Virus record (IMG/VR): IMGVR_UViG_3300035181_001974
DNA length: 64,000 bases
Source: a virus
Strand: one strand, 5' to 3'
In this document: piece after piece, positions 1 through 64,000 of the stretch
Numbering within the stretch: the first letter of the stretch is position 1
How the letters are laid out: each line of letters begins with the position of its first letter
Notes under the pieces: generated by a model
Database searches by the model: none
The model's input: the letters and a program-made list of their open reading frames with translations, nothing else
Told to the model about the DNA's origin: nothing
Made by a program: the position numbers and the translations under genes

Positions 1-63
1 ATCAAGCGTCGCAAGACGCATCCAATCAGATTTACTCGATTCGAGCTGCTACACCTCCGCGAC

Positions 64-393
64 TTGATGTCTGTGACGTTGCCCCCGGACGGGAAGCAGA
101 CGCTGTCGCAGGCACTGGCAGCACTTGAGGGTCGACCCATGATCGAGACGTACCTGTGGCGAAAGATTAGCGAGGCCTGCGAAGAAGCTGGGCTGCCTCT
201 CGGAGAAGAGGCACCCGACTACATTGTGGCCCCGTCAGCGCCGCCCCCGATGGGCGTCTTCCAGTTGGCTCACGAGCCGATGCCTGTTGCTGAGCCTGAA
301 GGCCCATGTCCAGAGTGCGGAACGCATCACAGGCCGCATTGTGAGCCCGAAGATCCTGATCGCATCTTTGGCGGGAAGGATTCCGAGGCATGA
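64..393 (+). CDS. hypothetical protein. The reading frame is open to position 1, so it may be 5'-partial.
   Basis: ORF track; frame open from nt 1; ATGA overlap with next gene. Confidence 0.4.
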   Translation: MMSVTLPPDGKQTLSQALAALEGRPMIETYLWRKISEACEEAGLPLGEEAPDYIVAPSAPPPMGVFQLAHEPMPVAEPEGPCPECGTHHRPHCEPEDPDRIFGGKDSEA

Positions 394-851
394 ACCTCAA
401 GGTTGGACAAATCCTGTACGTGGTCCCATCCCAACAGGCCATCATTTATCCAATGCAGGTCGTTGAAGAGTTGACCAAAAAGACGCTAAACGGCACGGAG
501 GTCGATTACGTTCTCCGCGCTGGCAGTGCGACTGAGAGCAAGACGATCAAGCTCAAGGAAATCAAAGGCGAGATCTACGAAAGTGCTGTCCGTGCCAAGA
601 CAGTGCTGACCGACCGTGCCATCAAGTCCGTTGCTCGACTCGTTGAGTCAGCGACGAAGAAGGCGGAAGAATGGTACCCGGGTGCATTCGAAGGCAGCTC
701 AGATGATAACATCATCGATGCGTTGAAGAAGCCCTCGGCCCACGAGGCTGTCGGTCAAGACACACCACGGCCGGCGTCTGCTGATCCCGCGATTGACCTC
801 GGCGATGGTATCGTTGCTCGAGTGAAGCTGCCTGATGTCCTGAAGGATTGA
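390..851 (+). CDS. hypothetical protein
   Basis: 153-aa ORF, translationally coupled (ATGA) to the upstream ORF. Confidence 0.5.
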   Translation: MNLKVGQILYVVPSQQAIIYPMQVVEELTKKTLNGTEVDYVLRAGSATESKTIKLKEIKGEIYESAVRAKTVLTDRAIKSVARLVESATKKAEEWYPGAFEGSSDDNIIDALKKPSAHEAVGQDTPRPASADPAIDLGDGIVARVKLPDVLKD

Positions 852-862
852 TACTTACTCGG

Positions 863-1105
863 ATGAAGCTGTCATTGTCGAGGCTGCGCAGCCTGATCCG
901 CGAGGCGATCTCTGCCTCTGAGGACTACATGAAAAAGGAGCGTATTCGCGAGGACTTGCAGGACCGCGTCATCGAGGCAGTGATGAAGGGTGACATCAAG
1001 GATGAAAAAGACCTTGTTGAATACTTCAAGACCGTCGATATGGCCGTCAAGGCACTGAAGATGATCCCTTATGATGTCTTCGTGAAATTGGCAAAGCAGA
1101 AGTAG
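863..1105 (+). CDS. small protein with N-terminal leader-family motif (MKLSLSRLRSLIREAI)
   Basis: Internal ATG of ORF 848..1105; N-terminus matches the L-R-x-L-I-R-E-x-I family. Confidence 0.45.
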   Translation: MKLSLSRLRSLIREAISASEDYMKKERIREDLQDRVIEAVMKGDIKDEKDLVEYFKTVDMAVKALKMIPYDVFVKLAKQK

Positions 1106-1140
1106 TGAACCTCTGCCTACTCACAAGGTAGACTCGAGGC

Positions 1141-1503
1141 ATGGAACGGGAACGCACCAAGCCAGGCGATCCTGAGTTCGGCGTTTACGCCGAGGTCGTC
1201 AAGTGGAACAACACCATTTTGTGCCTCCCAACCTGGGAAGAGATCCTGGAGTACGAGTACGTCCGTCAACGTGGTGAAATCAACATGTTGACCGAGGACG
1301 TGCAGCGTTACGCGTTCGATCATGGACTGTATGCGTTGGTCACCTGGTGGCAGCGCTGCAAGGAAGCTCGGATTTCGCCCTGGAAGATGTACGAAGCTGG
1401 CATAGTGCAGTACGAGGCCGAAAATGGCTCCAGGGAATCCTGGATCACTGACGAAATGCGAGAGAATGTGCTGCTCCGCGAGCTTGAGCGTAAGGAACAG
1501 TAA
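1141..1503 (+). CDS. hypothetical protein
   Basis: 120-aa ORF. Confidence 0.45.
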   Translation: MERERTKPGDPEFGVYAEVVKWNNTILCLPTWEEILEYEYVRQRGEINMLTEDVQRYAFDHGLYALVTWWQRCKEARISPWKMYEAGIVQYEAENGSRESWITDEMRENVLLRELERKEQ

Positions 1504-1572
1504 GCCGCCGACGATCTTCGTAAGGTTCGGCGTAAACTTAATGCTCCGCGTAAGCAAAACAAGAAGTGATAA

Positions 1573-2076
1573 TCAACGCCAGACACGCTTGCGATCGCGG
1601 TACGTGCTCGGCGAACGATAATCCTCACGCCACGAGCTCGTCTTGCCACTGGGCTTGTGCGTCGTCATTCCACCGCTGCGGTAGTAGGGATCACCTGAGT
1701 TTGCGTCTGGGTCATTTCCGTGAATGAACCTCGACGACAAGTCGGCATACTCCGCCGCCAATGATTCCGCCTCTGTAAGAGTAGTCTGACTGTGGAAAAA
1801 GTCATAGAGGCTGTGTGCCCTTGCGCTAGTCCAAGATTGACCCTTGGCCTTGACAAAGGTGAAGAAAAACTGATTGTAACCATTGCGAGTCGCCCGCATC
1901 TTCGCAAGTGCGGCATCATCAATGCCGACTTCATTGCAAGCTTCCACAACTGATTTCAATGAGGCAGCGCCCTGATTCTTCAAAGCCTCGAGGCGTTCCC
2001 AGTCACTCTCGGCGTCTGAGACTTCATCAATTGTCTCACGAATGATATTGCGCAACTGTTTAGCGGTAAGCTTCAT
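1573..2076 (-). CDS. leader-family protein (MKLTAKQLRNIIRETI...), function unknown
   Basis: Internal Met of ORF 1573..2223; N-terminal motif shared with six other proteins. Confidence 0.5.
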   Translation of the reverse strand: MKLTAKQLRNIIRETIDEVSDAESDWERLEALKNQGAASLKSVVEACNEVGIDDAALAKMRATRNGYNQFFFTFVKAKGQSWTSARAHSLYDFFHSQTTLTEAESLAAEYADLSSRFIHGNDPDANSGDPYYRSGGMTTHKPSGKTSSWREDYRSPSTYRDRKRVWR

Positions 2077-2261
2077 GCGAAGTAAGTATTCCGCGCTGGT
2101 GCAAACCATGACCCTAACGTGGTACTCATAGAACATGAACATCCGCACCCGCTCTCGGGGCTCTTCGTCATCCGAGGCGCTCATCGTCGCCTGCATCATT
2201 GACGGCGTGGCGAAGGGCTGCAATGATCACAATTCGCAAAGAACGAGTCAGGAGAAAATCA

Positions 2262-2615
2262 ATGAAGAACAAACGGGGACACGCTCTCGTCGAGCTCATG
2301 ATCTTGGTCGCCGTGGTCGCCATCGTCCTCGCGATTATCGTTGCGATGGTCGGCAGGGGCTGCACTGACGTCACTGGCATGGATCACAAGAAAGCGGTCA
2401 ACGAGGCCGGCAAGTGGGGCCAAGAGATGGGCCTCGACGTCAAGGGCGTCTCATGTGTCAACGTCGATTCCAACGTTGACGGGTACGTTTCCTGTTCGCT
2501 GAGCACGGCGGGCAAGGACGGTACGATCTCAATCGTGCCCATCGAATGTGCAGCCTCGCTGACCATTAACTCGGGCTGCCGCGTGGCTCGCGTTATCCCG
2601 GTGGGAGGCCGTTGA
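2262..2615 (+). CDS. type IV pilin / pseudopilin-like protein (prepilin N-terminus)
   Basis: MKNKRG-HALVELMILVAVVAIVLAII is a classic prepilin leader with G/E cleavage-methylation motif; AGGAG SD 8 nt upstream; Cys pairs in the C-terminal domain. Confidence 0.6.
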   Translation: MKNKRGHALVELMILVAVVAIVLAIIVAMVGRGCTDVTGMDHKKAVNEAGKWGQEMGLDVKGVSCVNVDSNVDGYVSCSLSTAGKDGTISIVPIECAASLTINSGCRVARVIPVGGR

Positions 2616-2694
2616 TGTACGACATCGAAAATTGCTACTACACGGTCAACAATGCTCGCAAGGACGTGGCGTGTATGAACTGTCCGGTGAAGTG

Positions 2695-2925
2695 ATGGAT
2701 ATAACACAACACACGCAGCTCGAGCGCCTGACTGATCTCGATTATCGAGCTCAAATCATCCTTGATGCAGTCGATGATGAGTTGGCTGCCTGGTTGCTGC
2801 GCAACGATCGCCAAGGCGTCACCGTTTGGCAACACCTAGGCATGACTCCCGAGGAGTACGGCGTCTTTCTGTTCAACCCGTTGGCCTGGGCTCGAAACTA
2901 CGTCAAGCTTCTTCATGGGAAGTGA
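2695..2925 (+). CDS. hypothetical protein
   Basis: ORF starting MDITQHT; TGATG overlap with an upstream 26-codon ORF. Confidence 0.4.
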   Translation: MDITQHTQLERLTDLDYRAQIILDAVDDELAAWLLRNDRQGVTVWQHLGMTPEEYGVFLFNPLAWARNYVKLLHGK

Positions 2926-3146
2926 ATCGGCTTTTAGTTACCGAAAGGGCCATGGAGACGCCGAAGGAAGAGGCGGCGTACCCCCACTGGAATTCACGAT
3001 GAGGTCATGGACGTCATCAAGGTCCTCAAGATCCAGATTTACTCGATCGTCGTTTGCAAGGTCACTGGTTGCACCTGGAACACGGGAAACATTTCTTTGG
3101 CCCAACTCGAGAAGGAAGACCTCGAGAAGAAGGGATAGATCAACTG

Positions 3147-3638
3147 ATGCTAACGTTCTTTTTTGTTGCGTTGATGATGTTCGTTACGATGGTGTTCGGT
3201 CACGTGCTTCACTGGGCCATTCACCAGCGTTGGTCGGGTAGGCTCTACCGCGGGCACATGACGCACCACGTCAAGTTGTATCCACCCGAGGATTACATGT
3301 CGGACGTCTACCGCGATCCCGGCAAGGATTCGACGGTCTTTCCGTTCCTAGTTTTGGGCAGCCCGCTCGTGCTCGCGCCCCTGGCGCTCACGTTCCTTTC
3401 TCTGGTGGCCTGGCCCACTGCGTTGGCGATGGTGGGCGCCTCGTTGCTGATTGGATTTTTGAACGACTACATTCACGATTCGTTCCACGTGCGTAACCAT
3501 TGGCTCGCCCGCGTCTTGCCGGGATACAAGCGCATGAACGAACTGCACTACGTGCACCACTGCTACATGCAGACTAACTTCGGTATCTTCACCTTCGTCT
3601 GTGACAGGGCCTTCAGGACATTCCGCGGTACCTTGTGA
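3147..3638 (+). CDS. membrane fatty-acid hydroxylase / sterol desaturase superfamily protein
   Basis: Three His boxes (HVLHWAIH, HMTHH, HYVHH) between hydrophobic segments; start at internal Met of ORF 3054..3638. Confidence 0.5.
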   Translation: MLTFFFVALMMFVTMVFGHVLHWAIHQRWSGRLYRGHMTHHVKLYPPEDYMSDVYRDPGKDSTVFPFLVLGSPLVLAPLALTFLSLVAWPTALAMVGASLLIGFLNDYIHDSFHVRNHWLARVLPGYKRMNELHYVHHCYMQTNFGIFTFVCDRAFRTFRGTL

Positions 3639-3640
3639 AC

Positions 3641-3690
3641 CCTGACAGCCCATCAGGGTATGGGTTGGTTTATAAATTTTCTGCGGTCCC
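3641..3690 (+). terminator. intrinsic terminator-like hairpin (CCCTGA-N7-TCAGGG) followed by a T-rich tract
   Basis: Inverted repeat followed by tttataaatttt read directly from the sequence. Confidence 0.4.
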
Positions 3691-3739
3691 CTTTATGCAA
3701 TCACGCAACTTCGCGTGATGTGGATGGGCCCGTGGCACG

Positions 3740-4027
3740 GTGAAAAGTTCACGCTCGAGTCAGATCACAGATTGCAACATGTCTAAGATGAACTTTCTCA
3801 AAGGTCAACTGGTCACCTGTAAGACCAAAGGCGCCATCTACGAGGTACTCGAGGTCAAGAAACGGACGATGATCATCGGCCTCCGCGTTGCCCTGGCACC
3901 TTCACATCGGCGGAAGTCCGTTCGCAAGGTCCTGATCAGCCAGTGTCAGCTGGCGGTCCTAAATGACCTCCGTGAGACGGCGAGGACCCTTGAAGCGCTG
4001 TGCGCCCGAATGTTGAATGGACAGTGA
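3740..4027 (+). CDS. small SH3/KOW-like family protein (PGD-x-V family member)
   Basis: GQLVTCKTKGAIYEVLEV motif shared with ~15 other small ORFs. Confidence 0.4.
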   Translation: MKSSRSSQITDCNMSKMNFLKGQLVTCKTKGAIYEVLEVKKRTMIIGLRVALAPSHRRKSVRKVLISQCQLAVLNDLRETARTLEALCARMLNGQ

Positions 4028-4045
4028 TGTGACGATTGAATGCGT

Positions 4046-4640
4046 ATCATCATGAAAGATGATCGTAGAGTCACAATTCCATGCGATGAGTGTGGTCAAC
4101 CTAACACAGTGTGGTTGAATACGTACGAAGGGAATGTATGACGTAACGGACACTATCGATGTTGTACGTGTCGACCTCATAACAACTCAGCGCATTGGTC
4201 AGATCAAGCCATCAAAGATAAACACAGTCAATCGATGCGTTCGTCAGAAGCGTACTACGAAGCGATCAAACGTCGTAATATGTTTGGCGCCAAGAATGGC
4301 ATGTTGGATAGAGCGCACAGTGTTGAAACTCGTGAGAGAGGATATTACGGTCACGAACTGGTAAGTTGGGCCCAAGTGCCACAGCGTGGAAGGGCAGTAG
4401 GAGTTCTGTCACACGACGAGTAAAAGTTGTGTCAGATAAGGCATCACTGGTTTTCACGTGTGCTTGAGCGAGACAATTTGAAGTGTGTCAAATGTATGGT
4501 GACGACACGTTTAGATGCTCATCACATTGAGCAAATCGTGAAAATCATTGCCAGAATCACGAAAGACATGCAATTTAATTGCCAGAACTCAAGATCGAAT
4601 TTTGTGCATCTCATTCGGAGTACATCAAGCGTTACCTGTC
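4046..4640 (+). pseudogene. fragmented HNH homing-endonuclease-like gene in a low-GC island
   Basis: Zinc-finger start (PCDECGQP) and HNH-like DNLKCVKC...LDAHHI segments lie in three different frames; local GC is clearly lower than the flanks. Confidence 0.4.
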
Positions 4641-4649
4641 AACTGAGGA

Positions 4650-5825
4650 ATGAACATGCAGATCGTCTATGCAGCCGAAGAGGCGCCGGCTTCGTTTGAG
4701 AAGTCCATCTTTTTGGCGGGGCCTTCTCCCCGTTCTGATGCGCATTTGAATTGGCGACCGGATGCCCTTAAGCTCCTCGAAGAGATGGGCTATGATGGCG
4801 TCGTCTTCGTGCCGCTGCCCCGCGATGGTAAGTGGAACTGCGGCTTCGATCATCAGGTCGAATGGGAAAAGAAACACCTCGACATGAGCGACGTGGTCGT
4901 CTTCTGGGTTCCTCGCGACATGCAGGTGGCACCTGCCCTGACGACGAACGTCGAGTTCGGTATGTACTATGATGCCGGAAAGACGGTCCTGGGTTACCCG
5001 CCCGAGGCCTATAACATGCGCTACCTGGCGCACCGTGCTCGTCTCGAGGGCGTCCCAGTAGAGAGCACGCTCCAGAACACGCTGCTGCAGGCACTCGAGA
5101 GGACGAAGCACAAGGCACTTCGATTCGGCGGGGAACGTTCAGTTCCACTGCATATCTGGCACCAGCCTGCGTTCCGCTCGTGGCACGCGGCCCAGAGGGC
5201 TGTTGGTAATCGTTTAGACGGCGCACAGTTGCTGTGGTCGTTCCGCATTGGGCCCAACAAAGCAGTGACCTTCTGCTATGCCTTGAAGGTTGATGTCTAT
5301 GTGGCGGCCGAGAAACGCAACAAGACCAACGAGTTCATCTTCTCGCGGCCGGACGTCTTCGTCGTGGTGGCGTATCACAGGCCGGACTCCGATGTCCTTG
5401 GGACGAGGGTCGCCCTTGTCAAGGAGTTCCGCAGCTCTGTTCGCAACAATGCAGGCTTCGTATATGAGGCTCCTGGTGGTAGTTCGCTGAAGTTGAGTCA
5501 GGATGCCCGCGTGGTGGCGGCCCACGAGTTGGAAGAAGAGATGGGCATCAATATTGATCCCACGCGGCTACGTTACGTGGGCTCGCGGCAGATGTGTGCT
5601 GCCCTGTCGACCCATCATGGCGTGGTCTACGCTGTTGAGTTGACAGCACTTGAAATGAATCGCCTGGAGGACGAACACAGTTCCGGCGTCACTCACGGGA
5701 TCGCCAACGATACTGAGTTGACTTACGTGGAGGTGTACGACCTCGATGACCTCGTCGCCGGCAAAGTCTTTATCGATTGGTCGATGCTCGGCATCATCTT
5801 GGCCGCCACCAGTGGCTCGGGCTGA
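4650..5825 (+). CDS. fusion protein with an N-terminal nucleoside 2-deoxyribosyltransferase/Rcl-like domain and a C-terminal Nudix-like domain
   Basis: IFLAGPSP...VVFVPLP...DVVVFWVPRD...EFGMYYDAGK is an NDT/DNPH1-like fold motif set; AHELEEEMGI is a Nudix-box-like motif. Confidence 0.5.
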   Translation: MNMQIVYAAEEAPASFEKSIFLAGPSPRSDAHLNWRPDALKLLEEMGYDGVVFVPLPRDGKWNCGFDHQVEWEKKHLDMSDVVVFWVPRDMQVAPALTTNVEFGMYYDAGKTVLGYPPEAYNMRYLAHRARLEGVPVESTLQNTLLQALERTKHKALRFGGERSVPLHIWHQPAFRSWHAAQRAVGNRLDGAQLLWSFRIGPNKAVTFCYALKVDVYVAAEKRNKTNEFIFSRPDVFVVVAYHRPDSDVLGTRVALVKEFRSSVRNNAGFVYEAPGGSSLKLSQDARVVAAHELEEEMGINIDPTRLRYVGSRQMCAALSTHHGVVYAVELTALEMNRLEDEHSSGVTHGIANDTELTYVEVYDLDDLVAGKVFIDWSMLGIILAATSGSG

Positions 5826-5829
5826 TTCC

Positions 5830-5980
5830 TGTGGCCCAAACTCGGCCCCCGCGTGACCCACGTGAGTGCCTGCACGGCCCAAGAAGGGGAAACCACCTCC
5901 TCTTTTTGGGTCATTCTCGTGATCCGTGGGCTCATTTGGGCCACAGCGCAATCTTTGACCCTTGATAGGTAGACTGAGAC
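5830..5980 (+). repeat. intergenic repeat element copy A (core GACCCACGTGAGTGC)
   Basis: Shares its core and flanking GGGCC/CCCATGAG units with copies at 38.8, 46.4, 47.7 and 53.8 kb. Confidence 0.55.
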
Positions 5981-6087
5981 CATGGCACAAGAACGGATTT
6001 TCGATAAGGTGGCCGACATTATCGAAGATCACTACGACGCCGGTCTACGAGGGACTTGAGCTATTGCTGTGAAATTCACCTGTCAGA

Positions 6088-6939
6088 GTGGTAGAGTCAA
6101 TCATGGGCAATCCAAAGATTCTTTGCATTGACGGCATGAACTTCCTCCACCGCGCTCGGAGCGGTTGGCAGTTGGGGTCCGCACCCGTCATCTTCAACTT
6201 CATGCGAAACTTTCGGGCACAGGTCGAACTCCATAAGCCGACCCGTGTCTACTTCGTCCTGGAGGGTCATCCGCAACAGCGTAAGGACATCCTACCGGAG
6301 TACAAGGCCAACCGCGTGGTAGAGCCCGGGACTCCCGAGCACGATGAGCTTGTGAAGTTCTTCGAGCAAGTCCACGTGATCGTGGATCACCTGAGCCAGC
6401 ACTTTCCGGTCTCTGTGGTGCGCCACCCACACTACGAGTGCGACGATACCATCTACAATCTCATCAAGCGCTCTAGCTCTGCGGTCCCGTGGGTCGTGGC
6501 ATCTAATGATTCGGATTTCACGCAGTTGTTGAACGAGTTCCCGAACGTTAGCCTCTATAACCCAATGAAAAAGGAGTTCGTTGAGGTACCCGACTACGAT
6601 TACGTCACCTGGAAGGCTTTGCGCGGCGACCCCAGCGATAACATCCCGGGCATCATCACTGACGGGGCCGCTGATCGCATCGTCAATGACCCTGAGGCGC
6701 TGTCTGACCTACTGCTGTGCGATTCGGTTATAGGTGATACGTTCTCAAGGAACTACGAACTCATCAAGTTCATCACCTGGTCCGATGATGAGGCCCTTGA
6801 GATGTCGTGCTCGCATCCGACCAAGGATTGGGAGCCACTGCGAAAGTTGTTCGAACAACACGATTTCAAGTCGCTGCTCAAGGACAAGACGTGGGACAAG
6901 TTCGTGGCGACGTTTGAACCGCTGTGGGGAGAAGGCTGA
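6088..6939 (+). CDS. 5'-3' exonuclease / flap endonuclease (RNase H-like, Pol I N-terminal-type)
   Basis: ILCIDGMNFLHRA...GDPSDNIPGI motifs typical of the 5' nuclease family. Confidence 0.7.
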   Translation: MVESIMGNPKILCIDGMNFLHRARSGWQLGSAPVIFNFMRNFRAQVELHKPTRVYFVLEGHPQQRKDILPEYKANRVVEPGTPEHDELVKFFEQVHVIVDHLSQHFPVSVVRHPHYECDDTIYNLIKRSSSAVPWVVASNDSDFTQLLNEFPNVSLYNPMKKEFVEVPDYDYVTWKALRGDPSDNIPGIITDGAADRIVNDPEALSDLLLCDSVIGDTFSRNYELIKFITWSDDEALEMSCSHPTKDWEPLRKLFEQHDFKSLLKDKTWDKFVATFEPLWGEG

Positions 6940-7212
6940 TGGCAAAGGGTGGCGAGACGGGTTACGCAGTCAACAAGACGTAGTGGTGGTTTGAGGAGGT
7001 GGTGATCCCCAATGTCATCAGCGATGACATGAGCGAACTTGCAGCAGAGATGGCTGACGAGATGGACCAACACGGGTGGGATCCCGCTGACGTCAACTGG
7101 GCTGTCGTTGAAGAAGGTCTCCGGCACAGGCCGGTGTCATCGTCAACTCACTGAAGAAGATCTCGCAGGGCTGAACGACCGGGCCTACCTATCCGTGAAG
7201 GGTAGGTGGCTC

Positions 7213-7683
7213 ATGTCGAAATTCTTCAAGGTCTTGGGTTACATCTGGTCGGCACCGGTGACGGTGTTCGGCCTTGTGTACGCTCTGCTGTTCAACCTGT
7301 TGGGCTGGTACGCTTGGTGCGGCGTCTTTGGTGATGCTCTAGTCTGGGTCGTCAAGACCGACAAGGCTCCCACGTGGCTGTTGAACCTGTGGAAGAAGTG
7401 GGCGGGTCACACCATTGGCAATGTCGTGGTGTTGAAGCAGACGCCTGCCGCAAGGCCCGTCATCCTGACCCACGAGCAGAAGCACGTTGACCAGTGCATG
7501 CGTCTTGGTGTCTTTCAGCCGCTGGTCTATGCACTGAGCTACCTAGCGCTCAAGTTTGGGTGCACGGGCAGCGATCCTTACTACTCGAACCCCTTCGAGA
7601 TCGACGCCCGACGTGCGGCTGGGCAGATCGTCGACGTCGAGGGGAGGCTCAAGCGAATTGTTGAGCAGAACAAGAAGGCCTGA
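7213..7683 (+). CDS. membrane protein with two transmembrane segments upstream of the endolysin (possible holin-like)
   Basis: Hydrophobic helices VLGYIWSAPVTVFGLVYALLF and LGVFQPLVYALSYLAL; GGTAGG-type box directly upstream of the ATG. Confidence 0.4.
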   Translation: MSKFFKVLGYIWSAPVTVFGLVYALLFNLLGWYAWCGVFGDALVWVVKTDKAPTWLLNLWKKWAGHTIGNVVVLKQTPAARPVILTHEQKHVDQCMRLGVFQPLVYALSYLALKFGCTGSDPYYSNPFEIDARRAAGQIVDVEGRLKRIVEQNKKA

Positions 7684-7703
7684 ACATCGCCTAGTTATCG
7701 ATC

Positions 7704-8609
7704 ATGGCGACAGGCATTGATGTGTCCTACGCCCAAGGCAAGCCTGCCTGGGCAAAGGTCAAGGCGACGGGCAAGATTGACTTCGTATATGCAAAGGCGA
7801 GCGGCGGTGATAAGACCGTCGATTCCTCCTTTGCATATAACTGGGCCGAGCTACCCAAAGCGGGTCTACCGCGTGGGGCGTATCACTTCTACATCGCCTC
7901 GATTGATCCGATCATACAGGCTGAACACTTCTTCAAGACGGTGGGCCCGCTCAACGACAGCGACCTACCTCCCATGCTCGACGTTGAGCAGACGAGGCCC
8001 GCCAGCAAGACAGGCGACCAGTATGCCAAGGACGTGTTGGCCTGCATCGAACATCTAGAAAAGTTGTTCGAGCGCCGCGTGGTCGTCTACACGGGCCTCT
8101 CCATCATCATTGCAGAGATGAAGGGTGCTGCACCTGAGACCCTGGCCGCCCTCGCCACCCGCGATCTTTGGTTGGCCGCCTACGTTAATGATCCAACGAA
8201 GTGGGTTCCACCGTGTTGGCAATCAAAAGGCTGGGTCATCTGGCAGAAGAGCGGAGACGTGGCGGCCGACGGCAAGCCTGGCTTCCGAATCGACGGCATC
8301 GGCAGCGTCGTTGACCTCGATGTTACTCAGGGCGCAGCCAACGACCTGGTCGACTGGATCGAAGCGTCCAAGTTGAAGAAGCCAGAGTCGGTACCCATGG
8401 TGCCCGCACCTGAGCCACCTCCGTCACCAGTTCCTCAGGAAGAACAACCCGTGCCTCCCACGCCTGAACCAGTCGCTCCGTCTCCCGATCCTCCAAAGCC
8501 CGTGCCTTCCGCACCTATCGTGCCTGGCAATCCGACGGGTTTCTTGGCAACGTTCTTCGCATTCATCAGGGCGATCTTCATGTTTCTGACGGGCCGAAAG
8601 GGTTCCTAA
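7704..8609 (+). CDS. GH25 muramidase (endolysin) with Pro-rich linker and hydrophobic C-terminal tail
   Basis: GIDVSYAQG...IDFVYAKASGG...GAYHFY is the GH25 signature; PEPPPSPVPQEEQPVPPTPEP linker; C-terminal FLATFFAFIRAIFMFL. Confidence 0.75.
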   Translation: MATGIDVSYAQGKPAWAKVKATGKIDFVYAKASGGDKTVDSSFAYNWAELPKAGLPRGAYHFYIASIDPIIQAEHFFKTVGPLNDSDLPPMLDVEQTRPASKTGDQYAKDVLACIEHLEKLFERRVVVYTGLSIIIAEMKGAAPETLAALATRDLWLAAYVNDPTKWVPPCWQSKGWVIWQKSGDVAADGKPGFRIDGIGSVVDLDVTQGAANDLVDWIEASKLKKPESVPMVPAPEPPPSPVPQEEQPVPPTPEPVAPSPDPPKPVPSAPIVPGNPTGFLATFFAFIRAIFMFLTGRKGS

Positions 8610-9419
8610 ATGTACACTCCTAAATTGGGCGGATGGCGCCCCGATAACACAGCTCCCGGCCACGACGCCAGCCAGGACTATCAGTTCCATGAGAACCTCG
8701 ACAAGTTCTCGCCTGCATCCACCGAGGTCGACGGCGTCCTGGACCTACGTAAGTGGTGTTCGCCTGTCGAGGACCAGGGTCACCTAGGTTCATGCGTGGG
8801 CAATGGTACAGTCGGCGCCCTCGAGTTTCTGCAGATCCGTAATGGCCAGCAGCTGACGGATCTCAGCCGCCTCTTCATCTACTACAACTCAAGGTTGATG
8901 ACGCAGGAACAGGACCAGGACAACGGCACCTACATTCACCTGGCCTTTGGCACCTTGTCGTCTTTGGGAACCTGCACTGAAGCCAAGTGGCCTTATGATG
9001 TCTCCAAGGTTTTCATTCGACCCTCATGGAGCTCGTATCGTGAAGCCTACCCAAATAAGATCGACAGTTACTACTCGATTGGCGGCTCGGGTCAGACGAG
9101 GATTGACTTCATCAAGCGAGCATTGCAGGCCAACCATGTGGTCGTCTTCGGCATGACGGTCGATCAGGAATACATGGACTACCGTGGGGGCATCATGCCG
9201 ATGCCCAAATCCACGCGGGTCAATTCGGGCGGTCACTGTCAGGTCATCGTTGGCTACGACGAAAACAAACAATGCTGGATCGTCCGCAACTCTTGGGGTA
9301 CCTGGTGGGGTGACAAGGGCTATGCCTACGTTCCCTATGCGTACTTGGACGCCTCGAACGCCAACGACTTCTGGGTTCCTTACTTGCCTGGAACGCCGGC
9401 GCCTGATGCACAGGTCTGA
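8610..9419 (+). CDS. papain-like (C1 family) cysteine peptidase
   Basis: DQGHLGSCVGNG (Cys), GGHCQVIVGY (His), NSWGTWWGDKGY (Asn) catalytic motifs. Confidence 0.7.
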   Translation: MYTPKLGGWRPDNTAPGHDASQDYQFHENLDKFSPASTEVDGVLDLRKWCSPVEDQGHLGSCVGNGTVGALEFLQIRNGQQLTDLSRLFIYYNSRLMTQEQDQDNGTYIHLAFGTLSSLGTCTEAKWPYDVSKVFIRPSWSSYREAYPNKIDSYYSIGGSGQTRIDFIKRALQANHVVVFGMTVDQEYMDYRGGIMPMPKSTRVNSGGHCQVIVGYDENKQCWIVRNSWGTWWGDKGYAYVPYAYLDASNANDFWVPYLPGTPAPDAQV

Positions 9420-9427
9420 GGCTGAAC

Positions 9428-9757
9428 ATGAGGCTGCTCGAGGAATACGTTAGATCCGTGTTGGTTGAACTGCGTGTGGATCGCAATTTTGTCAAACGAC
9501 TTCGACGTGGAAGCGGACCGTCGCTGTCGTCGAAGGCCCGCCTCGTCGCCGATGCCTGGATTGCGGACTACGAGCGTGGCGGGCGACTGTTGCCAGGAAA
9601 GACAAAGAACGACATCAGGTCGTTCGCGGTTGCACAGTATTCCGCGCTCGTCTTCAAGACGGGCGACGATTCAAGGGCCCGCGCTGAGCTCAACCGGCTC
9701 ATCGACAGCAGGTTCTCTGCGTTTACAGGTGGCCTTGCCGGAAGGGACAAGAAATGA
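9428..9757 (+). CDS. hypothetical protein (weak leader-like N-terminus MRLLEEYVRSVLVEL)
   Basis: ORF; ATGA overlap with the downstream lipoprotein gene. Confidence 0.4.
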   Translation: MRLLEEYVRSVLVELRVDRNFVKRLRRGSGPSLSSKARLVADAWIADYERGGRLLPGKTKNDIRSFAVAQYSALVFKTGDDSRARAELNRLIDSRFSAFTGGLAGRDKK

Positions 9758-10122
9758 CGAAAAAGTTGAGTGCTGCGGCCATGGTCCTCCTGGCCGCGAT
9801 TTTTGTGGGGTGTCCCAAGAGCCTCGGCGTAACCTCGCAGCCGCCAGTTGTGACCGACCAGGACCAGTGCGTGCCGGCGTGTGCCAAGCTCAAGGAGTTG
9901 CACTGTGCTGACGGCGAGCCGATCGACATGAAGAAATCGTGTGTCATCCAGGCTGAATGCGGCCCGGGCCAGACGTGTTCTGGGGGCACGTGCCACGCCT
10001 CATGCGAGCAGTTTTGTCGCGATACAGAGGACCAAGGTGTCTGGCTGGATCCCATCTGCGTTTCTCAGATCACCAGCTGCGACCAGGTTGACAGTTGTCC
10101 AACCCCACAACCGAAGAAATGA
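9754..10122 (+). CDS. Cys-rich secreted lipoprotein
   Basis: Signal peptide plus lipobox (AAIFVGC); more than 9 Cys in the mature part. Confidence 0.55.
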   Translation: MTKKLSAAAMVLLAAIFVGCPKSLGVTSQPPVVTDQDQCVPACAKLKELHCADGEPIDMKKSCVIQAECGPGQTCSGGTCHASCEQFCRDTEDQGVWLDPICVSQITSCDQVDSCPTPQPKK

Positions 10123-10994
10123 GCAAGTTTCTGCCATTGAAGGTCGGTCCTTGGCGAGCTGGCAACGTCCGCCTGTCCAAGACGTGGACGTTTGAGCAGT
10201 CACAGGATCACTGGTCGAGGCTACGCAAGGTGCTCGCCAAGTGGAATGCCACGCAAGAACCCTGGCGTCAGTCGTCGGGGGCCTATGACATGGCTGACAC
10301 TGAGCGCTTTATCTTCGTGGAGATGACTCCCGAAGAGCGTGGTCGGTTCATCACCGACCTCGACGCAGCAGGCTTTGACGTTCAGGACGATCAATCCGCA
10401 GAGTCACCCGATATGGGTCCCTACAGGACGCCGGCCCGAGAGTCTCACGAGCTGCTAAAGGTCTTCGTCAACGAAGTGTTGACGGGCTTCAAGTCGTTGA
10501 ACACTGCAGGCCGCGACGGCGTCGCCGGCAACTTGCGCTACGGGGACGCCACGTTGGCTCAGAAGAATCGTAACATCCTGGACGATGAGGCTGACGTGGA
10601 CGCCAAGGTCCAACAGGACGCCGCCGCACTGCCTCGTGCGGCTTGTGTGTTGGTGATGAATCGCGCTGGCAAGATCCTCGCAGTCTCCGGGAAGAATGAC
10701 CCAAGCGACTTTGGCCTGCCCGGTGGCAAGATCGACCCAGGCGAGGACGCAGCGACTGCAGCGGCCCGTGAGCTGGAAGAAGAGACGGGCCTTCACATCA
10801 CTGACTTGAATCAAGTCTTTGAAGACGTCGACGAGGGAGGTTACCACGTTATCACGTTTACCGGCCGCGTTGAGGGCCAAATCGACACCGAAGAATCGGG
10901 CGTTGTCCGCTGGGTCGACCCTAGCGTCCTGCTCGCGGGTTCGTTTGGCGGTTACAACAAGCGATTGCTGCGTGCTGTTGGTCGAATGAAGTAA
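10119..10994 (+). CDS. Nudix hydrolase with N-terminal domain of unknown function
   Basis: GLPGGKIDPGEDAATAAARELEEETGL is a canonical Nudix box. Confidence 0.7.
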   Translation: MSKFLPLKVGPWRAGNVRLSKTWTFEQSQDHWSRLRKVLAKWNATQEPWRQSSGAYDMADTERFIFVEMTPEERGRFITDLDAAGFDVQDDQSAESPDMGPYRTPARESHELLKVFVNEVLTGFKSLNTAGRDGVAGNLRYGDATLAQKNRNILDDEADVDAKVQQDAAALPRAACVLVMNRAGKILAVSGKNDPSDFGLPGGKIDPGEDAATAAARELEEETGLHITDLNQVFEDVDEGGYHVITFTGRVEGQIDTEESGVVRWVDPSVLLAGSFGGYNKRLLRAVGRMK

Positions 10995-11842
10995 CCACCG
11001 CATCTGGTGTAGGATGGCGGCATGTAAGACGAAAAGTGTTGGATGATGCAGTCGACTTCACGATAGAAGTCTACGACATCAATGGCGTGGTGTGCTCAAC
11101 GGTCAAGGACGGCCATATCATCATGATTCGTAAGAGCATGCTGCCGAAGTTGATCGAGGCCGCCAAGAACAAGAAGGATGTGGTCCTCTACAACAAGCGA
11201 CCAGTTAAGAACTGTTGAACATCTTCATCCTTAGCACCGATCCCAAGCTGGCTGTGCAGATGCAGTGCAACAAGCGTGTGATCAAGACGATCGTTGAAAG
11301 CGACCAGCTCTTGAGCGCGGCGCATTCACGCGTCCGAAGAATATGTGTTGTGATGCCTGCAAAACATTTCGGCGTTGCCCAACGCCGCCAATCGACCTGC
11401 TCAATGGGCCTGTGACCCGCGGACCCGTGAGCTGGTGACGATCGGCAATTGGTTGGATTCAGAGATGCGATCCTTGGGCCTCGACGACCTCGGCAGCATC
11501 ACTTAGAATGGACAGTTCAATCGACGTTCAAGGTCCGAGGAAGACATGTTGGGAATCGCGGTCGAGATCATGAATCAAGTCTTGGTCGACAAAATCGACA
11601 GGTTCCGCAGGCCGCACAGGAGGTGGGTGTAATGTTGGGCTGGATGCGCAGAAACCGCAAGGATCGGCAACGCCGCGAACGATTTCATCGTTGGTGGCTG
11701 ACGCTCAACAAAGACCAGAAGCGGGCGTACCGCAAGGCCGACGCAGAGTTTCAGCGCAAGTTCAATTCAGGCGTGATGGTCATTGCTATCATCTGCGCAT
11801 TCACGATGCTGGTCATTTGGTGGCTTTCATAAGAGAAATAAC

Positions 11843-12757
11843 ATGAGATACCGCAACGACAACATGCTGCTGCACATCGCTTTGGGCGATGCCTACGCTG
11901 CCGGGTTCGAGTACATCAAGTTCCATCCCGATGAGCCGGAGTTCAAGGAAATCCGCGCCTTCCAGGGCTACATGCAGCACCCGGGTCACCAAGGCCTGCG
12001 TCCTGGCATGTACACTGACGATACGCAGATGTCGATCGCGGTGGCTGAGACCCTGATCAACAAGGGAACGTCCGCTAGCTACAACGACTGGGTCGCCGCC
12101 TGGTTCGACACCTTCAAGCGTGATCCACGCGATGGGTATTCCCGTGGGTTCCAGGCGATCCTAGAGTCGGTGAAGTCAGCTGACGAGCTCCGCGCCACAT
12201 TGCGGCCCAATTCGACGAAGAATGGCGCGGCCATGCGTGCCGTGCCCTTGGGCGTCATCAAAGACGTTGACAAGTTGCTGACAGTCGCAGCGTTTCAGGC
12301 GACCACCACGCACGCCTCTTACGAGGGCGTGCAGTCGGCGATGGCAATCGCCCTGATGTCGCATTACGCGCTCTACGATCATCGCAAACTTTCTGCAATG
12401 CAGGGGTGGTTGGAACCCCGCTTACCCTTGTTCGAAAAATTCCGTGTGCCTTGGGAGGGCCCGGTTCAAGGCAATGTCAAGCACTCGCCGTACGACGTGG
12501 GCATCAACACGGCCTGGGCCGTCAACACCTTGTTGATTCACAAGCGCTCTCTCCGTGAGATCATGGACCAGGTCATCGAGTGGGGCGGCGACACGGACTC
12601 TGTCGCGGCCATCGCATGGGGAATCGCGGGCGCCCGTCACCAGGACGAAGTGCTGCCTGAGTTCTTGGTCCACGATCTCGAGGCGAAAGGCAACTTGAAG
12701 TATGGTGTGCCCTTCCTCCAGGACTTGGGCAAGCGCTTGATGGAGTTGAAGATCTGA
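11843..12757 (+). CDS. ADP-ribosylglycohydrolase (ARH/DraG family)
   Basis: HIALGDAYAAGFEY, TDDTQMSIA and GGDTDSVAAIAWGIAGA motifs; start at internal Met with upstream purine-rich site. Confidence 0.75.
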   Translation: MRYRNDNMLLHIALGDAYAAGFEYIKFHPDEPEFKEIRAFQGYMQHPGHQGLRPGMYTDDTQMSIAVAETLINKGTSASYNDWVAAWFDTFKRDPRDGYSRGFQAILESVKSADELRATLRPNSTKNGAAMRAVPLGVIKDVDKLLTVAAFQATTTHASYEGVQSAMAIALMSHYALYDHRKLSAMQGWLEPRLPLFEKFRVPWEGPVQGNVKHSPYDVGINTAWAVNTLLIHKRSLREIMDQVIEWGGDTDSVAAIAWGIAGARHQDEVLPEFLVHDLEAKGNLKYGVPFLQDLGKRLMELKI

Positions 12758-12758
12758 T

Positions 12759-13260
12759 GTGTACTTTGATTGTGATGTACCTGGTACATCACAAGTACCC
12801 TCTAGTCGTCGCGGCAAACCACGATGAGCGTTACGATCGTCCATCGGCCTTTTCGCCGTGGGCATAGTCCAATGATCGTGGCGTCCCGCGATGAGAGATC
12901 GGGCGACAAGTATCGTCTCAAGACGAACCACGCCATGGCGTTGGCCTCGCATATGGAGCCTGACGATTCCGAAGAGGTCATCGTGGTCAAGTTGCACTCC
13001 GTGCTTAGCAACCACGATAACTGTAAACACGACCCATATCAGGCCCTGTGCGTGCACGCCACTGGGATAATTGGGGACCAGATTGTCCGCAGTCGTCCTT
13101 TTCGAGAATGAATGCAATCTCACGTGGTTTCACGGTGAGGGTCATCCTTGTAAATCGCTAGGCCTGGATATGACAATAGACCTGCTGTCGCTTGACCTAA
13201 GCGACCTGACAGAAGCTTCCCTCGGCGACGAGGACATCGAAGTCATCGACTAGCAACACT
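12759..13260 (+). pseudogene. decayed TANGO2/NRDE-family gene remnant
   Basis: MCTLIV...PLVVAANHDERYDRPS is the NRDE N-terminal signature, interrupted by a stop after 36 codons; a second ASRDE-like segment lies in another frame. Confidence 0.3.
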
Positions 13261-13274
13261 ATCAGGAGAATCGG

Positions 13275-14660
13275 ATGCGTAAGAAGAGCCGTGTCCCGGC
13301 GAGTGATCCCAGCCTCGAGAAAGAAAGGACGCTCGTGGAGGAATTGAAGGCCGCGTTCAACATCAGCAAGGTCAAGAAGACGATCGCCTTGGGAACCGAG
13401 GTGTTCACCGCTGTCGCGCCCTTCCTCGAGAAGCCCAATTGGTGGAACGGCGTCAAGGCTGCCTTCGCCATCGGCAAGGTGTTTGTTGACGAGGTTGAGC
13501 TGTGGAGCGAGGACTACTTCGCAGGTGACGAGTGGAACCTGCCCTACTCGCGGGACTTCAACCAGACGATCATCAAGGTGATCACCGGGTATCCGTATGA
13601 GACAATTCGAACGTCAGACGAGAACAACATCATCCGCATCGTCGATGTCGAAGGCATCAAGTGTGGGTACATCATGAACACCAAGTTGTCGGCCATCGAC
13701 AACATCTACGTCGAGACCGCGCGGTTGCAGGACGCTCGCAACGTTATCAAGCGCCTGCTTTGGGAACAGTTCAAGGACGCTAACCTGGTGATGCGCCAGA
13801 ACAAGCGTCTGGTGCTGCATGACGATGAATCCCGAGTGTTGTTCGAATTGGACGATGCTTTCCACTCGATGCCCTCGAGGCGGGCCTCAAACTACGCGGC
13901 CTATCTGAAGCGCTGCATCGATGCCAACGTCTCGCGGTCTGTCATGTTGTACGGGCCGCCGGGAACCGGCAAGTCGACGATGGCGCGAACCATCGTCACC
14001 GAGCTGAAGATGCGCTCTTTCCGCATCCGCGTGGAAGATGTGGCGGGCCTGGAGAGCTCGACGTTGTTCGAGGCCATCAGCATCTTCGAACCAGACGCGA
14101 TCATCTTGGATGACTTCGATCGGGCTCACGCTCAGGCGCAGCTCCTGGAGACGCTGGAGTTCTTCCAACGTCACGTGAAGTTGGTCATCGCGACGGTCAA
14201 CGACCGCAACTCGCTGGACGAGGCGATTCTGCGCCCCGGTCGCTTCGATGAGCTGTTGTTGATCAACGAGATGGAGCCTGAGGTCATCGAGGCCGTGCTG
14301 GGTCCCGAACTGAAGGACGCCATGAAAAGTGTCAAGGATTGGCCCATCGCCTTCATCCAGGAGTACGTCAAGCGCCGACGTTTCATGAGCGCCGAAGAGG
14401 CCGAGGCCTCAACCAAGGAGTTGGCCGACCGCGTCAAGCGTCTCGAGAAGTACAAGGATGTCGATGAGGTCGAGCGGATGCATCGCCTGACCCGCAAGCA
14501 CCTCAAGATGACGAAGGTCGAAATTGAAGAGGATGACGAGGAAGACGGGCCTGACACCGACCCGCCCGATCCCAACTACAACCTCGACAAGGATGTCGAA
14601 ATCGTGAAGGTCTCGCACGATGAGGTCGAAGAGGTTGAGCGCTCTTTCGATCGAAAGTGA
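13275..14660 (+). CDS. AAA+ ATPase (classic AAA domain) with N-terminal domain and acidic C-terminal tail
   Basis: Walker A LYGPPGTGKST, Walker B IILDDFD, and SRH/Arg-finger LRPGRFDELL motifs. Confidence 0.7.
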   Translation: MRKKSRVPASDPSLEKERTLVEELKAAFNISKVKKTIALGTEVFTAVAPFLEKPNWWNGVKAAFAIGKVFVDEVELWSEDYFAGDEWNLPYSRDFNQTIIKVITGYPYETIRTSDENNIIRIVDVEGIKCGYIMNTKLSAIDNIYVETARLQDARNVIKRLLWEQFKDANLVMRQNKRLVLHDDESRVLFELDDAFHSMPSRRASNYAAYLKRCIDANVSRSVMLYGPPGTGKSTMARTIVTELKMRSFRIRVEDVAGLESSTLFEAISIFEPDAIILDDFDRAHAQAQLLETLEFFQRHVKLVIATVNDRNSLDEAILRPGRFDELLLINEMEPEVIEAVLGPELKDAMKSVKDWPIAFIQEYVKRRRFMSAEEAEASTKELADRVKRLEKYKDVDEVERMHRLTRKHLKMTKVEIEEDDEEDGPDTDPPDPNYNLDKDVEIVKVSHDEVEEVERSFDRK

Positions 14661-14903
14661 AGTTCGACAAGGTGCACGCTGATCACAATGGCAAGCCCCC
14701 GTTCAGGACAATGCAACATTTGAGGCGCCTTCATGGCATGCAGAAAAAGCTCATGCCGCCGAAGCGTTGTCTCGTAGACACGTACTTATGTACGATGGTC
14801 TCGAGAAGTCATGTTTGCCACACACCGCCGACGCCTAGGGTCAAGAACCCGCTCAACACAGGGTGAACAAGTAACTGTGTCTTGCAGTGTCGTCTGCGAA
14901 TCA

Positions 14904-14945
14904 ATCAGCCCGGTGCCGTCTTTCGGCACCGGGCTGATTTGCATT
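14904..14945 (+). terminator. 15-bp perfect stem-loop terminator (ATCAGCCCGGTGCCG / CGGCACCGGGCTGAT) followed by TTTGCATTT
   Basis: Perfect inverted repeat read from the sequence, downstream of the AAA+ gene. Confidence 0.6.
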
Positions 14946-15110
14946 TCAGGCCCTGCGTCGACACGGGCGCGTGATAAGCTACACCGTGAGGATCACGGAC
15001 AGGCGAATATTCGTGCACTCTGGACACGGGCACTCATAGAAGTCGACAATATCGCCATTGCGAATGTGGATAAACTGAGCGCGAGACAAAAAGGGAGGTG
15101 ACAAGTAATT

Positions 15111-15392
15111 ATGAATGCTAGCATGGCGACTCGTAATCCCGGTGGCACAAAGGTGGACGTTGAAGGCACGGAGTTTCACCTCCACAAGTCTCAGCAGTCA
15201 ATCTTTGCAGGGATCATGCACAAGGTGATTGACTACACCGAACACCGGCTGCTCCGCTATGCCGACAAAGTCAAGGACCCGCAACAGAAGGCAACCCTGA
15301 AGGAGTTGATCACCAACTACAAGAAGGGCCTCGTCGCCATCGCCTGGCGCAAGGGACAGCCTGTCTGGTTGCCCGTCACAAAGGACGGTTGA
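15111..15392 (+). CDS. hypothetical protein upstream of GroEL (not GroES-like)
   Basis: 93-aa ORF with no GroES mobile-loop motif. Confidence 0.4.
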   Translation: MNASMATRNPGGTKVDVEGTEFHLHKSQQSIFAGIMHKVIDYTEHRLLRYADKVKDPQQKATLKELITNYKKGLVAIAWRKGQPVWLPVTKDG

Positions 15393-15429
15393 TGTGTACA
15401 GAGCCCTACCCACGCGGTAGAATGGCTGT

Positions 15430-17037
15430 ATGTTTCAAGACGTCGACACTCCCGCAGTCACCAAGGTTGTTTTCAAGGACGAGGCCCGCCGTAAGCTTTA
15501 CAACGGTCTCGAGATCGCCGCGGAGGCCGTCAGCTGCACGCTGGGCCCGAAGGGCAAAACGGTACTGATCCAGCGCAAGGGCGAGGCGCCGGTTGTCACC
15601 AAGGATGGCGTCACGGTCTCCAAGTCTGTCAAGCTGAAGGACCCCATCGCGAGGATGGGCGCAGAGCTGATCCGGGAGGCCGCATCGCAGACCAACGAGG
15701 TCGCCGGTGACGGCACGACAACAGCAACGGTGTTGACCCACGCCATGGTCAGGGAAGGCCTGAAACTGCTGGAGGCTGGCTTCTCGGCGAAGGAACTATG
15801 TGAAGGCATCGAGCTGGCACGGGCCACTGTCGATGAGGAGCTGATCCGCGCTGCGAAGCAGCTAACGACGGCGGAAGAGATCGCCCAGGTTGGCACTATC
15901 TCCGCGAACGGTGACGAGAAAATCGGGCAACTGATCGCTCAGGCCATGAGCAAGGTCGGTAAGGACGGTATTATCACTGTTGAGGACGCCAAAGGCATGA
16001 CGACCAGCCTCGACGTCGTCGAAGGTATGCAGTTCGACCGCGGCTACCTATCGCCGTACTTCGTCACCAATCCCGACAGGATGTTGGCGACCTACGAGGG
16101 CGCCCGAGTCCTGGTCACTGACAAGAAGATCAGCGTGTTGAAGGACCTAGTGCCAATCCTAGAGAAGGTTCTCCAGACGCGGACGCCACTGCTGATCATC
16201 GCAGAAGACGTGGAAGGTGAGGCGCTGCACGGCCTGGTTCTCAACCGTGTCCAGGGCAACCTGCCGATTGTGGCCGTTAAGGCACCGGGCTATGGGCAGC
16301 ACCGCGACGAGCTACTGCAGGACATCGCCACCCTGACGGGCGCAAAGCTCGTCTCTGCATCGCAGGGATTGAAGCTCGAGACACTGACGTTGGCTGACCT
16401 CGGCACCATCAAGCGTGTCACGGTCGACGCCAAGTCCACGACGCTGGTCGGCACCGGTACCACGAAGCCCGAGGTCGACGCTCACGTGGCCAACCTGCGA
16501 TCGCAGGTGGAAGACGTCACCAAGACGCAGGATGAGGTCACCAAGCTGAAGATGCGAATCGCCAAGTTGGCGAGCGGCGTCGCCATCATCCGCGTCGGTG
16601 GCGCGACGGAAGTCGAGATGGTGGAACGCAAGTACCGCATTGAAGACGCTCTCAATGCCACGAAGGCTGCCGCAGAAGAGGGCATCGTTCCCGGCGGCGG
16701 CATGGCACTGGCGGCTGCGAGCCAGCAGATTCCAGTCTCCACGTTCGGCGCCGGTGCCAAGGTGGTGCAGGCTGCATGTGTTGCGCCCCTGCGGCGCATC
16801 GTCACCAACGCGGGCGTCTCTCCCGACGTGGTCATCAATGAGCTGCACAAGTTGCACCTCAATGACGTCACCCTGGGCTACAACGCAGCTAAGGAGACCT
16901 ACGAGGACCTAATCGCCGCTGGCGTCGTGGATCCCGTCAAGGTGACTCGCACCGCCCTGAAGAACGCCGTCTCCGTCGCGGTGACGTTCCTGTCGCTCGA
17001 TGCGGTTGTGGTCGAGGAAGAGGAGAAGAAGGAATGA
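15430..17037 (+). CDS. groL: chaperonin GroEL (Hsp60)
   Basis: AGDGTTTATVL ATP-binding signature, full 535-aa length, GGM-like C-terminus replaced by EEEEKKE. Confidence 0.9.
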   Translation: MFQDVDTPAVTKVVFKDEARRKLYNGLEIAAEAVSCTLGPKGKTVLIQRKGEAPVVTKDGVTVSKSVKLKDPIARMGAELIREAASQTNEVAGDGTTTATVLTHAMVREGLKLLEAGFSAKELCEGIELARATVDEELIRAAKQLTTAEEIAQVGTISANGDEKIGQLIAQAMSKVGKDGIITVEDAKGMTTSLDVVEGMQFDRGYLSPYFVTNPDRMLATYEGARVLVTDKKISVLKDLVPILEKVLQTRTPLLIIAEDVEGEALHGLVLNRVQGNLPIVAVKAPGYGQHRDELLQDIATLTGAKLVSASQGLKLETLTLADLGTIKRVTVDAKSTTLVGTGTTKPEVDAHVANLRSQVEDVTKTQDEVTKLKMRIAKLASGVAIIRVGGATEVEMVERKYRIEDALNATKAAAEEGIVPGGGMALAAASQQIPVSTFGAGAKVVQAACVAPLRRIVTNAGVSPDVVINELHKLHLNDVTLGYNAAKETYEDLIAAGVVDPVKVTRTALKNAVSVAVTFLSLDAVVVEEEEKKE

Positions 17038-17417
17038 AGGTGGAAGAGGCCAAGGAACAACTCGCGAAGAAGCTGGAAAACGTTGATTGGGAGACGGTCA
17101 GCGACAAGCAGAAGATCAACTTCACGTTGCAGATGATCGTCCTCGAGAAGGCAGCGATGGCCTGGGTGACCGCAGCTAGCGCCAGCAACAGCCGAGTTTC
17201 CATGCTGGTCTTCACCATGGTCTTGGCGCTGGTCCTAGCGCTATTCCACGTGGCCGCGGGTACTATCCTGGTCTGCACCGCGGGCCTGCAGTTGTTTATG
17301 TCAGCAATCACAGCGCTGGCGAGCTCGGGTTCCAAGCTGTTGCACGATCGGGCCGTCAAGGACACAATGGAGATGGTGACGACGTTCAAGCAACGCATGC
17401 CCGCAGACGATCATTGA
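17034..17417 (+). CDS. membrane protein (ATGA-coupled to GroEL)
   Basis: Hydrophobic core VFTMVLALVLALFHVAAGTILVCTAGLQLF. Confidence 0.45.
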   Translation: MKVEEAKEQLAKKLENVDWETVSDKQKINFTLQMIVLEKAAMAWVTAASASNSRVSMLVFTMVLALVLALFHVAAGTILVCTAGLQLFMSAITALASSGSKLLHDRAVKDTMEMVTTFKQRMPADDH

Positions 17418-17438
17418 ATCAAGACGATATTTATATTT

Positions 17439-17666
17439 GTGGGTAGCGGCCTGCAATCGGGCGAGCTAGTGGTGCGTAGGATACGCTGGGGCGTTGACGC
17501 TCAACAGTTCGGTCTGGTTATCGGTCAAATCAGGGAAGGCGAGTGGCTTGTGATGTGGCACGAGGATGATCGCGTCGGTTTCAAGGTCCACCTTGCCGAT
17601 GCGCTCCTCGTCGTCAATGATCACAACGCTAAGCAGGTGGAGGGTCGATGGCACCTCGCCACCTGA
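17439..17666 (+). CDS. small PGD-x-V family protein
   Basis: SGELVV...FGLVIGQIREGEWLVMWHE. Confidence 0.4.
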   Translation: MGSGLQSGELVVRRIRWGVDAQQFGLVIGQIREGEWLVMWHEDDRVGFKVHLADALLVVNDHNAKQVEGRWHLAT

Positions 17667-17878
17667 TCGGCGAATTGGTCATCTGTGATCCGTTCGCGGG
17701 GCGCCCCAAGTTCGGTCTGGTCATCTGCGCCACCAAGGCGAACCGAGACCCACTGGCAGCGGGATCAGCACGGTCTGACCGCTACCCGTGGGTTTACTAC
17801 GTCTTGACGTGCAGCGGCATTAGTGGACCACTTTTTTCATCCGAGCTCAGTCATGTCTCAGACGCTCCTGCCTGGTGA
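17648..17878 (+). CDS. small PGD-x-V family protein
   Basis: LIGELVICDP...FGLVICATK. Confidence 0.35.
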   Translation: MAPRHLIGELVICDPFAGRPKFGLVICATKANRDPLAAGSARSDRYPWVYYVLTCSGISGPLFSSELSHVSDAPAW

Positions 17879-18068
17879 TTTGGTCGCGACCAAAGGCCAA
17901 GTCTTGATCGAACAGCTGGGAGGCTACTGCGAGATGTGGCACGAGGGGATCGGCCTGCTCATCGCTCACCACTATCGCTGCAATGAACTCGGCGAACAAC
18001 TATCATTGGTCCTGTTAGAAGGGTCACTCTGGTGGATCGCTGCCTTGGATTTGGAGTCCATAGAGTGA
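17823..18068 (+). CDS. small PGD-x-V family protein
   Basis: LLPGDLVATKGQVLIE...EMWHEGIGLLIAHH. Confidence 0.4.
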   Translation: MDHFFHPSSVMSQTLLPGDLVATKGQVLIEQLGGYCEMWHEGIGLLIAHHYRCNELGEQLSLVLLEGSLWWIAALDLESIE

Positions 18069-18088
18069 CTCAGGATTATTCGAGACAA

Positions 18089-18358
18089 TCACCTGGTGGA
18101 GTCATTGGCCCTGGTCAGTTGGTTCAAGTGAACCCGCAGCAGCTTGTTGACCCTTGAGAACATCACGGTGACTGTGTTATCGTGAGTGTTAGACGCAGAA
18201 ACGTCGCTCCCGACCGAGACGACCAGGCCAGCGTCGCCGGGGTGCAGTTCATACCAGTTGATGAGGCCCAGCTCGGTCGGCGCCGCTGAGGGCGCCAAGT
18301 ACGAGGACCAGAACGTGAATGTGACGAGGTCACCTGGACGAATTGGAGGGGTGGACAC
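18089..18358 (-). CDS. small PGD-x-V family protein
   Basis: IRPGDLVTFTF...HPGDAGLVVSV (two motif copies). Confidence 0.4.
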   Translation of the reverse strand: MSTPPIRPGDLVTFTFWSSYLAPSAAPTELGLINWYELHPGDAGLVVSVGSDVSASNTHDNTVTVMFSRVNKLLRVHLNQLTRANDSTR

Positions 18359-18375
18359 ACTTTAAGTAGCCAACT

Positions 18376-18645
18376 TCATTCAGCATTTTGAACAACCGTC
18401 CAATTGAGCCGCACGTGTTCCAGCCGACAGGAAAACATCGACATGGTCCCCCTGGCGATCAATCTGAGCCGCACGTTGGCACCTACCATCCACGATTGGA
18501 CGACCAGACAGACATCACCTGGATCGACCTGGATCCCAACGGGACGACGCTCGCTGTCAGAGAACCACGCCGCCATCGTTTTGCGAGCGATGACCATGTC
18601 ACCCGGGCGCGGGATCAGCTGCCTCATGAGGTCAAGGTTTTCCAC
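18376..18645 (-). CDS. small PGD-x-V family protein
   Basis: IPRPGDMVIARK...DPGDVCLVVQSWMV. Confidence 0.4.
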   Translation of the reverse strand: MENLDLMRQLIPRPGDMVIARKTMAAWFSDSERRPVGIQVDPGDVCLVVQSWMVGANVRLRLIARGTMSMFSCRLEHVRLNWTVVQNAE

Positions 18646-18836
18646 GTTCTATCGAATGTGTTGGCTTCGACGCTGTTTCGCAGCAGGCCCGAGGGTCCAA
18701 TCGTGGTGAAGTTGAGCTGAATCCAGCCGATGGGCAGCGTTTGCACCTCGCAAGTGATCACCATCACCACCTCGCCGGAAGGCCTCGCCAATAATGTGCC
18801 CGGGGTCAGGCGCTGCAGCCACTCGTCAGGCATCAC
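18624..18836 (-). CDS. small PGD-x-V family protein
   Basis: LTPGTLLARPSGEVVMVITCEV. Confidence 0.35.
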   Translation of the reverse strand: MMPDEWLQRLTPGTLLARPSGEVVMVITCEVQTLPIGWIQLNFTTIGPSGLLRNSVEANTFDRTWKTLTS

Positions 18837-19432
18837 AATAGCTTGAAGGACTTGATCACATCACCACAGGCCTCGGCGACCTTCTTGTACTCGTGAGCCT
18901 CGCCGCCGCACGCCAGCATGATTCCGCGGGCTCCCTTGCCGACCGCCAGCTGAGCGATGGCAACGTTGCCATCGGCAAGGACGACAGTCAATGTGCCCGG
19001 GTAGGCGCCTAGTTTGATTTCCTTCATTCCCAACGGTATGATATCTTCCTGTGACAGCAGGGCGCCCATGGCAGTCAACCCGTACTTCTCGGGTGGCAGG
19101 TCCTTGTCGAGGTCAGCGACGGTAACGGTGACGATGATGGGCCCGCGGCCGACCGGCTCCTTCTGCTTCGTCATTGCCAACAGTTCACGGTTGCCTTCAG
19201 CCACCTTGACGGAACGCGCCGGAACAGACTTAATGATATAGGAATCTGGCAACGTCAACGACCATCCCGTTCCCTTGATCTCATGTGACGTCTGCAGTTC
19301 CTCGTGGCAGCCCCCTGACGGGCACGAGCCACCCGGGACGGGTTCCTTGACGACATGAGCGCAGCCGGTGATCATCAGCGCGGCGAACAAACCAACGAAG
19401 AACTTCTTGAACACGGTCGACCTCTGTGCCAT
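18833..19432 (-). CDS. lipoprotein
   Basis: Signal peptide with lipobox LMITGC; 199 aa. Confidence 0.55.
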   Translation of the reverse strand: MAQRSTVFKKFFVGLFAALMITGCAHVVKEPVPGGSCPSGGCHEELQTSHEIKGTGWSLTLPDSYIIKSVPARSVKVAEGNRELLAMTKQKEPVGRGPIIVTVTVADLDKDLPPEKYGLTAMGALLSQEDIIPLGMKEIKLGAYPGTLTVVLADGNVAIAQLAVGKGARGIMLACGGEAHEYKKVAEACGDVIKSFKLL

Positions 19433-19613
19433 TGTATCATAGTTCAGAGCAAACGTGCCACGTCAGACCTCTGTCACGTTCCCATAGAAGCCAAGTCACC
19501 GAGCGACCGTCTTCCAAGACGCCGGCCTCAAAGCATAGCTCGTCCCGCGAGAAGTGATGAGGCCGATCTGCTTGTGTCTTCCTACCTGGACCACGTAGGA
19601 CCCTGGCTTCAAC

Positions 19614-19886
19614 TCAGGGCTTGGGATCCGTGGAGTGTACGTGTGCTCGAAGCTTGAAACCACATTCAGGGCACGCAAAAACAGTCCAAAACCCTTCCGG
19701 CCCATCGTGGTTTGCAGCTTCAGGATGGACACTGTGGCACTCAGGGCAGCGTCCACGCTCCATATCACGTAGGTCTTGAACGAAGGGGTGGGTATCACGC
19801 GTCTTAGCTTGTTCTGCCAACTGAGCGATGATCAAGCCCATCCCGAACAACATCAGGATGGGCGCGAGTAGTCCCGGGTCCGACAT
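19614..19886 (-). CDS. small membrane protein with C-terminal zinc-ribbon
   Basis: TM helix ILMLFGMGLIIAQL; CPEC...CPEC. Confidence 0.45.
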   Translation of the reverse strand: MSDPGLLAPILMLFGMGLIIAQLAEQAKTRDTHPFVQDLRDMERGRCPECHSVHPEAANHDGPEGFWTVFACPECGFKLRAHVHSTDPKP

Positions 19887-20094
19887 GGCTTGGCCGACTC
19901 GTAACTATGGTTCTCAAGAGGTCGTAGGTGCCACCCTCGGGACCCACAGAGATCCCAGGTTTATTCACGTGATGGACCATGGTTGGTACTGTCTTGCAAT
20001 ATTTGTCAATTGTCGACGACAGCGACCGAGTTCGACTGAGACCCATGATTCCGTTGTACAGCATCGTGTGACGGATTACATCCTAGTGGTGGAC

Positions 20095-20454
20095 ATGAGG
20101 TTGGAGCTCAACGGTAGTTCAGATCCCATCACGGTCGATGGCGACTATGAAATTGTTGTTCCTGAGCACTTCAACGTCCTCAGTGACCGCGAGATGGTCG
20201 AGGTCAATGATGCCCCTCAGCGATCCAAGATGATCTTGGCGTGTGGTCGCGTGACGAGAAGGGCTGACATTGACTTCATCACGGGTGACGGCACGATGAT
20301 GTCCGCGCCCGCCAAGTATTTTCCTCCCGGTCAGGCCTGGCCCATCGACCACGGGCACACGGTGCAGCTCGATGCTTCTGGCAGCCCGCAGGGTCGTTAT
20401 GAGATTGCCGCAGACTGGTTGATCAGTATCTCGACGGTGATCGTCAAGGCATAG
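20095..20454 (+). CDS. hypothetical protein
   Basis: Internal ATG of ORF 19828..20454 chosen to avoid overlapping the convergent minus-strand gene. Confidence 0.35.
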   Translation: MRLELNGSSDPITVDGDYEIVVPEHFNVLSDREMVEVNDAPQRSKMILACGRVTRRADIDFITGDGTMMSAPAKYFPPGQAWPIDHGHTVQLDASGSPQGRYEIAADWLISISTVIVKA

Positions 20455-20462
20455 TTAGATGG

Positions 20463-20741
20463 ATGAGGATCACCATCCGCGAACTGCGCGCTCTAATTCG
20501 AGAAGAAGTCGAGCGCAACATGCGCTGGAGCGCAGGAATCTTTAGCGGCGGACAAGAGGGTGGCTACAATGGCGGCAATGGTGCCGCACCCCCGCCCGAA
20601 CTCGGTGACGACGAGACACAAGACGATGGCAAAGAAGAACAAGAAGAACTGGAGCAACTCGGCGCAAGAGCAGCCCGAGCGCGAGGACTCGATCGAACTT
20701 CAGGGCATGATCGACGAAGCGTTGCCGGGAACCCTGTTTAG
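20463..20741 (+). CDS. leader-family ORF ([17 protein letters not shown]) followed by a Gly/Asn/acidic low-complexity region; overlaps infA in another frame
   Basis: N-terminal family motif; 115-nt out-of-frame overlap with the IF-1 gene. Confidence 0.35.
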
Positions 20742-20892
20742 GGTCATCTGTGACAATGGCATCAAGGTGCTGTGCACCCTGTCGGGCAAGCTGCGGCTCC
20801 ACCACATTCGCCTGCTGCCCGGCGATCGAGTGACGATTGAAGTCTCGCCTTACGACCTGACGCGGGGCCGTGTTGCCTGGCGCTCAAAGTGA
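20626..20892 (+). CDS. infA: translation initiation factor IF-1
   Basis: [60 protein letters not shown] is the S1-like IF-1 signature throughout. Confidence 0.8.
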
Positions 20893-21269
20893 CGAACGCA
20901 GAGATGCTGTTCACGTGGTGTAGTCACTACGAGATCATGATGTTCTTCTTGGCGTTGGCGGTGATTAACGTCTGCTACGCGGCCTTCAAGGCGTTGAGCG
21001 CCTGGTCAGACGAAGTGACCTCGGCGGTCCAGGTTACTGGTGGGCCAGCGGTCTCTAGGATGGAAAGTCCTGCATTTGCGGTGACATGCATCGCCTAGAG
21101 AGCGACCAACGTGATGCCAAGTACCTGTAGTAGTACGCTGAACACGTCGGAATACCCGTCAAACGGGTCAAAATACTTGACAAGTTCTTTGAGAGCCTCT
21201 ATCGTTTTGAACAAAAGAGTTAGGCCCCGCGAGTGGAGTTGATTGTGGCAATGAATCGTTGTCGCAATA

Positions 21270-22139
21270 TCAACGTGTCTTCTTGTCGGCAGCGAGGACC
21301 TTCTGCGCGTGCATTGTAACAACCTTGTAACGGCCAGCCAGGACCTTCTTGATGTCGTTGACCTCGGCGTGCCACTGTTGCAGCAGGTCGTCCATGCCGT
21401 TCTCCTCAAGTTCAGCCGCGACTGACCCCTGAACCTCATCGATACGCGCGGCGATTGCGGGCCAACTTACTGTCATGAACTCCTTGGCTGCGACCTTGAG
21501 GTCAGCGTACTGATAGACTGACCCGGCTGCCTCGCCATAGCCGAAGTCAGGGTCCAACATTGTGTTCAGCTCACCAGCCTTGTCGTTGAAGCCAGGTCCC
21601 TTGCGACCACCCCGTGCACGGTACTTGAACGATGAACCCGGGTCGATACGGGTGACTGAGCCGTCGTCCGACGATATCAGGTTGCCGGCGCCAGTACCGA
21701 TGACGTCGTAATTGGCCAGGAAAATGTCGACGTAGACGCCTGCCTCGAGCTGCTTCGCCAGCGCCTGAGGCTTGATGCGACCGAGCGCCATCTTGCCTTT
21801 GACAGCAGCCGTGGCAATACCGACCCGTGAGTTGTTAGGATCATAGACCAACTCAATACGGCTGGGAATCTTGACGCCCGGGTAGAGGGCATACAGCTTG
21901 TAGGCGAGGTACTCGCTCATGCACTGCATGCTAGGATCGGGGTCGCCTTCGTTCCAAAGGTCCTCTGCGATGTCAGAGAACTTGACGAAGAACTTCTCCT
22001 CCGAGCCCACCAATTTGGCCACGTTCATCTCATGGGTGGAGCCCAAGGTGCCCTTCATGCCCTTGAGCTTATCGATACCGACTTCGGTAACGAGTGCCTC
22101 GCGGATGGTGCGGCGTAGGTCTTTTACCTTTATCTTCAT
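21270..22139 (-). CDS. leader-family protein of 289 aa (MKIKVKDLRRTIREAL...), function unknown
   Basis: N-terminal family motif; large globular remainder. Confidence 0.5.
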   Translation of the reverse strand: MKIKVKDLRRTIREALVTEVGIDKLKGMKGTLGSTHEMNVAKLVGSEEKFFVKFSDIAEDLWNEGDPDPSMQCMSEYLAYKLYALYPGVKIPSRIELVYDPNNSRVGIATAAVKGKMALGRIKPQALAKQLEAGVYVDIFLANYDVIGTGAGNLISSDDGSVTRIDPGSSFKYRARGGRKGPGFNDKAGELNTMLDPDFGYGEAAGSVYQYADLKVAAKEFMTVSWPAIAARIDEVQGSVAAELEENGMDDLLQQWHAEVNDIKKVLAGRYKVVTMHAQKVLAADKKTR

Positions 22140-22149
22140 AGTGCGTTTA

Positions 22150-24495
22150 TCACTTCTTTTTCGTGGATTTATTGACGAGCTTCTTGGCGGCCACAGGTTT
22201 CTTCTTGGCGATCGGTTTCTTAGCCACTGACTTATTGGTCGCCACCTTCTTCTTTTTCTTCAACGTCTTGTGGCCAACACCGCCCTTTGGCAGGCCCGGC
22301 GTCGACTTGGTGATGGAGTTGATTGACCAGAAGACCTTTGAGACATTGATCTCGCCCAAGGCAATGACCTCGTCTTCAGTCTCGTACTCATCGAAGCCCT
22401 GAACGTTGTAGAGAGCGCCCGGTCCCATGCAGAACTTGTTTGGATTCTTCTTGACAGAGGCGACCATGATGATGGCGTAAGAACCGTAACCTCCATCGTT
22501 TGAAAACTTGACAGCACCTTGCGACGTTGATGACCAGCTAGTGGCCCCGCGACCTGACAACGGCGTGAACGTGAATGATGCGGCCTTGTTTCCCTTCGGT
22601 GGCAGATCATCTCCGGGCTTTAGCTTCAAGGCCTTGCGCAGATAATCTGCAGGAACGTTCATGCCACGGAGGACGTACGCCTGCTTAGGCTCGCGGAAGA
22701 CGCTAGCGTATTGACCCTTTTGCAGGAAGGACTGGATCAGCTTAGCGTGAGCGGGTGAGATCGGATCGTTGTTGACGAAGTGGGCATACAGGTCATTGTA
22801 CAACTTCTGCTCTTCCTTCGAGTTTGCCTCATACGGAACCTTTCCCTTGCGCTGGTCGGCAAAGGCCCACTGCTGTAGGGGCGCTGAGGGCTCTGCTTCA
22901 GGAGGCGCCTTCTTCAACAGCTCGGCGTTCTTCGCCTTCGTCTTTTTGATCCAACTGCTGGCGATCTTCTTGGCGCGCTGCAGCAGTTTTGGCCTGTCAC
23001 CTTCTGAGGTCAGTGCCCATGCTTTCAGGGCGCGTTTGAGATCATTGGGCTGTTTGGTGAAGTCATCACCTTTGGAGCGCATTGTCGAAATGATGCTGCC
23101 CCAAAAGTAGGTCTCGTTCGATGACTTCTCGGGTCCAAGCGTTTCAAACGTATCCACGATGTCATCATCGGGCATCGATCTGATGGTGTCCGACAACTTG
23201 ATCAGGCCATCGATCAACGCAATGAATTGAGGATCGTCCTTTGCCTTGAGCTGTTCCTTGACCTGAGCGAGATCGTCTCTCAGGTTCTTGATGTATTCAT
23301 GCAACTCAGAGGAGTTGATGATCTGCGAGTAGGCCATGACAGCTCGCAAGCGTGTCATTGACTTAGGTCCGACCTCGGGATCGATCTTGGTGATCTTGTC
23401 GATTTTGTCAGTAAAGTCGTTGGGAAAGTTCCAAATGCTCTTGCCGAAGTAGTCCCTTGAAACTTTGGCGCCGCCCAACTTGTGAGTGAAGCGAGCGTAA
23501 TCCGCGAGCGTCTGCAGGTCCTGCAGCTGTTCCTCGGTCAGTTCACCCTTCAGGGTCTGCACGTACCTGGCGGCTTTGGGAGTCTCGCGCTCGAGCATTG
23601 CCTTGATCTGCGTGATGACCTTGCGCGCTAGCCTGCTCGAGCGTTCTGCAATCCTTGCGTACTCTTCGAGAAACTCGTTTTCATCCTCGTTAAGATACGC
23701 ATTGAACGTGTTGATGGAATTGTAGTCCGACATACCAATGTGGTAGTCGTATGAGATTACGGTCTCATAGTAGGGCTTTAGGTCGCTCGGAACCTTCTCC
23801 TTCAGAAGGTCGAGCAATTCGCGGCCTGCGTCGACCACGTCCCAGGCGGCCTCGGCCTTCTTGGCCTCAAACCCAGCGATGATCTTGTCGAGCTTGTCGA
23901 TCTCGGACTCAGCGTCCTCGCTGTCCAGTTGTTCCAACCAGCGCGTGAAGTAACCTTTGGACGACTGCAACCTGAAGTGCTTTTCAGTCGGGTTGCTTTC
24001 AATCACTGCGCCCAGGGCGTAATTCAAGAAGTCACGAGCCGTGGCGTGGTTCTTGACGTTAAGCTGCAGGTCCTGCAGGTCTTCCCTGAGGTCACGCAGG
24101 ATCGGAATTGGGATGTGTGACAGTCGCTTCAGGATCGAGTTGAACGCAATGTCCTGAATGCTCTTGTCAGCGTGGCTTGGGACCGCCTCAAAGTTTGTGA
24201 TCTTTGAAAAGAGATCATCGAGCTGATCGTCTGACAGACTGCCCAAAGCAGCCTTCAGCTTAGTGAAGAGAACTTCACTGTAGTAACCGCTGTTGCTCAG
24301 CCCGCCAGAATCCACCCAGGCATCGAATGCGTCATGTAGCTTGGCCTTGAGGCCTGGGGGCGCATCGTCTAGCGAGTCGATGGCCTTGACGATAGCTGTC
24401 GCCTTGATCTGCTTGGCAAGCTGCTTAAAGCGATCAACGAAACCGTTGAAACTGATCTCCAACAGCAGTGCGACTTCTTGTACCTTCGCCCTCAT
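22150..24495 (-). CDS. large Arg-specific ADP-ribosyltransferase (Alt-like, R-S-E class) with ~600-aa helical N-terminal region and Lys-rich tail
   Basis: C-terminal YVLRGM (Arg), SWSSTSQG (STS) and EYETEDEV (E-x-E) motifs; paralog of 60872..62377. Confidence 0.65.
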   Translation of the reverse strand: MRAKVQEVALLLEISFNGFVDRFKQLAKQIKATAIVKAIDSLDDAPPGLKAKLHDAFDAWVDSGGLSNSGYYSEVLFTKLKAALGSLSDDQLDDLFSKITNFEAVPSHADKSIQDIAFNSILKRLSHIPIPILRDLREDLQDLQLNVKNHATARDFLNYALGAVIESNPTEKHFRLQSSKGYFTRWLEQLDSEDAESEIDKLDKIIAGFEAKKAEAAWDVVDAGRELLDLLKEKVPSDLKPYYETVISYDYHIGMSDYNSINTFNAYLNEDENEFLEEYARIAERSSRLARKVITQIKAMLERETPKAARYVQTLKGELTEEQLQDLQTLADYARFTHKLGGAKVSRDYFGKSIWNFPNDFTDKIDKITKIDPEVGPKSMTRLRAVMAYSQIINSSELHEYIKNLRDDLAQVKEQLKAKDDPQFIALIDGLIKLSDTIRSMPDDDIVDTFETLGPEKSSNETYFWGSIISTMRSKGDDFTKQPNDLKRALKAWALTSEGDRPKLLQRAKKIASSWIKKTKAKNAELLKKAPPEAEPSAPLQQWAFADQRKGKVPYEANSKEEQKLYNDLYAHFVNNDPISPAHAKLIQSFLQKGQYASVFREPKQAYVLRGMNVPADYLRKALKLKPGDDLPPKGNKAASFTFTPLSGRGATSWSSTSQGAVKFSNDGGYGSYAIIMVASVKKNPNKFCMGPGALYNVQGFDEYETEDEVIALGEINVSKVFWSINSITKSTPGLPKGGVGHKTLKKKKKVATNKSVAKKPIAKKKPVAAKKLVNKSTKKK

Positions 24496-24609
24496 CGAGG
24501 GTAAATAGGCGCGCGAGGGTCAACTGAAGGTGCCAACGTTACCGCGGACAAGGAATAGCTTGATGTGCCCACCGCGGATGATTTCCTCCTCGGTCTGGCG
24601 ACCTCGATG

Positions 24610-25051
24610 TCATTTGCCGTAATCGTGGACGCCTTTGACGGTGACGATGCGGTCGGACTCATCTCCCAACACGAGAGCGTGAAGGTCATGACCGAACACT
24701 GCGCCGCCATCGATGCCCGCATGGACGCACACCACGTTATGGTCTGATACCTTGATGAGCAGAGGCAGTGAACGAAACCACTCGTAATGCTCTGACTGCA
24801 GCTGCGCTCGAGTCTTCACGTGACTGTCGGGCATGCTGGGCACGCGACCGATGCATTGAACGTGGTCCTCGTGATTTCCCAGCACGCCGGCGGGTGAATC
24901 CTGGACCTGCTCACGCTCGCGGACGAGATCGCAGCACTTGGCATTGTCGGGCCTGCGATTGACGTAGTCGCCCGGGAAGATTACTTGATCTGAGGTCGAT
25001 GGCCTCTCTCTAACATCCGTGAAGGTCGCCGATGACGATCGTCCTACTCAT
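24610..25051 (-). pseudogene. calcineurin-like metallophosphoesterase with a frameshift
   Basis: MSRTIVIGDLHG (motif I) ends at a TAG; GDYVNRRPDN ... GNHEDH ... VCVHAG motifs continue in the adjacent frame. Confidence 0.5.
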
Positions 25052-25293
25052 TTGTGATTCCACACGTGGACGTAGAACATGTCTTCCTTCTTCCAGGCGT
25101 CCTCAACTTCGAAGATATACCCATTGATCAACAGTAAGGCGTCCCACTTGCGACCGCGCGTGCCGAAGCCCGTCTCGCGGATGGCAATCACCAACGCTGT
25201 TGTGGCCCGTGGCGCGGTCGAGCTGCGGCTAAAGCCAAGAATGCTGTTGACGTACTCCTTACGGAGGTGCAAGAACGTGCCGGGGGACCACAT
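25048..25293 (-). CDS. hypothetical protein (ATGA-coupled to the metallophosphoesterase gene)
   Basis: 81-aa ORF whose stop overlaps the downstream start. Confidence 0.4.
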   Translation of the reverse strand: MWSPGTFLHLRKEYVNSILGFSRSSTAPRATTALVIAIRETGFGTRGRKWDALLLINGYIFEVEDAWKKEDMFYVHVWNHK

Positions 25294-25686
25294 GAGACAC
25301 CATCACTGCTGCATCAACCTCGCATTGATGTAACAACGCAGGCTGAACTGATGGAGGCCGACCTTCCACAGGATGTCAGACAGGATCATCAGAATCTTGG
25401 GCTTCATTGGCGAACGATCCTTCCCGAACCGAGTCTTTCGTAGTTGTCGTCAAAGACGATGAACGTCCTGCCGATGACGTTGGGAATAAAGTTGGGCGGA
25501 ATGTTGACGTCCACGATGTTGGAACTCGGAAACGTCGCCCGCAACGGGGGCGGCAACGTCAAGGCGATGATCATCGTCACCGTCTCGTCAGGTGCGGGCT
25601 GTCGGGCCCAAGTGACTTCAACTGCCAGTGTCGTCATGCGTCTATCCTAACCCCTGCTACGGCCTGAGTACTCGCCTACTTATTGT

Positions 25687-26001
25687 GTGCGGATAAAGCT
25701 AGGTGAACTAAGGCACATCATCAGGACAATCCTGATTGAGACCGGCGGTGGTTGGGCCTCACCGCCGCAGCCCGCGGCACGCAATGCCATGTCGCCCGAC
25801 ATCAACAACCGTGAGCAGCTAGGAAAGTTGCAGAGCGGCACGCCCATTGACGACGAGCTACCTGAACACCTAAGAGATCCACAGGAAGATCCCGAAGATT
25901 GCTGGGGTCCTGTGCCGCCGACGACTCCGGAACCCTATGTGTCTCAGGACCCGTTTGTTCGCGATTTCTCTCCGTTGCCGACGCCGCCAATCAGGCGGTG
26001 A
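25687..26001 (+). CDS. leader-family protein (GTG start; MRIKLGELRHIIRTIL) with Pro-rich disordered tail
   Basis: N-terminal family motif. Confidence 0.45.
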   Translation: MRIKLGELRHIIRTILIETGGGWASPPQPAARNAMSPDINNREQLGKLQSGTPIDDELPEHLRDPQEDPEDCWGPVPPTTPEPYVSQDPFVRDFSPLPTPPIRR

Positions 26002-26266
26002 CTTCGCTGGAACGCCGACGGACCAGCTCCTGGATGATGATGTCGATCTGAGCCCGCGAGGAACCCAACGTGACAAGGTCGATCAGTTCAATCTCACTAT
26101 AGTGAACCCACTTGGCCTTGAGGATCGACGGGCCAGTGACGGTGAAGATCGGGTCGATTCGAACCTTGGAACCCTTGTGTGCCAAAACTTGCCAAATGAC
26201 GCCCTCTCGGGCGCCGTTCCAGTGAACGTGGGTGACGAACTCGCCAATTTCAGGCTTGACCTTCAC
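25991..26266 (-). CDS. small PGD-x-V family protein
   Basis: IGEFVTHVHWNGAREGVIWQV. Confidence 0.4.
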   Translation of the reverse strand: MKVKPEIGEFVTHVHWNGAREGVIWQVLAHKGSKVRIDPIFTVTGPSILKAKWVHYSEIELIDLVTLGSSRAQIDIIIQELVRRRSSEVTA

Positions 26267-26751
26267 AGTTCGGCGCCTCCCTTACGGAGCAGGAACTTCA
26301 TCAGTTCGCCCAGTTCCACGTATTTGGCACCCAGGTCAGCAACCTCGACCTTCTTCAACTGTGAAACACCATGGCCGTAGTAGACCATGATGGTCTCACC
26401 CGCTCCCTTGGGCTTCTTGCCTCGAGGCGTCGGATAGAAGGTGAACAGCGGCTTGATACGAACGTAGCCGGCGACGTCGCAAGGCTTGATCTTGCGACCT
26501 TGTTCGTCCCACCTGCCGTGTTCGACGTGTTCGTACGTCTCAGTTTCTTGAGATTTGCTATTGTCCCGCCAGTTGAACTTTGTTCGAGTTCGTGTGGTCG
26601 TGCGCCGCGTGGTGTGCGGCGCTATGGGCGTCTGGTCGAAGACGATCTGATAGATACACCCACCGGTGTTATCGTTCTCAGACGCAAACGTAACGATGTC
26701 ACCGACGTTCAGTCCGAAGTCCACAATGCTCCTACGCGTGTTAGGCTGCAT
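26263..26751 (-). CDS. 162-aa protein, paralog of 28170..28670
   Basis: DFGLNVGDIVTF...GG-IYQIV and GYVRIKPLFTFYPTPRGKKPKG shared with its paralog. Confidence 0.5.
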   Translation of the reverse strand: MQPNTRRSIVDFGLNVGDIVTFASENDNTGGCIYQIVFDQTPIAPHTTRRTTTRTRTKFNWRDNSKSQETETYEHVEHGRWDEQGRKIKPCDVAGYVRIKPLFTFYPTPRGKKPKGAGETIMVYYGHGVSQLKKVEVADLGAKYVELGELMKFLLRKGGAEL

Positions 26752-26754
26752 GGT

Positions 26755-27114
26755 TCATGGTAACCCGGAAGAGCCTGAGTTTGCACCGTACTTGTAGTCG
26801 AGGTAGAAGACGAGGTCACTTGGCTGCGACATCGGTTGAACGGAAACGAGCTTCTTGATCAACGATGGCTGAAATGTCTGTCGAATGATGGGGGACACCA
26901 TCGAAGAGAAGTCGTTTTCCTTGACGTACTTCGTCCACAGGACAGAGGCCCGCTTCTTGTCGTTGGCGATGATGATGCCGAACCAACCTTCAACATCACG
27001 ACGAATCACCAGCGTCCCGGGCGTGGCCCACTTGTAACCCAGAAACTTCTTTGATGAACGCTCGGGCGGCCGGTCGGCAGGCCAGAGTTCGCTGATTGGA
27101 AGGTCGCTGATCAT
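26755..27114 (-). CDS. small PGD-x-V family protein
   Basis: ATPGTLVIRRDVEGWFGIIIA...SVLWT. Confidence 0.4.
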   Translation of the reverse strand: MISDLPISELWPADRPPERSSKKFLGYKWATPGTLVIRRDVEGWFGIIIANDKKRASVLWTKYVKENDFSSMVSPIIRQTFQPSLIKKLVSVQPMSQPSDLVFYLDYKYGANSGSSGLP

Positions 27115-27401
27115 GACTTGTTCGCAATCATCAAGTCCCGCAAGATTTCTGCATCAATGCCGTCAGCGACGTCCTTTAACATCATCTGGATCATCTTTTC
27201 CACCTTCATCCGTGAACGATCTGGATCGACCGTCCACAGGACCGAGGCGGCGTTTCCCTTGATGGCGACGACCATGCCGTTGGACTTGATGTCGTTCTTG
27301 TGCCTGACCACGTCGCCGGGATAACGAATGGTCAGCTCGGAGCGCTGCGAGGCAAAGGGCTCGCGGAGTTCCAGGTCATCAAGGAGAAATTCGCTGATCA
27401 T
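27111..27401 (-). CDS. small PGD-x-V family protein
   Basis: RYPGDVVRHKNDIKSNGMVVAIKGNAASVLWT. Confidence 0.4.
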   Translation of the reverse strand: MISEFLLDDLELREPFASQRSELTIRYPGDVVRHKNDIKSNGMVVAIKGNAASVLWTVDPDRSRMKVEKMIQMMLKDVADGIDAEILRDLMIANKS

Positions 27402-27576
27402 TGGAAGGTCTTCCTTCGCCAGGGATCTTCGTACATCCAGAACCTGCCTGAGTCGTCCTCACGGTACCTGACGATCTCGATCTGAGACTCGAGATCGCGG
27501 TCGATCGTGACCGAGATGTCACTGACATTGGGGAAATCGTGAGCGATCTCCTCGTTTCCATCATCAGGAAATTACG

Positions 27577-27912
27577 CTAAGCGTCAATCTCGTGATGGGC
27601 CTTGATGTCCTGTGCCAGCTCGGGCGACCACCGAACCTTGAGTTTACGTGTTTGAGCCTGGATCTGGGTCGACGTTACTTGGACCTGAGGCCTGATTGGA
27701 CACTTGCTCCACAGGACTGTGACGAACTTTGAATACGTCTCAACAGAGATGATCAGACCTTCGCCACCGCCAGTCTGCAGCAGCCCCTTGACCATGTCAC
27801 CGGGACGTGGCATGAACTGTTTGCTAAAGTCGCACCTGCACTGTGTGCTGTCAAACGCTTTGCCATCGCGGATGACGAGCGTCAGGTTAGTCCAAAGTTC
27901 ATTTGTCAACAT
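27577..27912 (-). CDS. small PGD-x-V family protein
   Basis: MPRPGDMVKGLLQTGGGEGLIISV...VTVLW. Confidence 0.4.
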   Translation of the reverse strand: MLTNELWTNLTLVIRDGKAFDSTQCRCDFSKQFMPRPGDMVKGLLQTGGGEGLIISVETYSKFVTVLWSKCPIRPQVQVTSTQIQAQTRKLKVRWSPELAQDIKAHHEIDA

Positions 27913-28163
27913 GGTCGTCCCTCGTAATCATCCAGCGTGGGCGTCTCCTCGACGGTCGACAATTCCCAGTCCTCCAACGAATTATTGTCGAGAACCAAGG
28001 CCTGCCACCGCCTGGGCTTATGCAGTTGTCCGTTTCGATTGTAGCCGGGCGCAGTCGAATACCAGCCGATCAACAACACGATGACTTGAGCCTGGCGACG
28101 AAGGCACCAGTAGGTCATCATGGTCCCGGGCGGGTACTTTCTCTGTATTTCCCTGCGACTCAT
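27906..28163 (-). CDS. small protein (possible PGD-x-V family member)
   Basis: KYPPGTMMTYW...VIVLLIGW. Confidence 0.3.
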   Translation of the reverse strand: MSRREIQRKYPPGTMMTYWCLRRQAQVIVLLIGWYSTAPGYNRNGQLHKPRRWQALVLDNNSLEDWELSTVEETPTLDDYEGRPC

Positions 28164-28169
28164 CTCTCC

Positions 28170-28670
28170 TCATTCGCCCTGCAACCTCCTCAACTCTTGG
28201 TTGATGAAGAGCTGGAATGATGCGAACTGCGTGGCCATCGCCATCAAGTCGATCTTCTTGACCTGTCGCTTGATCTTGCTGTAGGAGATCAACTTGCGCC
28301 CGGCCTTGGCGCCCGTCGGATAGGCCATGAAGGAAAAGACCGGCATGACCTCAATACAACCCCTGAGCCGCGTCGGGTTGATGAGATAGCCTTTGGCATC
28401 GACCCAACCATCGCGGCGCTTCTCTTTTCGGGATTTCCGCGACCATCGCGGAGAATAGTCGGTGTACTGACCCCAGCGAGCATCGCTGCGAGGTGGGCTG
28501 TCCTTCAAGATGCGATAGATGTTACCTCCTGAGTTCAGGCCATGGCCCTCGACAGTCACAAGGTCGCCTTCAGCCAGACCGAAGTCGCTGAGTTTAACTG
28601 CCATAGACTCGCGCCAGTTGGGTAGATCAGTGATCAGTGTACCGATTTCGGTCATGGTATCATCATACAC
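28170..28670 (-). CDS. 166-aa protein, paralog of 26263..26751
   Basis: DFGLAEGDLVTV...GGNIYRIL and GCIEVMPVFSFMAYPTGAKAGRK shared with its paralog. Confidence 0.5.
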   Translation of the reverse strand: MYDDTMTEIGTLITDLPNWRESMAVKLSDFGLAEGDLVTVEGHGLNSGGNIYRILKDSPPRSDARWGQYTDYSPRWSRKSRKEKRRDGWVDAKGYLINPTRLRGCIEVMPVFSFMAYPTGAKAGRKLISYSKIKRQVKKIDLMAMATQFASFQLFINQELRRLQGE

Positions 28671-28849
28671 AGCGCTAGATCATAAGTTCAGTCACCGATG
28701 TCGCACAGCATCTTACGCATGATGGCCTGCGCCGACAAGCCGCGCAAGTAACGCCGTATTGAGGGCACATCGTGGTTCATCTCCATTGTAAGACCCATGT
28801 GACGGGCGCTCTTGAACTATGTAGACCGAGCGAGCCGTTGGCAAATGTC

Positions 28850-29134
28850 TCAGTCCACTTCGACACTCGCTCCATCCCTGATCCTTATCGTCAGCAGTAT
28901 CCCATGATGGGTCAACAGGTAGTAGACGTAGAGCCTACCATCCTCACGGTATTTTGAAACGATGACCGACAGTACCAGGAAGGGCGACCTGGTCAACGTG
29001 TAGCTGTATGAATCGCCGTTCTCGAAGAATTTGAAGGCAATGGTACCCGGGGCAACGCCCAAGTCTCCCGGCAGGACGTCGTCGTAGTCCCAGCCCAGGC
29101 CCTCAAACGAGTGAAACTTCGGTTGTCTCTCCAT
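28850..29134 (-). CDS. hypothetical protein
   Basis: 94-aa ORF. Confidence 0.35.
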   Translation of the reverse strand: MERQPKFHSFEGLGWDYDDVLPGDLGVAPGTIAFKFFENGDSYSYTLTRSPFLVLSVIVSKYREDGRLYVYYLLTHHGILLTIRIRDGASVEVD

Positions 29135-29445
29135 CGAGATGTGGTATCAGCTGCGACACGTGCCTACGTTCAGGAGCGATCTACGTTTCTATGTAGACAT
29201 GAAACAGGTCCAGCGATTAACTCAACAGAAACGTCAGGTAGCGTGCACGGTTCCCCATGCGTTTCTCTTCGAGAGTGTGGCTAATCACCAGCATAAATAA
29301 GTTGGAAATCCTATATCAGCGCCCTGAAGGAAAACTTGACGGTCGTCTAAGGTGTGACACACGGTGTTGTGTCTAACGTAGACCAGGTCTCCAGGCCTCA
29401 ACCTGGCCCAGGAAAATCCTGCGTCAATAGCGGTAATGACACCCT

Positions 29446-38985: not shown

Positions 38986-39167
38986 AGCGCCCCTTGACCG
39001 ACGCGGACATCGAGATCCTAACGGACAACGTCCGGGCACAGTCCTCGCGTCCTCTCTCAAAAGAGTTCCGCAAGGAGATTGCGTGCACAGTCGAGGAACT
39101 ATGGCGTGAGGTCAAGCGCCTGTGGCGCGCAGTGAATCTTCAACGCTGAACCTGGTAGGATAGTCTC

Positions 39168-39461
39168 ATGGTCAATCCAAGCCGCATTTCTCCCACGATC
39201 CGCGATATCCTGTTCACCCTCGTCCGCAACAAGACGGCAACGGTGAAAGATTTCGCAGTGATCCAACAGAAGCGACGAGCGCTCCAGAGCCCGACGTGGG
39301 GGCACTCCCTCGTCACCTCCGGACGAGACGGGTACGGCTGGCGAGCGTCCCTGGTGCACCGAGGCTTCATCGAGGTCGTCGGCAAGACGAAGTCAGGTGC
39401 TCACGTGTTTGCACTGACGGAGCCCGGACTGGAGCTGGCGATCTCGCTGGCGCTGCTGTGA
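39168..39461 (+). CDS. small winged-helix-like DNA-binding protein (putative)
   Basis: 97 aa; preceded by the TGAATCTTCAAC...GGTAGGATAGTCTC junction element. Confidence 0.4.
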   Translation: MVNPSRISPTIRDILFTLVRNKTATVKDFAVIQQKRRALQSPTWGHSLVTSGRDGYGWRASLVHRGFIEVVGKTKSGAHVFALTEPGLELAISLALL

Positions 39462-39493
39462 ACCTTCATCTCTGATCCTGGTAGGATAGACTC

Positions 39494-40189
39494 ATGAACG
39501 CCATGCAACAGCCCCTCATCATCGACCGCGCTCACAAGGCCATCGACCTCATCCTTGCCAGCGAGATCGCGCAGAAGTACCTGTCCCCGCACACCATGCA
39601 GTCGCTCCGCGAGCAGCGCAAGTCGGGCTCCGCGGGCAACGTGTCCGTGATGTTCCGCGATACCACGGAGCAGATCGACACGAGCTGTGACCTCTACGTG
39701 CGGTTCGATACGATCGACTGGACCCGCGACCTGAAGCCCCGTGAGGACGGGTCGATCTGGCGGAACTACAAGTTCCGCGTCGAGGTCAACTGGCCCAGCC
39801 ACGGAGACACGCGGCCCGCCCTCGCCAAGGCGCGCCTGGAGTTCTACACCAGGGTCGTCGAGCTCACGGAGGCGATCAACGCGGAAATCGGCGACGGGAT
39901 CGCGGTCTGCATCCGCACCGCGGAGGAGCAGGCGGCGTTCATGGCCGAGCAGGAACGCAAGGCCGAGGAAGCCCGCATCGAGCGTGTTCTCCACGAGGCC
40001 GCCGACATGGTCCGCAAGGGTATGCGCGTGGGTCAGGATCGCAACATCCCCTCCTCGCTGCTGCCGGGCATCAAGACGGGCGTCTACCCCGTCTCGCGGG
40101 ACGATTACAACGGCAAGGTCGAGCGCAAGTACACCATCACCGTCGACGAGCGGCGGCCGAACACCTCGCACCTCCACCGCGTCTCCTGA
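39494..40189 (+). CDS. hypothetical protein
   Basis: 231-aa ORF with the junction element upstream. Confidence 0.5.
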   Translation: MNAMQQPLIIDRAHKAIDLILASEIAQKYLSPHTMQSLREQRKSGSAGNVSVMFRDTTEQIDTSCDLYVRFDTIDWTRDLKPREDGSIWRNYKFRVEVNWPSHGDTRPALAKARLEFYTRVVELTEAINAEIGDGIAVCIRTAEEQAAFMAEQERKAEEARIERVLHEAADMVRKGMRVGQDRNIPSSLLPGIKTGVYPVSRDDYNGKVERKYTITVDERRPNTSHLHRVS

Positions 40190-40233
40190 GTGTAAAGCCG
40201 GGACTCGCTAAGTTAGGATAGAGACACCACCAC

Positions 40234-41394
40234 ATGGCAACTCCCAACTCCATGGCGATCCATACCCTTGTGGACGTCTCTCCCAAGCTCCCCGCCTTCA
40301 TCTCCGTCCTGCTGCGCGGTCCTCACGGGATCGGCAAGTCGCAGCTGGCTCGCCAGGTCGCCCGCATCATCGCTCACGCGGAGCAGATCAAGGACTTCGA
40401 GTTCATCGACCAGCGCCTGTCGCAGAAGACGGAAGGCGATCTCATCGGCCTCCCCAGCACCGACGGCGAGGTCACGCGCTTCAATCCGCCCGACTGGTAC
40501 AAGCGTGCCTGCGTCCGGCCCTGCTTCCTCCTGCTGGACGAGCTGAACCGCGCGACCCAGGAGGTCATGCAGGCAGCGTTCCAGATCGTGCTCGACCGTG
40601 AGCTCAACGGCTGGAAGCTGCACCCCCAGACCCGCGTCTGGTCGGCCATCAACTCCTCACAGGAGTACACGGTCAACGAGATGGATCCGGCGCTCCTCGA
40701 TCGCTTCTGGGTCGTCGACCTCAAGCCGGACGTCAAGGACTGGCTCGCCTGGGCAAAGGGCGAGGGTGACATTCACCCGACCCTGATCGACTTCCACGCT
40801 GCCAACGGCGAGAAGTGGCTCGACCCGCCCAAGGGCGCCGAGGCCGGCAGCGTTCATTCCTCGCGGCGTAGCTGGGAGCGTATGGACCGCTCGCACAAGC
40901 ACGCCGGGGTCGCGGATGATCCCAGCAACCCGCTGTTCTACCACATAGCCGTGGGCTTCGTCGGTGTCGAGGCGGCGATCGCCTTCCACGATTTCGCGGT
41001 CACCGTCGACACCCGCGTCTCGGGCAAAGACGTGATCGACGGGTACGACAAGGTCCAGCACAAGGTCAAGAAGTTCACGGCCGACCGCATCAACGATCTG
41101 GTCGATAAGGTCTCGGACCACGTGACCAAGAACCTCAACAGTCTGACCGAGAAGCAAGGCACCAACCTGAAGCAGTTTCTCAAGGACCTGCCGGGTGAGC
41201 AGCGCGTCAACTGCTGGTCCAAGCTGACCCTGCCTGGCACCGACAAAATGGAGCTGGCACGCAGCATCCACAAGTACTGCGCGGCCGCAGTCCTGGACGT
41301 CTTCGGCGTCCCGATGGGCGAGGCTGGCATCGGCATCGTTCCTGACATCCCCGGCATCTTCAAGTCGCCCGGGGCGGGAGGGAAGAAGAAGTGA
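40234..41394 (+). CDS. MoxR-like AAA+ ATPase (AAA_5 type)
   Basis: LLRGPHGIGKSQLARQVA Walker A; LLLDELNRATQEVMQAAFQIVLDREL Walker B / sensor region. Confidence 0.65.
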   Translation: MATPNSMAIHTLVDVSPKLPAFISVLLRGPHGIGKSQLARQVARIIAHAEQIKDFEFIDQRLSQKTEGDLIGLPSTDGEVTRFNPPDWYKRACVRPCFLLLDELNRATQEVMQAAFQIVLDRELNGWKLHPQTRVWSAINSSQEYTVNEMDPALLDRFWVVDLKPDVKDWLAWAKGEGDIHPTLIDFHAANGEKWLDPPKGAEAGSVHSSRRSWERMDRSHKHAGVADDPSNPLFYHIAVGFVGVEAAIAFHDFAVTVDTRVSGKDVIDGYDKVQHKVKKFTADRINDLVDKVSDHVTKNLNSLTEKQGTNLKQFLKDLPGEQRVNCWSKLTLPGTDKMELARSIHKYCAAAVLDVFGVPMGEAGIGIVPDIPGIFKSPGAGGKKK

Positions 41395-41407
41395 CCTAGT
41401 TACCTGC

Positions 41408-41995
41408 ATGGCGGCCTTCGATCTCGAGCTGTGGAATGCACGTGCCTGGGATCGCTTTCAAAAAGCGATCCAAGCGGGCAAGAACGCAGACCGGGCCACC
41501 AAGCGGTGGACGGAAGATCGCCACTACGTTTCGGCACTCCGCGTGGTGGTGGAGTGGTGTGAGGCCCGGTCGCTGACAGTGACCTTCTGCAAGCGCAGCG
41601 GTGGTATCTACTACACGGCTGACAAGGAGATCAAGGTCAGCGGCCGGGCTTCGCCGAAGCACCAGCTGCACATCCTCCTGCATGAGTGTGGGCACCACCT
41701 GATCGGCAGCAAGGACAAATATGAGCGCTACGGGATGGGCTACGGCAACCAGGATCCCGACGTTAAGCGTTCATTTCATCATCGAATTGACATCGTTGAT
41801 GAAGAGTTCGAGGCCTGGCACCGTGGTTGGAAGCTAGCGCGGCGCCTGGGTGCGTTGACCAAGAAAGACAAGGCAGCCTTCGACAGGACGCGGGTCGCCA
41901 TGCTGCGGACATACCTGCTCTGGGCGACGAAGGCGCCTGGATACGAGAAATACGATGACCCAGCAGAAGCAGATGACGATGCGACTGTGGCTTGA
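41408..41995 (+). CDS. putative zinc metallopeptidase (HExxH; ImmA/IrrE-like)
   Basis: LLHECGHHLIG motif. Confidence 0.4.
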   Translation: MAAFDLELWNARAWDRFQKAIQAGKNADRATKRWTEDRHYVSALRVVVEWCEARSLTVTFCKRSGGIYYTADKEIKVSGRASPKHQLHILLHECGHHLIGSKDKYERYGMGYGNQDPDVKRSFHHRIDIVDEEFEAWHRGWKLARRLGALTKKDKAAFDRTRVAMLRTYLLWATKAPGYEKYDDPAEADDDATVA

Positions 41996-42290
41996 TGATG
42001 AGCGGCCTGCGCCCTCAGGTTGGATCCACGCCAAGACAGCGGCGGGCGCGCAGCGCCTGTTGGAGACGGGCCGCGTGGTGGAGCTAAGCCTCGACCACGA
42101 TCTGGGACCTCTGAGCGCAGGCACCGGCTACGATGTTGTCTGCTGGTTGGAAGAGCAGTGCGCCCGTCAGGACTTCATCCCGCCTGAGATCATCAGCGTT
42201 CATTCGGCCAATCCCGTCGGTGCACAACGGATGCACCAGGCGATAGAATCGATTCGACGAGTCTGGCAGCAGAAGGTCGGAGGCAGCTGA
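41955..42290 (+). CDS. CPR-like (cyclic-phosphate processing receiver) domain protein
   Basis: LWLDDERPAPSGW ... LSLDHDLG ... ISVHSANPVG is the pattern typical of this phage-common small domain. Confidence 0.45.
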   Translation: MTQQKQMTMRLWLDDERPAPSGWIHAKTAAGAQRLLETGRVVELSLDHDLGPLSAGTGYDVVCWLEEQCARQDFIPPEIISVHSANPVGAQRMHQAIESIRRVWQQKVGGS

Positions 42291-42697
42291 TGCGCAACAA
42301 CAAGCTCAACGACGCCACGCGAATCTTCATCCATACGGCAATGTTCCAAGAGGGCATCGTCCCGATGGAAGACCCGACGATGGACGTCCGCCGTGCGTTG
42401 AAAGGCCTGCAGCAGGAAGATGCCCGACGCTTGAAGCGGAAGTTTCGCAAGCTGTGGCGTAAGCAGATGAAGAAGCAGCTGGTGAAGCTGCCCGAGGAGC
42501 GAAAGAAGCTCGTCAAGAACAAATACGTTGCCGTCCCAAAGAAAGGCAAGCCGACGCGACCTTCACGGAGGCAGAGGCTGGCGCGCAAGCAGGCTGTCTA
42601 CGATGAAGTCATGAAGACCAAGGTTGAGCCGATGGTCAAGCAGCTCAAGACCATCAAGCGAGAGGAGGAGTCAAGCGATGGGAAGAAAGAGGGATAG
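42290..42697 (+). CDS. highly basic protein
   Basis: 135-aa Lys/Arg-rich ORF. Confidence 0.45.
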   Translation: MRNNKLNDATRIFIHTAMFQEGIVPMEDPTMDVRRALKGLQQEDARRLKRKFRKLWRKQMKKQLVKLPEERKKLVKNKYVAVPKKGKPTRPSRRQRLARKQAVYDEVMKTKVEPMVKQLKTIKREEESSDGKKEG

Positions 42698-42875
42698 TCC
42701 GTAGGGACTTCCCATCAACCAGCGTCGCTCGGGGGTCGGGTATGGCATGGTGCATGCCCTGAGCAAATATATTTTATAAGCAGGTGAAAGGGCGAACCGA
42801 CGTAGTCCCTGTAACCTAGGCCTCGAAAATGAGGTTCGCCCCCGGACTCCACAGAGTTTCGGGGGCGAAAGTCGT

Positions 42876-43162
42876 TTAAGCGCGGCGGAGCTTTTCGGGT
42901 GTGTCTATGTCGCCGAACCAGCAACGGACCCAGCGCGATTCTGAGTTGGGCAGTAGCAGGTAGCCCTGTGCCCAGTCGACCTCGCGGGGGCAGACGTTGA
43001 AGAGGTCCTCCCGTGTCTTGCTGTCAGCACCCCAGCGCCAGCAGCCGATGACCATCGCTAAGCGGTCGGGCTCGTCCTTCCGGGACGGGTGTTCGTTGTA
43101 GATGACGAGTTCGCCCAACGCTAGGCGGGCCAGCTGCCGTGGAGAACGCTTCTTCTCAGTCA
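42876..43162 (-). CDS. hypothetical protein
   Basis: Internal Met of ORF 42876..43313; ATGA-coupled to the upstream gene. Confidence 0.4.
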
Positions 43163-43611
43163 TCAATCGGCCTGACCCAGTTGAGATCTGTGATGATGTA
43201 GCGCCCGCCGCCGACGATGAAGGTGTGGCGGACCACGCGGAGCGTGCCCTGCTTGCCCTGCTCATCCACGCGGACGGAGTCAACGTAGAGAGCGATGGCC
43301 TTGGCGCGGGCAACGGTCGACTTGTTGGGATCGTAGGTCGGATCCCAGGTGCGAGGTATGTGGACCTGCAGCAGTGGAAAGGGCGGCTGCACCACGTTGG
43401 GACCGAGCTTGACCAGCTCGAGGTCCTTCATCACCTCCCACATCGCGCCCGGGACCATGTGGGCGGCGTATAGTTCTTGCTTCTCGAGTGGGACGTCTTC
43501 CTCGTGGGTATGACGCCGAATCTTGCCAACCGGCACCGCGAAGGTCTCTGCGTCCTTCTTCCAGTTGATCGGTCCCCTACCACGTGATGAGGGTCGCTTG
43601 CCCCAGGTCAT
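43156..43611 (-). CDS. hypothetical protein
   Basis: 151-aa ORF. Confidence 0.5.
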   Translation of the reverse strand: MTWGKRPSSRGRGPINWKKDAETFAVPVGKIRRHTHEEDVPLEKQELYAAHMVPGAMWEVMKDLELVKLGPNVVQPPFPLLQVHIPRTWDPTYDPNKSTVARAKAIALYVDSVRVDEQGKQGTLRVVRHTFIVGGGRYIITDLNWVRPIDD

Positions 43612-43639
43612 GGATTTATCCTACCACACCTGTCGGTGC

Positions 43640-43675
43640 CTTTGCAACGAGTTGCACACCCGCGAGCGAGGATCA
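43640..43675 (+). promoter_or_regulatory. operator copy 3: TGCAACGAGTTGCA followed by CACCCGCGAGCG
   Basis: Same palindrome plus extension. Confidence 0.5.
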
Positions 43676-43975
43676 GGCGATGATCTTGAGGCAGGTCGAC
43701 GGGCAGTAGAAGCGCTGCTTCGTCATATCCTCACGGACCCAGCAGTTGACCCGCATCACCTTCTCGATGACGCCGGTGCAGGGAAACCCGCCACGGGCCG
43801 TGAAGCTGACGCGCTGTCCGACGCGGAACTGGGCGATCGCGGTCTCCTTCGTCGCGGTACGCTGCCGTTTGATGTTGGCGTTCCAGGCCTTGGCCAGCTG
43901 CTGCGTCTCCGTGGGGGTGAGCTGGCACGTGGCGAGGTAGTTTAGCACATCAGCGAACTTGAGGTTGGTTGCCAT
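43673..43975 (-). CDS. hypothetical protein
   Basis: 100-aa ORF. Confidence 0.45.
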   Translation of the reverse strand: MATNLKFADVLNYLATCQLTPTETQQLAKAWNANIKRQRTATKETAIAQFRVGQRVSFTARGGFPCTGVIEKVMRVNCWVREDMTKQRFYCPSTCLKIIA

Positions 43976-44063
43976 GGTTCTAGTGTATCACGATCGCGGG
44001 ATAAAATGCACACGGGGCCCGAGCGATTGCCCGAGCCCCGTGTGCGCTAGTTGTGGTGTGAAC

Positions 44064-44432
44064 TCAGCGGGCGCCGAACGCCCGGAGCTCGCGGACGAGC
44101 TGGGCCTCGATCTCGGCCTGGGACATACCGAGATTGATCCCGTGGCGTTGGCAGAGGGAAGACAGGAGACTCCCGAGCTCGCGGGCACTGGACTCGATGG
44201 GCGTCAGCTCACGGTAGACGGGCTCGACGGCGAATTTCTGGTGATCTTCCTCGGGGAAGGCATCGAGGAAGGCCGCGAGGCGTCGGAAGGCATCGCCGCG
44301 CGAGATGGGCGTCGGCTCACGGGAGGTCTGGAAGTTGCCGGACCCAGAGAAGCTAGGGTTATGGTCGACGAAGACCTGGTCACGGGTGTTGACGACGCGG
44401 TAGCCGATGATTTCGTTGGTGGTGTTGGCCAT
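44064..44432 (-). CDS. hypothetical protein
   Basis: 122-aa ORF. Confidence 0.45.
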   Translation of the reverse strand: MANTTNEIIGYRVVNTRDQVFVDHNPSFSGSGNFQTSREPTPISRGDAFRRLAAFLDAFPEEDHQKFAVEPVYRELTPIESSARELGSLLSSLCQRHGINLGMSQAEIEAQLVRELRAFGAR

Positions 44433-44441
44433 GATTAGATC

Positions 44442-44666
44442 TTACTCCGTTTCGTGGTGGATTTGCACAGGGGGAGCGACGCGGTTGACGTGATCGTAAA
44501 AGCTCGGGCCACCGTGGCGCCGACTCGGGCGGCTGTTGACCCGCGAGCGCAGCCAGGCCCAGAACTCGCGGGTGCACGGCCCGCAGACGATGAAGGTCGC
44601 GGTGTAGGCGCACCCGGTCGCGGGATGGGCGACGCCGCCGCAGGTCCGGCACTGGATGGTTTCCAT
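44442..44666 (-). CDS. zinc-ribbon protein
   Basis: CRTCGG ... CGPC. Confidence 0.4.
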   Translation of the reverse strand: METIQCRTCGGVAHPATGCAYTATFIVCGPCTREFWAWLRSRVNSRPSRRHGGPSFYDHVNRVAPPVQIHHETE

Positions 44667-44958
44667 GGTTCTAGTCTACCACACATGGACGAAAGTTTGC
44701 ACTGTGAATCTTCAAGTCCCGGCGTGTTTAGGATCTAGACATGCCTAAGCCCAAGGTCCGCACCTAGACCGTTAAGGTCATCCAACGCCTCTCGCGGGGC
44801 GTTGAGGTCGAGGCTGCGACGGAGGAGGAAGCAACAGAGCTCGCCTCCTAGAAGGCGCGGTGCCTGTCGATCAACGTCTGGAACAAAGACGTTGACGATG
44901 AGGAGATCATCACCCGCGAGATGTGAACCTTTAGTGAGGATCGTGGTAGACTAGAACC

Positions 44959-45222
44959 ATGGAAACTTCCTGCGACATCCCGGTCATCCCTGGCTTCATC
45001 TTCATCTGGAAGGATAACGTTGGCATCACGGAGGCCTCCAGCATCGCCTGCATGAGCCCAGACTGGTGCGCCCCGATGAAGCTGACGGTTCAGAGCCACC
45101 GCACCGGGCGCACCAAGGACTTCCTCTACGAGAACACCGAGGTGAACGACGGCGAGATCGCTGCCTGGATCTACAAGTCGGCCGACGAGCAGGGCACCCG
45201 GCTTCACATCTTCAATGACTGA
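44959..45222 (+). CDS. hypothetical protein
   Basis: GGTAGACTAGAACC box before the ATG. Confidence 0.45.
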   Translation: METSCDIPVIPGFIFIWKDNVGITEASSIACMSPDWCAPMKLTVQSHRTGRTKDFLYENTEVNDGEIAAWIYKSADEQGTRLHIFND

Positions 45223-45301
45223 ACGCAGTGCAAGTTCCCCAGATCACGTGATAGGCTAATCAAGCCCCCTCCAACCTTACCACCACGGAAGAGAGCACAC
45301 C

Positions 45302-45541
45302 ATGAGCATGAAGACCTCCGACTCGCCGCGCCGCATCTACTCGACCATGGGTACCCTCGCCCTCTGCCACAAGGGCGTCCTCTACGGGTTCGTCGCGGAA
45401 AAGGATGGGGAGGCGAGCGCCTTCCGCAAGGACGTCCCGGCCACCGTCGAGAGCGTCAACGACGACGGCAGCATCACGGTCAAGCAGCGCAAGCCCCACG
45501 CGAAGGCGCTGGTCGAGACCTGGTTCGAGCTCGATGCCTGA
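45302..45541 (+). CDS. hypothetical protein
   Basis: SD GGAAGAGAG before the ATG. Confidence 0.45.
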   Translation: MSMKTSDSPRRIYSTMGTLALCHKGVLYGFVAEKDGEASAFRKDVPATVESVNDDGSITVKQRKPHAKALVETWFELDA

Positions 45542-45653
45542 AATCATCAACGAATCTTTGCGAACTTCGTGGGTGTAAAGCACCTGCGGTGTGACATAGA
45601 TTCAACCTACAAGCTGGCACCCACCAAAACCAAGGATTCACGGAGAGAACACC

Positions 45654-46301
45654 ATGAGTGACAAGTCGGACGAGAAGACCTCGAAGATCGATGCAGCGAT
45701 TGCGGCGGCCAAGGCCCGCGCAGCGGCCAAGGCCAAGGGCGAGACCGCGACGAAGACCGCGGAGACGAAGGCGGAGAAGCCCGCGAGGGCAGCTGCGAAG
45801 CCGAAGCTCACCGACGAAGAGCGCGAGGCCCGCAAGACGAAGCTCGAGGCGGAGCGCGCGGAGCGCAAGGCTGCGAAGACAGCGGCCCGCGAGAAGGCCC
45901 GCGCCGAGAAGCTGGCAGCCCGCAAGCCGGCGCACATGAGCAAGGTCACCAAGGCAGGCGAGAAGCTTCCGCAGCTCGCGGGTGCCGCGCAGATCCTCTT
46001 CGGTGATGCGACCGCGAACCTGGGCCGCGCCGACCTGGCGAGCCTGGCGCTGCACATCCAGCACTTCAACCGCGTCAAGGCGACGGAGCGAGCACTGGAC
46101 ACGAGGATCGAGGCCGGTCATACGGTCACCATCGTTGGCGGCGACCCGCGCTTCATCGGCAAGACGGGTACGGTCACCAAGGCGCAGCGCATCCGCTGCT
46201 ACGTCGAGATCGAGGGCGTCAACAAGCCGGTGTACTGCTTCACCTCGGACGTCGAGCCACTGGCTGCGGCCGATCGTGAGGCGACGGGCACGGACGCCTG
46301 A
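45654..46301 (+). CDS. histone H1-like Ala/Lys-rich protein with C-terminal KOW-like motif
   Basis: AAKARAAAKAKGETATKTAETKAEKPARAAAKPK low-complexity N-terminus; GHTVTIVGGDPRFIGKTGTV KOW-like; SD GGAGAG. Confidence 0.55.
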   Translation: MSDKSDEKTSKIDAAIAAAKARAAAKAKGETATKTAETKAEKPARAAAKPKLTDEEREARKTKLEAERAERKAAKTAAREKARAEKLAARKPAHMSKVTKAGEKLPQLAGAAQILFGDATANLGRADLASLALHIQHFNRVKATERALDTRIEAGHTVTIVGGDPRFIGKTGTVTKAQRIRCYVEIEGVNKPVYCFTSDVEPLAAADREATGTDA

Positions 46302-46329
46302 TTCGCAGAAGTTCACAAGGTAAACTCCA

Positions 46330-46520
46330 ACAGTCAAGGCCGCGATCCTCACTGGGTCAGGCCTTGACCCCGTTTCGGGCCACGGTCACAGCCCCCGTGG
46401 GACCCACGTGAGTGCTTTCATGTCAGGGTAATGGGTTACCCCACTTGGGCCCGTGAGTATTCACGTGTGTCATTGTGCAAATCGTCTGTGACTTGGGCCT
46501 ACAATAGGCCTCGCGGACAA
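46330..46520 (+). repeat. intergenic repeat element copy C (includes a TCAAGGCC/GGCCTTGA hairpin)
   Basis: GGGACCCACGTGAGTGCTTTCATG, GGGCCCGTGAGTATTCACGTG, TGTGCAAATCG. Confidence 0.5.
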
Positions 46521-46648
46521 GTTAGAAGCGCATGGCCCGCCTCGAGCTGGTGCTGATGACGCTCGTGGATCACGTGGCGTGGCTGGTGGGCACCGTCCAA
46601 TGTCCGTTGCGAGTGCAAATTCACATCTGAACATGGTAGGATAATCTC

Positions 46649-46867
46649 ATGGTCAACCAAGGCACCCGTCGGATCCTCGAGAGCACGGCCTGGGACATCA
46701 CGATCGGCAGCGGCATGGCCGAGGAGTGGGCTGAACTGGGCCACGAGCCCGACCACGCAGTCCGCCGCACTGTCTCGGGCGTGCTGGGCCGTGATCCCAG
46801 CCACGAGGAGTGGGACTACTTCTGCCGAGAGTGGCGTGATTGCCTCCAGCGTGCCGCGCAGCTGTGA
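46649..46867 (+). CDS. hypothetical protein
   Basis: GGTAGGATAATCTC box before the ATG. Confidence 0.45.
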   Translation: MVNQGTRRILESTAWDITIGSGMAEEWAELGHEPDHAVRRTVSGVLGRDPSHEEWDYFCREWRDCLQRAAQL

Positions 46868-46973
46868 ACTTCAACAACGAAACAAGGTACAACAGAGACA
46901 TGGCCAAAACCCGCGAGCAGATCAAGCAGGCGATCCTCCACGAGGGGCCCTTCAAACGCAAAGAGAAGAAGTG

Positions 46974-47186
46974 ATGGCGATCCCGAAGATTGAGTTCCCG
47001 ATGACGCAGGACCAGGTCGCGCCCGCGGTTCAGAGCGTCCTGGAGCACATCAAAGCGTTGGAGACCGAGCTCAAGCTCAGTCGAGCGCTGCTCGCTGAGA
47101 CTCGCGAGTGGTGCTCCCACCCGGGCCTCGGGAACAATGCCAGCTGCCCGTGCTGCGGCAAGTACTTCAGTCGCTACGACGACTGA
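46974..47186 (+). CDS. small Cys-cluster protein (CPCCGK)
   Basis: Start MAIPKIEF; GTGATGG overlap with the upstream mini-ORF. Confidence 0.4.
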   Translation: MAIPKIEFPMTQDQVAPAVQSVLEHIKALETELKLSRALLAETREWCSHPGLGNNASCPCCGKYFSRYDD

Positions 47187-47193
47187 CCCAAGC

Positions 47194-47228
47194 AGTGCAA
47201 TGAGTTGCAAGCCCGCGAGCGCTAGAAG
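47194..47228 (+). promoter_or_regulatory. operator copy 4: TGCAATGAGTTGCA followed by AGCCCGCGAGCG
   Basis: Same palindrome plus extension. Confidence 0.5.
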
Positions 47229-47277
47229 CTCTCACGGGGCTGTGTATTTCTCCCAGAAGATGAGGTAGACTAGACCC

Positions 47278-47643
47278 ATGATCCAACTCGGTTACATCTA
47301 CGCCAACATCGCAGGTGACTCGCGGTACACGGATCGCATGGAGGTCCAGCTCGACGCAGATACCCGCCTGGTTCACGTGATCGTCTCTTCCAGCTCGCCG
47401 GTTGGCGGCATGGACGGATCCGGCGACACCACGGGTTTCGAGGAGCGCCTCCACATGAAGGCAAAGTCCTCGTCCCCGAAGGACGTGCTGAAGCTCGTCA
47501 AGTCCATCATCGCGGACGAGCGGTGGAACTTCAAGCGTTACGGGCAGCCCACCAAGCGCTTCACCTGGCGCACGTTCCACGGTTTCAAGCAGGGCCTCAA
47601 CCAGACGCTGGTCCAGGAAGCGCTGATGTGCTCGGTCGACTGA
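47278..47643 (+). CDS. hypothetical protein
   Basis: GAGGTAGACTAGACCC box before the ATG. Confidence 0.45.
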   Translation: MIQLGYIYANIAGDSRYTDRMEVQLDADTRLVHVIVSSSSPVGGMDGSGDTTGFEERLHMKAKSSSPKDVLKLVKSIIADERWNFKRYGQPTKRFTWRTFHGFKQGLNQTLVQEALMCSVD

Positions 47644-47699
47644 GGGGAGAGAGAGGGGAAGAACACGAGCCAGAACAACGAACTCGATGCAATGATCGA

Positions 47700-47846
47700 T
47701 CACTGCCCAAGCGGGACCCCTGACCGGACCCACCAGTGACCCCCGTGAGTGCCTTCCCGGTCAGGACAGGGTTTCCTACCTACCGGGCCTGAGAGGGCCT
47801 CACGGGTGACGGTGCAAATCCTTGGTGAACTGAGGTAGGATTGTCT
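47700..47846 (+). repeat. intergenic repeat element copy D
   Basis: GTGACCCCCGTGAGTGCCTTCC, GGGCCTGAGAGGGCCTCACGGG, GGTGCAAATCC. Confidence 0.5.
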
Positions 47847-47847
47847 C

Positions 47848-48141
47848 ATGGCACGGATCAAGGCCCACCGAGAGTCTCTCCACACCACGATGGCATACGT
47901 CTTCTCGGACAACCCATTTGACGATCGCGTCTACCGGCTGGACAACCGTGGACGCTGCACCTGCGAGGGCGCTCAGCGCTTCGGGAAGTGCCGCCACACC
48001 TCGGAGATCGCCAAAGCCATCACCCAGTTCTTGGCCACCGCGAAGTGGAAGTGCACCGTTGACGTCATCTTCACGCCCTGGTCGGCCAAGGAGCTCGGGC
48101 TCACCAACGTGGAGGGTCTCACGATCCGCGCGACTCCGTGA
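47848..48141 (+). CDS. SWIM zinc-finger protein
   Basis: CTCEG...RFGKCRHT (C-x-C ... C-x-H). Confidence 0.5.
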   Translation: MARIKAHRESLHTTMAYVFSDNPFDDRVYRLDNRGRCTCEGAQRFGKCRHTSEIAKAITQFLATAKWKCTVDVIFTPWSAKELGLTNVEGLTIRATP

Positions 48142-48173
48142 ATCTTCAACATCGATCGGGATAGAATCAAATC

Positions 48174-48527
48174 ATGGCCCACCCCGCTCGCATCAAGCTC
48201 TCTAGCAAGGTTCGCTCTGAGATGACCGCGAAGGTCCGCGCGTCCCTGGACGCCAATCCTGCCGCGGTGGAGCGTGCCATCAAGGTCCTCTACGAGCGCC
48301 AGACCACTTCCGAGAAGGCGACCGAGAGCACTCACGTTAACAACCAAGTGGGCGTCCGTCACAGTCATGGGCATCGCATTGCCTACTACGGCAAGTGGCT
48401 GGCCCGCGGGAACCACCTCACCGGCATCCACCTGGAGCAGGCGCGGAAGCTGGCCCACACATATGCCCGAACCCAGCTCGCGGAGCTCGCGGCAGTCAAG
48501 GCGGGCCTGGTGCAAACTCCCGGTTGA
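48174..48527 (+). CDS. hypothetical protein
   Basis: Junction element upstream. Confidence 0.45.
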   Translation: MAHPARIKLSSKVRSEMTAKVRASLDANPAAVERAIKVLYERQTTSEKATESTHVNNQVGVRHSHGHRIAYYGKWLARGNHLTGIHLEQARKLAHTYARTQLAELAAVKAGLVQTPG

Positions 48528-48545
48528 TCGTGGTAGAGTAGACAC

Positions 48546-48722
48546 ATGGCCACCTGGAAGAAGATCGCCAACAAGCACTGGGAAGAAGCCGGCCGCTACA
48601 CCAGCAAGGACTGTGGCGGTGGACTCAGCAAGCCCGCGGCCCGCATCAAGCGCGCCATCAACCGCCGCGCCAAGCGTATCGAGGCCCGGGACGCCATGAA
48701 GGAGCAGCTCGATGCCGCCTGA
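48546..48722 (+). CDS. small basic protein (58 aa), below the ORF-track cutoff
   Basis: GGTAGAGTAGACAC box immediately before the ATG. Confidence 0.4.
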   Translation: MATWKKIANKHWEEAGRYTSKDCGGGLSKPAARIKRAINRRAKRIEARDAMKEQLDAA

Positions 48723-48950
48723 CATTCGCATCTTCCGCGTTCTCTTCCGCAAGCTCGGTGCGGTCGCAGTGAAGCCCAGCGCCATCAAGATCAAGGCCGC
48801 CACCGAAGGTGAGGCGATCAAGCGGGCCCGGCGTTGGCTGAGCCACGATATGCTGATGCTCGACGCAGAGATCCTCTCGAGCAAGGAGATGCTGGGCGCG
48901 GCTCGGTGGGCGCAGTGAACCTTCGCCTCTGAACAGGGTAGGATAGATTC

Positions 48951-49178
48951 ATGGCAATCACCGAACGAGACTTCAAGTGTGCGGTCGCGGCGGCGTGGGA
49001 AGGGCTCGCGAGTGACTGTGGCTCGCAGGACGGTGAGGGCGCGGTGGATCACCTCGAGAGCATTTTCTTCGCACTGGCGGAGGACCCTGACCTGGATCCT
49101 GAGACGCGCTCGCGGGTGGAGCGCTTCGAGCCCGAGCTGAAGCGGTGGGCTCTGGCAGAGCTGAAGAAGTACGGTTGA
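48951..49178 (+). CDS. hypothetical acidic protein
   Basis: GGGTAGGATAGATTC box before the ATG. Confidence 0.45.
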   Translation: MAITERDFKCAVAAAWEGLASDCGSQDGEGAVDHLESIFFALAEDPDLDPETRSRVERFEPELKRWALAELKKYG

Positions 49179-49333
49179 GAGACAGTGAACTCTCCACCAC
49201 GATTTGGATAGAGTAGACTCACTGGCTGGTCACGGTCTCCCAGCCGAATCAAAAAGAGACCACTTCAATTCGAGCAATTGGGATGCAACGCTCGTAAAAA
49301 ACTTTCCCTTCAACTCTCTCCCACATCGTCAAA

Positions 49334-49425
49334 AAGGCTCGCGGGTAGCGGCGCCCTCCAGGGTTGACGGTGAATCGACTAGGTTCGACTCCTGGGTGGG
49401 GGACCAGATCAGAGGCGCCAGTTTC
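49334..49425 (+). other. degenerate tRNA-like element with intact T-arm, acceptor 3' strand and encoded CCA
   Basis: CTAGG-TTCGACT-CCTGG then GTGGGGG-A-CCA; a 5' strand CTCCCAC can pair with the acceptor, but the D and anticodon arms do not fold canonically. Confidence 0.3.
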
Positions 49426-49483
49426 AAGACTGGTCCCGAGTGCTTAGGTGGTGTAGAACCATTCTACAATATCAAAGAATATT

Positions 49484-49714
49484 TTGATGCCCCGTGAGAA
49501 GTTCCTGATGCTGGTCTTCGCAGCCTTGATTGGGCTGACAGTGTTGCTCTTCTTGATGACGGCGCGGGCCGCAACGAGCAACTGCGAGTTCATCAAGGAT
49601 CCCGACGGGCGGAACTTCTGCCTGGCGACAACCAAGAAGGACCCGAGCTGGTGTGAGTTCATCAAGTCCGCGGACACCAGAAACCTCTGCCGTGCCACAG
49701 TGAAAAAGCCCTAG
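49484..49714 (+). CDS. secreted small Cys-repeat protein
   Basis: Signal peptide LMLVFAALIGLTVLLFLMTARA; internal repeat CEFIK-D/S-xDxRN-F/L-C-xAT-xKK x2. Confidence 0.5.
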   Translation: MMPREKFLMLVFAALIGLTVLLFLMTARAATSNCEFIKDPDGRNFCLATTKKDPSWCEFIKSADTRNLCRATVKKP

Positions 49715-49735
49715 CTCTGAGCATAGGATTAACCC

Positions 49736-49990
49736 ATGATGAGCAAGCCCAAGAAGCCCGCCTTGTCGAAACAGGAGTTCAACACCGCGATCACGCAGCT
49801 GTTGGCGTCGCATAGCGTCATGGCCGACCAGCTTACGGCTGCCGCGCAGGACGATCGCTATGCCCAGATGCTGAACGCCCTCCGCGAGCACGATCCCTTC
49901 CTGGCCGACCTGATCCTGGACGCGGATACCGGCATGGTCGACGGGTACCAGCGAATCGTCCGCTACTTGAGCTCCCGCGTCGATAACTGA
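49736..49990 (+). CDS. hypothetical protein
   Basis: 84-aa ORF. Confidence 0.4.
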   Translation: MMSKPKKPALSKQEFNTAITQLLASHSVMADQLTAAAQDDRYAQMLNALREHDPFLADLILDADTGMVDGYQRIVRYLSSRVDN

Positions 49991-50068
49991 GATGAACCTT
50001 GTTCCACAGTTCAACCGGGTGACTCAGTCCCGGTGAATCTTCAACTGCGATCGGGGTAGAGTAGAGAC

Positions 50069-50311
50069 ATGAGGATCTACGAACGTGTCAGCAACAAGAT
50101 CCGCCGCGACAGTGGCTTCAAGGCCAACGGTGGTGTCTTCCTCCCGCAGTCCCGCATGCGGCACATCCGCTGGGAAGAGGCGGTGAAGCACTCGCAGAAC
50201 AACCGCAGCAAGGGCACGCGGCACTACATCAAGGGCATGCAGTTCGTCCATTGGGACTGTACCTGTGGAGACATCGAGTGCCTCGCCAACCCGCGCCCGT
50301 CTGGGCGTTGA
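50069..50311 (+). CDS. hypothetical protein
   Basis: GGGGTAGAGTAGAGAC box before the ATG. Confidence 0.45.
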   Translation: MRIYERVSNKIRRDSGFKANGGVFLPQSRMRHIRWEEAVKHSQNNRSKGTRHYIKGMQFVHWDCTCGDIECLANPRPSGR

Positions 50312-51056
50312 TGTGTGAGGTAGCGCGCGACACAGGAAGCTCGATATCATGCGAGTCGCCGGAGGGATGCGACTTTATGATGGAAAGCAGGGACGTGCTC
50401 AGGACCGCCGCCTCGCGGGCCCTTCATCGCGGAAGAACCAGACTGCCCGGTTCACGGGCACGTAGCACAGGCTCAAGACCGCGAGCAGGAGAAAGTCCTT
50501 GGAATCCCGGGTCACAGAGCTGGAATCTCAGTTTGCGATTGCACTGCAGCGGATCACGGACTTGGAGAGAGAGAGCTGCCCGAGCCTCGACTGTGACCTG
50601 AGGCGGACATAGGATCATCAGCGGAACCCCGACATGTTGTGATGAATCCTCTGTGAACTCCCTCTGACTTGAGTGGTACAGTAAGATCATGTTCAACAAA
50701 GGTCGCACTCCCTTCCTGGGCAACGTCGATTGGCGCGAGGTCACGATCTTTTTCATCGTGATGAATCTGCTCATCGTGAGCAGCAGCGTCTTCATCTTCT
50801 TCATGATGAAGTGAACCCGTCTGACCCTCAAGACAGGACAAGCTCGTGAAGACTTTCGAATACAATGTCATGCGTCTGAGTCCTCTCGAGTTGCCTCATG
50901 GCAAGCTCGAGATCTTCCTGAAAGAAAAGGGTGACCAGGGTTGGGACCTGGTCACGGTCATCGTGCTTGGGTCCACGTGGTGGTACCACTTCAAGCGTGA
51001 ATCGCACGTTGCTGAGTGAACACTAACCCTGCGACATGATAGGATAGAGTAAAGCC

Positions 51057-51311
51057 ATGAAGAACAGGACCCTCAACATCGTCATCTCCGGACCCTGCGC
51101 CTCGGGCAAGACCTCCTTCGCTCGGGCCCTACAGATCCTGTGCAACGAGTACAACATCCCCTTCACGCTCAACGACGATGACATCGACGTCAACCGCGAG
51201 TTCGACACCGACGAGGAGAGCGACCGCCTCAAGCGCGTCTTCACTGCCTTGGGCGAGAGCGGGAAGGTCACCGTCAACATCAAGACGGTGCAGACGCACC
51301 ACGAGCCTTAG
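51057..51311 (+). CDS. small P-loop-like protein
   Basis: IVISGPCASGKTS; GATAGGATAGAG box upstream. Confidence 0.4.
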   Translation: MKNRTLNIVISGPCASGKTSFARALQILCNEYNIPFTLNDDDIDVNREFDTDEESDRLKRVFTALGESGKVTVNIKTVQTHHEP

Positions 51312-51952
51312 AGCCAGAGCGCCCGCAGTGGCAGCATTGCGGGCTGAGAGCCACGGTTGCTCAGTCGATGACTTCTTCAAGGCCCAATGACGGACGATAG
51401 TAAGCGATTGCTTGCAGCGGGAGCCTGCGTTCTGATCATCTATGCCTTTCTTGTCTTGAACGAGAAGCCGCAGACGAAGCTCGGCTCGCTGGTCAAGCAC
51501 ATGGTAAAGACGGGACAATGGAACGCAGACTGACTGTGAATCTCCACGGGCGGCGTGAGACATGATCTAAACACGGTCAAGAAGCCCGCTGTTAAGAAGA
51601 CTGCCTCCATCGTGGCGCGGACTCTAAGAACGTCCGGGTGACCCTTACGGTCAATGTGTGCTTGGTCCACGGTCCACAACGTCAGCTGGGCAGAGACAGA
51701 GATAGAGACAGAGATCCGTATCTGGAGATACGCCGCGAGGCAATGAGAAGGTGCGACGATCATGGAAGTCGCCACTTCAGGCACCGCGGCGGGACGATCG
51801 ACGTCTATGCTTCTTTCCCGGGTTCGCCTCCCGTGACGGGTCCGAACTCCGACTGCGAGGCTGCCTCACGGGAGGTGTCGGCTTCACGGTCCTCTGGAGA
51901 ATTGTCGCGGAAATCTGTGCAATGTGCGGGGCGATCGTGGTAGACTAGACTC

Positions 51953-52600
51953 ATGCCGATCATCGAGACCTACGCCAATCCGAACACCGGCAACGTCGAG
52001 CGGTCTGAGATTACCCACCTCGGGCGTGTTGTCAAGGTTCGCAGCTACGTGGCCATCCGGAACTTCTCGGACACGCTCGACTACACGGACTTCCGCAGCT
52101 GCACCGTCACGGAGGCGCTGGTCTGGCTCGGGCGGGAGCAAACAACGATATCCGGGCTGCCCGAGTCCGAGACCAATCCTGTGGTGCAGCTCGCTCCCGC
52201 CGACCGGTTCGCCTGGGTCGACTGCACCAACATCTTCACCTGGCGTGGCTTGCCCCACCGCGAGCCCTCGGTCGACTACATCGCGCTGGCGATCCCGGAA
52301 CTGTTCCAGGACCTGGAGGCATGGACCGCGATCCAGGAACAGAACGCCAAGGAAGCCGCTGAGAAGCAGGCGAAGCGGGAAGCAGAAGAGCAGGCCCGCA
52401 GGCTGAAGGAAGCCCGTGACCGCCCCGAGGTGGGCAAGCAGATGCGGGTCAAGAGCGGCAGCAAGGTGAAGCCCGGGACGCTGGGCACCATCGCCTACAT
52501 CCACCACAGCGGCCGCGTGCTGCTGAAGCCGGACGCCAGCTGGCGGGACCGCAATGCCCAGGGCGACTGGATCGACCCGCGGCACCTGGAGGCTCGGTGA
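51953..52600 (+). CDS. hypothetical protein
   Basis: GTGGTAGACTAGACTC box before the ATG; its stop lies inside the conserved TGAATCTTCAAC junction. Confidence 0.5.
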   Translation: MPIIETYANPNTGNVERSEITHLGRVVKVRSYVAIRNFSDTLDYTDFRSCTVTEALVWLGREQTTISGLPESETNPVVQLAPADRFAWVDCTNIFTWRGLPHREPSVDYIALAIPELFQDLEAWTAIQEQNAKEAAEKQAKREAEEQARRLKEARDRPEVGKQMRVKSGSKVKPGTLGTIAYIHHSGRVLLKPDASWRDRNAQGDWIDPRHLEAR

Positions 52601-52631
52601 ATCTTCAACAGCGAACCGGATATAACTGGAT

Positions 52632-52913
52632 CATGAGCAAGAACACCAAGCCGGTCACGTACAAGGTCAAGGGCTACTACGAGTGCCTCTGCTGCCCGTG
52701 CTGCGGCCACGAGGAGGACTGCTGCCGCGATGAGGAAGTCTTCCTGACGGAGGGCCACGCCACGGAGGCCGAGGCTAAGTCGGCGGCCAAGGCGTTCCAC
52801 TCCACGCGGCGCCGAGGGGCCGACGTGGTCACGTACGACCTGGTCCGCGTTGGTCCGCTGGGCGGCGAGCGGCTGGTCTCCTCTGTCCGCTACAACGTGG
52901 AGAACTGGTGACG
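52632..52913 (+). CDS. Cys-cluster small protein (CLCCPCCGHEEDCC)
   Basis: 93-aa ORF; shares a 32-bp near-identical segment with the truncated copy at 53364..53546. Confidence 0.45.
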
Positions 52914-53363
52914 CAGGGTGCGCCGAAGACCGCGCAAGTCTCCCGACTGATTTGGGGTGTCTGGATAGAGATCATGGAAGCCGCCCAGCAGCAGATGATG
53001 TACCCGAGTTCCAGTCGACCCTGAGGGTCCGCCGTCGCGGTCAGCGCGAGAGGCGGGGAGTTGCTGCCGCTTTTACATCGTCGTCTTCAATGACTGAGCA
53101 CGACTCAGGTGTGTTGCCTGCTCTTTGCCGCGCCCCGCCGGCGGCTCGGAAGTACTCTCTCCGTTCTTCGGGCGACAGGCCGGCGAGCGGAGACGTGCTC
53201 TTCATCATGGCAGTCAGAGGGTCGCCACCCTTTCGCCCGGCAGTGACGGTCGCCTCGTAGGAGCCGCGGTGCCCGTGAAGCCATTGCGAGCTCGAAGCAT
53301 CCGGTCTCGAGCTGCCACGCTCGTTCAGCAGTAGACAATTCTTCCTGCGAGTAGCAATTACAG

Positions 53364-53546
53364 ATGACGACGGAGACAACCACACCTCTTCCGGTCACTG
53401 TCGTAGTGCCTCAGCGAACCGCGACGTGCCGCTGCCATCGCGATGAGGAAGTCTTCCTGACGGAGGGTCACTACACGCGGCACCGGGGACCGACACCGTC
53501 ATGTACGACATGGTTCGCTGTCCGCCACAACGTGGAGATGATCTAG
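53364..53546 (+). pseudogene. truncated divergent duplicate of 52632..52913
   Basis: GCGATGAGGAAGTCTTCCTGACGGAGGG shared; both ends are similar but the middle is deleted. Confidence 0.4.
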
Positions 53547-53549
53547 TGA

Positions 53550-53720
53550 CGTGGGGGGGGGCGCCGGCCCCACCCGCGAGAGGGGCTCTTCAACGGGGCC
53601 ATCAGGGCCCCCTATTTCAGCCCCCTAAAAGGGCCCCTTCGGGACCCCCTAAATGGCCCCCTAAATAGGGGGCGGGGCCCCGCCCCTTCTGGCAGCCTTT
53701 GTGGGGCCTTCTCGGGAGGC
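53550..53720 (+). repeat. GC-rich iteron/palindrome hub: G9 homopolymer, 4x CCCCCTAAA(A/T)GGG-like repeats, perfect GC palindromes
   Basis: gtgggggggggcg; ccccctattt / ccccctaaaa / ccccctaaat x2; GGGCGGGGCCCCGCCC and GGGAGGCCTCCC palindromes. Confidence 0.55.
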
Positions 53721-53876
53721 CTCCCGCGCTAAGGCATCACATACGACGCAGGCAATTTCCCGATCGAACTGCCTTTCCCTCTGGGCCCACTGTGCGCAAA
53801 TTTCACGCGGGATTTTTCGAGAAAATTCAAGTGCCCTCCTGTGAAACTGTGCACCAACATGGGATACACATGAAAC

Positions 53877-54218
53877 ATGGTCAACCACACCCGTGAAGAG
53901 CAGCTCCTCAGGACCGACGTCCTCCTAACGTGTTCGCTGTTAAGTCTCCACGGGCCCGAGGCCCGTGACCTAGCCGCCTACTCCCTGCGGACCCTGGGCT
54001 TCACTCCTGGAGCCCATGTGGGCCGCAAGCTGGCAGAGGGATCCCGCGAGACCCTCGAGTGGTATGCAGGCCAGCTACTTAGCCTCTGCGAATCGCGAGA
54101 CTCGTTGGATCTTTGGTTCGCGGTTGAGGCACTGTTGGATCAGGCCGACCACTTTACACGCGAGCTCGCCTGTGATGCAGACCGCGAGCTGCGCAGCACC
54201 GTCAAGGCCGCAGAATGA
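53877..54218 (+). CDS. hypothetical protein
   Basis: 113-aa ORF preceded by a partial copy of the intergenic repeat element. Confidence 0.4.
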   Translation: MVNHTREEQLLRTDVLLTCSLLSLHGPEARDLAAYSLRTLGFTPGAHVGRKLAEGSRETLEWYAGQLLSLCESRDSLDLWFAVEALLDQADHFTRELACDADRELRSTVKAAE

Positions 54219-55140
54219 CGATGAGACGAGCGCTTCTTGATCATGTGGTCGGGCCATACTTAGAGGCATGTCTTTTCCCGTGGTACATCATCTGCTCTGG
54301 AACGGCTGCTGGAACCCACCTTGTGTTCTGTCGGGCTCTCTACTGACGGTGCCCTGGAAGCTGCAGGGCCTCAGGTTGGGCATCCCTGAAGGTGCCATTC
54401 CCTCAGGTTCTGTGACTCATCGCGGCCGCGATTTCGTCTCGGCCTCGTGGTCCCGCGATCCTGAGACCCCTCCTGCCATCATCGCGGTCGAAAATGGCCT
54501 GCTGACGGGTTCGATGCTCTACGTCATGGGATCCGGCTCGCGGGGTCGATGAAAGTTCACCATCTCGCGCGGTGATATGATGGTGGGCACGCGGGTTTCA
54601 TGGAATCATCAAGGACTGCGCTCACTCACTGGCCTGCCCGATGAGAGACGTATTCGCAGTGAAAGGCTCAGTTGAGCTATTCACGTGGATGACCGGTCCG
54701 TATTGACGCGCTTAGGGTCTTGTACACCTATAAGGGCAAGCCCATGCATCCCATGGCGCCAACCCTCGTGAGAGACCCTCGGAAATTAGTCGAAAAGTCG
54801 ATTGATTGGTCACCTAACTGCGCGGTGATAAATTCGTATGTTCAGGCCTGTTGTACTCTACCTGCGCCGCGTCCATCTGCACTTTCGTCCTACATCCATT
54901 TGATGTTAAGGGCAAACGCATCAATGGCAACGACGGCCTCTATGACCTAGAGGGCTTCGGTGAGTACGAAGATGAGGCATAATGCATCGCCATCGGCCCC
55001 ATCGCGCTTAGCGGCATTAAGTTGCAAGAGAAGCTCAAAGATGGTTCCCCATGGAACTCATCTTTATACACGAGATGCTGTGTTGGTCACTGAGACGCGC
55101 TGCAGTGAATATTGACATCAACCTGAGGTATTATTTTGAA

Positions 55141-55635
55141 ATGAACGACAATGACCTGCAGTCGGGCGAGCACCGCCCACGTTCCACACGCCTGCGCATT
55201 TCGTTTTCAGTCGGCTCAGAAGAAGACGGACGTTGGATCACCTTCGCCGATGACGTGGAGCTTATCAAAATCGCCGAGTGGTTCAAGTTCACCGGCATGG
55301 CCATCTCGCGGATGTTCAACCTGGGCCAGACCCCGTGTATCGTCAGGCTGACGAACTTCGACCCTGCAAAGAAGATCGCTTCCATCAAGATCATCCGTGA
55401 GTACACGGGTTGCGGCCTGAAGGAGGCAAAGGACGCCATCGAGGGCGCATTCGATGGGATCATCGGCATCTTTGAGGACGGTGAGGTCGCCGAGGCCTTT
55501 CAGCGCGCCCTCGAGGACAACGACTGCACAGTCGAGATGTTTTCCGTCATGATGGAAGACCTGCAACAGTACCGCAACGGCGCCAGGGCGCAACAAAGGT
55601 TGTACGTTCGTTCGCGGCACCTGACCTCTCCCTGA
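55141..55635 (+). CDS. protein containing a ribosomal L7/L12 C-terminal-domain homolog
   Basis: KIASIKIIREYTGCGLKEAKDAIEGAFDGIIGIFEDGEVAEAFQRALEDNDCTVEM aligns with the L7/L12 CTD ([24 protein letters not shown]...EAGAEVE); start uncertain. Confidence 0.55.
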   Translation: MNDNDLQSGEHRPRSTRLRISFSVGSEEDGRWITFADDVELIKIAEWFKFTGMAISRMFNLGQTPCIVRLTNFDPAKKIASIKIIREYTGCGLKEAKDAIEGAFDGIIGIFEDGEVAEAFQRALEDNDCTVEMFSVMMEDLQQYRNGARAQQRLYVRSRHLTSP

Positions 55636-55662
55636 GGAAGAAGGACGATACTTATCATCTCC

Positions 55663-56016
55663 ATGGGTTCAAAAGGTAGGGTCATCATGAGGACTACAGT
55701 CAGAGGAGAGGTTCTCGCGGTCGGCACCGGCGAGGTTGACATTGAGGATGACCTGATTCGTTCTCGCGGTGTCTATCACCACCCTGAACAACACATCAAG
55801 GTGGACCTCGGCCCGATTGAAGAAGGCTGTTACCCCTGCAATCCCGACGGGTCAGACGATGACTGGCTCGACTGGGAGGTTGTCGTTCGCCCGTGTCACT
55901 CACACGAGCACCATAGCCACCACCCGCACCACGATCAGAAGGACATCCTGGTCCTGCGGATCAAGTGGCGTGTGGCATACCCGAGGACGGTCAAGTGGAG
56001 CATCACCGCGCCCTGA
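55663..56016 (+). CDS. His-rich small protein
   Basis: CHSHEHHSHHPHHDQ. Confidence 0.4.
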   Translation: MGSKGRVIMRTTVRGEVLAVGTGEVDIEDDLIRSRGVYHHPEQHIKVDLGPIEEGCYPCNPDGSDDDWLDWEVVVRPCHSHEHHSHHPHHDQKDILVLRIKWRVAYPRTVKWSITAP

Positions 56017-57011
56017 GGGTCGGCGTCCTGGGATGGATCGGGCGGGGCAACGTCGGTGACGAGTTGCTCCGCGCTGCTATCTGCAACCAGATCCAGGCCG
56101 CCGGTGCCGAACCTGTTCCGCTGTCGGGCACGTTAACCCCGCGGACCGCTGCGGGCCTGCACGGCCTCATCATCGGTGGAGGCTCGCTGCTGGACGGTCC
56201 GCCCGACATTGATCCCAGCATCGACATGGCATATATGCCGCTGGCTTATGTCTCCGTCGGCCTTGAGACCAGCATTCACCACGGTCACCATGAGCTGCTC
56301 AAGCGCGCTCGCCTGGTTGTCCACCGCTCGTCGGTAGCGAGGGGCGACCAGATCAAGCAACAGCTAGGAATTACTGACGCTTGGGTCTCATTGCCTGATG
56401 CGGTCTTCACCCTGCCTTCCTTCCGCGCCGTTCAGAACAGTTCCTGGGCCTCGTCGAAACGCCTGTTGGTTCTTCCCAACGTGGAGACGGTTCCTGACCA
56501 CACGGGCCCTCACTGGTCTCACGTGGGTTGGGAATTGTTCAAGAATGAGTTTGCGCAGTTTCTCGACGACATCGTCGCGGACGGCTGGTTGCCCGAGTTC
56601 GTCGGTTGCTGCCTTAACCCATATCAGGACGATGCCTGGCCTGCGGCTGAGATCATCGGTCGCATGCGGAATCGCCGTACCCAGTTCCTGAGGGGCAAGA
56701 CACTGTCGACGCTGTCGACGGTCGCCACCGCCACGATTTCCTCGTACCGCGCTGTCATCTCACAGAGATTTCACGGCGCGATTCTGTCGAGGATGGCCAA
56801 CGTTCCATGCCTGTCGATTCACCACCATGACAAGTTGAGGCCGGACGAGCACTTTCAACCCACTGCAGCGGTGCCATTCAACGCCATCTCCAAGGCAGAC
56901 CTTCACGTTGCGTTCAGAAAATTGTTGCTCTCAGGTGAGCAGTACGTTCCTCCCACCGATGGATACGATGCAGCAGTGAGATCTTTCATCGATGGTCTGG
57001 AGGTCAAATGA
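55965..57011 (+). CDS. polysaccharide pyruvyl transferase family protein
   Basis: GNVGDELL near the N-terminus and ISQRFHGAILSRMANVPCLSI near the C-terminus (PS_pyruv_trans-like). Confidence 0.5.
   Translation: MACGIPEDGQVEHHRALRVGVLGWIGRGNVGDELLRAAICNQIQAAGAEPVPLSGTLTPRTAAGLHGLIIGGGSLLDGPPDIDPSIDMAYMPLAYVSVGLETSIHHGHHELLKRARLVVHRSSVARGDQIKQQLGITDAWVSLPDAVFTLPSFRAVQNSSWASSKRLLVLPNVETVPDHTGPHWSHVGWELFKNEFAQFLDDIVADGWLPEFVGCCLNPYQDDAWPAAEIIGRMRNRRTQFLRGKTLSTLSTVATATISSYRAVISQRFHGAILSRMANVPCLSIHHHDKLRPDEHFQPTAAVPFNAISKADLHVAFRKLLLSGEQYVPPTDGYDAAVRSFIDGLEVK

Positions 57012-64000: not shown

What the first reader, a model, noticed from the sequence alone, without database searches (positions are those of the whole stretch)
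4650..42290. Distributed NAD+/ADP-ribose-processing accessory set
In addition to the ARTs and ARH, the window encodes: two Nudix hydrolases (one fused to a nucleoside-deoxyribosyltransferase/Rcl-like N-glycosidase fold); a 2H phosphoesterase with two H-x-T-x motifs (33923..34351); a CPR-like domain protein (WLDDERP ... SLDHD, 41955..42290); and a frameshifted metallophosphoesterase directly next to the large ART. Each of these families can act on ADP-ribose, ADP-ribose-1'',2''-cyclic phosphate or NAD-derived signal nucleotides. Together they look like a toolkit for consuming or neutralising NAD-derived or cyclic-nucleotide immune signals, or for clearing ART by-products.
Basis: inference. Interest (0 to 1): 0.6.

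Follow-up and report, generated by a model that had tools for sequence, protein, structure and literature searches.

The report
Scattered ADP-ribose enzymes, huge phage
This piece of a huge bacteriophage genome really does carry the listed Nudix, ADP-ribosylhydrolase, 2H and cREC genes, but they are scattered, unlinked genes of a repertoire already described for jumbo phages, and one of them is a dead gene.

Summary
The family calls hold. 4650-5825 is a nucleoside-deoxyribosyltransferase-like domain fused to an ADP-ribose-pyrophosphatase-type Nudix. 10095-10994 ends in a canonical Nudix. 11843-12757 is a DraG/ARH3-like ADP-ribosylhydrolase. 33923-34351 is a miniature 2H phosphoesterase: its two H-x-T histidines are invariant in the family and the only convincing fold matches are 2H enzymes. 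41955-42290 is a strong cREC domain.

Three corrections:
- The metallophosphoesterase (24610-25051) is a decayed NinI/ApaH-type phosphatase, so it has no known ADP-ribose link and is probably inactive.
- The "ARTs" rest only on an R/S-x-S/E-x-E motif shared by two paralogous C-termini. Every profile search failed.
- The genes lie on both strands over 38 kb among unrelated genes, with no conserved synteny.

The idea is not new. Iyer et al. (2021, 2022) described this NAD+/ADP-ribose network in jumbo phages and cite Bacillus phage G gp334, the ortholog of the fusion protein. The fusion is also a conserved cellular gene in Patescibacteria, which points to nucleotide salvage. The relatives and contexts of 2H and cREC point at least as much to RNA-end repair. 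A single signal-destroying toolkit remains unproven.

Verdict: observation largely right, interpretation partly supported, new member of a known kind, modest interest.

The parts
4650..5825 (+). 391-aa fusion protein. The N-terminal domain is DrHyd/nucleoside-2-deoxyribosyltransferase-like, with invariant E102 in TNVEFG. The C-terminal domain is an ADP-ribose/NDP-sugar pyrophosphatase-type Nudix, with an R-to-H variant box ...AAHELEEEMGI. It is the ortholog of Bacillus phage G gp334 (AEO93593.1).
   Evidence: Pfam PF15891 5.8e-14. 1779 homologs, many carrying PF00293. Invariant E102, E293 and E297; E296 at 90% or more. AF2 model pLDDT 87.6. Foldseek matches NUDT5, NudF, YffH and NUDT14 at E 3e-10 to 1e-7, and 4mcj (putative NDT) for the N-domain. 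38.6% identical to gp334 over its full length.
10095..10994 (+). 299-aa protein (291 aa by the public gene call). About 170 N-terminal residues have no recognised domain. The C-terminus is a canonical MutT-type Nudix domain (GLPGGKIDPGEDAATAAARELEEETGL). It lies 850 bp upstream of the ARH on the same strand.
   Evidence: PF00293 6.2e-19. phrog_1198 MutT/NUDIX 2.9e-25. PDB and NCBIfam hits are generic: MutT, Ap4A hydrolase, DIPP, RppH, NudE. The substrate cannot be inferred.
11843..12757 (+). 304-aa ADP-ribosylglycohydrolase (ARH/ARG) of the DraG/ARH3/Tri1 type, with metal-site motifs YTDDT and GGDTDS.
   Evidence: PF03747 1.3e-37. PDB ARH3 6e-11 and DraG 4e-9. NCBIfam DraG 1.2e-17 and Tri1 1.1e-12, both below equivalog cutoffs.
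22150..24495 (-). 781-aa protein with a long helical N-terminal part and a C-terminal domain of about 200 aa that carries an R / S-x-S / E-x-E pattern (VLRGM, TSWSS, EDEV). The ART assignment is unverified.
   Evidence: 45% identical over 211 aa to the C-terminus of 60872-62377, with the triad conserved. No Pfam, PHROG, PDB or phage-database hit and no relatives in IMG/VR or JGI scans.
24610..25051 (-). Decayed calcineurin-like phosphoesterase gene of the NinI/lambda-phosphatase/ApaH type. MSRTIVIGDLHGC is followed by TAG. A frameshift or short deletion then precedes ...VIFPGDYVNRRPD...GNHEDH...VCVHAGI. The C-terminus is truncated.
   Evidence: Three-frame translation and DNA. Best NCBIfam match is ApaH, 3.2e-14 (52.9 bits against a cutoff of 176). 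tblastn hits are NinI-like Ser/Thr phosphatases. An independent assembly could not be obtained.
33923..34351 (-). 142-aa miniature 2H phosphoesterase with HVTV (61-64) and HMTV (131-134). It is co-directional with, and about 630 bp upstream of, the major-vault-protein homolog.
41955..42290 (+). 111-aa stand-alone cREC (cyclic-phosphate-processing receiver) domain with WLDDERP and SLDHD. It is the fourth gene of a tight five-gene + strand run (39494-42697) that also holds a MoxR-like AAA_5 ATPase and an HExxH protein.
   Evidence: PF20274 7e-28, 97.6 bits against a cutoff of 27. phrog_1479 2.3e-25. 118 phage records carry a homolog. It lies next to a phosphoesterase and an RNA ligase in phage ESCO5 and next to a phosphoesterase in TunaTartare.
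60872..62377 (+). 501-aa paralog of the ART-like protein (IYRGM, SSWST, EKEV).
   Evidence: BLASTP 2e-48 against the 781-aa protein, C-terminal 211 aa. No profile support.

Best explanation
The window is part of a huge (jumbo-class) phage genome. It is a dispersed repertoire of independently encoded accessory enzymes of the kind that accumulates in very large phages, and it falls into two loose functional groups.

(i) An ADP-ribosylation group. A DraG/ARH3-like hydrolase removes ADP-ribose from modified proteins; the activity is inferred from strong homology and intact metal-site motifs. An ADPRase-type Nudix, fused to a deoxyribosyltransferase-like N-glycosidase domain, can split ADP-ribose or a related NDP-sugar into NMP plus sugar-phosphate, and the N-domain then acts on a (deoxy)ribosyl-base bond. 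The fold and catalytic residues are shown; the substrate is inferred. Two paralogous large proteins may be Alt-like Arg-specific ADP-ribosyltransferases, but this rests on a motif only. The second, MutT-type Nudix lies just upstream of the ARH and may belong here or may be a decapping or nucleotide-sanitising enzyme.

(ii) A cyclic-phosphate group. The miniature 2H enzyme and the cREC domain are metal-independent phosphoesterases. Their most likely substrates are 2',3'-cyclic phosphate RNA ends, ADP-ribose-1'',2''-cyclic phosphate, or cyclic (oligo)nucleotides. This is a family-level inference and the specificity is unknown.

The NinI/ApaH-type phosphoesterase is a pseudogene and contributes nothing.
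For: - Huge-phage origin. The only relatives in the phage collection are 330-735 kb phages. The window also carries GroEL, IF1, an L7/L12 domain and tRNAs.
- The family assignments are as given under parts.
- Nudix2 and the ARH are 850 bp apart on the same strand.
- Co-occurrence without synteny. The 2H family and the ARH are both found in Salmonella phages PHA46, SE_PL, 7t3 and Munch, in Klebsiella phage fENko-Kae01 and in Bacillus phage G. The fusion and the ARH are both in phage G and LR745208. The fusion N-domain and the 2H are both in LR756511. In phage G the three genes are about 100 kb apart.
- Published surveys give the same picture, with base rates in jumbo phages of Nudix 45%, cRec up to 18% and ARG about 5% (PMC9503650). 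They cite phage G gp334 (AEO93593.1) as the exemplar of the fusion (PMC7824862 section 3.4.8; accession confirmed).
- In other phages cREC is linked to a phosphoesterase and an RNA ligase.
Against: - No activity has been measured for any member of the fusion, small-2H or cREC families.
- ART status has no profile or structure support.
- The fusion is about 50-60% identical to proteins encoded in ordinary cellular neighbourhoods of Patescibacteria: MFS transporter, ABC-F and RecQ in one case, a phosphoribosyltransferase and pilus genes in another. Its primary role may therefore be nucleotide salvage with no ADP-ribose link.
- The ADPRase clade's downstream proline, as I recall that signature, is absent from this protein's sequence, and the Nudix-box Arg is His.
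- No RNA ligase, kinase-phosphatase, KptA, sirtuin, Macro, NADAR or NAD-salvage gene was found among the window ORFs scanned. Neither group is complete within the window.
- Only 64 kb of a probably >300 kb genome was seen.
Confidence: 0.45

Rival explanations
1. The genes act together as an anti-immune toolkit that destroys NAD-derived or cyclic-nucleotide defence signals (gcADPR of Thoeris, cyclic oligonucleotides of CBASS, Pycsar or type III CRISPR) and clears ADP-ribose made by NADase effectors.
For: - The Nudix of the fusion has the ADPRase fold.
- Iyer et al. predict exactly this role for phage 2H, cRec and Nudix domains (PMC7824862 section 3.4.8; PMC9503650 section 3.7.4).
Against: - There is no clustering or synteny.
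- One member is a pseudogene of an unrelated clade.
- The fusion is a cellular housekeeping-like gene in Patescibacteria.
- In the papers found here, known anti-Thoeris factors are sponges (abstract of PMC13243611), with RyR-domain enzymes reported more recently (abstract of PMC13232231). None is a Nudix or 2H enzyme.
Confidence: 0.2
2. The genes are unrelated metabolic and housekeeping accessories with no ADP-ribose theme. The fusion is a nucleotide-salvage or sanitising enzyme (NDP-X or NTP to NMP, then base plus (deoxy)ribose-5-phosphate). Nudix2 is a MutT-like or RNA-decapping enzyme. 2H and cREC serve tRNA/RNA end-healing against host anticodon nucleases. Only the ARH concerns ADP-ribose.
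For: - The fusion family is very large (at least 1779 clusters), 50-60% identical between huge phages and Patescibacteria, and sits in cellular neighbourhoods, one of them next to a PF00156 phosphoribosyltransferase.
- Nudix2 matches MutT, RppH and Ap4A hydrolases as well as it matches NudE.
- The nearest models for the 2H family are the RNA-repair 2H-SAK, 2_5_RNA_ligase2 and LigT.
- cREC lies next to an RNA ligase and a phosphoesterase in ESCO5.
- The phage carries its own tRNAs.
Against: - The best structural matches of the fusion's Nudix are ADP-ribose pyrophosphatases, not MutT-type dNTPases.
- No RNA ligase or polynucleotide kinase was found in the window.
- An ARH occurs in only about 5% of jumbo phages (PMC9503650), which shows that ADP-ribosylation matters to this phage.
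Confidence: 0.25
3. The grouping is an artefact of genome size: any 38-kb stretch of a huge phage would yield several families that 'can' touch nucleotides.
For: Nudix domains are in 45% of jumbo phages and cRec in up to 18% (PMC9503650). The genes are spread over 38 kb on both strands, separated by lysozyme, peptidase, AAA ATPase, GroEL, IF1 and MVP genes. Synteny of the 2H gene is lost at 50% identity.
Against: At the published rates, ARG (about 5%), cRec (up to 18%) and Nudix (45%) would co-occur in well under 1% of jumbo phages if they were independent. The rare fusion is an addition to that. The same rare families recur together in at least three separate jumbo-phage lineages. Lineage and genome size were not controlled for.
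Confidence: 0.1

Closest known systems
NAD+/ADP-ribose network of jumbo phages (Iyer, Anantharaman, Krishnan, Burroughs & Aravind, Viruses 2021, PMC7824862 section 3.4.8; Iyer, Burroughs, Anantharaman & Aravind, Viruses 2022, PMC9503650)
   Same: It uses the same families (ART, ARG/ARH, Nudix, 2H, cRec, DrHyd/ARC). It makes the same proposal that they degrade ADPr-derived or cyclic-phosphate molecules or serve NAD+-linked RNA repair. It makes the same observation that the genes are mostly stand-alone and correlate with genome size.
   Different: This window has no Macro, NADAR, SLOG, sirtuin, KptA or NAD-salvage gene. cREC and Nudix are separate genes here rather than fused. The predictions in those papers are computational and untested, as are those here.
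Bacillus phage G gp334 (AEO93593.1)
   Same: It is a full-length ortholog of 4650-5825 (38.6% identity over 98% of the query) with the same two-domain architecture.
   Different: Iyer et al. file the N-domain as an ADP-ribosyl cyclase (ARC clade of DrHyd). Here Pfam places it in PF15891/PF05014 (NDT-like), and the best structural match is 4mcj, a putative deoxyribosyltransferase. No ARC model was hit. The broad presence of the family in Patescibacteria cells is not mentioned in the passages of those papers that I read.
ADP-ribose pyrophosphatases NudF (E. coli, K. pneumoniae), Mycobacterium tuberculosis ADPRase and human NUDT5; GDP-mannose hydrolase YffH; NUDT14
   Same: Residues of about 160-391 of the fusion have the same two-part fold, an N-terminal beta domain plus a Nudix domain, aligned over about 200-225 columns (Foldseek E 3e-10 to 1e-7). 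The Nudix-helix glutamates are conserved.
   Different: Identity is only 13-18%. The Nudix-box Arg is replaced by His, and there is a one-residue insertion between the Gly and the first Glu position, which is Gln in this protein. The substrate is untested.
2H phosphoesterases: ThpR/LigT and D. radiodurans CPDase (RNA 2',3'-cyclic phosphodiesterases), phage Acb1 (anti-CBASS), plant Appr>p CPDase
   Different: It is much smaller than most of them, about 130 aa with three strands and one helix per lobe. There is no sequence-level link to any solved 2H protein, and Foldseek finds nothing. The nearest Pfam model is 2H-SAK, and this protein scores below its threshold.
T4 Alt / ModA / ModB ADP-ribosyltransferases
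   Same: The 781-aa and 501-aa proteins have Alt-like proportions: a long N-terminal region and a C-terminal catalytic-size domain. They also carry an R...S-x-S...E-x-E-V-hydrophobic pattern like LYRS/STS/EMEV of Alt and WRG/SAS/EQEV of ModA (sequences).
   Different: No detectable homology. hhalign gives a probability of 0.3% with tiny profiles, and all profile and database searches were negative. Membership is therefore not established.
Lambda NinI / PrpA-type Ser/Thr phosphatases and ApaH (Ap4A hydrolase)
   Same: The motifs GDxHG, GDxxxR, GNHE and HAG appear in order. The best matches are ApaH and NinI-like phage phosphatases.
   Different: The reading frame is broken by a stop and a frameshift, and the C-terminal third is missing. 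These families are not known to process ADP-ribose derivatives (my knowledge).

Membership tests
Nudix hydrolases (PF00293) | Nudix box G-x5-E-x7-R-E-U-x-E-E-x-G-U on a loop-helix-loop | tested here: met
   The box in 10095-10994 is exact, GLPGGKIDPGEDAATAAARELEEETGL, with PF00293 at 6.2e-19. 4650-5825 has a variant box (GGSSLKLSQDARVVAAHELEEEMGI, with H for R and Q for the first E). PF00293 is hit in many of its homologs, and E293 and E297 are invariant, with E296 at 90% or more.
ADP-ribose / NDP-sugar pyrophosphatase clade of Nudix (NudF, NUDT5, YffH, NUDT14) | N-terminal beta-sheet domain plus Nudix domain, with fold similarity to solved ADPRases | tested here: met
   AF2 model pLDDT 87.6. 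The 16 best Foldseek PDB matches are NUDT5, NudF-type ADPRase, YffH and NUDT14, at E 2.9e-10 to 2.4e-8 over 203-224 columns.
ADP-ribose / NDP-sugar pyrophosphatase clade of Nudix | ADPR hydrolysis, and the specificity signature downstream of the box (a proline about 15-16 residues after the box, as I recall from Dunn et al. 1999) | tested here: inconclusive
   The sequence after the box is NIDPTRLRYVGSRQMCAALSTHH, with no proline at the expected position (read directly). The activity is not testable with these tools.
DrHyd / nucleoside 2-deoxyribosyltransferase-like (PF15891, PF05014) | Profile match above the curated cutoff, a Rossmannoid fold and a conserved catalytic Glu | tested here: met
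   PF15891 scores 52.8 bits against a cutoff of 30. E102 in TNVEFG is invariant in 37 sequences. The N-domain matches 4mcj with TM 0.75 normalised to the target.
ADP-ribosyl cyclase (ARC) clade, as gp334 is filed in PMC7824862 and PMC9503650 | Specific relationship to CD38/Aplysia cyclase-type enzymes, and use of NAD+ | tested here: inconclusive
   No ARC Pfam model was hit at E<=0.1, and no cyclase is among the 50 best PDB matches. No dedicated profile-profile comparison with ARC could be run.
2H phosphoesterase superfamily | Two H-x-T/S-x motifs, one per lobe of an internally duplicated alpha+beta fold | tested here: met
2H phosphoesterase superfamily | Pfam model match above the gathering score | tested here: not met
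   This protein scores 19.1 bits on PF22547 against a cutoff of 27. Family support comes from 53 of 70 members at E<=0.01, best 2.5e-7.
Acb1 anti-CBASS nucleases | Sequence or profile relationship to Acb1, and cleavage of cyclic oligonucleotides | tested here: not met
cREC / cRec (PF20274) | Profile match above the cutoff, conserved acidic pocket (DD...D), and no histidine-kinase partner | tested here: met
   97.6 bits against a cutoff of 27. WLDDERP and SLDHD are present. The neighbours are an AAA_5 ATPase and an HExxH protein, with no kinase.
ADP-ribosylglycohydrolase (PF03747) | Profile match, and the binuclear metal-site motifs | tested here: met
   130.5 bits against a cutoff of 26.2. YTDDT and GGDTDS align to ARH3. 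The equivalog cutoffs for DraG and Tri1 are not reached, so the target residue is not assigned.
R-S-E ADP-ribosyltransferases (Alt/ModA/ModB, C3-like) | Detectable homology or ART fold | tested here: not met
   Nothing was found in Pfam, PHROGs, PDB sequences, phage tblastn, IMG/VR or JGI scans. hhalign against T4 ModA/ModB/Alt was uninformative.
R-S-E ADP-ribosyltransferases | Catalytic triad motifs in order: aromatic-R-G, S-x-S, E-x-E followed by a hydrophobic strand | tested here: inconclusive
   The motifs are present and conserved between the two paralogs: R610/S652/E707-E709 and R389/S426/E480-E482. A loose regex for the pattern also hits GroEL, the ARH and others, so it is weak evidence.
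Calcineurin-like phosphoesterases (PF00149), NinI/ApaH type | Intact open reading frame carrying the motifs GDxHG, GDxxDR, GNHE, H and GH | tested here: not met
   The first four motifs are recognisable, but the frame is interrupted by TAG and a frameshift and ends early.
Phage NAD+ reconstitution pathways (NARP1/2/3) | Presence of Adps+Namat, Nampt+Nmnat or NadR+PnuC | tested here: not met
   No such Pfam family was found among the window ORFs scanned. The rest of the genome was not seen.

The most novel reading that the evidence does not exclude
The deoxyribosyltransferase-like/ADPRase-like fusion (4650-5825) would be a self-contained two-step enzyme that destroys NAD+-derived molecules. It would open an N- or O-glycosidic ribosyl bond and then cleave the pyrophosphate, acting on substrates such as NAD+, ADPR or cADPR isomers. 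The family is large, uncharacterised and shared between huge phages and Patescibacteria. Huge phages would use it, together with the small 2H enzyme and cREC, to erase TIR/Thoeris-type or cyclic-phosphate signals. In addition, the two orphan R-S-E proteins would be a new, sequence-unrecognisable clade of packaged ADP-ribosyltransferases.
Probability: 0.12. Interest if true: 0.6.

Novelty: new member of a known kind. Interest (0 to 1): 0.3.

Why it matters
If the scattered genes did act together, this would be another example of a virus dismantling NAD-based bacterial immune signalling, which is an active field. As it stands, the window mainly confirms in one more uncultured huge phage a repertoire that comparative genomics has already catalogued.

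The practical value lies in three large families that still lack any biochemistry:
- the NDT-like/ADPRase fusion, with at least 1779 clusters, also present in Patescibacteria;
- the roughly 130-aa 2H family, with 565 representative clusters;
- the cREC domain.

Each is small, soluble-looking and easy to assay.

Tried and rejected
1. Near-identical DNA in the phage collection: none.
2. Exact look-up of window proteins for annotated context. The MVP homolog and the 162-aa ORF are not on record. The 2H and ART look-ups gave only short or truncated contigs. The fusion look-up gave L003, which showed a third Nudix just upstream of the window.
3. ART verification. I tried Pfam and PHROGs on the full-length proteins and on the isolated domains, PDB phmmer, tblastn against phages, the k-mer homolog search (self hit only), two IMG/VR scans, one JGI scan, and hhalign against T4 ModA/ModB/Alt. 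All were negative or uninformative.
5. 2H-MVP linkage. The synteny 2H, two small ORFs, MVP, 239/241-aa gene is kept in a relative whose 2H is 64% identical. It is lost in a 50%-identical relative, and the other distant relative sits on a contig too short to tell. I therefore did not use it as functional context.
6. ARH-Nudix adjacency in the closest annotated phage ARH (Sinorhizobium phage Phosso): not conserved.
7. Independent assembly of the phosphoesterase lesion. Exact-pattern scans of JGI and IMG/VR contigs found nothing, so the pseudogene call rests on one assembly.
8. Rfam scan for Y-RNA, vault-like or other ncRNAs near MVP and 2H: only tRNAs at the window end.
9. A kinase reading of 21270-22139, made by eye: no Pfam, PHROG, NCBIfam or PDB support.

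Full report
**What the window is.**
The 64-kb window has no near-identical DNA in 50,697 phage records. Its proteins find relatives almost only in very large phages. These include uncultured huge phages LR745208 (485 kb), LR756511 (595 kb), LR756500 (462 kb) and LR756501/3 (735 kb). They also include Bacillus phage G (497 kb), Agrobacterium phage Atu_ph07 (490 kb), Sinorhizobium phage Phosso (469 kb) and 337-386 kb jumbo phages of Salmonella, Klebsiella and Escherichia such as 121Q. The window also encodes a full-length GroEL, an IF1, an L7/L12 C-terminal domain protein, a GH25 lysozyme, a papain-like peptidase, AAA ATPases, HNH endonucleases and three tRNAs. It is therefore a piece of a huge phage genome. 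An identical 2H protein is recorded on a contig of 309 kb.

**Checking the observation, gene by gene.**

- *Fusion protein, 4650-5825(+), 391 aa.*
  - Pfam gives PF15891 (nucleoside 2-deoxyribosyltransferase-like) at 5.8e-14 for residues 18-118. It gives no Nudix hit for this protein itself.
  - The homolog search found 1779 proteins. The best 120 are 47-61% identical over the full length, and many carry a precomputed PF00293 hit.
  - In a 37-sequence alignment the catalytic-type Glu of the N-domain (E102 in TNVEFG) is invariant. So are the Nudix-helix glutamates E293 and E297, with E296 at 90% or more. The box Arg is His.
  - An AlphaFold model (pLDDT 87.6, pTM 0.78) matches ADP-ribose pyrophosphatases in its C-terminal ~220 residues: human NUDT5, E. 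coli and K. pneumoniae NudF, and M. tuberculosis ADPRase. It also matches the related NDP-sugar hydrolases YffH and NUDT14 (Foldseek E 3e-10 to 1e-7). The N-domain matches 4mcj, a putative deoxyribosyltransferase.
- *Second Nudix, 10095-10994(+).* It ends in a textbook Nudix domain (PF00293 6.2e-19). Its PDB and NCBIfam matches are spread over MutT, Ap4A hydrolase, DIPP, RppH and NudE, so no substrate can be assigned. The first ~170 residues match nothing.
- *ARH, 11843-12757(+).* This is a clear ADP-ribosylglycohydrolase (PF03747 1.3e-37) with the YTDDT and GGDTDS metal-site motifs. Its closest relatives are ARH3, DraG and Tri1.
- *2H protein, 33923-34351(-).*
  - It has HVTV and HMTV, but its own Pfam hit is sub-threshold (2H-SAK, E=0.0016).
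  - A full HMMER scan of 1.84 billion representatives found 565 family members of about 120-140 aa.
  - In 70 of them H61, R66, R111 and H131 are invariant. 53 hit 2H-SAK, 6 hit 2_5_RNA_ligase2 and 2 hit LigT_PEase.
  - The AlphaFold model (pLDDT 91) shows two beta-beta-alpha-beta lobes, each ending in the His-bearing strand.
  - Superfamily membership is supported. Subfamily, and hence substrate, is not resolved.
- *cREC, 41955-42290(+).* This is a strong hit (PF20274 7e-28) with WLDDERP and SLDHD.
- *Metallophosphoesterase, 24610-25051(-).*
  - It lies 114 bp from the start of the 781-aa gene. MSRTIVIGDLHGC is followed by TAG. The frame then shifts within about ten codons to ...VIFPGDYVNRRPD...GNHEDH...VCVHAGI, and the protein ends early.
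Its best matches are ApaH, far below the equivalog cutoff, and NinI-like Ser/Thr phosphatases of phages.
  - It is a decayed gene of a clade with no known ADP-ribose activity. I could not obtain a second assembly to exclude an assembly error.

**The ART premise.**
It is 45% identical over 211 residues. [quoted passage not shown]

That is all the evidence. Pfam, PHROGs, PDB sequences, the phage collection, the k-mer homolog search, two IMG/VR scans and a JGI scan found nothing. A loose regex for the triad also hits unrelated proteins. I treat "ART" as an untested lead.

**Do the genes form a set?**
- Physically they do not. They lie on both strands across 38 kb, separated by lysozyme, peptidase, AAA ATPase, GroEL, IF1, a major-vault-protein homolog and many small ORFs.
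- The only close pair is Nudix2 and the ARH, 850 bp apart on the same strand. That adjacency is absent in the closest annotated ARH-bearing phage.
- cREC sits in a tight five-gene run with a MoxR-like AAA_5 ATPase and an HExxH protein.
- The 2H gene is co-directional with the MVP gene. That order is kept in a relative whose 2H is 64% identical but not in a 50%-identical one.
- Phyletically there is co-occurrence. The 2H family and the ARH are both present in five related Salmonella and Klebsiella jumbo phages (337-360 kb) and in phage G. The fusion and the ARH are both in phage G and LR745208. The fusion N-domain and the 2H are both in LR756511.
- All of these are phages above 330 kb, and in phage G the three genes are about 100 kb apart. 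Genome size and shared ancestry were not controlled for.

**What is already known.**
Iyer et al. [quoted passage not shown] They name the cRec domain there. They also cite AEO93593.1 as a new ADP-ribosyl-cyclase-superfamily member fused to Nudix, and I confirmed that AEO93593.1 is phage G gp334, the ortholog of 4650-5825. Their 2022 survey (PMC9503650) gives base rates in jumbo phages of Nudix 45%, cRec up to 18% and ARG about 5%. It argues that phage ARGs act on macromolecular ADP-ribose, and that 2H/cRec/Nudix act either on ADPr>p and signals or in RNA repair.

**Evidence that pulls away from the immune-signal reading.**
- The fusion is not phage-specific. Homologs about 51-52% identical lie in ordinary cellular neighbourhoods of Patescibacteria. 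In a Falkowbacteria contig it sits among MFS transporter, ABC-F, LD-carboxypeptidase and RecQ genes. In a Paceibacterota contig it sits beside a PF00156 phosphoribosyltransferase and type IV pilus genes. Other homologs are in phage-like contexts. Such conservation fits a core nucleotide-salvage reaction at least as well as an anti-defence role.
- The nearest profile for the 2H family is the RNA-repair "Swiss-army-knife" 2H domain.
- In phage ESCO5 the cREC gene lies two genes from a phosphoesterase and an RNA ligase. In Streptomyces phage TunaTartare it follows a phosphoesterase.
- On the other side, no RNA ligase or kinase-phosphatase was found in this window.

**Most likely mechanism.**
I favour a modular reading (confidence about 0.45).
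- *ADP-ribosylation group.* It comprises the ARH (by homology), the ADPRase-type Nudix fusion (fold shown, substrate inferred), possibly Nudix2, and possibly two Alt-like transferases (motif only). ADP-ribose is put on and taken off proteins, and free ADPR is broken down to AMP and ribose-5-phosphate.
- *Cyclic-phosphate group.* It comprises the 2H enzyme and cREC. They open 2',3'- or 1'',2''-cyclic phosphates on RNA ends, Appr>p or cyclic nucleotides.
- The two groups need not be coupled, and the phosphoesterase remnant is inert.

The rivals are an integrated signal-destroying toolkit (0.2), unrelated salvage, decapping and RNA-repair functions with only the ARH touching ADP-ribose (0.25), and a pure genome-size artefact (0.1).

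**Verdict.**
It is a new member of a known kind, of modest interest (0.3). The value lies in pointing to three large, easily assayable, biochemically uncharacterised families.

Noticed in passing
window 30710-33289 (-): An 859-aa homolog of the eukaryotic major vault protein (MVP_shoulder 3.1e-28, Vault repeats, SPFH). In the phage collection it is found only in three uncultured huge-phage records of 462-735 kb, at about 40-42% identity. Phage MVPs have been reported once (bioRxiv 10.1101/2023.11.10.566534). Here it lies downstream of the 2H gene, and that order is conserved in one relative.
   Followed up: partly
L003 2765-3229 (about 2.1-2.6 kb upstream of window position 1, same phage): A third Nudix gene (154 aa, PF00293) lies just outside the window, so this phage has at least three Nudix proteins.
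   Followed up: no
window 21270-22139 (-), 20463-20741 (+), 25687-26001 (+); weaker in 9428-9757 (+), 36863-37282 (+): Several unrelated ORFs begin with the same amphipathic motif: [32 protein letters not shown] and MRIKLGELRHIIRTIL. This recalls the T4 capsid-targeting/prohead-protease signal (MKTYQEFIAE of the T4 internal proteins, from memory; MELITELFDE of Alt). These may be proteins packaged into the head and injected.
   Followed up: partly
window 21270-22139 (-): A 289-aa protein next to the ART-like gene looks kinase-like by eye (FFVKF, DIFLANYDVIG, RIDPGSSF). It has no Pfam, PHROG, NCBIfam or PDB support. With the ART-like gene and the phosphatase remnant it would make a cluster of protein-modifying enzymes.
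   Followed up: partly
window 17439-18836, 25991-28670, 34857-35249, 36035-36700, 42876-43975: There is a large paralogous family of small proteins (about 60-220 aa) sharing a P/V/E-G-D/E-L/M/I-V motif (for example PRPGDMV, LAEGDLV, LNVGDIV, LMPGDMI). They occur on both strands in several clusters, and their function is unknown.
   Followed up: no
window 26755-27114 (-) and 27577-27912 (-): Two small ORFs (119 and 111 aa) each match a short piece of the T4 Gp23 major-capsid profile: positions 4-48 at 4.5e-7 and positions 135-170 at 2.1e-8. They may be capsid-related fragments or proteins that share a prohead-processing motif.
   Followed up: no
window 15430-17037 (+), 20560-20892 (+), 55105-55635 (+), 63486-63979 (+): The phage encodes translation and chaperone genes: a full-length GroEL, an IF1 (eIF-1a 9.8e-22), a protein with the L7/L12 C-terminal domain (1.2e-10), and tRNA-Ile plus two tRNA-Tyr.
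   Followed up: no
window 55965-59237 (+) and 3147-3638 (+): A surface-polysaccharide-type block holds a polysaccharide pyruvyl transferase, a group-1 glycosyltransferase and an EamA transporter. A fatty-acid hydroxylase family protein lies elsewhere in the window.
   Followed up: no
window 39494-42697 (+): A tight five-gene run holds a 231-aa unknown, a MoxR-like AAA_5 ATPase (phrog_1297 4.8e-51), a 195-aa HExxH (LHECGHH) protein overlapping the cREC start by 41 nt, cREC, and a 135-aa lysine-rich protein. Whether the ATPase and the metalloprotein work with cREC is unknown.
   Followed up: partly
L005 6001-7161 and L015 317-1483: The NDT-like/Nudix fusion is a conserved cellular gene in Patescibacteria (Falkowbacteria, Paceibacterota), about 51-52% identical to the phage copy. 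This implies gene exchange between huge phages and candidate-phyla-radiation bacteria, or a shared source.
   Followed up: partly

Follow-up and report, generated by a model that had tools for sequence, protein, structure and literature searches.

A short oriented box upstream of a subset of promoters in an uncultured phage genome

Huge uncultured phages are known almost only by their gene content, and their transcriptional signals are largely undescribed. In the window analysed here, i.e., the whole stretch of 64,000 nucleotides of viral DNA, a sequence-only reading had described four full copies and a partial fifth of an intergenic repeat of 120-150 bp, each ending at the start codon of a gene. 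Are these elements long repeats, structured RNAs, mobile cassettes or complex promoters? Our analysis points to a regulatory DNA module as the likeliest answer and speaks against a 150-bp repeat or a structured RNA. The window offers a clear promoter grammar for leaderless genes that recurs in a large family of related contigs, a subclass of promoters marked by a conserved box upstream, and a strongly over-represented 8-mer confined to one lineage and one genome region.

Extent of the shared sequence

The core GACCCACGTGAGTGC was present at four sites in the 64-kb window with at most two mismatches, while 0.25 were expected, and none of 100 shuffles gave four. It was exact at 5855 and 46401, had one mismatch at 47738 and two at 38871, and lay on the + strand in all four cases, which bears out the proposal of four copies with a common core. 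The proposed length of 120-150 bp did not hold. A repeat search of the window extended the shared block to 43 nt with an identity of 72-74%, the common stretch in blastn among all intergenic regions was only 19-25 nt of the core, and the mean column identity in a five-way alignment was 51%. Formal alignment broke down beyond a core of 25-43 nt, so the similarity collapsed, as the sequence-only reading had itself allowed for, everywhere except in the core and the promoter. The conserved box is about 25 nt long and asymmetric, G(G/T)GACCC(A/C)CG(T/G)GAG(T/G)GC(C/T)T. The E-box-like CACGTG noted within it occurs in two of the four window copies, is CACGGG in copy 2 and CCCGTG in copy 4, and is not the conserved feature. 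The sub-repeats GGGCCCRTGAG are real, being exact at 38812, 38837 and 46447 with an inverted copy at 38887, and the sub-repeat units are variants of CCCG(C/T)GAG. The supposed fifth copy lacks the core and is no more than a further general-family promoter (GTGAAAC...GGGATACACATGAAACATG, gene at 53877), adjoining a GGGCCCAC word. The features are as follows.

5855..5869, + strand: core of copy 1, GACCCACGTGAGTGC (motif count, fold)
5946..5984, + strand: promoter of copy 1, -35-like GCGCAA at 5946, extended -10 GGTAGACT with TAG at 5970, predicted leaderless ATG at 5982 (PWM 14.4 bits)
38812..38897, + strand: copy 2, direct GGGCCCATGAG units at 38812 and 38837, core GACCCACGGGAGGGC at 38871-38885, inverted unit TCATGGGCCC at 38888-38897
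38944..38997, + strand: promoter of copy 2, GTGCAA at 38944, -10 TAAACT at 38968, ATG at 38980 (PWM 17.1 bits)
46401..46471, + strand: copy 3, core at 46401-46415, direct unit GGGCCCGTGAG at 46447, inverted core-like arm AGTATTCACGTGTGTC at 46456-46471
46475..46534, + strand: atypical promoter of copy 3, GTGCAA at 46475, TACAAT at 46500 (25-nt offset), ATG at 46532 (<5 bits, ungapped PWM)
47738..47806, + strand: copy 4, core GACCCCCGTGAGTGC at 47738-47752, inverted unit GGGCCTCACGGG ending at 47806, with the word CTCACGGG inside it at 47799
47812..47850, + strand: promoter of copy 4, GTGCAA at 47812, GGTAGGAT with TAG at 47836, predicted leaderless ATG at 47848 (PWM 23.8 bits)
53770..53880, + strand: non-member without the core, general-family promoter GTGAAAC...GGGATACACA, then TGAAAC and ATG at 53877
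34000..56000, no strand assigned: context in which small ORFs and promoters are dense and CCCG(C/T)GAG and CCGYGAG words are concentrated

The adjoining promoter and the box in related phages

The GTGCAAA box, GGTAG box and ATG described at the end of each copy are present and correspond to a -35 box, an extended -10 box and a leaderless start, except that copy 3 lacks GGTAG and carries TACAAT. They belong to a promoter family for which the PWM finds 32 sites in the window where 0.8 would be expected; in nearly all of these an ATG follows TAG at 12 nt. The layout comprises a -35-like box GTG(A/C)AA, the extended -10 tGGTAGnnT 24 nt further on, and the ATG 12 nt after the T of TAG; these distances of 24 and 12 nt are found in copies 1, 2 and 4, while those of copy 3 are 25 and 32 nt. 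With the ATG 12 nt after TAG, the predicted transcription start falls at or beside the start codon and the mRNA would be leaderless. Two boxes at a fixed spacing and an ATG at the predicted start are the pattern of a sigma-70/sigma-A leaderless promoter, as predicted from sequence. Counted from where the -10 box begins, the ATG of copy 3 comes 32 nt later, leaving a gap of 26 nt, so its predicted mRNA is not leaderless. Actinobacterial-type housekeeping promoters carry a -10 of the form TANNNT/TAGRRT, and leaderless genes are frequent among them. The phage family resembles them in its -10 TAG(A/G)nT with an upstream G/TG and in the ATG 6 nt after the hexamer, but differs in its -35-like box GTG(A/C)AA(A)(G)T. 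This -35-like box is specific to this phage group, and GTGCAAAG occurs 26 times in IMG/VR relatives against 1.4 expected.

The core starts 91, 73, 74 and 74 nt before the -35 box in copies 1 to 4, respectively, and the intervening spacer, which has a high GC content and many inverted repeats, is unconserved and unalignable. The orientation of the box is that of the adjacent promoter in all six known copies, i.e., those of the window and of two relatives; the number is small, and four of the six come from a single clonal genome, which counts against a regulatory module. Of at least 32 promoters, the box accompanies only 4. The box-linked promoters of the window fit the family consensus worse than most (14.4, 17.1, <5 and 23.8 bits for copies 1 to 4, against about 30-36 bits for the strongest of the family). 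The box-linked promoter of the relative L145 is strong (28.6 bits), and a rule that weak promoters need the box therefore fails in general.

Two of the downstream genes had been described as tiny or frameshifted. The ORFs downstream have 25, 5, 32 and 97 aa, three of the four being tiny, an observation that also weighs against a regulatory module. The ORF of copy 1 (5982-6059) has only 25 aa; copy 2 is followed by a 5-codon stub and by a 51-aa ORF (38994-39149) in a different frame; the 32-aa ORF of copy 3 (46532-46630) runs into the next promoter. The gene of copy 4 (47848-48141) is intact with 97 aa, and no homologs besides itself were found at E<=1e-5. Copy 2 is not preceded by a + strand gene and sits between divergent genes.

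The same architecture, with a core-to-(-35) spacing of 79 nt, recurred in two related uncultured phages, in each case beside the ortholog of the RadA/KaiC-like ATPase gene. In L131 the ATPase is 49% identical and the core is GACCCACGTGAGGGC; in L145, which is syntenic across 36-46 kb of the window, the ATPase is 88% identical, the core-like sequence is CCCCGTGAGGCC, and the box is poorly conserved beyond CCCCGTGAG. The remainder of the orthologous intergenic region could not be aligned between the window and either relative. The recurrence of this architecture beside an orthologous gene indicates that the core is under selection. At this sole comparable locus, a different gene follows the element in each of the three phages, namely the 5-codon stub and 51-aa ORF in the window, a homolog of the window gene 51953-52600 in L131, and the ortholog of the window gene at 39168 in L145.

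These comparisons bear on two explanations. The elements could be functionless, decaying relics of duplicated intergenic-plus-promoter cassettes, their similarity inflated by the abundant CCCGYGAG-type words. The loss of similarity outside the core, the tiny or broken ORFs after three copies and the occurrence of the unit-building words everywhere in the region agree with decay. However, four same-strand occurrences of a 15-nt core with so few mismatches far exceed what chance would produce. The box has also kept its orientation and its spacing in phages with otherwise unalignable intergenic DNA, and we regard relics as highly unlikely. The box could instead be recognised as a promoter by an RNA polymerase encoded by the phage or by an alternative sigma factor, giving a second, later start about 100 nt upstream of the leaderless one. 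A conserved, asymmetric, strand-locked sequence of about 20-25 nt is the usual look of promoters of single-subunit phage RNA polymerases (T7-type), and the box has that look, is intergenic and upstream of genes, and is conserved in two relatives. An ECF-type sigma factor is encoded in L007, a distant huge phage contig sharing only a nucleoside deoxyribosyltransferase-like gene family. Yet the window genes examined included none for an RNA polymerase or a sigma factor, no -10-like element downstream of the box is common to all copies, the near-constant distance to the next -35 box is not needed by a promoter, and the L145 version retains little outside its short core. We regard such a second promoter as distinctly unlikely.

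Folding, termination and gene shuffling

Small structured RNAs had been offered as one explanation, and the folding results do not support them. The core of copy 1 lies within an imperfect hairpin of 118 nt with perfect 12-nt arms (5829-5840 and 5935-5946), and its + strand folds at -63.9 kcal/mol (z -5.4). A structured RNA from the + strand, acting as a small RNA, an RNase processing site or an mRNA-stabilising hairpin, would be consistent with the two copies that beat shuffles on the + strand (z -5.4 and -3.3) compared with the - strand (-1.9 and -1.4), with G-U pairs within the stems, and with one double change from A-U to C-G between copies 3 and 4 in the pairing of the core with a downstream arm. 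On the other hand, copies 4 and 2 are not significantly structured (z -0.8 and -1.8), and the z-scores of the elements are not exceptional among 340 intergenic windows. Rfam gave no match at the gathering score or at E<=5, and RNAalifold on five copies found no conserved fold with covariation (-7.1 kcal/mol, covariation penalty +3.7, pairs broken in one or two of the five sequences). The inverted repeats differ in sequence and position between copies, the core being in a loop in copy 2 and its partner upstream in L145. No family promoter lies upstream of any core, and in half of the copies the gene upstream is not co-directional. A structured RNA is thus very improbable. A MITE or Correia-like element, which would show terminal inverted repeats conserved in all copies together with target-site duplications, is not supported either, as the inverted repeats are not common to the copies and the flanks cannot be aligned.

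The elements may also be compared with the PeSL (promoter-early stem-loop) sequences, which are described as motifs that combine a terminator with a promoter in hyperplastic regions of T4-type phage genomes (PMC2839356, PMC4122927). A mobile cassette of this kind would combine a stem-loop that ends upstream transcription with an early promoter, be repeated at the borders of small accessory genes, and provide short homology for gene shuffling. There are several likenesses: a repeated composite intergenic motif of stem-loop and early-type promoter stands in a plastic region of a large phage genome among many small ORFs, each with its own promoter, strong local inverted repeats lie just before the -35 box in each copy, three of the four downstream ORFs look truncated, and the adjacent gene content varies among relatives. 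However, conservation is limited to a box of 15-25 nt instead of the whole motif, which is short for homologous exchange, and the stems are copy-specific without a following T-run. Three of the six copies (copy 2 and those of L131 and L145) lie between divergent genes, where a terminator would have no upstream gene of the same direction to act on. A scan of 36000-54500 gave 14 terminator-like sites where 12.2 were expected, which is no enrichment, and found no canonical terminator in copies 2, 3 and 4; in copy 1, which lies outside the scan, a T-run is inside the 3' arm of the inner stem and not after the stem. The promoter here is GC-rich and leaderless and not of the E. coli sigma-70 early type, only a minority of promoters carry the box, and no indel breakpoints were mapped at the box itself. 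We consider a cassette of the PeSL type rather unlikely. Recombination hotspots, which the sequence-only reading had also offered, are neither demonstrated nor contradicted by these data; the observation that bears on them is the different gene after the element in each phage at the one comparable locus.

An upstream control region and its recurrent word

Among the explanations first offered, complex promoters with arrayed factor-binding sites fit best, since the 3' third of the element is a statistically solid promoter of the family described above and the 5' part holds the box and a cluster of words in both orientations. The reading that we favour, although tentatively and at somewhat less than even chances, is an upstream regulatory module that binds protein and serves a weaker subset of the promoters. 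In its favour are the non-random, strand-locked core, the genuine promoter family, the retained orientation and spacing, and the conservation of the box in divergent phages. The element would be a two-part regulatory region acting as double-stranded DNA. One part, as the motif statistics show, is a promoter of the main family of the phage with a predicted leaderless start. The other would be an upstream control region consisting of the oriented box of about 25 nt, starting 73-79 nt (once 91 nt) before the -35 box, and flanking CCCG(C/T)GAG-type words, direct and inverted. A sequence-specific DNA-binding protein of the phage or its host may bind the box and the neighbouring words and set the activity or timing of this promoter subset, whether by activating it, repressing it or insulating it from transcription nearby. 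The copy-specific hairpins would then result from the presence of one word in both orientations. No such protein or repressor was found, and the only hint of DNA binding nearby was a sub-threshold Fis-type HTH match (HTH_8) in the product of 36935-37282, with 17.8 bits against a cut-off of 22.

In phi29, the p4 sites upstream of the late A3 promoter form an upstream activator/operator cluster. The proposed sites resemble them in standing a fixed distance before the -35 box of some promoters, whose timing they would control, but the box is further upstream here (centre about -102 to -120 from the start) and its copies are out of helical phase. The spacings of 73/74, 79 and 91 nt differ by 6 and 17-18 nt, which are not multiples of a helical turn, and this argues against a strictly face-of-helix activator.

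The word itself extends well beyond the elements. CCCGCGAG is the most over-represented 8-mer of the window (31 against 2.9 expected) and occurs on both strands, in coding and intergenic DNA. CCCGYGAG is split into 23 on the + and 24 on the - strand, and within genes into 13 sense and 12 antisense; such enrichment on both strands whatever the coding frame points to a DNA-level signal. The inverted partner lies downstream of the core in copies 3 and 4, upstream in L145 and on both sides in copy 2, a variability that clusters of sites typically show and a single RNA fold does not. In L131, three tandem CC(C)GCGAG units stand about 11-12 nt apart, i.e., about one helical turn, which also fits the favoured reading. 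The stoperators of cluster A mycobacteriophages are asymmetric sites of 13-14 bp, bound by a phage regulator, that stop elongation within transcribed DNA in one orientation (PMC9283540, PMC6550527). As in that system, short asymmetric DNA sites are repeated in a phage genome with an orientation tied to transcription, and a short word recurs at many positions. In contrast, the oriented box has four copies in 64 kb and stands upstream of promoters, and the abundant CCCGYGAG has no orientation bias.

It is conceivable, but unlikely, that CCCG(C/T)GAG is the recognition word of a novel DNA-binding system in this huge-phage lineage, marking the early small-ORF region on both strands and inside genes, with the four boxes as high-affinity, promoter-coupled nucleation sites. 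If so, it would be a genome-wide regulatory or protective code, different from stoperators, which depend on orientation, and from Chi sites, which show no concentration in a single region. These results do not overturn current ideas; T4-type phages and mycobacteriophages have already provided examples of repeats associated with promoters. The signals may serve for the prediction of early gene sets, the design of reporters and the fishing for a regulator, and may help to explain how accessory-gene regions are organised or shuffled.

A conserved box in a conserved layout

The elements proved to be real. They are not, however, repeats of 120-150 bp, as the sequence-only reading had described them: what each has is a conserved box, set in a layout that is conserved too. 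A 15-nt core was found in four intergenic regions (c5830, c38810, c46330 and c47700), and in every copy the box has the orientation of the promoter downstream.

5855 (+), c5830: core GACCCACGTGAGTGC, exact; core start to -35 box, 91 nt
38871 (+), c38810: core with two mismatches; core start to -35 box, 73 nt
46401 (+), c46330: core, exact; core start to -35 box, 74 nt
47738 (+), c47700: core with one mismatch; core start to -35 box, 74 nt

Four cores at two or fewer mismatches compare with 0.25 expected, and four were reached in none of 100 shuffles. By repeat search the block in common grew to 43 nt with 72-74% identity (family D5). Past that block similarity falls away: the five-way alignment as a whole gave 51% column identity, and blastn among all 37 intergenic regions recovered only 19-25 nt. 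The collapse of similarity on formal alignment that the sequence-only reading had considered was thus found outside the 43-nt block, but not for the core. The CACGTG placed in the core is intact in two window copies and not in the others, the proposed partial fifth copy (53770-53880) lacks the core, and the flanks of the window (9.6 kb left and 2.4 kb right) hold no further copy. The sub-repeats are genuine: GGGCCCRTGAG has perfect matches at 38812, 38837 and 46447, and it stands inverted at 38887. A small ORF starting from a GTG inside the core was rejected because neither its length nor its sequence is conserved, and c38810 lacks the GTG. On an unrelated metagenome contig (L038, Ga0123355_10096331, positions ~3300-3500), tandem 24-nt units with G(A/G)CCCACGTGAG(G/T)GC carry the same words as the core, a resemblance which may be coincidence.

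Promoters, spacers and relatives

The "GTGCAAA box", the "GGTAG box" and the ATG in the 3' third of the elements are real, but belong to a much larger promoter family, which was recovered as repeat families D1-D3 and by pattern search. A weight matrix built from 18 sites detected 32 promoter sites in the window at a cut-off of at least 12 bits (0.8 expected), with the consensus aGTG(A/C)A..T-N13-tGGTAG(A/G)nTAG, in which the tGGTAG part starts 24 nt after GTG. The sites are densest at 39000-53000 on the plus strand, and the following lie on the minus strand.

30638, 34527, 36712, 38533, 43623, 43987, 44444, 44678 (-): -10 boxes of family promoters

The ATG stands 12 nt after the T of TAG at nearly all 32 sites, and by general promoter geometry the start codon sits where bacterial polymerase would initiate. 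Judging from this spacing, the mRNAs of most family genes should be leaderless, although leaders with GGAG-like ribosome sites occur at a few sites. A -10 box of the form TAG(A/G)nT together with leaderless genes presumably recalls actinobacterial hosts. Promoter words were strongly over-represented in a large family of related IMG/VR contigs, where GTGCAAAG occurred 26 times (1.4 expected) and -10 boxes likewise abut the ATG. The strict promoter pattern returned nothing from IMG/VR, JGI metagenomes or GTDB genomes.

The spacer is rich in GC and in inverted repeats, the latter differing from copy to copy: 12-nt perfect arms enclose the whole element in c5830, TCGGGCCCATGA/TCATGGGCCCGA bracket the core in c38810, and in c46330 and c47700 the pairing partner of the core is an arm downstream of it. 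The downstream ORFs are of 25 (c5830), 5 (c38810), 32 (c46330) and 97 aa (c47700), and another family promoter follows within 200 nt of each of the three shorter ones. Element c38810 lies between the minus-strand gene of a RadA/KaiC-like ATPase (37733-38497) and plus-strand genes, and so does not follow a plus-strand gene. What comes after the promoter at 38980-39149 is an ORF of 5 codons (MASAP, stop) and then one of 51 aa in another frame, with a moderate coding score; this may be a frameshifted gene, and its sequence is identical in an independent assembly covering it. No Pfam match was found for the 25-aa ORF or the product of 38994-39149, no homolog but itself for the 97-aa gene after c47700 (E<=1e-5), and no IMG/VR relative for the 215-aa gene before c46330. 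Comparison gave no clear paralogy between the product of 38994-39149 and 45302-45541, and the two 215-aa proteins are unrelated.

The exact-core scan of IMG/VR gave three matches, all by chance and mostly in seemingly coding DNA. Among the matches listed from a metagenome scan for the core plus GYGCAA nearly all were chance, and one, on the uncultured phage contig L131, was a true relative. On L131 the divergent layout is repeated next to an ATPase 49% identical, with the core GACCCACGTGAGGGC, GTGCAA 79 nt later, GGTAGATT and ATG; the gene downstream, a relative of window 51953-52600, is of another family. With 940 matches, many at 75-88% identity, the ATPase family is very large, and the closest relative, contig L145 (ATPase 88%), is syntenic with window 36-46 kb. 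At the orthologous place L145 carries CCCACGGGCCTCACGGG, 40 nt and CCCGTGAGGCCCCTGTGGG, and 79 nt separate the core-like CCCCGTGAGGCC from the strong promoter that follows it. Since the box is kept while the remainder of these intergenic regions in the window, L131 and L145 is unalignable, the box, its orientation and its spacing appear to be under selection, and it is very unlikely that the elements are neutral relics. ATPase relatives at 72-84% identity (L137-L144, L147, L149, L151) keep the promoter words and lack the box. Homologs of the upstream nucleoside deoxyribosyltransferase-like gene (up to 61% identity) were set aside as a source of comparison, as the genes of the phages that carry them are ordinary leadered ones and they have neither promoter nor core. 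The ATPase gene is leadered, unlike the surrounding leaderless genes, and its leader CCACCACCACGGGG / CCCACCACCAAGGAG is conserved in three of three phages.

38498-38535 (-), window: conserved ATPase leader
1168-1200, L131: conserved ATPase leader
about 9990-10010, L145: conserved ATPase leader

Possible functions of the elements

The box is non-random, strand-locked to the promoter, constrained in distance and conserved across divergent phages, whereas the flanking words vary in position and are present in either orientation. We tentatively favour a reading, which may well be wrong, of the elements as control regions upstream of a subset of promoters, in which a putative protein would bind the box and flanking words and would thereby change promoter output. 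Three flanking words in L131 lie about one helical turn apart. The box-linked promoters of the window score 14.4, 17.1, 23.8 and below 5 bits, as compared to ~30-36 bits for the strongest family members; this poorer match to the consensus lends weak support to a control region, because the box-linked promoter of L145 is strong. The spacing between copies, which is out of helical phase, and the three tiny downstream ORFs count against it. That the box is instead a second promoter, read by another polymerase or sigma factor, seems quite improbable.

Small structured RNAs had also been proposed, and one double change, A-U to C-G, by which c46330 and c47700 differ, is in their favour. Against them, Rfam gave no match to the elements at gathering score or at E<=5, and the check by alignment and covariation ended in an RNAalifold energy of -7.1 kcal/mol over five copies with a covariation penalty. 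The fold z-scores of c5830, c38810, c46330 and c47700 were -5.4, -1.8, -3.3 and -0.8 on the plus strand and -1.9, -1.8, -1.4 and -0.8 on the minus strand, and the elements were not outliers in a scan of 340 intergenic windows, other regions folding better. No family promoter lies upstream of any core, and canonical terminator-like sites were not enriched, with none in the three elements scanned. Structured RNA was therefore rejected as the main explanation and is the least probable of the readings. The one strong canonical terminator of the region is at 44008-44045 (-), a 17-bp stem GCACACGGGGCTCGGGC...GCCCCGTGTGC followed by ATTTTAT.

The elements would belong with the promoter-associated regulatory repeats of phages. 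Their closest analogue by layout and genomic setting is PeSL, the promoter-early stem-loop cassettes of T4-type phages (PMC2839356, PMC4122927), but whole-motif conservation and terminator features were not found on testing, and a PeSL-like terminator/promoter cassette for gene shuffling is unlikely. The stoperators of cluster A mycobacteriophages (PMC9283540, PMC6550527) are similar in having many short sites; unlike them, the abundant word here has no orientation bias, and the oriented box is present in only four copies.

The CCCGYGAG word and the phage genome

The sub-repeat "units" of the elements are the favourite word of the genome, which is the most unusual part of the finding. Among the 8-mers of the window, CCCGCGAG/CTCGCGGG shows the greatest excess (31 vs 2.9 expected, z 16.6), CCCGTGAG is fourth among 8-mers (16 vs 2.5), CCGCGAG is the top 7-mer (69 vs 13.4), and CCGYGAG has 103 copies in the window (1-64000). 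The 47 sites of CCCG(C/T)GAG, 23 on the plus and 24 on the minus strand, peak at 44-48 kb, carry no flanking information and fall both between genes and within them, there in every reading frame and also antisense. Being blind to strand and frame, the word points to a signal that would be read on double-stranded DNA. The same excess was found in L145 (11 vs 0.8 and 10 vs 0.8 expected) and not in L147, the pooled loci of IMG/VR relatives or the left flank of this genome; these words are missing from L151, and L149 has only 6 in 9.2 kb.

Repeat family D6, a palindrome GTGCAAT-GAG-TTGCAC followed by a small hairpin CCCGCGAGCGCGGG, also contains the CCCGYGAG word and looks operator-like. Its copies coincide with, or directly precede, promoters of either strand, and the gene after the first copy (36935-37282) has a sub-threshold Fis-type HTH match.

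36888-36926: D6 copy
38561-38599: D6 copy
43642-43680: D6 copy
47195-47233: D6 copy

The window (GC 53-64%) is part of a huge uncultured phage. Its proteins recur on contigs of 0.2-1 Mb (longest seen 309,481 nt), and it encodes GroEL, a major-vault-protein-like protein, AAA ATPases and glycosyltransferases.

15430-17037: GroEL-type chaperonin
55051-55635: L7/L12 C-terminal-domain protein
63486-63979: three tRNA genes (Ile-GAT, two Tyr-GTA)

The vault-like protein (30710-33289, minus strand, 859 aa) combines major-vault-protein shoulder and repeat domains with a Band 7 domain, and shares 40-42% identity with its counterparts in the 462-735 kb phages LR756500, LR756501 and LR756503. LR756500 was rejected as a comparison genome because at 24% GC it is not comparable, and LR756500/LR756501 (24% GC) had no signals in common with the window. 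Window 45-49 kb matched no GenBank phage by megablast, so that no close phage was found there at the DNA level. All other assemblies of the phage are identical to the window, except for one 99.5% fragment outside the elements, and therefore offer no within-population variation or covariation. Two long stretches, 52912-53876 (965 nt) and 54219-54850 (632 nt), have no convincing gene, and a 46-nt repeat (52719-52764 vs 53432-53477) is 87% identical. The strongest fold z-score among all intergenic windows, about -6 on both strands, is that of AATCAGCCCGGTGCCG-5nt-CGGCACCGGGCTGATT (14903-14939), a perfect inverted repeat of 16 bp that separates an AAA ATPase gene from the genes lying upstream of GroEL.

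What the first reader, a model, noticed from the sequence alone, without database searches (positions are those of the whole stretch)
22150..24495. Two large Alt-like Arg-specific ADP-ribosyltransferase paralogs
ORFs 22150..24495 (781 aa) and 60872..62377 (501 aa) share a C-terminal ~200-aa domain carrying the R, S-T-S and E-x-E triad (YVLRGM / IYRGM; SWSSTS / SWSTSKS; ETE / EKE). That triad defines R-S-E class arginine ADP-ribosyltransferases. The long helical N-terminal regions and overall size recall T4 Alt, which is packaged in the capsid and injected to modify host RNA polymerase. Two divergent copies suggest two host targets or two stages of infection.
Basis: partly seen in the sequence, partly recalled or inferred. 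Interest (0 to 1): 0.7.

Follow-up and report, generated by a model that had tools for sequence, protein, structure and literature searches.

The report
Mod-like phage ADP-ribosyltransferase paralogs

Summary

The domain defines a large metagenomic family: 1,082 clusters at 50% identity, found here on phage-like and IMG/VR viral contigs. Across 159 domain copies, Arg610, Ser653-Trp654 and Glu707-x-Glu709 are 96-100% conserved. They sit where the R, S and ExE residues lie in R-S-E ARTs.

Homology to Alt is not supported. T4 Alt hits Pfam PF03496 at 6e-36, whereas no family matched more than 2 of 105 members scanned and none listed was an ART family. Profile comparison gives only noise against Alt but an in-register, above-shuffle match to ModA/ModB.

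W781 is an all-helical 530-aa N-terminus, then the ART domain, then a lysine-rich tail. W501 probably starts at 60935 (480 aa).

The family expands readily: tandem arrays of up to five copies, fused double domains, and a decayed third copy in this window. A short N-terminal peptide shared with unrelated proteins may be a capsid-targeting signal, but this is untested.

Verdict: a new R-S-ExE ART family, probably arginine-specific; activity, targets and delivery are inferred.

The parts
22150..24495 (-). W781: 781-aa CDS. N-terminal leader, ~520-aa helical region, ART domain, Lys-rich tail.
   Evidence: ORF. Start confirmed by conserved N-termini of homologues P0027, P0034 and P0036. Full-length AF2 model, pLDDT 72.7.
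24457..24495 (-). W781 N-terminal peptide MRAKVQEVALLLE (residues 1-13), ending hydrophobic-x-Glu. Candidate targeting peptide or propeptide.
   Evidence: Conserved as M..KVQE..LLLEM in P0027, P0034, P0036 and P0016. Related 'MKIRLSELRRLIRE' leaders are enriched at family N-termini. The function is inferred, not shown.
22906..24456 (-). W781 all-helical N-terminal region (residues 14-530), no known domain.
   Evidence: DSSP of the AF2 model. No credible Pfam hit (only Tex_N, 14.3 bits against a 32-bit cutoff) and none to the ART domain in PHROGs. Homologous only to a few long family members.
22315..22905 (-). W781 ART-fold catalytic domain (residues 531-727).
22666..22668 (-). Arg610 codon (YVLRGM), in strand beta-1. 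Predicted NAD-binding Arg of the R-S-E triad.
   Evidence: 100% conserved in 159 domains. Aligns with ModB R73, which is catalytically essential (PMC10468400).
22534..22539 (-). Ser653-Trp654 codons, at the end of a beta-strand followed by a helix. Equivalent of the 'STS' motif.
   Evidence: S 96% and W 100% conserved. Secondary structure. Aligns with ModB S99.
22369..22377 (-). Glu707-Asp708-Glu709 codons (ExE), at the start of a beta-strand after an ~18-residue ARTT-like loop.
   Evidence: E707 96% (Q 3%) and E709 99% conserved. Aligns with ModB E171-Q-E173.
22153..22293 (-). W781 Lys-rich disordered C-terminal tail (residues 735-781).
   Evidence: pLDDT below 50 for residues 739-781. Similar tails in long members P0027, P0039, P0043, P0049, P0055 and P0093.
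60872..62377 (+). W501: longest ORF 501 aa; probable true start ATG 60935 (480 aa).
61805..62365 (+). W501 ART-fold domain (residues 312-498 in 501-aa numbering). R389 at 62036-62038, S427 at 62150-62152, E480-K-E482 at 62309-62317.
   Evidence: Family HMM 243.8 bits. Residue coordinates.
21270..22139 (-). 289-aa gene 10 nt downstream of W781, same strand, carrying the leader MKIKVKDLRRTIRE. Probable co-transcribed partner.
   Evidence: ORF and junction sequence. The W781-type ART plus this gene are adjacent in related contigs L011/L012 (49% identity). It is homologous to an internal domain of virion-associated polyvalent 'ADP-ribosyltransferase toxin' proteins.
54908..55027 (+). Relic of a third family copy (last ~40 residues of the domain). 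A TAA stop at 54980-54982 sits where the catalytic Glu codon should be.
   Evidence: Read-through translation scores 25.3 bits against the family HMM. BLASTP E=4e-7 to W501 and 3e-6 to W781.

Best explanation
The family was found here on phage-like and viral metagenomic contigs, several from very large phages. Its only detectable sequence relatives are T4 ModA/ModB, and that link is remote.

Proposed mechanism (inferred, not shown). The domain binds NAD+ using Arg610 in beta-1 and the Ser653-Trp654 motif. Glu709 stabilises the oxocarbenium-like transition state. Glu707, two residues upstream in an ARTT-like loop, directs ADP-ribose onto arginine side chains of host proteins. As with ModB, NAD-capped RNA could also be a donor.

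The divergent, non-homologous N-terminal helical regions would set target choice or localisation. So would the Lys-rich tail, which occurs in W781 but not in W501. Frequent duplication, fusion and decay of copies mark the family as a fast-evolving host-takeover or counter-defence effector.

Shown: paralogy, fold, residue conservation, family size, distribution across the sampled contigs, and gene neighbourhoods. Inferred: enzymatic activity, arginine specificity, host targets, timing and delivery.
For: Paralogy: 44% identity, E=1e-45.

Conservation over 159 domain copies: R610 100%, S653 96%, W654 100%, E707 96% (Q 3%), E709 99%. These residues lie in beta-1, at a strand end followed by a helix, and at a strand start after an 18-residue loop.

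Mod kinship: hhalign against a ModA/ModB profile scores 30.8 (P=5e-4, 167 columns). The aligned pairs are R610/R73, S653/S99, E707-E709/E171-E173 and E556, E562/E30, E36. Thirty column-shuffled controls scored 9-17.

Published rules: ModB R73 is catalytically essential (PMC10468400), and R-S-ExE marks arginine specificity (PMC3102197).

Family size: 1,082 clusters at E<=1e-3.

Context: phage-like and IMG/VR viral contigs. One locus has five tandem copies abutting a TARG1-like macro domain gene. Another has NAD synthase about 1 kb upstream.
Against: No biochemical data exist for any member.

No sequence library recognises the domain. The ART assignment therefore rests on a predicted structure and on motifs.

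Foldseek against the PDB is weak: best E=0.02, TM about 0.3. The hhalign probability for Mod is only 32%.

The canonical S-T-S is replaced by S-W. I could not superpose coordinates to confirm that R, S and E cluster in a pocket.

The macro and NadE neighbours each occur in only one of about ten loci.
Confidence: 0.7

Rival explanations
1. One reading: the proteins are Alt-like. That is, they are relatives or functional equivalents of T4 Alt that are packaged in the capsid through an N-terminal targeting peptide, trimmed by the prohead protease, and injected with the DNA to modify host RNA polymerase at once.
For: Architecture: a long N-terminal region plus a C-terminal ART domain, as in Alt, whose ART domain lies at residues 374-614 of 682.

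A short N-terminal amphipathic peptide ending hydrophobic-x-Glu is enriched at family N-termini: 12% against 0.9% of internal windows. The same peptide heads unrelated proteins in these phages, like the T4 capsid-targeting sequence shared by the internal proteins and Alt (PMC9026906).

The basic Lys-rich tail resembles DNA-associated internal proteins.

The adjacent 289-aa gene shares a domain with proteins annotated as virion-associated polyvalent ART proteins.

A small ORF at 26755..27114 hits the gp23 N-terminal region.
Against: There is no homology to Alt. Pfam PF03496 is not among the families listed for the 105 members scanned, against 6e-36 for Alt itself. BLASTP finds nothing. hhalign scores within shuffles.

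No MuF or portal family appears in the Pfam listing for the 105 members. Neither gene was seen next to head or packaging genes in this window. Those are the contexts that mark packaged phage ARTs in PMC9503650. Instead W501 lies in a conserved block of small genes.

One leader-bearing neighbour in L015 has a PAP2 domain, which belongs to a superfamily usually found in membrane proteins.

No virion proteome exists for this lineage.
Confidence: 0.3
2. The domain is catalytically active, but protein arginine is not its substrate. It may ADP-ribosylate nucleic acid, or act mainly as an NADase or on NAD-derived defence signals.

For: Lys-rich tails in the W781 subfamily suggest nucleic-acid binding.

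Its nearest relative ModB accepts NAD-capped RNA (PMC10468400).

NAD synthase and macro domain neighbours would also fit NAD-centred conflicts with host defence.
Against: The first Glu of ExE is 96% conserved, and this residue is the published determinant of arginine specificity (PMC3102197).

No His is invariant across the family, and no R-H-R-R tetrad of the Tpt1 type is apparent.

Confidence: 0.15
3. The domain is a non-catalytic ART-fold module, either a pseudo-enzyme or a structural or binding domain.
For: No sequence library recognises it. The canonical STS is altered to S-W. Pseudo-ART folds exist, for example the TASOR pseudo-PARP among the Foldseek hits.
Against: Near-invariance of exactly the catalytic positions R, S and E-x-E across 159 copies whose remaining columns are far more variable (mean column identity of the family alignments 7-8%). 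The one decayed copy in the window has lost the catalytic Glu codon together with the rest of the gene. That is the pattern expected if intact copies are under selection for catalysis.
Confidence: 0.04

Closest known systems
T4 ModA / ModB (Mod family of the R-S-E clade; Pfam PF26816 in the precomputed annotations)
   Same: Phage-encoded. A roughly 200-aa domain with helices preceding beta-1. The motifs R-G in beta-1, S followed by an A..F helix, and E-x-E all align in register. Two N-terminal glutamates (E556, E562) align with ModB E30 and E36, which are identical in ModA and ModB. Many family members are stand-alone proteins of about 200-230 aa, like ModA and ModB.
   Different: Similarity is detectable only profile-to-profile (probability 32%). 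Members P0002-P0008 carry no precomputed Pfam domain, whereas all nine Mod relatives carry PF26816. S-W replaces the serine context of Mod. Many members have long helical N-terminal extensions, Lys-rich tails, tandem domains and an N-terminal leader. tblastn with two members found no match in 50,697 GenBank phage records.
T4 Alt / VIP2 family (Pfam PF03496, ADPrib_exo_Tox)
   Same: R-S-ExE triad, ART fold, and a large protein with a C-terminal catalytic domain after a long N-terminal region. Possibly, but untested, an N-terminal peptide for capsid targeting.
   Different: No detectable sequence relationship. No MuF or portal family in the Pfam listing, and no T4-like alt context seen. The N-terminal regions are not homologous.
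Bacterial R-S-E toxins with solved structures (Vis, cholera/LT, pertussis S1, C3, Tre1/TreX)
   Different: 8-18% identity. No secretion or translocation domains. Found here on phage-like contigs. Two pattern-limited scans of 185,579 species genomes found no relative.
KptA/Tpt1 RNA 2'-phosphotransferase (H-H-h clade)
   Different: The family has Arg, not His, in beta-1 and no invariant His. ExE is present.

Membership tests
ADP-ribosyltransferase (ART) superfamily | Split beta-sheet ART fold | tested here: met
R-S-E (cholera-toxin-like, ARTC) clade | Arg in beta-1, Ser at the end of the next core strand, catalytic Glu at the start of the strand after the ARTT loop | tested here: met
   R610 100%, S653 96%, E709 99% over 159 domains. 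Their positions in the DSSP strands are as expected. They are in register with ModB. The three-dimensional clustering of the residues could not be checked.
Arginine-specific ARTs (R-S-ExE) | Glu two residues before the catalytic Glu | tested here: met
   E707 is 96% conserved, with Q in 3%. The rule comes from PMC3102197.
Arginine-specific ARTs (R-S-ExE) | NAD+-dependent transfer of ADP-ribose to arginine | not testable with these tools
   Needs biochemistry.
T4 Alt / VIP2 family (PF03496) | Match to the family profile | tested here: not met
   T4 Alt scores 124 bits, E=5.8e-36. For the 105 family members scanned, no Pfam family matched more than two and none of the 25 listed is an ART family. 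hhalign against an Alt plus fHe-Yen8-01 profile scores 14.1, within the shuffle range of 8.9-17.9.
T4 Alt / VIP2 family (PF03496) | Packaged in the capsid, N-terminal propeptide cleaved, injected | not testable with these tools
   Only indirect hints: the leader peptide ending h-x-E, the basic tail, and a neighbour related to virion-associated polyvalent proteins.
T4 ModA/ModB family (PF26816) | Match to the family profile | tested here: inconclusive
   hhalign scores 30.8, probability 32%, P=5e-4, clearly above 30 shuffles (9-17) and in register. However, family members carry no precomputed PF26816 hit, whereas all nine Mod relatives do. The local Pfam copy lacks that model, since ModA and ModB themselves gave no hit.
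KptA/Tpt1 (H-H-h clade) | Conserved His residues of the H-H-h signature | tested here: not met
   The invariant columns of 148 sequences are E556, E562, Y596, R610, W654 and E709. There is no invariant or near-invariant His.
Polyvalent or MuF-fused packaged phage ARTs (PMC9503650) | Fusion to MuF, portal or other effector domains, or location beside head or packaging genes | tested here: not met
   None of the 25 Pfam families listed for the 105 members is a MuF or portal family. In this window neither gene was seen next to head or packaging genes, though only part of the window's ORFs were scanned.

The most novel reading that the evidence does not exclude
The short N-terminal peptide (consensus MKIRLSELRRLIRE; variant M..KVQE..LLLE in W781) may be a sorting signal shared by many unrelated proteins of this uncultured giant-phage lineage. 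Carriers would include ARTs, the 289-aa protein, a PAP2-domain protein and several small proteins. It would be an analogue of the T4 capsid-targeting sequence. It would mark a whole, rapidly diversifying arsenal of proteins that are packaged, cleaved after the Glu and injected, with this new ART family as its most expanded member.
Probability: 0.3. Interest if true: 0.7.

Novelty: new variant of a known kind. Interest (0 to 1): 0.45.

Why it matters
Phage ADP-ribosyltransferases reprogram host transcription and translation, and ModB revealed a new chemistry, protein RNAylation. This domain defines more than 1,000 sequence clusters (at 50% identity) that current libraries do not recognise and that two tblastn queries did not find in sequenced cultured phages. 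NAD-based host takeover in environmental giant phages may therefore be under-counted.

The family offers a natural series for studying how ART target choice evolves: stand-alone domains, fused double domains, tandem arrays and long-tailed forms. If the shared N-terminal peptide is a packaging signal, it would give a sequence handle for predicting injected proteins in phages that cannot yet be cultured.

Tried and rejected
- Sequence-library searches of both proteins, of the nine-sequence domain alignment and of 105-148 family members found no ART family. These covered Pfam, PHROGs, NCBIfam and PDB sequences. The profile hits in the PDB were designed helical bundles that matched the helical N-termini, which is noise.
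- The first homologue search with the full 781-aa protein returned only a fragment of itself, possibly because the Lys-rich tail dominated the word candidates. Searching with the domain alignment worked.
- tblastn against 50,697 GenBank phage records found nothing for W781, for P0129 or for the leader-bearing 122-aa ORF. Megablast of 20000-27000 also found nothing.
- A second, degenerate ART domain inside the W781 N-terminus was looked for, because P0010 has two domains. None was found.
- MAFFT misaligned Alt with ModA/ModB. I therefore compared the family with the Mod and Alt profiles separately.
- The afdb50 fold library was unavailable.
- Two pattern-limited scans of species genomes found no relative.
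- I guessed by eye that the 289-aa neighbour is kinase-like. There is no support from Pfam, NCBIfam or PDB sequences, so I do not claim it.
- GroEL was tried as a lineage marker. It is uninformative: about 49% identity to many records in the collection.
- The regions upstream of leader-bearing genes share no visible DNA similarity, so the leader does not look like a shared regulatory cassette.
- The sigma-70 promoter and terminator scan of 20500-25500 was at chance level.
Full report
OBSERVATION. The two ORFs exist as described. The first is 22150..24495 on the minus strand (781 aa, here W781). The second is 60872..62377 on the plus strand (501 aa as the longest ORF, here W501). BLASTP aligns only their C-terminal ~210 residues, at 44% identity with E=1e-45. 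The N-terminal parts are unrelated. W501 most likely begins at ATG 60935, giving 480 aa. That codon has an AAGAGGG Shine-Dalgarno-like sequence about 6 nt upstream, the GTG has none, and an independent metagenomic gene call (P0011) starts there. The W781 start is confirmed by conserved N-termini in homologues.

WHAT THE DOMAIN IS. No sequence library recognises it. Pfam, PHROGs, NCBIfam and PDB sequences gave no ART hit for the two proteins, the nine-sequence domain alignment, or 105-148 family members. An AlphaFold2 model of W781 residues 531-735, built on nine homologues, is confident (pLDDT 82.7, pTM 0.80).

CATALYTIC RESIDUES. An exhaustive HMM search of 1.84 billion representatives finds 1,082 clusters at E<=1e-3 and 378 at E<=1e-30. 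Over 159 domain copies from the best 150 proteins plus the window, conservation is R610 100%, G611 99%, S653 96%, W654 100%, E707 96% (Q 3%) and E709 99%. Family-specific residues R549, E556, E562, Y596, N684 and Y696 are also conserved.

In the models R610 sits in the first core strand. S653-W654 sits at the end of a strand that is followed by a helix. E709 opens a strand after an 18-residue loop carrying Y696 and E707. This is the layout of the R, S-T-S and ARTT-loop ExE elements of R-S-E ARTs.

The aligned ExE of W781 is E-D-E (707-709), not E-T-E. The conserved serine belongs to an S-W pair, and the downstream S-T-S is variable. Glu at position -2 is the published marker of arginine specificity (PMC3102197). 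Arginine specificity here is therefore an inference from that rule.

ALT OR MOD? T4 Alt matches Pfam PF03496 at 5.8e-36 over residues 374-614. Among the 105 family members scanned, no Pfam family matched more than two and none of the 25 listed is an ART family. BLASTP of W781 against Alt finds nothing. The family profile against an Alt-type profile scores 14.1, inside the range of column-shuffled controls, 8.9-17.9.

Against a ModA/ModB profile (11 sequences) the family scores 30.8, with P=5e-4, probability 32% and 167 aligned columns. Thirty shuffles scored 9-17. The register is consistent: R610/R73, S653/S99 and E707-x-E709/E171-x-E173. The two invariant N-terminal glutamates E556 and E562 align with E30 and E36, which ModA and ModB share. 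ModB R73 is required for activity (PMC10468400).

The family is thus a distant relative of the Mod family, not of Alt. It is not a plain member of the Mod family either. The Mod relatives all carry precomputed PF26816, and the family members carry none.

ARCHITECTURE AND CONTEXT. The full-length W781 model is entirely helical from residue 1 to 530. The ART domain follows, then a disordered Lys-rich tail at 739-781. Similar tails occur in the other 680-800-aa members. About a quarter of the sampled family is the bare domain, roughly 200-250 aa.

The window looks like part of a very large phage genome.
- Contigs of 0.2-1 Mb carry P0011.
- The window encodes GroEL, AAA ATPases, glycosyltransferases, HNH endonucleases and a tRNA cluster.
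- Eight IMG/VR viral contigs carry the family.
- tblastn with two members found no match in 50,697 GenBank phage records.
- Two pattern-limited scans of 185,579 species genomes found no relative.

W501 sits in a conserved block (EamA-like gene, two small genes, HNH, small gene, ART) shared with related contigs. W781 lies in a long leftward gene string. It is followed after 10 nt by a 289-aa gene, and this pair recurs in L011/L012 together with the vault-like protein, GroEL and the AAA ATPase.

PARALOG DYNAMICS. Two copies are not special to this genome.
- L014 has five copies in tandem, one of them truncated. L016 and L018 each show two matches (one of those in L016 is partial).
- P0009, P0010, P0042 and P0053 fuse two domains in one protein.
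- The window itself holds a relic of a third copy at 54908..55027, with TAA in place of the catalytic Glu codon.

In L014 the array abuts a TARG1/SCO6735-like macro domain gene (E=1e-35 to 1e-40 to solved macrodomains). In L015 an NAD synthase gene lies about 1 kb upstream. These are weak but coherent links to NAD and ADP-ribose biology. Each is seen in only one locus.

DELIVERY. There is no direct evidence for packaging. Some observations hint at it.
- A short amphipathic N-terminal peptide ending hydrophobic-x-Glu (MKIRLSELRRLIRE; M..KVQE..LLLE in the W781 subfamily) is enriched at family N-termini. A strict pattern occurs in 12% of N-termini against 0.9% of internal windows.
- The same peptide heads unrelated ORFs in the window and in related loci, with no visible DNA-level similarity upstream. 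This recalls the T4 capsid-targeting sequence shared by the internal proteins and Alt, and cleavage after Glu by gp21 (PMC9026906).
- The 289-aa neighbour is homologous to an internal domain of proteins annotated as virion-associated polyvalent 'ADP-ribosyltransferase toxin' proteins.

Other observations count against it. None of the Pfam families listed for the 105 members is a MuF or portal family. Neither gene was seen next to head or packaging genes in this window. One leader-bearing neighbour has a PAP2 domain. I put the Alt-like delivery mode at about 0.3.

VERDICT. The enzyme-class interpretation (R-S-ExE ART, probably arginine-specific) is supported by fold and conservation, but it is not tested biochemically. 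Homology to Alt is not supported; the nearest known kin are ModA and ModB. This is a new, large, phage-associated ART family with its own features: an S-W motif, a leader peptide, Lys-rich tails and tandem expansion. Because ARTs are already known to be common in large phages (PMC9503650), interest is moderate. The shared leader peptide is the most novel lead.

Noticed in passing
window 22098..22139(-), 59871..59912(+), 863..904(+), 9428..9469(+), 36935..36976(+), 35997..36038(-); also L015 7947.. and ~8641.., L016 992.., 3354.., 4449.., L017 7959.., 2910..3398(-): A short N-terminal peptide of the type M[KR]I[KR]L.ELRR.IRE heads several unrelated ORFs of this phage and its relatives, as well as many ART-family members. 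Conservation is at the peptide level; the upstream DNA shows no visible similarity. It may be a sorting or capsid-targeting signal.
   Followed up: partly
window 21270..22139 (-): A 289-aa gene lies 10 nt downstream of W781, and the pair is conserved in L011/L012. It is homologous (about 28-37% identity) to an internal domain of unknown function in large proteins of ~86-95-kb enterobacterial, Pseudomonas and Aeromonas phages. In Yersinia phage fHe-Yen8-01 the matching protein is annotated as a particle-associated 'ADP-ribosyltransferase toxin'. There the matching domain lies upstream of a PF03496 ART domain. There is no Pfam, NCBIfam or PDB sequence hit.
   Followed up: partly
window 54908..55027 (+): Decayed fragment of a third ART-family copy, covering the last ~40 residues of the domain (25.3 bits when read through). 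A TAA stop at 54980..54982 replaces the catalytic Glu codon.
   Followed up: yes
window 24610..25051 (-): Broken metallophosphatase gene directly upstream of W781. It reads MSRTIVIGDLHGC and then hits a stop. A later piece carries GNHE and VHAG motifs (Pfam Metallophos E=0.0045) in a different frame. It is either a pseudogene or an assembly error. An intact Metallophos gene lies about 4 kb upstream of the ART gene in L001/L002.
   Followed up: partly
window 30710..33289 (-): An 859-aa protein with Major Vault Protein shoulder and repeat domains plus an SPFH/Band 7 domain (MVP_shoulder E=3e-28). It is 70% identical in related contigs L011/L012 with conserved synteny. A vault-like protein encoded by a phage is unusual.
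   Followed up: no
window 26755..27114 (-): In this 119-aa ORF, residues 69-113 match the N-terminal region (profile positions 4-48) of the T4 major capsid protein Gp23 family (E=4.5e-7). That region is the part removed as a propeptide in T4.
   Followed up: no
window 25991..28670 (-), also 18089..18358, 34857..35249, 35796..36038: A run of small ORFs that look paralogous by eye, sharing a 'PGD.V / GD.VT' motif. ORFs 26263..26751 and 28170..28670 both match the same gene in L011/L012.
   Followed up: no
L014 7644..11854, and 11849..12346 (-): Five tandem ART-family genes, one truncated and interrupted by a PD-(D/E)XK nuclease gene. They are followed convergently by a TARG1/SCO6735-like macro domain gene (E=1.5e-40 to BT1257, 6.5e-35 to 5e3b).
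   Followed up: yes
L015 6243..6998 (+): An NAD synthase (NadE) gene (Pfam E=1.5e-51) lies about 1 kb upstream of the stand-alone ART gene P0129. The gene after the ART encodes a leader-bearing protein with a PAP2 domain.
   Followed up: partly
window 63486..63979 (+): tRNA cluster: tRNA-Ile(GAT) and two tRNA-Tyr(GTA), downstream of W501.
   Followed up: no
window 4650..5825 (+), 13275..17037 (+): A 391-aa protein with a nucleoside 2-deoxyribosyltransferase-like N-terminal domain. Separately, an AAA ATPase, a small ORF and a GroEL chaperonin (PHROG 5725, E=7e-149), conserved at 57-68% identity in L011/L012.
   Followed up: no

Follow-up and report, generated by a model that had tools for sequence, protein, structure and literature searches.

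Many genes in the window, the 64,000-nt viral DNA stretch analysed here (IMG/VR record IMGVR_UViG_3300035181_001974), are directly preceded by a conserved cassette of about 40 bases, which is probably a compact promoter of the sigma-70-family type; transcription would begin at the A of the ATG and yield a leaderless mRNA. Direct observation covers the motif itself, the rigidity of its geometry and its enrichment, together with its conservation in the clade and the finding that in relatives it is separable from the ATG. If the promoter reading is right, this uncultured huge phage would make dozens of its small genes each as a separate leaderless mRNA.

Organization and enrichment of the cassette

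The cassette consists of a -35-like box GTG(C/A/T)A(N) at positions -36 to -31, an 18-nt spacer, a G at -14, a -10 hexamer TAnnnT at -12 to -7 and exactly 6 nt before the ATG, whose A is at the predicted +1; this 6-nt discriminator ends in C at -1. The G-rich middle of the hexamer varies (TAGACT, TAGAAT, TACACT, TATTAT, TATAAC), with T-12, A-11 and T-7 conserved. The first-pass annotation had recognized a conserved junction before many ATGs, which stands far beyond chance, but several details of its width and build were off: the GGTAG(G/A)(A/C)TAGA box attributed to at least 14 + strand genes occurs exactly only five times on the + strand of the region, with 12 + strand sites at up to two mismatches from GGTAGGATAGA, and its invariant part reduces to G(-14)nTAnnnT.

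GGTAGRMTAGA has six exact matches versus 0.02 expected, and TGAAYCTTCAAC with up to one mismatch has six versus 0.59 expected. A scan with a position weight matrix (PWM) derived from cassette instances gave 34 sites, and the ATG-independent core GTG[ACT]AN-N15-nGn-TAnnn[TC] was found 35 times on both strands versus 1.8 in shuffles. In 24 of these 35 cores an ATG lies exactly at the predicted +1 (expectation below 1), and 26 sites of the set with 17-19-nt spacers have an ATG exactly 6 nt past the hexamer. Among spacer lengths, enrichment is confined to 18 nt (42 sites versus about 11.8 expected), the others being at background. Conservation at positions left free by the search (G-36 0.96, G-14 0.93, T-7 0.93, C-1 0.93) matches the places where sigma-70 holoenzymes contact DNA or start.

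An upstream TTCAAC element and the exclusion of a sigma-70-like promoter had also been put forward. The conserved upstream element is instead GTG(C/A/T)A(N), CTTCAAC being a spacer feature of one sub-family of cassettes, and the exclusion was wrong because the 11 nt were measured from TTCAAC, inside the spacer, to TAGGAT; GTGAAT or GTGCAA is separated from TAnnnT by 18 nt, there is a G at -14, and the ATG follows the hexamer after 6 nt, a layout that is classic for sigma-70. The partial conservation of the spacer (CTTCAAC, GAAC) exceeds the needs of a simple promoter and could reflect an additional binding factor or merely the recent common descent of the copies.

Cassettes extend from 1.1 to 62.5 kb on both strands; many are on the + strand, as first described, but the - strand has them too, and four successive - strand genes (43156-44666) bear one. 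Of the outlying members proposed earlier, 7213 does not belong and 5982, with GCGCAA, is only a weak variant that precedes an ORF of 25 codons. The sites are given below, with numbers between motifs in nt.

Sites of the 38.9-55.2 kb block
38944..38982, +, cassette GTGCAA-18-TAAACT-6-ATG; ATG 38980 opens 5 codons, real ORF 38994-39149 in another frame
39132..39170, +, cassette GTGAAT-18-TAGGAT-6-ATG; predicted leaderless gene 39168-39461, upstream ORF stop TGA 39147 in spacer
39458..39496, +, cassette GTGAAC-18-TAGGAT-6-ATG; gene 39494-40189, -35 box TGA is the stop of 39168-39461
40190..40236, +, core GTGTAA-18-TAGGAT; predicted 8-nt leader to ATG 40234, AAA_5/MoxR-like ATPase
42220..42256, +, possible internal promoter GTGCAC-18-TAGAAT; ~34-nt leader, GGAGG Shine-Dalgarno (SD), gene 42290-42697
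43609..43647, -, cassette TTGCAA-18-TAGGAT-6-ATG; gene 43611-43156
43973..44011, -, cassette GTGCAT-18-TACACT-6-ATG; gene 43975-43673, 17-bp hairpin (44045-44008) overlaps -35 box
44430..44468, -, cassette GTGCAA-18-TAAGAT-6-ATG; gene 44432-44064
44664..44702, -, cassette GTGCAA-18-TAGACT-6-ATG; gene 44666-44442, divergent from 44704 cassette
44704..44743, +, 19-nt-spacer cassette GTGAAT..TAGGAT-6-ATG; ORF from 44741 with two in-frame TAG codons
44923..44961, +, cassette GTGAAC-18-TAGACT-6-ATG; gene 44959-45222
45228..45264, +, core GTGCAA-18-TAGGCT; ~38-nt leader with SD, gene 45302-45541
45573..45609, +, core GTGTAA-18-TAGATT, no G at -14; ~45-nt leader with SD, gene 45654-46301
46613..46651, +, cassette GTGCAA-18-TAGGAT-6-ATG; gene 46649-46867
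46864..46902, +, cassette GTGAAC-18-TACAAC-6-ATG; box TGA is the stop of 46649-46867, downstream ORF of 24 codons
47242..47280, +, cassette GTGTAT-18-TAGACT-6-ATG; gene 47278-47643
47812..47850, +, cassette GTGCAA-18-TAGGAT-6-ATG; gene 47848-48141
48138..48176, +, cassette GTGAAT-18-TAGAAT-6-ATG; gene 48174-48527, TGA is the stop of 47848-48141
48510..48548, +, cassette GTGCAA-18-TAGAGT-6-ATG; gene 48546-48722
48915..48953, +, cassette GTGAAC-18-TAGGAT-6-ATG; gene 48951-49178, TGA is the stop of 48712-48918
49185..49221, +, core GTGAAC-18-TAGAGT; ATG at +1 absent
49700..49738, +, cassette GTGAAA-18-TAGGAT-6-ATG; gene 49736-49990
50033..50071, +, cassette GTGAAT-18-TAGAGT-6-ATG; gene 50069-50311
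50653..50691, +, cassette GTGAAC-18-TACAGT-6-ATG; gene 50689-50814
51016..51059, +, core GTGAAC-18-TAGGAT; predicted 5-nt leader to ATG 51057, TGA is the stop of 50846-51019
51917..51955, +, cassette GTGCAA-18-TAGACT-6-ATG; gene 51953-52600
52597..52635, +, cassette GTGAAT-18-TATAAC-6-ATG; gene 52633-52911, TGA is the stop of 51953-52600
53841..53879, +, cassette GTGAAA-18-TACACA-6-ATG; gene 53877-54218
55105..55143, +, cassette GTGAAT-18-TATTAT-6-ATG; gene 55141-55635

Sites in the rest of the window
1105..1143, +, cassette GTGAAC-18-TAGACT-6-ATG; gene 1141-1503
2099..2137, +, variant cassette GTGCAA-18-TACTCA-6-ATG; ORF 2135-2368
6069..6105, +, 17-nt-spacer variant GTGAAA..TAGAGT, ATG 5 nt past hexamer; 5'-3' exonuclease gene 6103-6939
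15394..15432, +, cassette GTGTAC-18-TAGAAT-6-ATG; fills the 37-nt gap between a Cpn10-like gene and Cpn60/GroEL 15430-17037
26749..26786, -, core GTGCAA-18-TACCAT, ATG 5 nt past hexamer; gene 26751-26263
30624..30662, -, cassette GTGCAT-18-TACGAT-6-ATG; gene 30626-29907
34513..34551, -, cassette GTGAAT-18-TAAGAT-6-ATG; 26-codon ORF
36698..36736, -, cassette GTGCAA-18-TAGAAT-6-ATG; gene 36700-36035
38521..38557, -, core GTGAAA-18-TAGACT; ~24-nt leader to ATG 38497, KaiC/RecA-like ATPase 38497-37733
38793..38831, -, cassette GTGTAA-18-TACTAT-6-ATG; 5-codon ORF follows
62523..62562, +, variant GTGTAA-18-TAGAGT, ATG 7 nt past hexamer; gene 62560-62940

Start codons and upstream stops

The start codon is ATG in all 24 sites, and the SD that had been read in the box as AGGA/GAG does not hold: an SD core (GGAG/GAGG/AGGA at -16 to -4) is absent in 17 of the 24, the conserved residues being T-12, A-11 and T-7. 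GGAGG-type SDs are present at genes lacking the motif, an either/or pattern of -10 hexamer and SD that Shell et al. (2015) name as the mark of leaderless genes. In 31 of the 35 sites the 42 nt ahead of +1 contain an in-frame stop; the TAG at -12 shares the frame of the ATG, which makes an upstream extension impossible. Residue 13 of Cpn60 aligns with GroEL residue 4, with no other in-frame start, and independent gene calls on a Logan contig use three of these starts, 39168 and 39494 (leaderless) and 40234 (leadered). Judging from these sequence features, the cassette ATG is the real gene start.

The claim that the TGA of GTGAAY is the stop codon of the upstream gene is confirmed at 39458, 46865, 48139, 48916 and 52598, and is also true at 51017, but fails at 39128, where the upstream ORF ends on a second TGA (39147), and at 49176, where the TGA is a genuine stop 9 nt ahead of the box. 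The remaining upstream genes have a stop TGA at -21, or TAG/TAA at -12 or -7. The view that one cassette joins the stop of a gene, the spacer and the start of the next gene is borne out, the cassette being compact and phage-specific in sequence; upstream stops are located from -45 to -7 in any frame, or outside the cassette, so there is no fixed stop-start relation.

A proposed promoter model for leaderless mRNAs

In the proposed mechanism an RNA polymerase holoenzyme would recognize the -35-like box, the 18-bp spacer, the G at -14 as a partial extended -10, and the -10 hexamer, and would initiate at the A of the ATG, generating an mRNA with neither 5' UTR nor SD whose 5'-terminal AUG would be recognized by the ribosome; the host is assumed to be proficient in leaderless translation. 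Nearly every gene of the small-gene block (38.9-55.2 kb), on both strands, would be its own transcription unit, and because the genes are tightly packed an upstream gene would read into the next promoter and end on a stop triplet that this happens to hold (a TGA of GTGAAY or of the spacer, or a TAG/TAA within the -10 or behind it). Among the three functions originally offered, a phage-specific promoter is the one that finds support; an RNA processing site and a translational reinitiation element do not. No excess of terminators was found at the junctions; as a counterpoint to the model, terminator-free read-through mRNAs would contain internal genes without an SD.

About 20 contigs of related uncultured huge phages have the same core. 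Its density in related contigs is 2-14 per 10 kb, and relatives have it 20-45 nt upstream of genes with their own SD. AAA_5 orthologues in about 20 contigs keep the promoter core and have an SD leader; the leader of this gene varies in length between 8 nt and, where an SD is present, about 35 nt. In the closest relatives L001 and L002 a 5' hairpin, starting a few nt past the predicted +1, and then an SD come after the core, which suggests that what is conserved is the promoter, leaderlessness being lineage-dependent. Orthologues of gene 51953, in which the MPI N-terminus is kept, have a leaderless cassette in the window and in L013 and a hairpin and SD leader in L002.

Recognition of the -35 box

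From sequence we infer promoter function, a start at the A of the ATG and the identity of the sigma that would read the cassette. The -35 box matches TTGACA at only three of six positions, and a scan for E. coli-consensus promoters did not pick up the cassettes, so recognition by a housekeeping sigma is not assured; some hexamers ending in C or A (TACAAC, TATAAC, TACACA) are also poor for E. coli sigma-70. It is possible, if rather doubtful, that these are promoters at which a phage-specific factor, and not the host housekeeping sigma, recognizes the GTG(C/A)AA box; they would then form a class of phage promoters of middle or late type, with analogues in T4 sigma appropriation or in split sigmas. 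The candidate reader would be the clade's sigma-70-family protein, devoid of the region-4.2 recognition helix, with a putative partner or activator. This RpoD-like protein of the relatives contains only Pfam regions 2 and 3, aligns to about residue 577 of the 613 of E. coli RpoD and ends just ahead of RERIRQIEAKALRKL; all 7 of 7 loci show this, as do most of those checked among L028-L074. Its best 120 database matches are all of 237-301 aa, none with Sigma70_r4. The gene occurs on contigs of the closest relatives, about 30 kb past the AAA_5 gene, and cores number 76 per 286 kb in truncated-sigma loci versus 6 per 181 kb in other-sigma loci. Moreover, the box persists in contigs of 36 to 62% GC despite its dissimilarity to TTGACA, and the more distant L022 and L025 use a canonical TTGACT-N17-TATAAT instead.

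However, the sigma gene was found neither in the 64-kb window nor elsewhere for its genome, a -35 box cannot be read by a sigma alone if the 4.2 recognition helix is missing, and a search for a partner or a separate 4.2-like ORF found none. The co-occurrence of motif and sigma may reflect only shared ancestry, and the sigma gene is translationally coupled to its upstream gene, without its own promoter. Early-type genes normally rely on the host holoenzyme, and the cassettes are the only abundant promoter-like sites, located before small early-looking genes.

Other functions considered

An operator function, with an asymmetric intergenic site bound by a repressor or regulator of the phage that would block or modulate transcription as at the stoperators of mycobacteriophage L5, is unlikely. 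The motif is indeed asymmetric, oriented with transcription and placed in short gaps between genes, where it overlaps stops and starts, with a spacer conserved beyond the requirement of a plain promoter, and a separate palindrome TGCAA-N3/4-TTGCA followed by CACCCGCGAGC adjoins three - strand promoters, which indicates that regulator sites probably exist. In contrast, its bipartite conservation, with an exact 18-nt gap, a degenerate middle and invariant T-12, A-11 and T-7, points to a polymerase footprint and not to a 13-bp contiguous operator; the same core lies at a fixed 6 nt from the ATG in the window but at 20-45 nt in relatives, and the window proteins that were scanned included neither a repressor nor an integrase.

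Less probable still is a translation element on a polycistronic mRNA, either a ribosome-binding or start-associated sequence of unusual conservation, comparable to the SAS/ESAS of Cluster K mycobacteriophages, or a termination-reinitiation signal by which the upstream stop would be coupled with the following ATG. Its position directly upstream of ATG as sole start codon, the AGGA of TAGGAT, suitably spaced in 7 of 24 sites, and the upstream stops within the cassette would suit this function, and SAS is likewise tightly linked to ATG starts and to the genome half with the non-structural genes. SAS is, however, a contiguous 13-bp box containing AGGAG at a variable 3-7 bp, whereas the window cassette is bipartite and 6 nt from the ATG. 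The missing SD cores, the G positions that vary where T, A and T do not, the scattered upstream stops, the cassettes at divergent and first-in-block genes (44664-44743) and the relatives with a separate SD all argue against it.

Cleavage of long primary transcripts by a nuclease into monocistronic RNAs starting at or near the AUG is very improbable, since, although terminators between genes are absent and the junctions have, if anything, less structure than their shuffled counterparts (z -1.2 to +1.9), as would suit a single-strand-specific nuclease, neither a conserved RNA structure nor an Rfam family was found at them, no known cleavage site has a bipartite -35/-10 layout and fixed 18-nt spacing, the divergent junction offers no upstream transcript to cleave, and in relatives conservation stops at the predicted +1 while the transcribed part varies.

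Occurrence and Anatomy of the Repeated Junction

The junction reported between successive genes in the first-pass annotation is real and far over-represented in the window: GGTAGRMTAGA has six exact matches against 0.02 expected, and TGAAYCTTCAAC, at no more than one mismatch, has six against 0.59. It is not limited, however, to the + strand or to 39-52.6 kb; a position weight matrix seeded on the instances converged on 34 sites distributed on both strands from 1.1 to 55.1 kb, and the literal boxes by which the repeat was recognized, although over-represented, are only the best-conserved sub-family of this set. The sites share a cassette of about 40 bases that includes the downstream gene's start codon and is composed as follows.

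Parts of the cassette (A of ATG = +1)
-36..-31: -35-like box
18 bp, between the -35-like box and the -10 hexamer: spacer
G-14: half of an extended -10
-12..-7: -10 hexamer
6 nt, ending at C-1, before A+1: discriminator

The spacing was examined by pairing any TAnnnT with any [G/T]TG[ACT][AT]N hexamer at every gap from 14 to 21 nt; the 18-nt spacer alone is enriched (42 sites vs about 11.8 in shuffles), spacers of 14-17 and 19-21 nt being at background, and in 26 sites with a 17-19-nt spacer ATG follows TAnnnT at exactly 6 nt. In the logo, built on 27 sites with several of the strongly conserved positions left free in the search, the frequencies are 0.96 for G-36, 0.93 for G-14, 0.74 for G-13 and 0.93 for both T-7 and C-1; TAnnnT is present in all sites, and T-7 reaches its value although T or C was permitted. 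The middle of the -10 hexamer is variable (TAGGAT, TAGACT, TAGAAT, TAGAGT, TACACT, TAAGAT, TATTAT, TATAAC), and a check for an extended -10 (TGn) gave T-15 at only 0.44 beside G-14. The -35 consensus, GTG(C/A/T)A(A/T/C), agrees with TTGACA at three of six positions. A scan with the E. coli consensus detected one site in 15 kb, not above shuffles, and none of the cassettes, which are therefore not canonical TTGACA/TATAAT promoters.

The distance of 11 nt between TTCAAC and TAGGAT had been taken as proof that the element is not sigma-70-like. This argument falls, since TTCAAC belongs to the spacer and the hexamer that is conserved, GTGAAT/GTGCAA, lies just upstream of it. The layout of the cassette thus has the geometry of a putative sigma-70-family promoter, with its predicted start on the first base of the start codon.

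Predicted Leaders and Start Codons

The core, that is, the -35/-10 pattern GTG[ACT]AN-N15-nGn-TAnnn[TC] searched independently of ATG, occurs 35 times in the window vs 1.8 in shuffles. ATG lies exactly at +1 in 24 of these cores and within 1 nt in three more; 28 sites, about one per 0.6 kb, are concentrated in 38.9-55.2 kb, where 23 have ATG at +1. From the fixed 6-nt gap between hexamer and ATG in the 24 sites, transcription is predicted to start on the A of ATG, a condition here called leaderless; C is found at -1 in 22 of the 24, and C-1/A+1 is a pyrimidine-purine start context. Other genes have a predicted leader.

Predicted leader lengths
AAA_5 ATPase gene: 8 nt
gene starting at 51057: 5 nt
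genes starting at 45302 and 45654: about 40 nt, with a Shine-Dalgarno (SD) sequence
gene starting at 38497, - strand: about 24 nt

In leaderless genes a -10 hexamer takes the place of the SD before the start, the two being mutually exclusive (Shell et al. 2015, PMC4633059). The cassettes had instead been described as boxes containing an SD, a description that does not hold: GGAG, GAGG or AGGA is found within -16..-4 in seven of the 24 leaderless-type sites and the other 17 are devoid of an SD core, the conserved positions being T, A and T and not AGGAG. GGAGG-like SDs precede motif-free genes, for instance those at 15111, 13275, 17034, 42290 and 30710 (- strand). The start codon is ATG in all 24 sites, consistent with the restriction of leaderless genes to ATG or GTG.

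Statements on genes rest on the cassette ATGs, the ORF listing and the gene calls of the Logan contig. In 31 of the 35 sites an in-frame stop, usually the TAG of the -10 hexamer, lies no more than 42 nt upstream of +1, so that the reading frames cannot begin earlier. The independent Logan gene calls share three starts, the leaderless 39168 and 39494 and the leadered 40234. A further case is offered by the chaperonin genes.

15111-17037, + strand: Cpn10-like/Cpn60 pair

The 37-nt gap between the two genes is GTGTAC-18-TAGAAT-6-ATG, a predicted leaderless-type promoter belonging to Cpn60 (15430); residue 13 of this protein aligns with residue 4 of solved GroELs, leaving about 9 extra N-terminal residues with respect to GroEL, and no alternative in-frame start codon is available. 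Together with the first codons of the gene at 51953, ATG CCG ATC (MPI), which are identical in its orthologues from two related loci, L013 and L002, these data support the cassette ATG as the genuine N-terminus. The 359-aa ORF 47973-49052 (- strand) was discarded as a gene-caller shadow over four cassette-led + strand genes.

Upstream Stops and Alternative Signals

The stop codon of the upstream gene had been considered part of one conserved stop-and-start unit, possibly serving translational reinitiation. Upstream genes do end inside several cassettes: the stop is the TGA of the -35 GTGAAY at 39458, 46865, 48139, 48916, 51017 and 52598, whereas in other cassettes it is a TGA in the spacer (-21) or a TAG/TAA at -12 or -7, and 14 of the 35 cassettes (about 40%) contain stops in all three frames. 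The offset from stop to start is not fixed, which argues against a dedicated signal coupling the two. In a tightly packed region the upstream ORF would read into the next promoter and terminate at whichever stop triplet this contains.

As regards an RNA processing site or another RNA element, eight junctions proved no more structured than their shuffled counterparts (z from -1.2 to +1.9) and have no inverted repeat, and Rfam 15 has no family at the gathering score in 36-56 kb; RNA readings were rejected because the junctions have neither structure nor Rfam match. Terminators are also not in excess in the window (12 terminator-like sites vs 10.3 expected).

The Core in Related Phages

Related loci and contigs of uncultured phages, here L001-L074 and none closer than about 63% protein identity, were used for comparison. 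The density of the same core is 2-14 per 10 kb in L001-L021 vs about 0-1 in shuffles, and the position of the start codon is variable. ATG is at +1 in most copies of L005-L008, L012 and L013 (14/20, 17/22 and 13/21); in L001 and L002, the closest to the window by AAA_5 identity, just two of the 26-27 cores have it there. In these two contigs a conserved hairpin, GGTGGGGA-N5-CCCCACC, stands a few nt after the predicted +1 A and precedes a GGAG-type SD and then ATG, and the -35 GTGCAAA lies in the loop of a GC-rich hairpin ccggggGTGCAAAcccccgg (e.g. L002:3166-9100). Each transcript of L001/L002 is predicted to open with a conserved 5' hairpin and an SD, and the arrangement appears to be a terminator/promoter/stabiliser module similar to the promoter-early stem-loop (PeSL) cassettes of T4-type phages.

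Orthologous genes show the same change of leader. The promoter of the AAA_5 gene is kept in nearly all contigs, with a leader ranging from the 8 nt of the window to about 35 nt with an SD, and the gene at 51953 has a leaderless cassette in the window and in L013, and a hairpin and SD leader in L002. On these comparisons, what is conserved and separable is the pair of -35 and -10 elements, whereas having this pair fused with the start codon is a lineage-specific state. Separability from ATG is what a promoter predicts, and not a ribosome-binding site, a reinitiation element or a cleavage site; among the functions originally offered, promoter is supported, while reinitiation and RNA processing are not.

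The distant L022 and L025 (42% GC) have instead repeated canonical TTGACT-N17-TATAAT promoters with SD leaders; these repeats, of the form CTTGACTT-N-TATTAT/TATAAT, stand behind A/T tracts, unlike the GTGCAA class. A different repetition occurs in another distant relative, L023, in which about 17 consecutive small ORFs (15200-20939) each open with (A/G)TGAA(A/G)GTCGGTGA(T/C)(T/C)T(G/A)GT and form a tandem family of paralogous small genes.

Comparison with Known Systems

The mechanism proposed for the cassette would match that of the leaderless-gene promoters of Actinobacteria and Deinococcus and of lambda PRM-cI. In the bacterial promoters, likewise, a TAnnnT -10 hexamer replaces the SD directly before the start codon, +1 coincides with a start codon that is ATG (or GTG) only, and SD-led genes coexist with leaderless ones. 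Mycobacterial promoters are mostly devoid of a conserved -35. The sites of the window differ in having a conserved non-canonical -35 (GTGCAA/GTGAAY) at a rigid 18-nt spacer and in being phage-borne, near-identical copies of one cassette. Leaderless-gene promoters have been studied in M. tuberculosis and M. smegmatis (Shell et al. 2015, PMC4633059; Cortes et al. 2013), and for lambda cI, from PRM, and P2 gene V an mRNA starting at AUG is among the examples cited in PMC4633059. In both phage genes the promoter is positioned so that the mRNA begins at AUG, as predicted in the window, but these are single regulatory genes, whereas in the window the arrangement is the predicted default for more than 20 genes in 16 kb. 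Of the jumbo phages examined by dRNA-seq or 5'-end mapping, phiKZ makes no leaderless transcripts, and the UTRs of AR9 measure 26-491 nt.

The genomic pattern, with many copies of a phage-specific promoter between small ORFs, has its counterpart in the early promoters of T4 and in PeSL cassettes (Arbiol et al. 2010, PMC2839356; Comeau et al. 2014, PMC4122927). Both have many copies of one promoter between small ORFs of unknown function in a plastic region, and in the window the 28 sites of 38.9-55.2 kb precede ORFs that mostly have no Pfam match. PeSLs moreover fuse terminator and promoter functions in one short intergenic module whose repeats could be recombination points, and L001/L002 have a GC hairpin around the -35 and a 5' hairpin. 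In contrast, T4 transcripts are leadered and SD-dependent and PeSLs hold a stem-loop, whereas in the window the terminator count and the fold z-scores reveal neither stem-loop nor terminator excess, and ATG belongs to the cassette.

T4 middle promoters (MotA box and sigma appropriation by AsiA) and late transcription by gp55/gp33 share with the cassette a normal -10 joined to an upstream box peculiar to the phage. The MotA box has its centre at -30, whereas with its 18-nt spacer the box of the window falls at the canonical -35 position; homologues of MotA and AsiA were not identified, and the truncated sigma described below was found in relatives only.

Stoperators are repressor sites of 13 contiguous bp, placed independently of any -35/-10 geometry and at no set distance from the start codon. 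Those of L5 and Cluster A phages resemble the cassettes in being multiple asymmetric sites oriented with transcription in short intergenic gaps. An operator of this type does not account for a motif in two parts whose spacings are exactly 18 and 6 nt; stoperators are likewise contrasted in PMC3203893.

The start-associated sequences (SAS and ESAS) found in mycobacteriophages of Cluster K and Microbacterium phages of Cluster EF (PMC3203893, PMC7302621) are also asymmetric conserved boxes a few nt before ATG, all oriented alike and confined to the non-structural part, sometimes overlapping the upstream stop and of unproven function. SAS is a contiguous 13-mer, GGGATAGGAGCCC, lying at a distance from the start that varies from 3 to 7 bp, and has an AGGAG complementary to the 3' end of 16S rRNA; ESAS is a 17-bp inverted repeat located upstream (PMC3203893, PMC7302621). 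The window conserves instead T-A-n3-T at a fixed 6 nt and a second box exactly 18 nt upstream, with no conserved AGGAG and no inverted repeats at its junctions; identity with SAS/ESAS was rejected on this difference between contiguous 13-mers at variable distance and a bipartite fixed motif.

Three departures distinguish the cassette from the known systems: the start codon inside it, the non-canonical -35 and the huge-phage carrier. In the literature, no description was found of leaderless promoters in jumbo or huge phages, nor of truncated sigmas in huge phages.

A Truncated Sigma Factor and the Reader of the -35 Box

Phage sigma-like proteins without a functional -35 reader exist. In eight of the related loci a sigma gene was identified by local phmmer with E. 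coli RpoD as query; the protein has Pfam regions 2 and 3 and no region 4, aligns with RpoD to about residue 577 of 613 and in every case ends ...YPITEEE..SGKGLT, at the precise point from which the recognition helix of region 4.2 (RERIRQIEAKALRKL) would start. The same truncated C-terminus is found in most of 24 checked loci among L028-L074, and the best 120 database matches of this sigma are all 237-301 aa long, without an r4 domain, on contigs of up to 370 kb. The family, whose members measure about 260-300 aa, is represented in L003, L004, L010, L012, L017, L019, L020 and L028-L074 and is absent from the window.

Examples of the truncated RpoD-like sigma
L012:6626-7519
L039:2953-3768

Neither a Pfam scan of the 30 largest ORFs nor phmmer searches of all ORFs with RpoD and RpoE detected a sigma in the window. 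On the L001/L002 contigs the gene lies about 30 kb beyond AAA_5, so that by synteny it would sit just outside the window; the sigma of this phage was not recovered, look-ups of close homologues having led to other samples. Core promoters number 76 per 286 kb in loci with the truncated sigma vs 6 per 181 kb in loci with other sigmas, that is, about 8 times denser. A search for a separately encoded 4.2-like helix returned only noise (an out-of-frame 51-aa segment, 7335-7487, E 0.047).

It is a tentative proposal that the -35 box is read by phage machinery rather than by the host sigma. A broader reading, possible though rather doubtful, is that a large clade of uncultured huge phages has a private promoter class, GTGCAA-N18-(G)nTAnnnT, in which the -35, instead of being recognized by the host housekeeping sigma, would be read by phage machinery built around the conserved RpoD-like sigma that has lost the region-4.2 helix; this machinery might consist of a sigma that is split or has a partner, or might represent sigma appropriation of a new form; some lineages, including the phage of the window, would have moved this promoter onto the start codon, making nearly every accessory gene a leaderless single-gene unit.

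Implications

If the prediction is true, this is a lineage of tailed phages in which an entire region of the genome is organized by default as leaderless single-gene units; until now leaderless transcription has been associated with isolated phage genes, as lambda cI, and with certain host phyla, and is absent in phiKZ and AR9. For gene calling, the cassette rather than the SD can fix starts in huge-phage metagenome contigs, and for host range its architecture predicts a host that translates leaderless mRNAs efficiently. From the engineering point of view, the cassette is a self-contained unit of 39 nt carrying the next start and, in about 40% of copies, upstream stops in all three frames. Finally, a widespread phage sigma family without the -35-reading helix co-occurs with a non-canonical -35, and the identity of the reader is a directly testable question.

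Genome Context and Other Features of the Window

The window encodes, besides the Cpn10/Cpn60 pair, several AAA ATPases, a KaiC/RecA-like ATPase, a 5'-3' exonuclease, a NUDIX protein, an ADP-ribosylglycohydrolase, a nucleoside deoxyribosyltransferase, a GH25 lysin, a papain-like peptidase, glycosyltransferases, three tRNAs and a protein related to the major vault protein (MVP).

30710-33289, - strand: MVP-like 859-aa protein with major-vault-protein shoulder and repeat domains and an SPFH/Band-7 domain

The sole phage matches of the MVP-like protein are in the uncultured 462-735-kb phages LR756500/1/3, and the AAA_5 ATPase has 25 IMG/VR loci at 39-63% identity, on contigs of up to 340 kb, vs at most 34% identity to cultured phages, among them those of Vibrio and Bacillus; the window therefore belongs to an uncultured genome of the huge-phage type. 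A megablast of 39-53 kb revealed no DNA-level relatives among GenBank phages, the exact junction pattern has no match in IMG/VR, and the 781-aa protein has none in a protein search for cultured relatives. As for the host, the GH25 lysin has a single 32% Flavobacterium match against one genome per species, which is uninformative, and Cpn60 shows much the same similarity to many phyla. To propose an actinobacterial host is no more than a guess, drawn from the coexistence of leaderless and SD-led genes, the TAGRRT-like -10 hexamers and the 18-bp spacer.

A second motif, CACCCGCGAGC, has 15 matches in the window vs 2.8 expected, among them the following three on the + strand, which extend to TGCAA-N3/4-TTGCA-CAC(C/T)CGCGAGCG.

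36880-36915: about 150 nt from the nearest - strand promoter
38553-38590: overlapping or abutting a - strand promoter
43634-43670: overlapping or abutting a - strand promoter
12 further copies

The extended motif is a candidate operator. Two cassette-led reading frames are irregular. The ORF 44741-44935 (+ strand), from the leaderless ATG 44741, has two in-frame TAG, yet of the three frames it clearly scores best for coding, and its end is the TGA in the -35 box of the cassette that follows. Either it is a pseudogene or amber read-through occurs; TAG is the normal stop of eight confident ORFs. In 38980-39149 (+ strand) the cassette ATG 38980 opens only five codons (MASAP-stop), and a plausible 51-aa ORF begins in another frame from 38994, as would be expected if a run of CCCC had a 1-nt indel, due to an assembly error or a real frameshift. 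The tRNA genes are also preceded by a predicted promoter of this class.

63436-63979, + strand: tRNA cluster, Ile-GAT and two Tyr-GTA

The promoter upstream of the cluster is a variant with a 17-nt spacer, GTGTAC..TAGAGT, located about 14 nt before tRNA-Ile.
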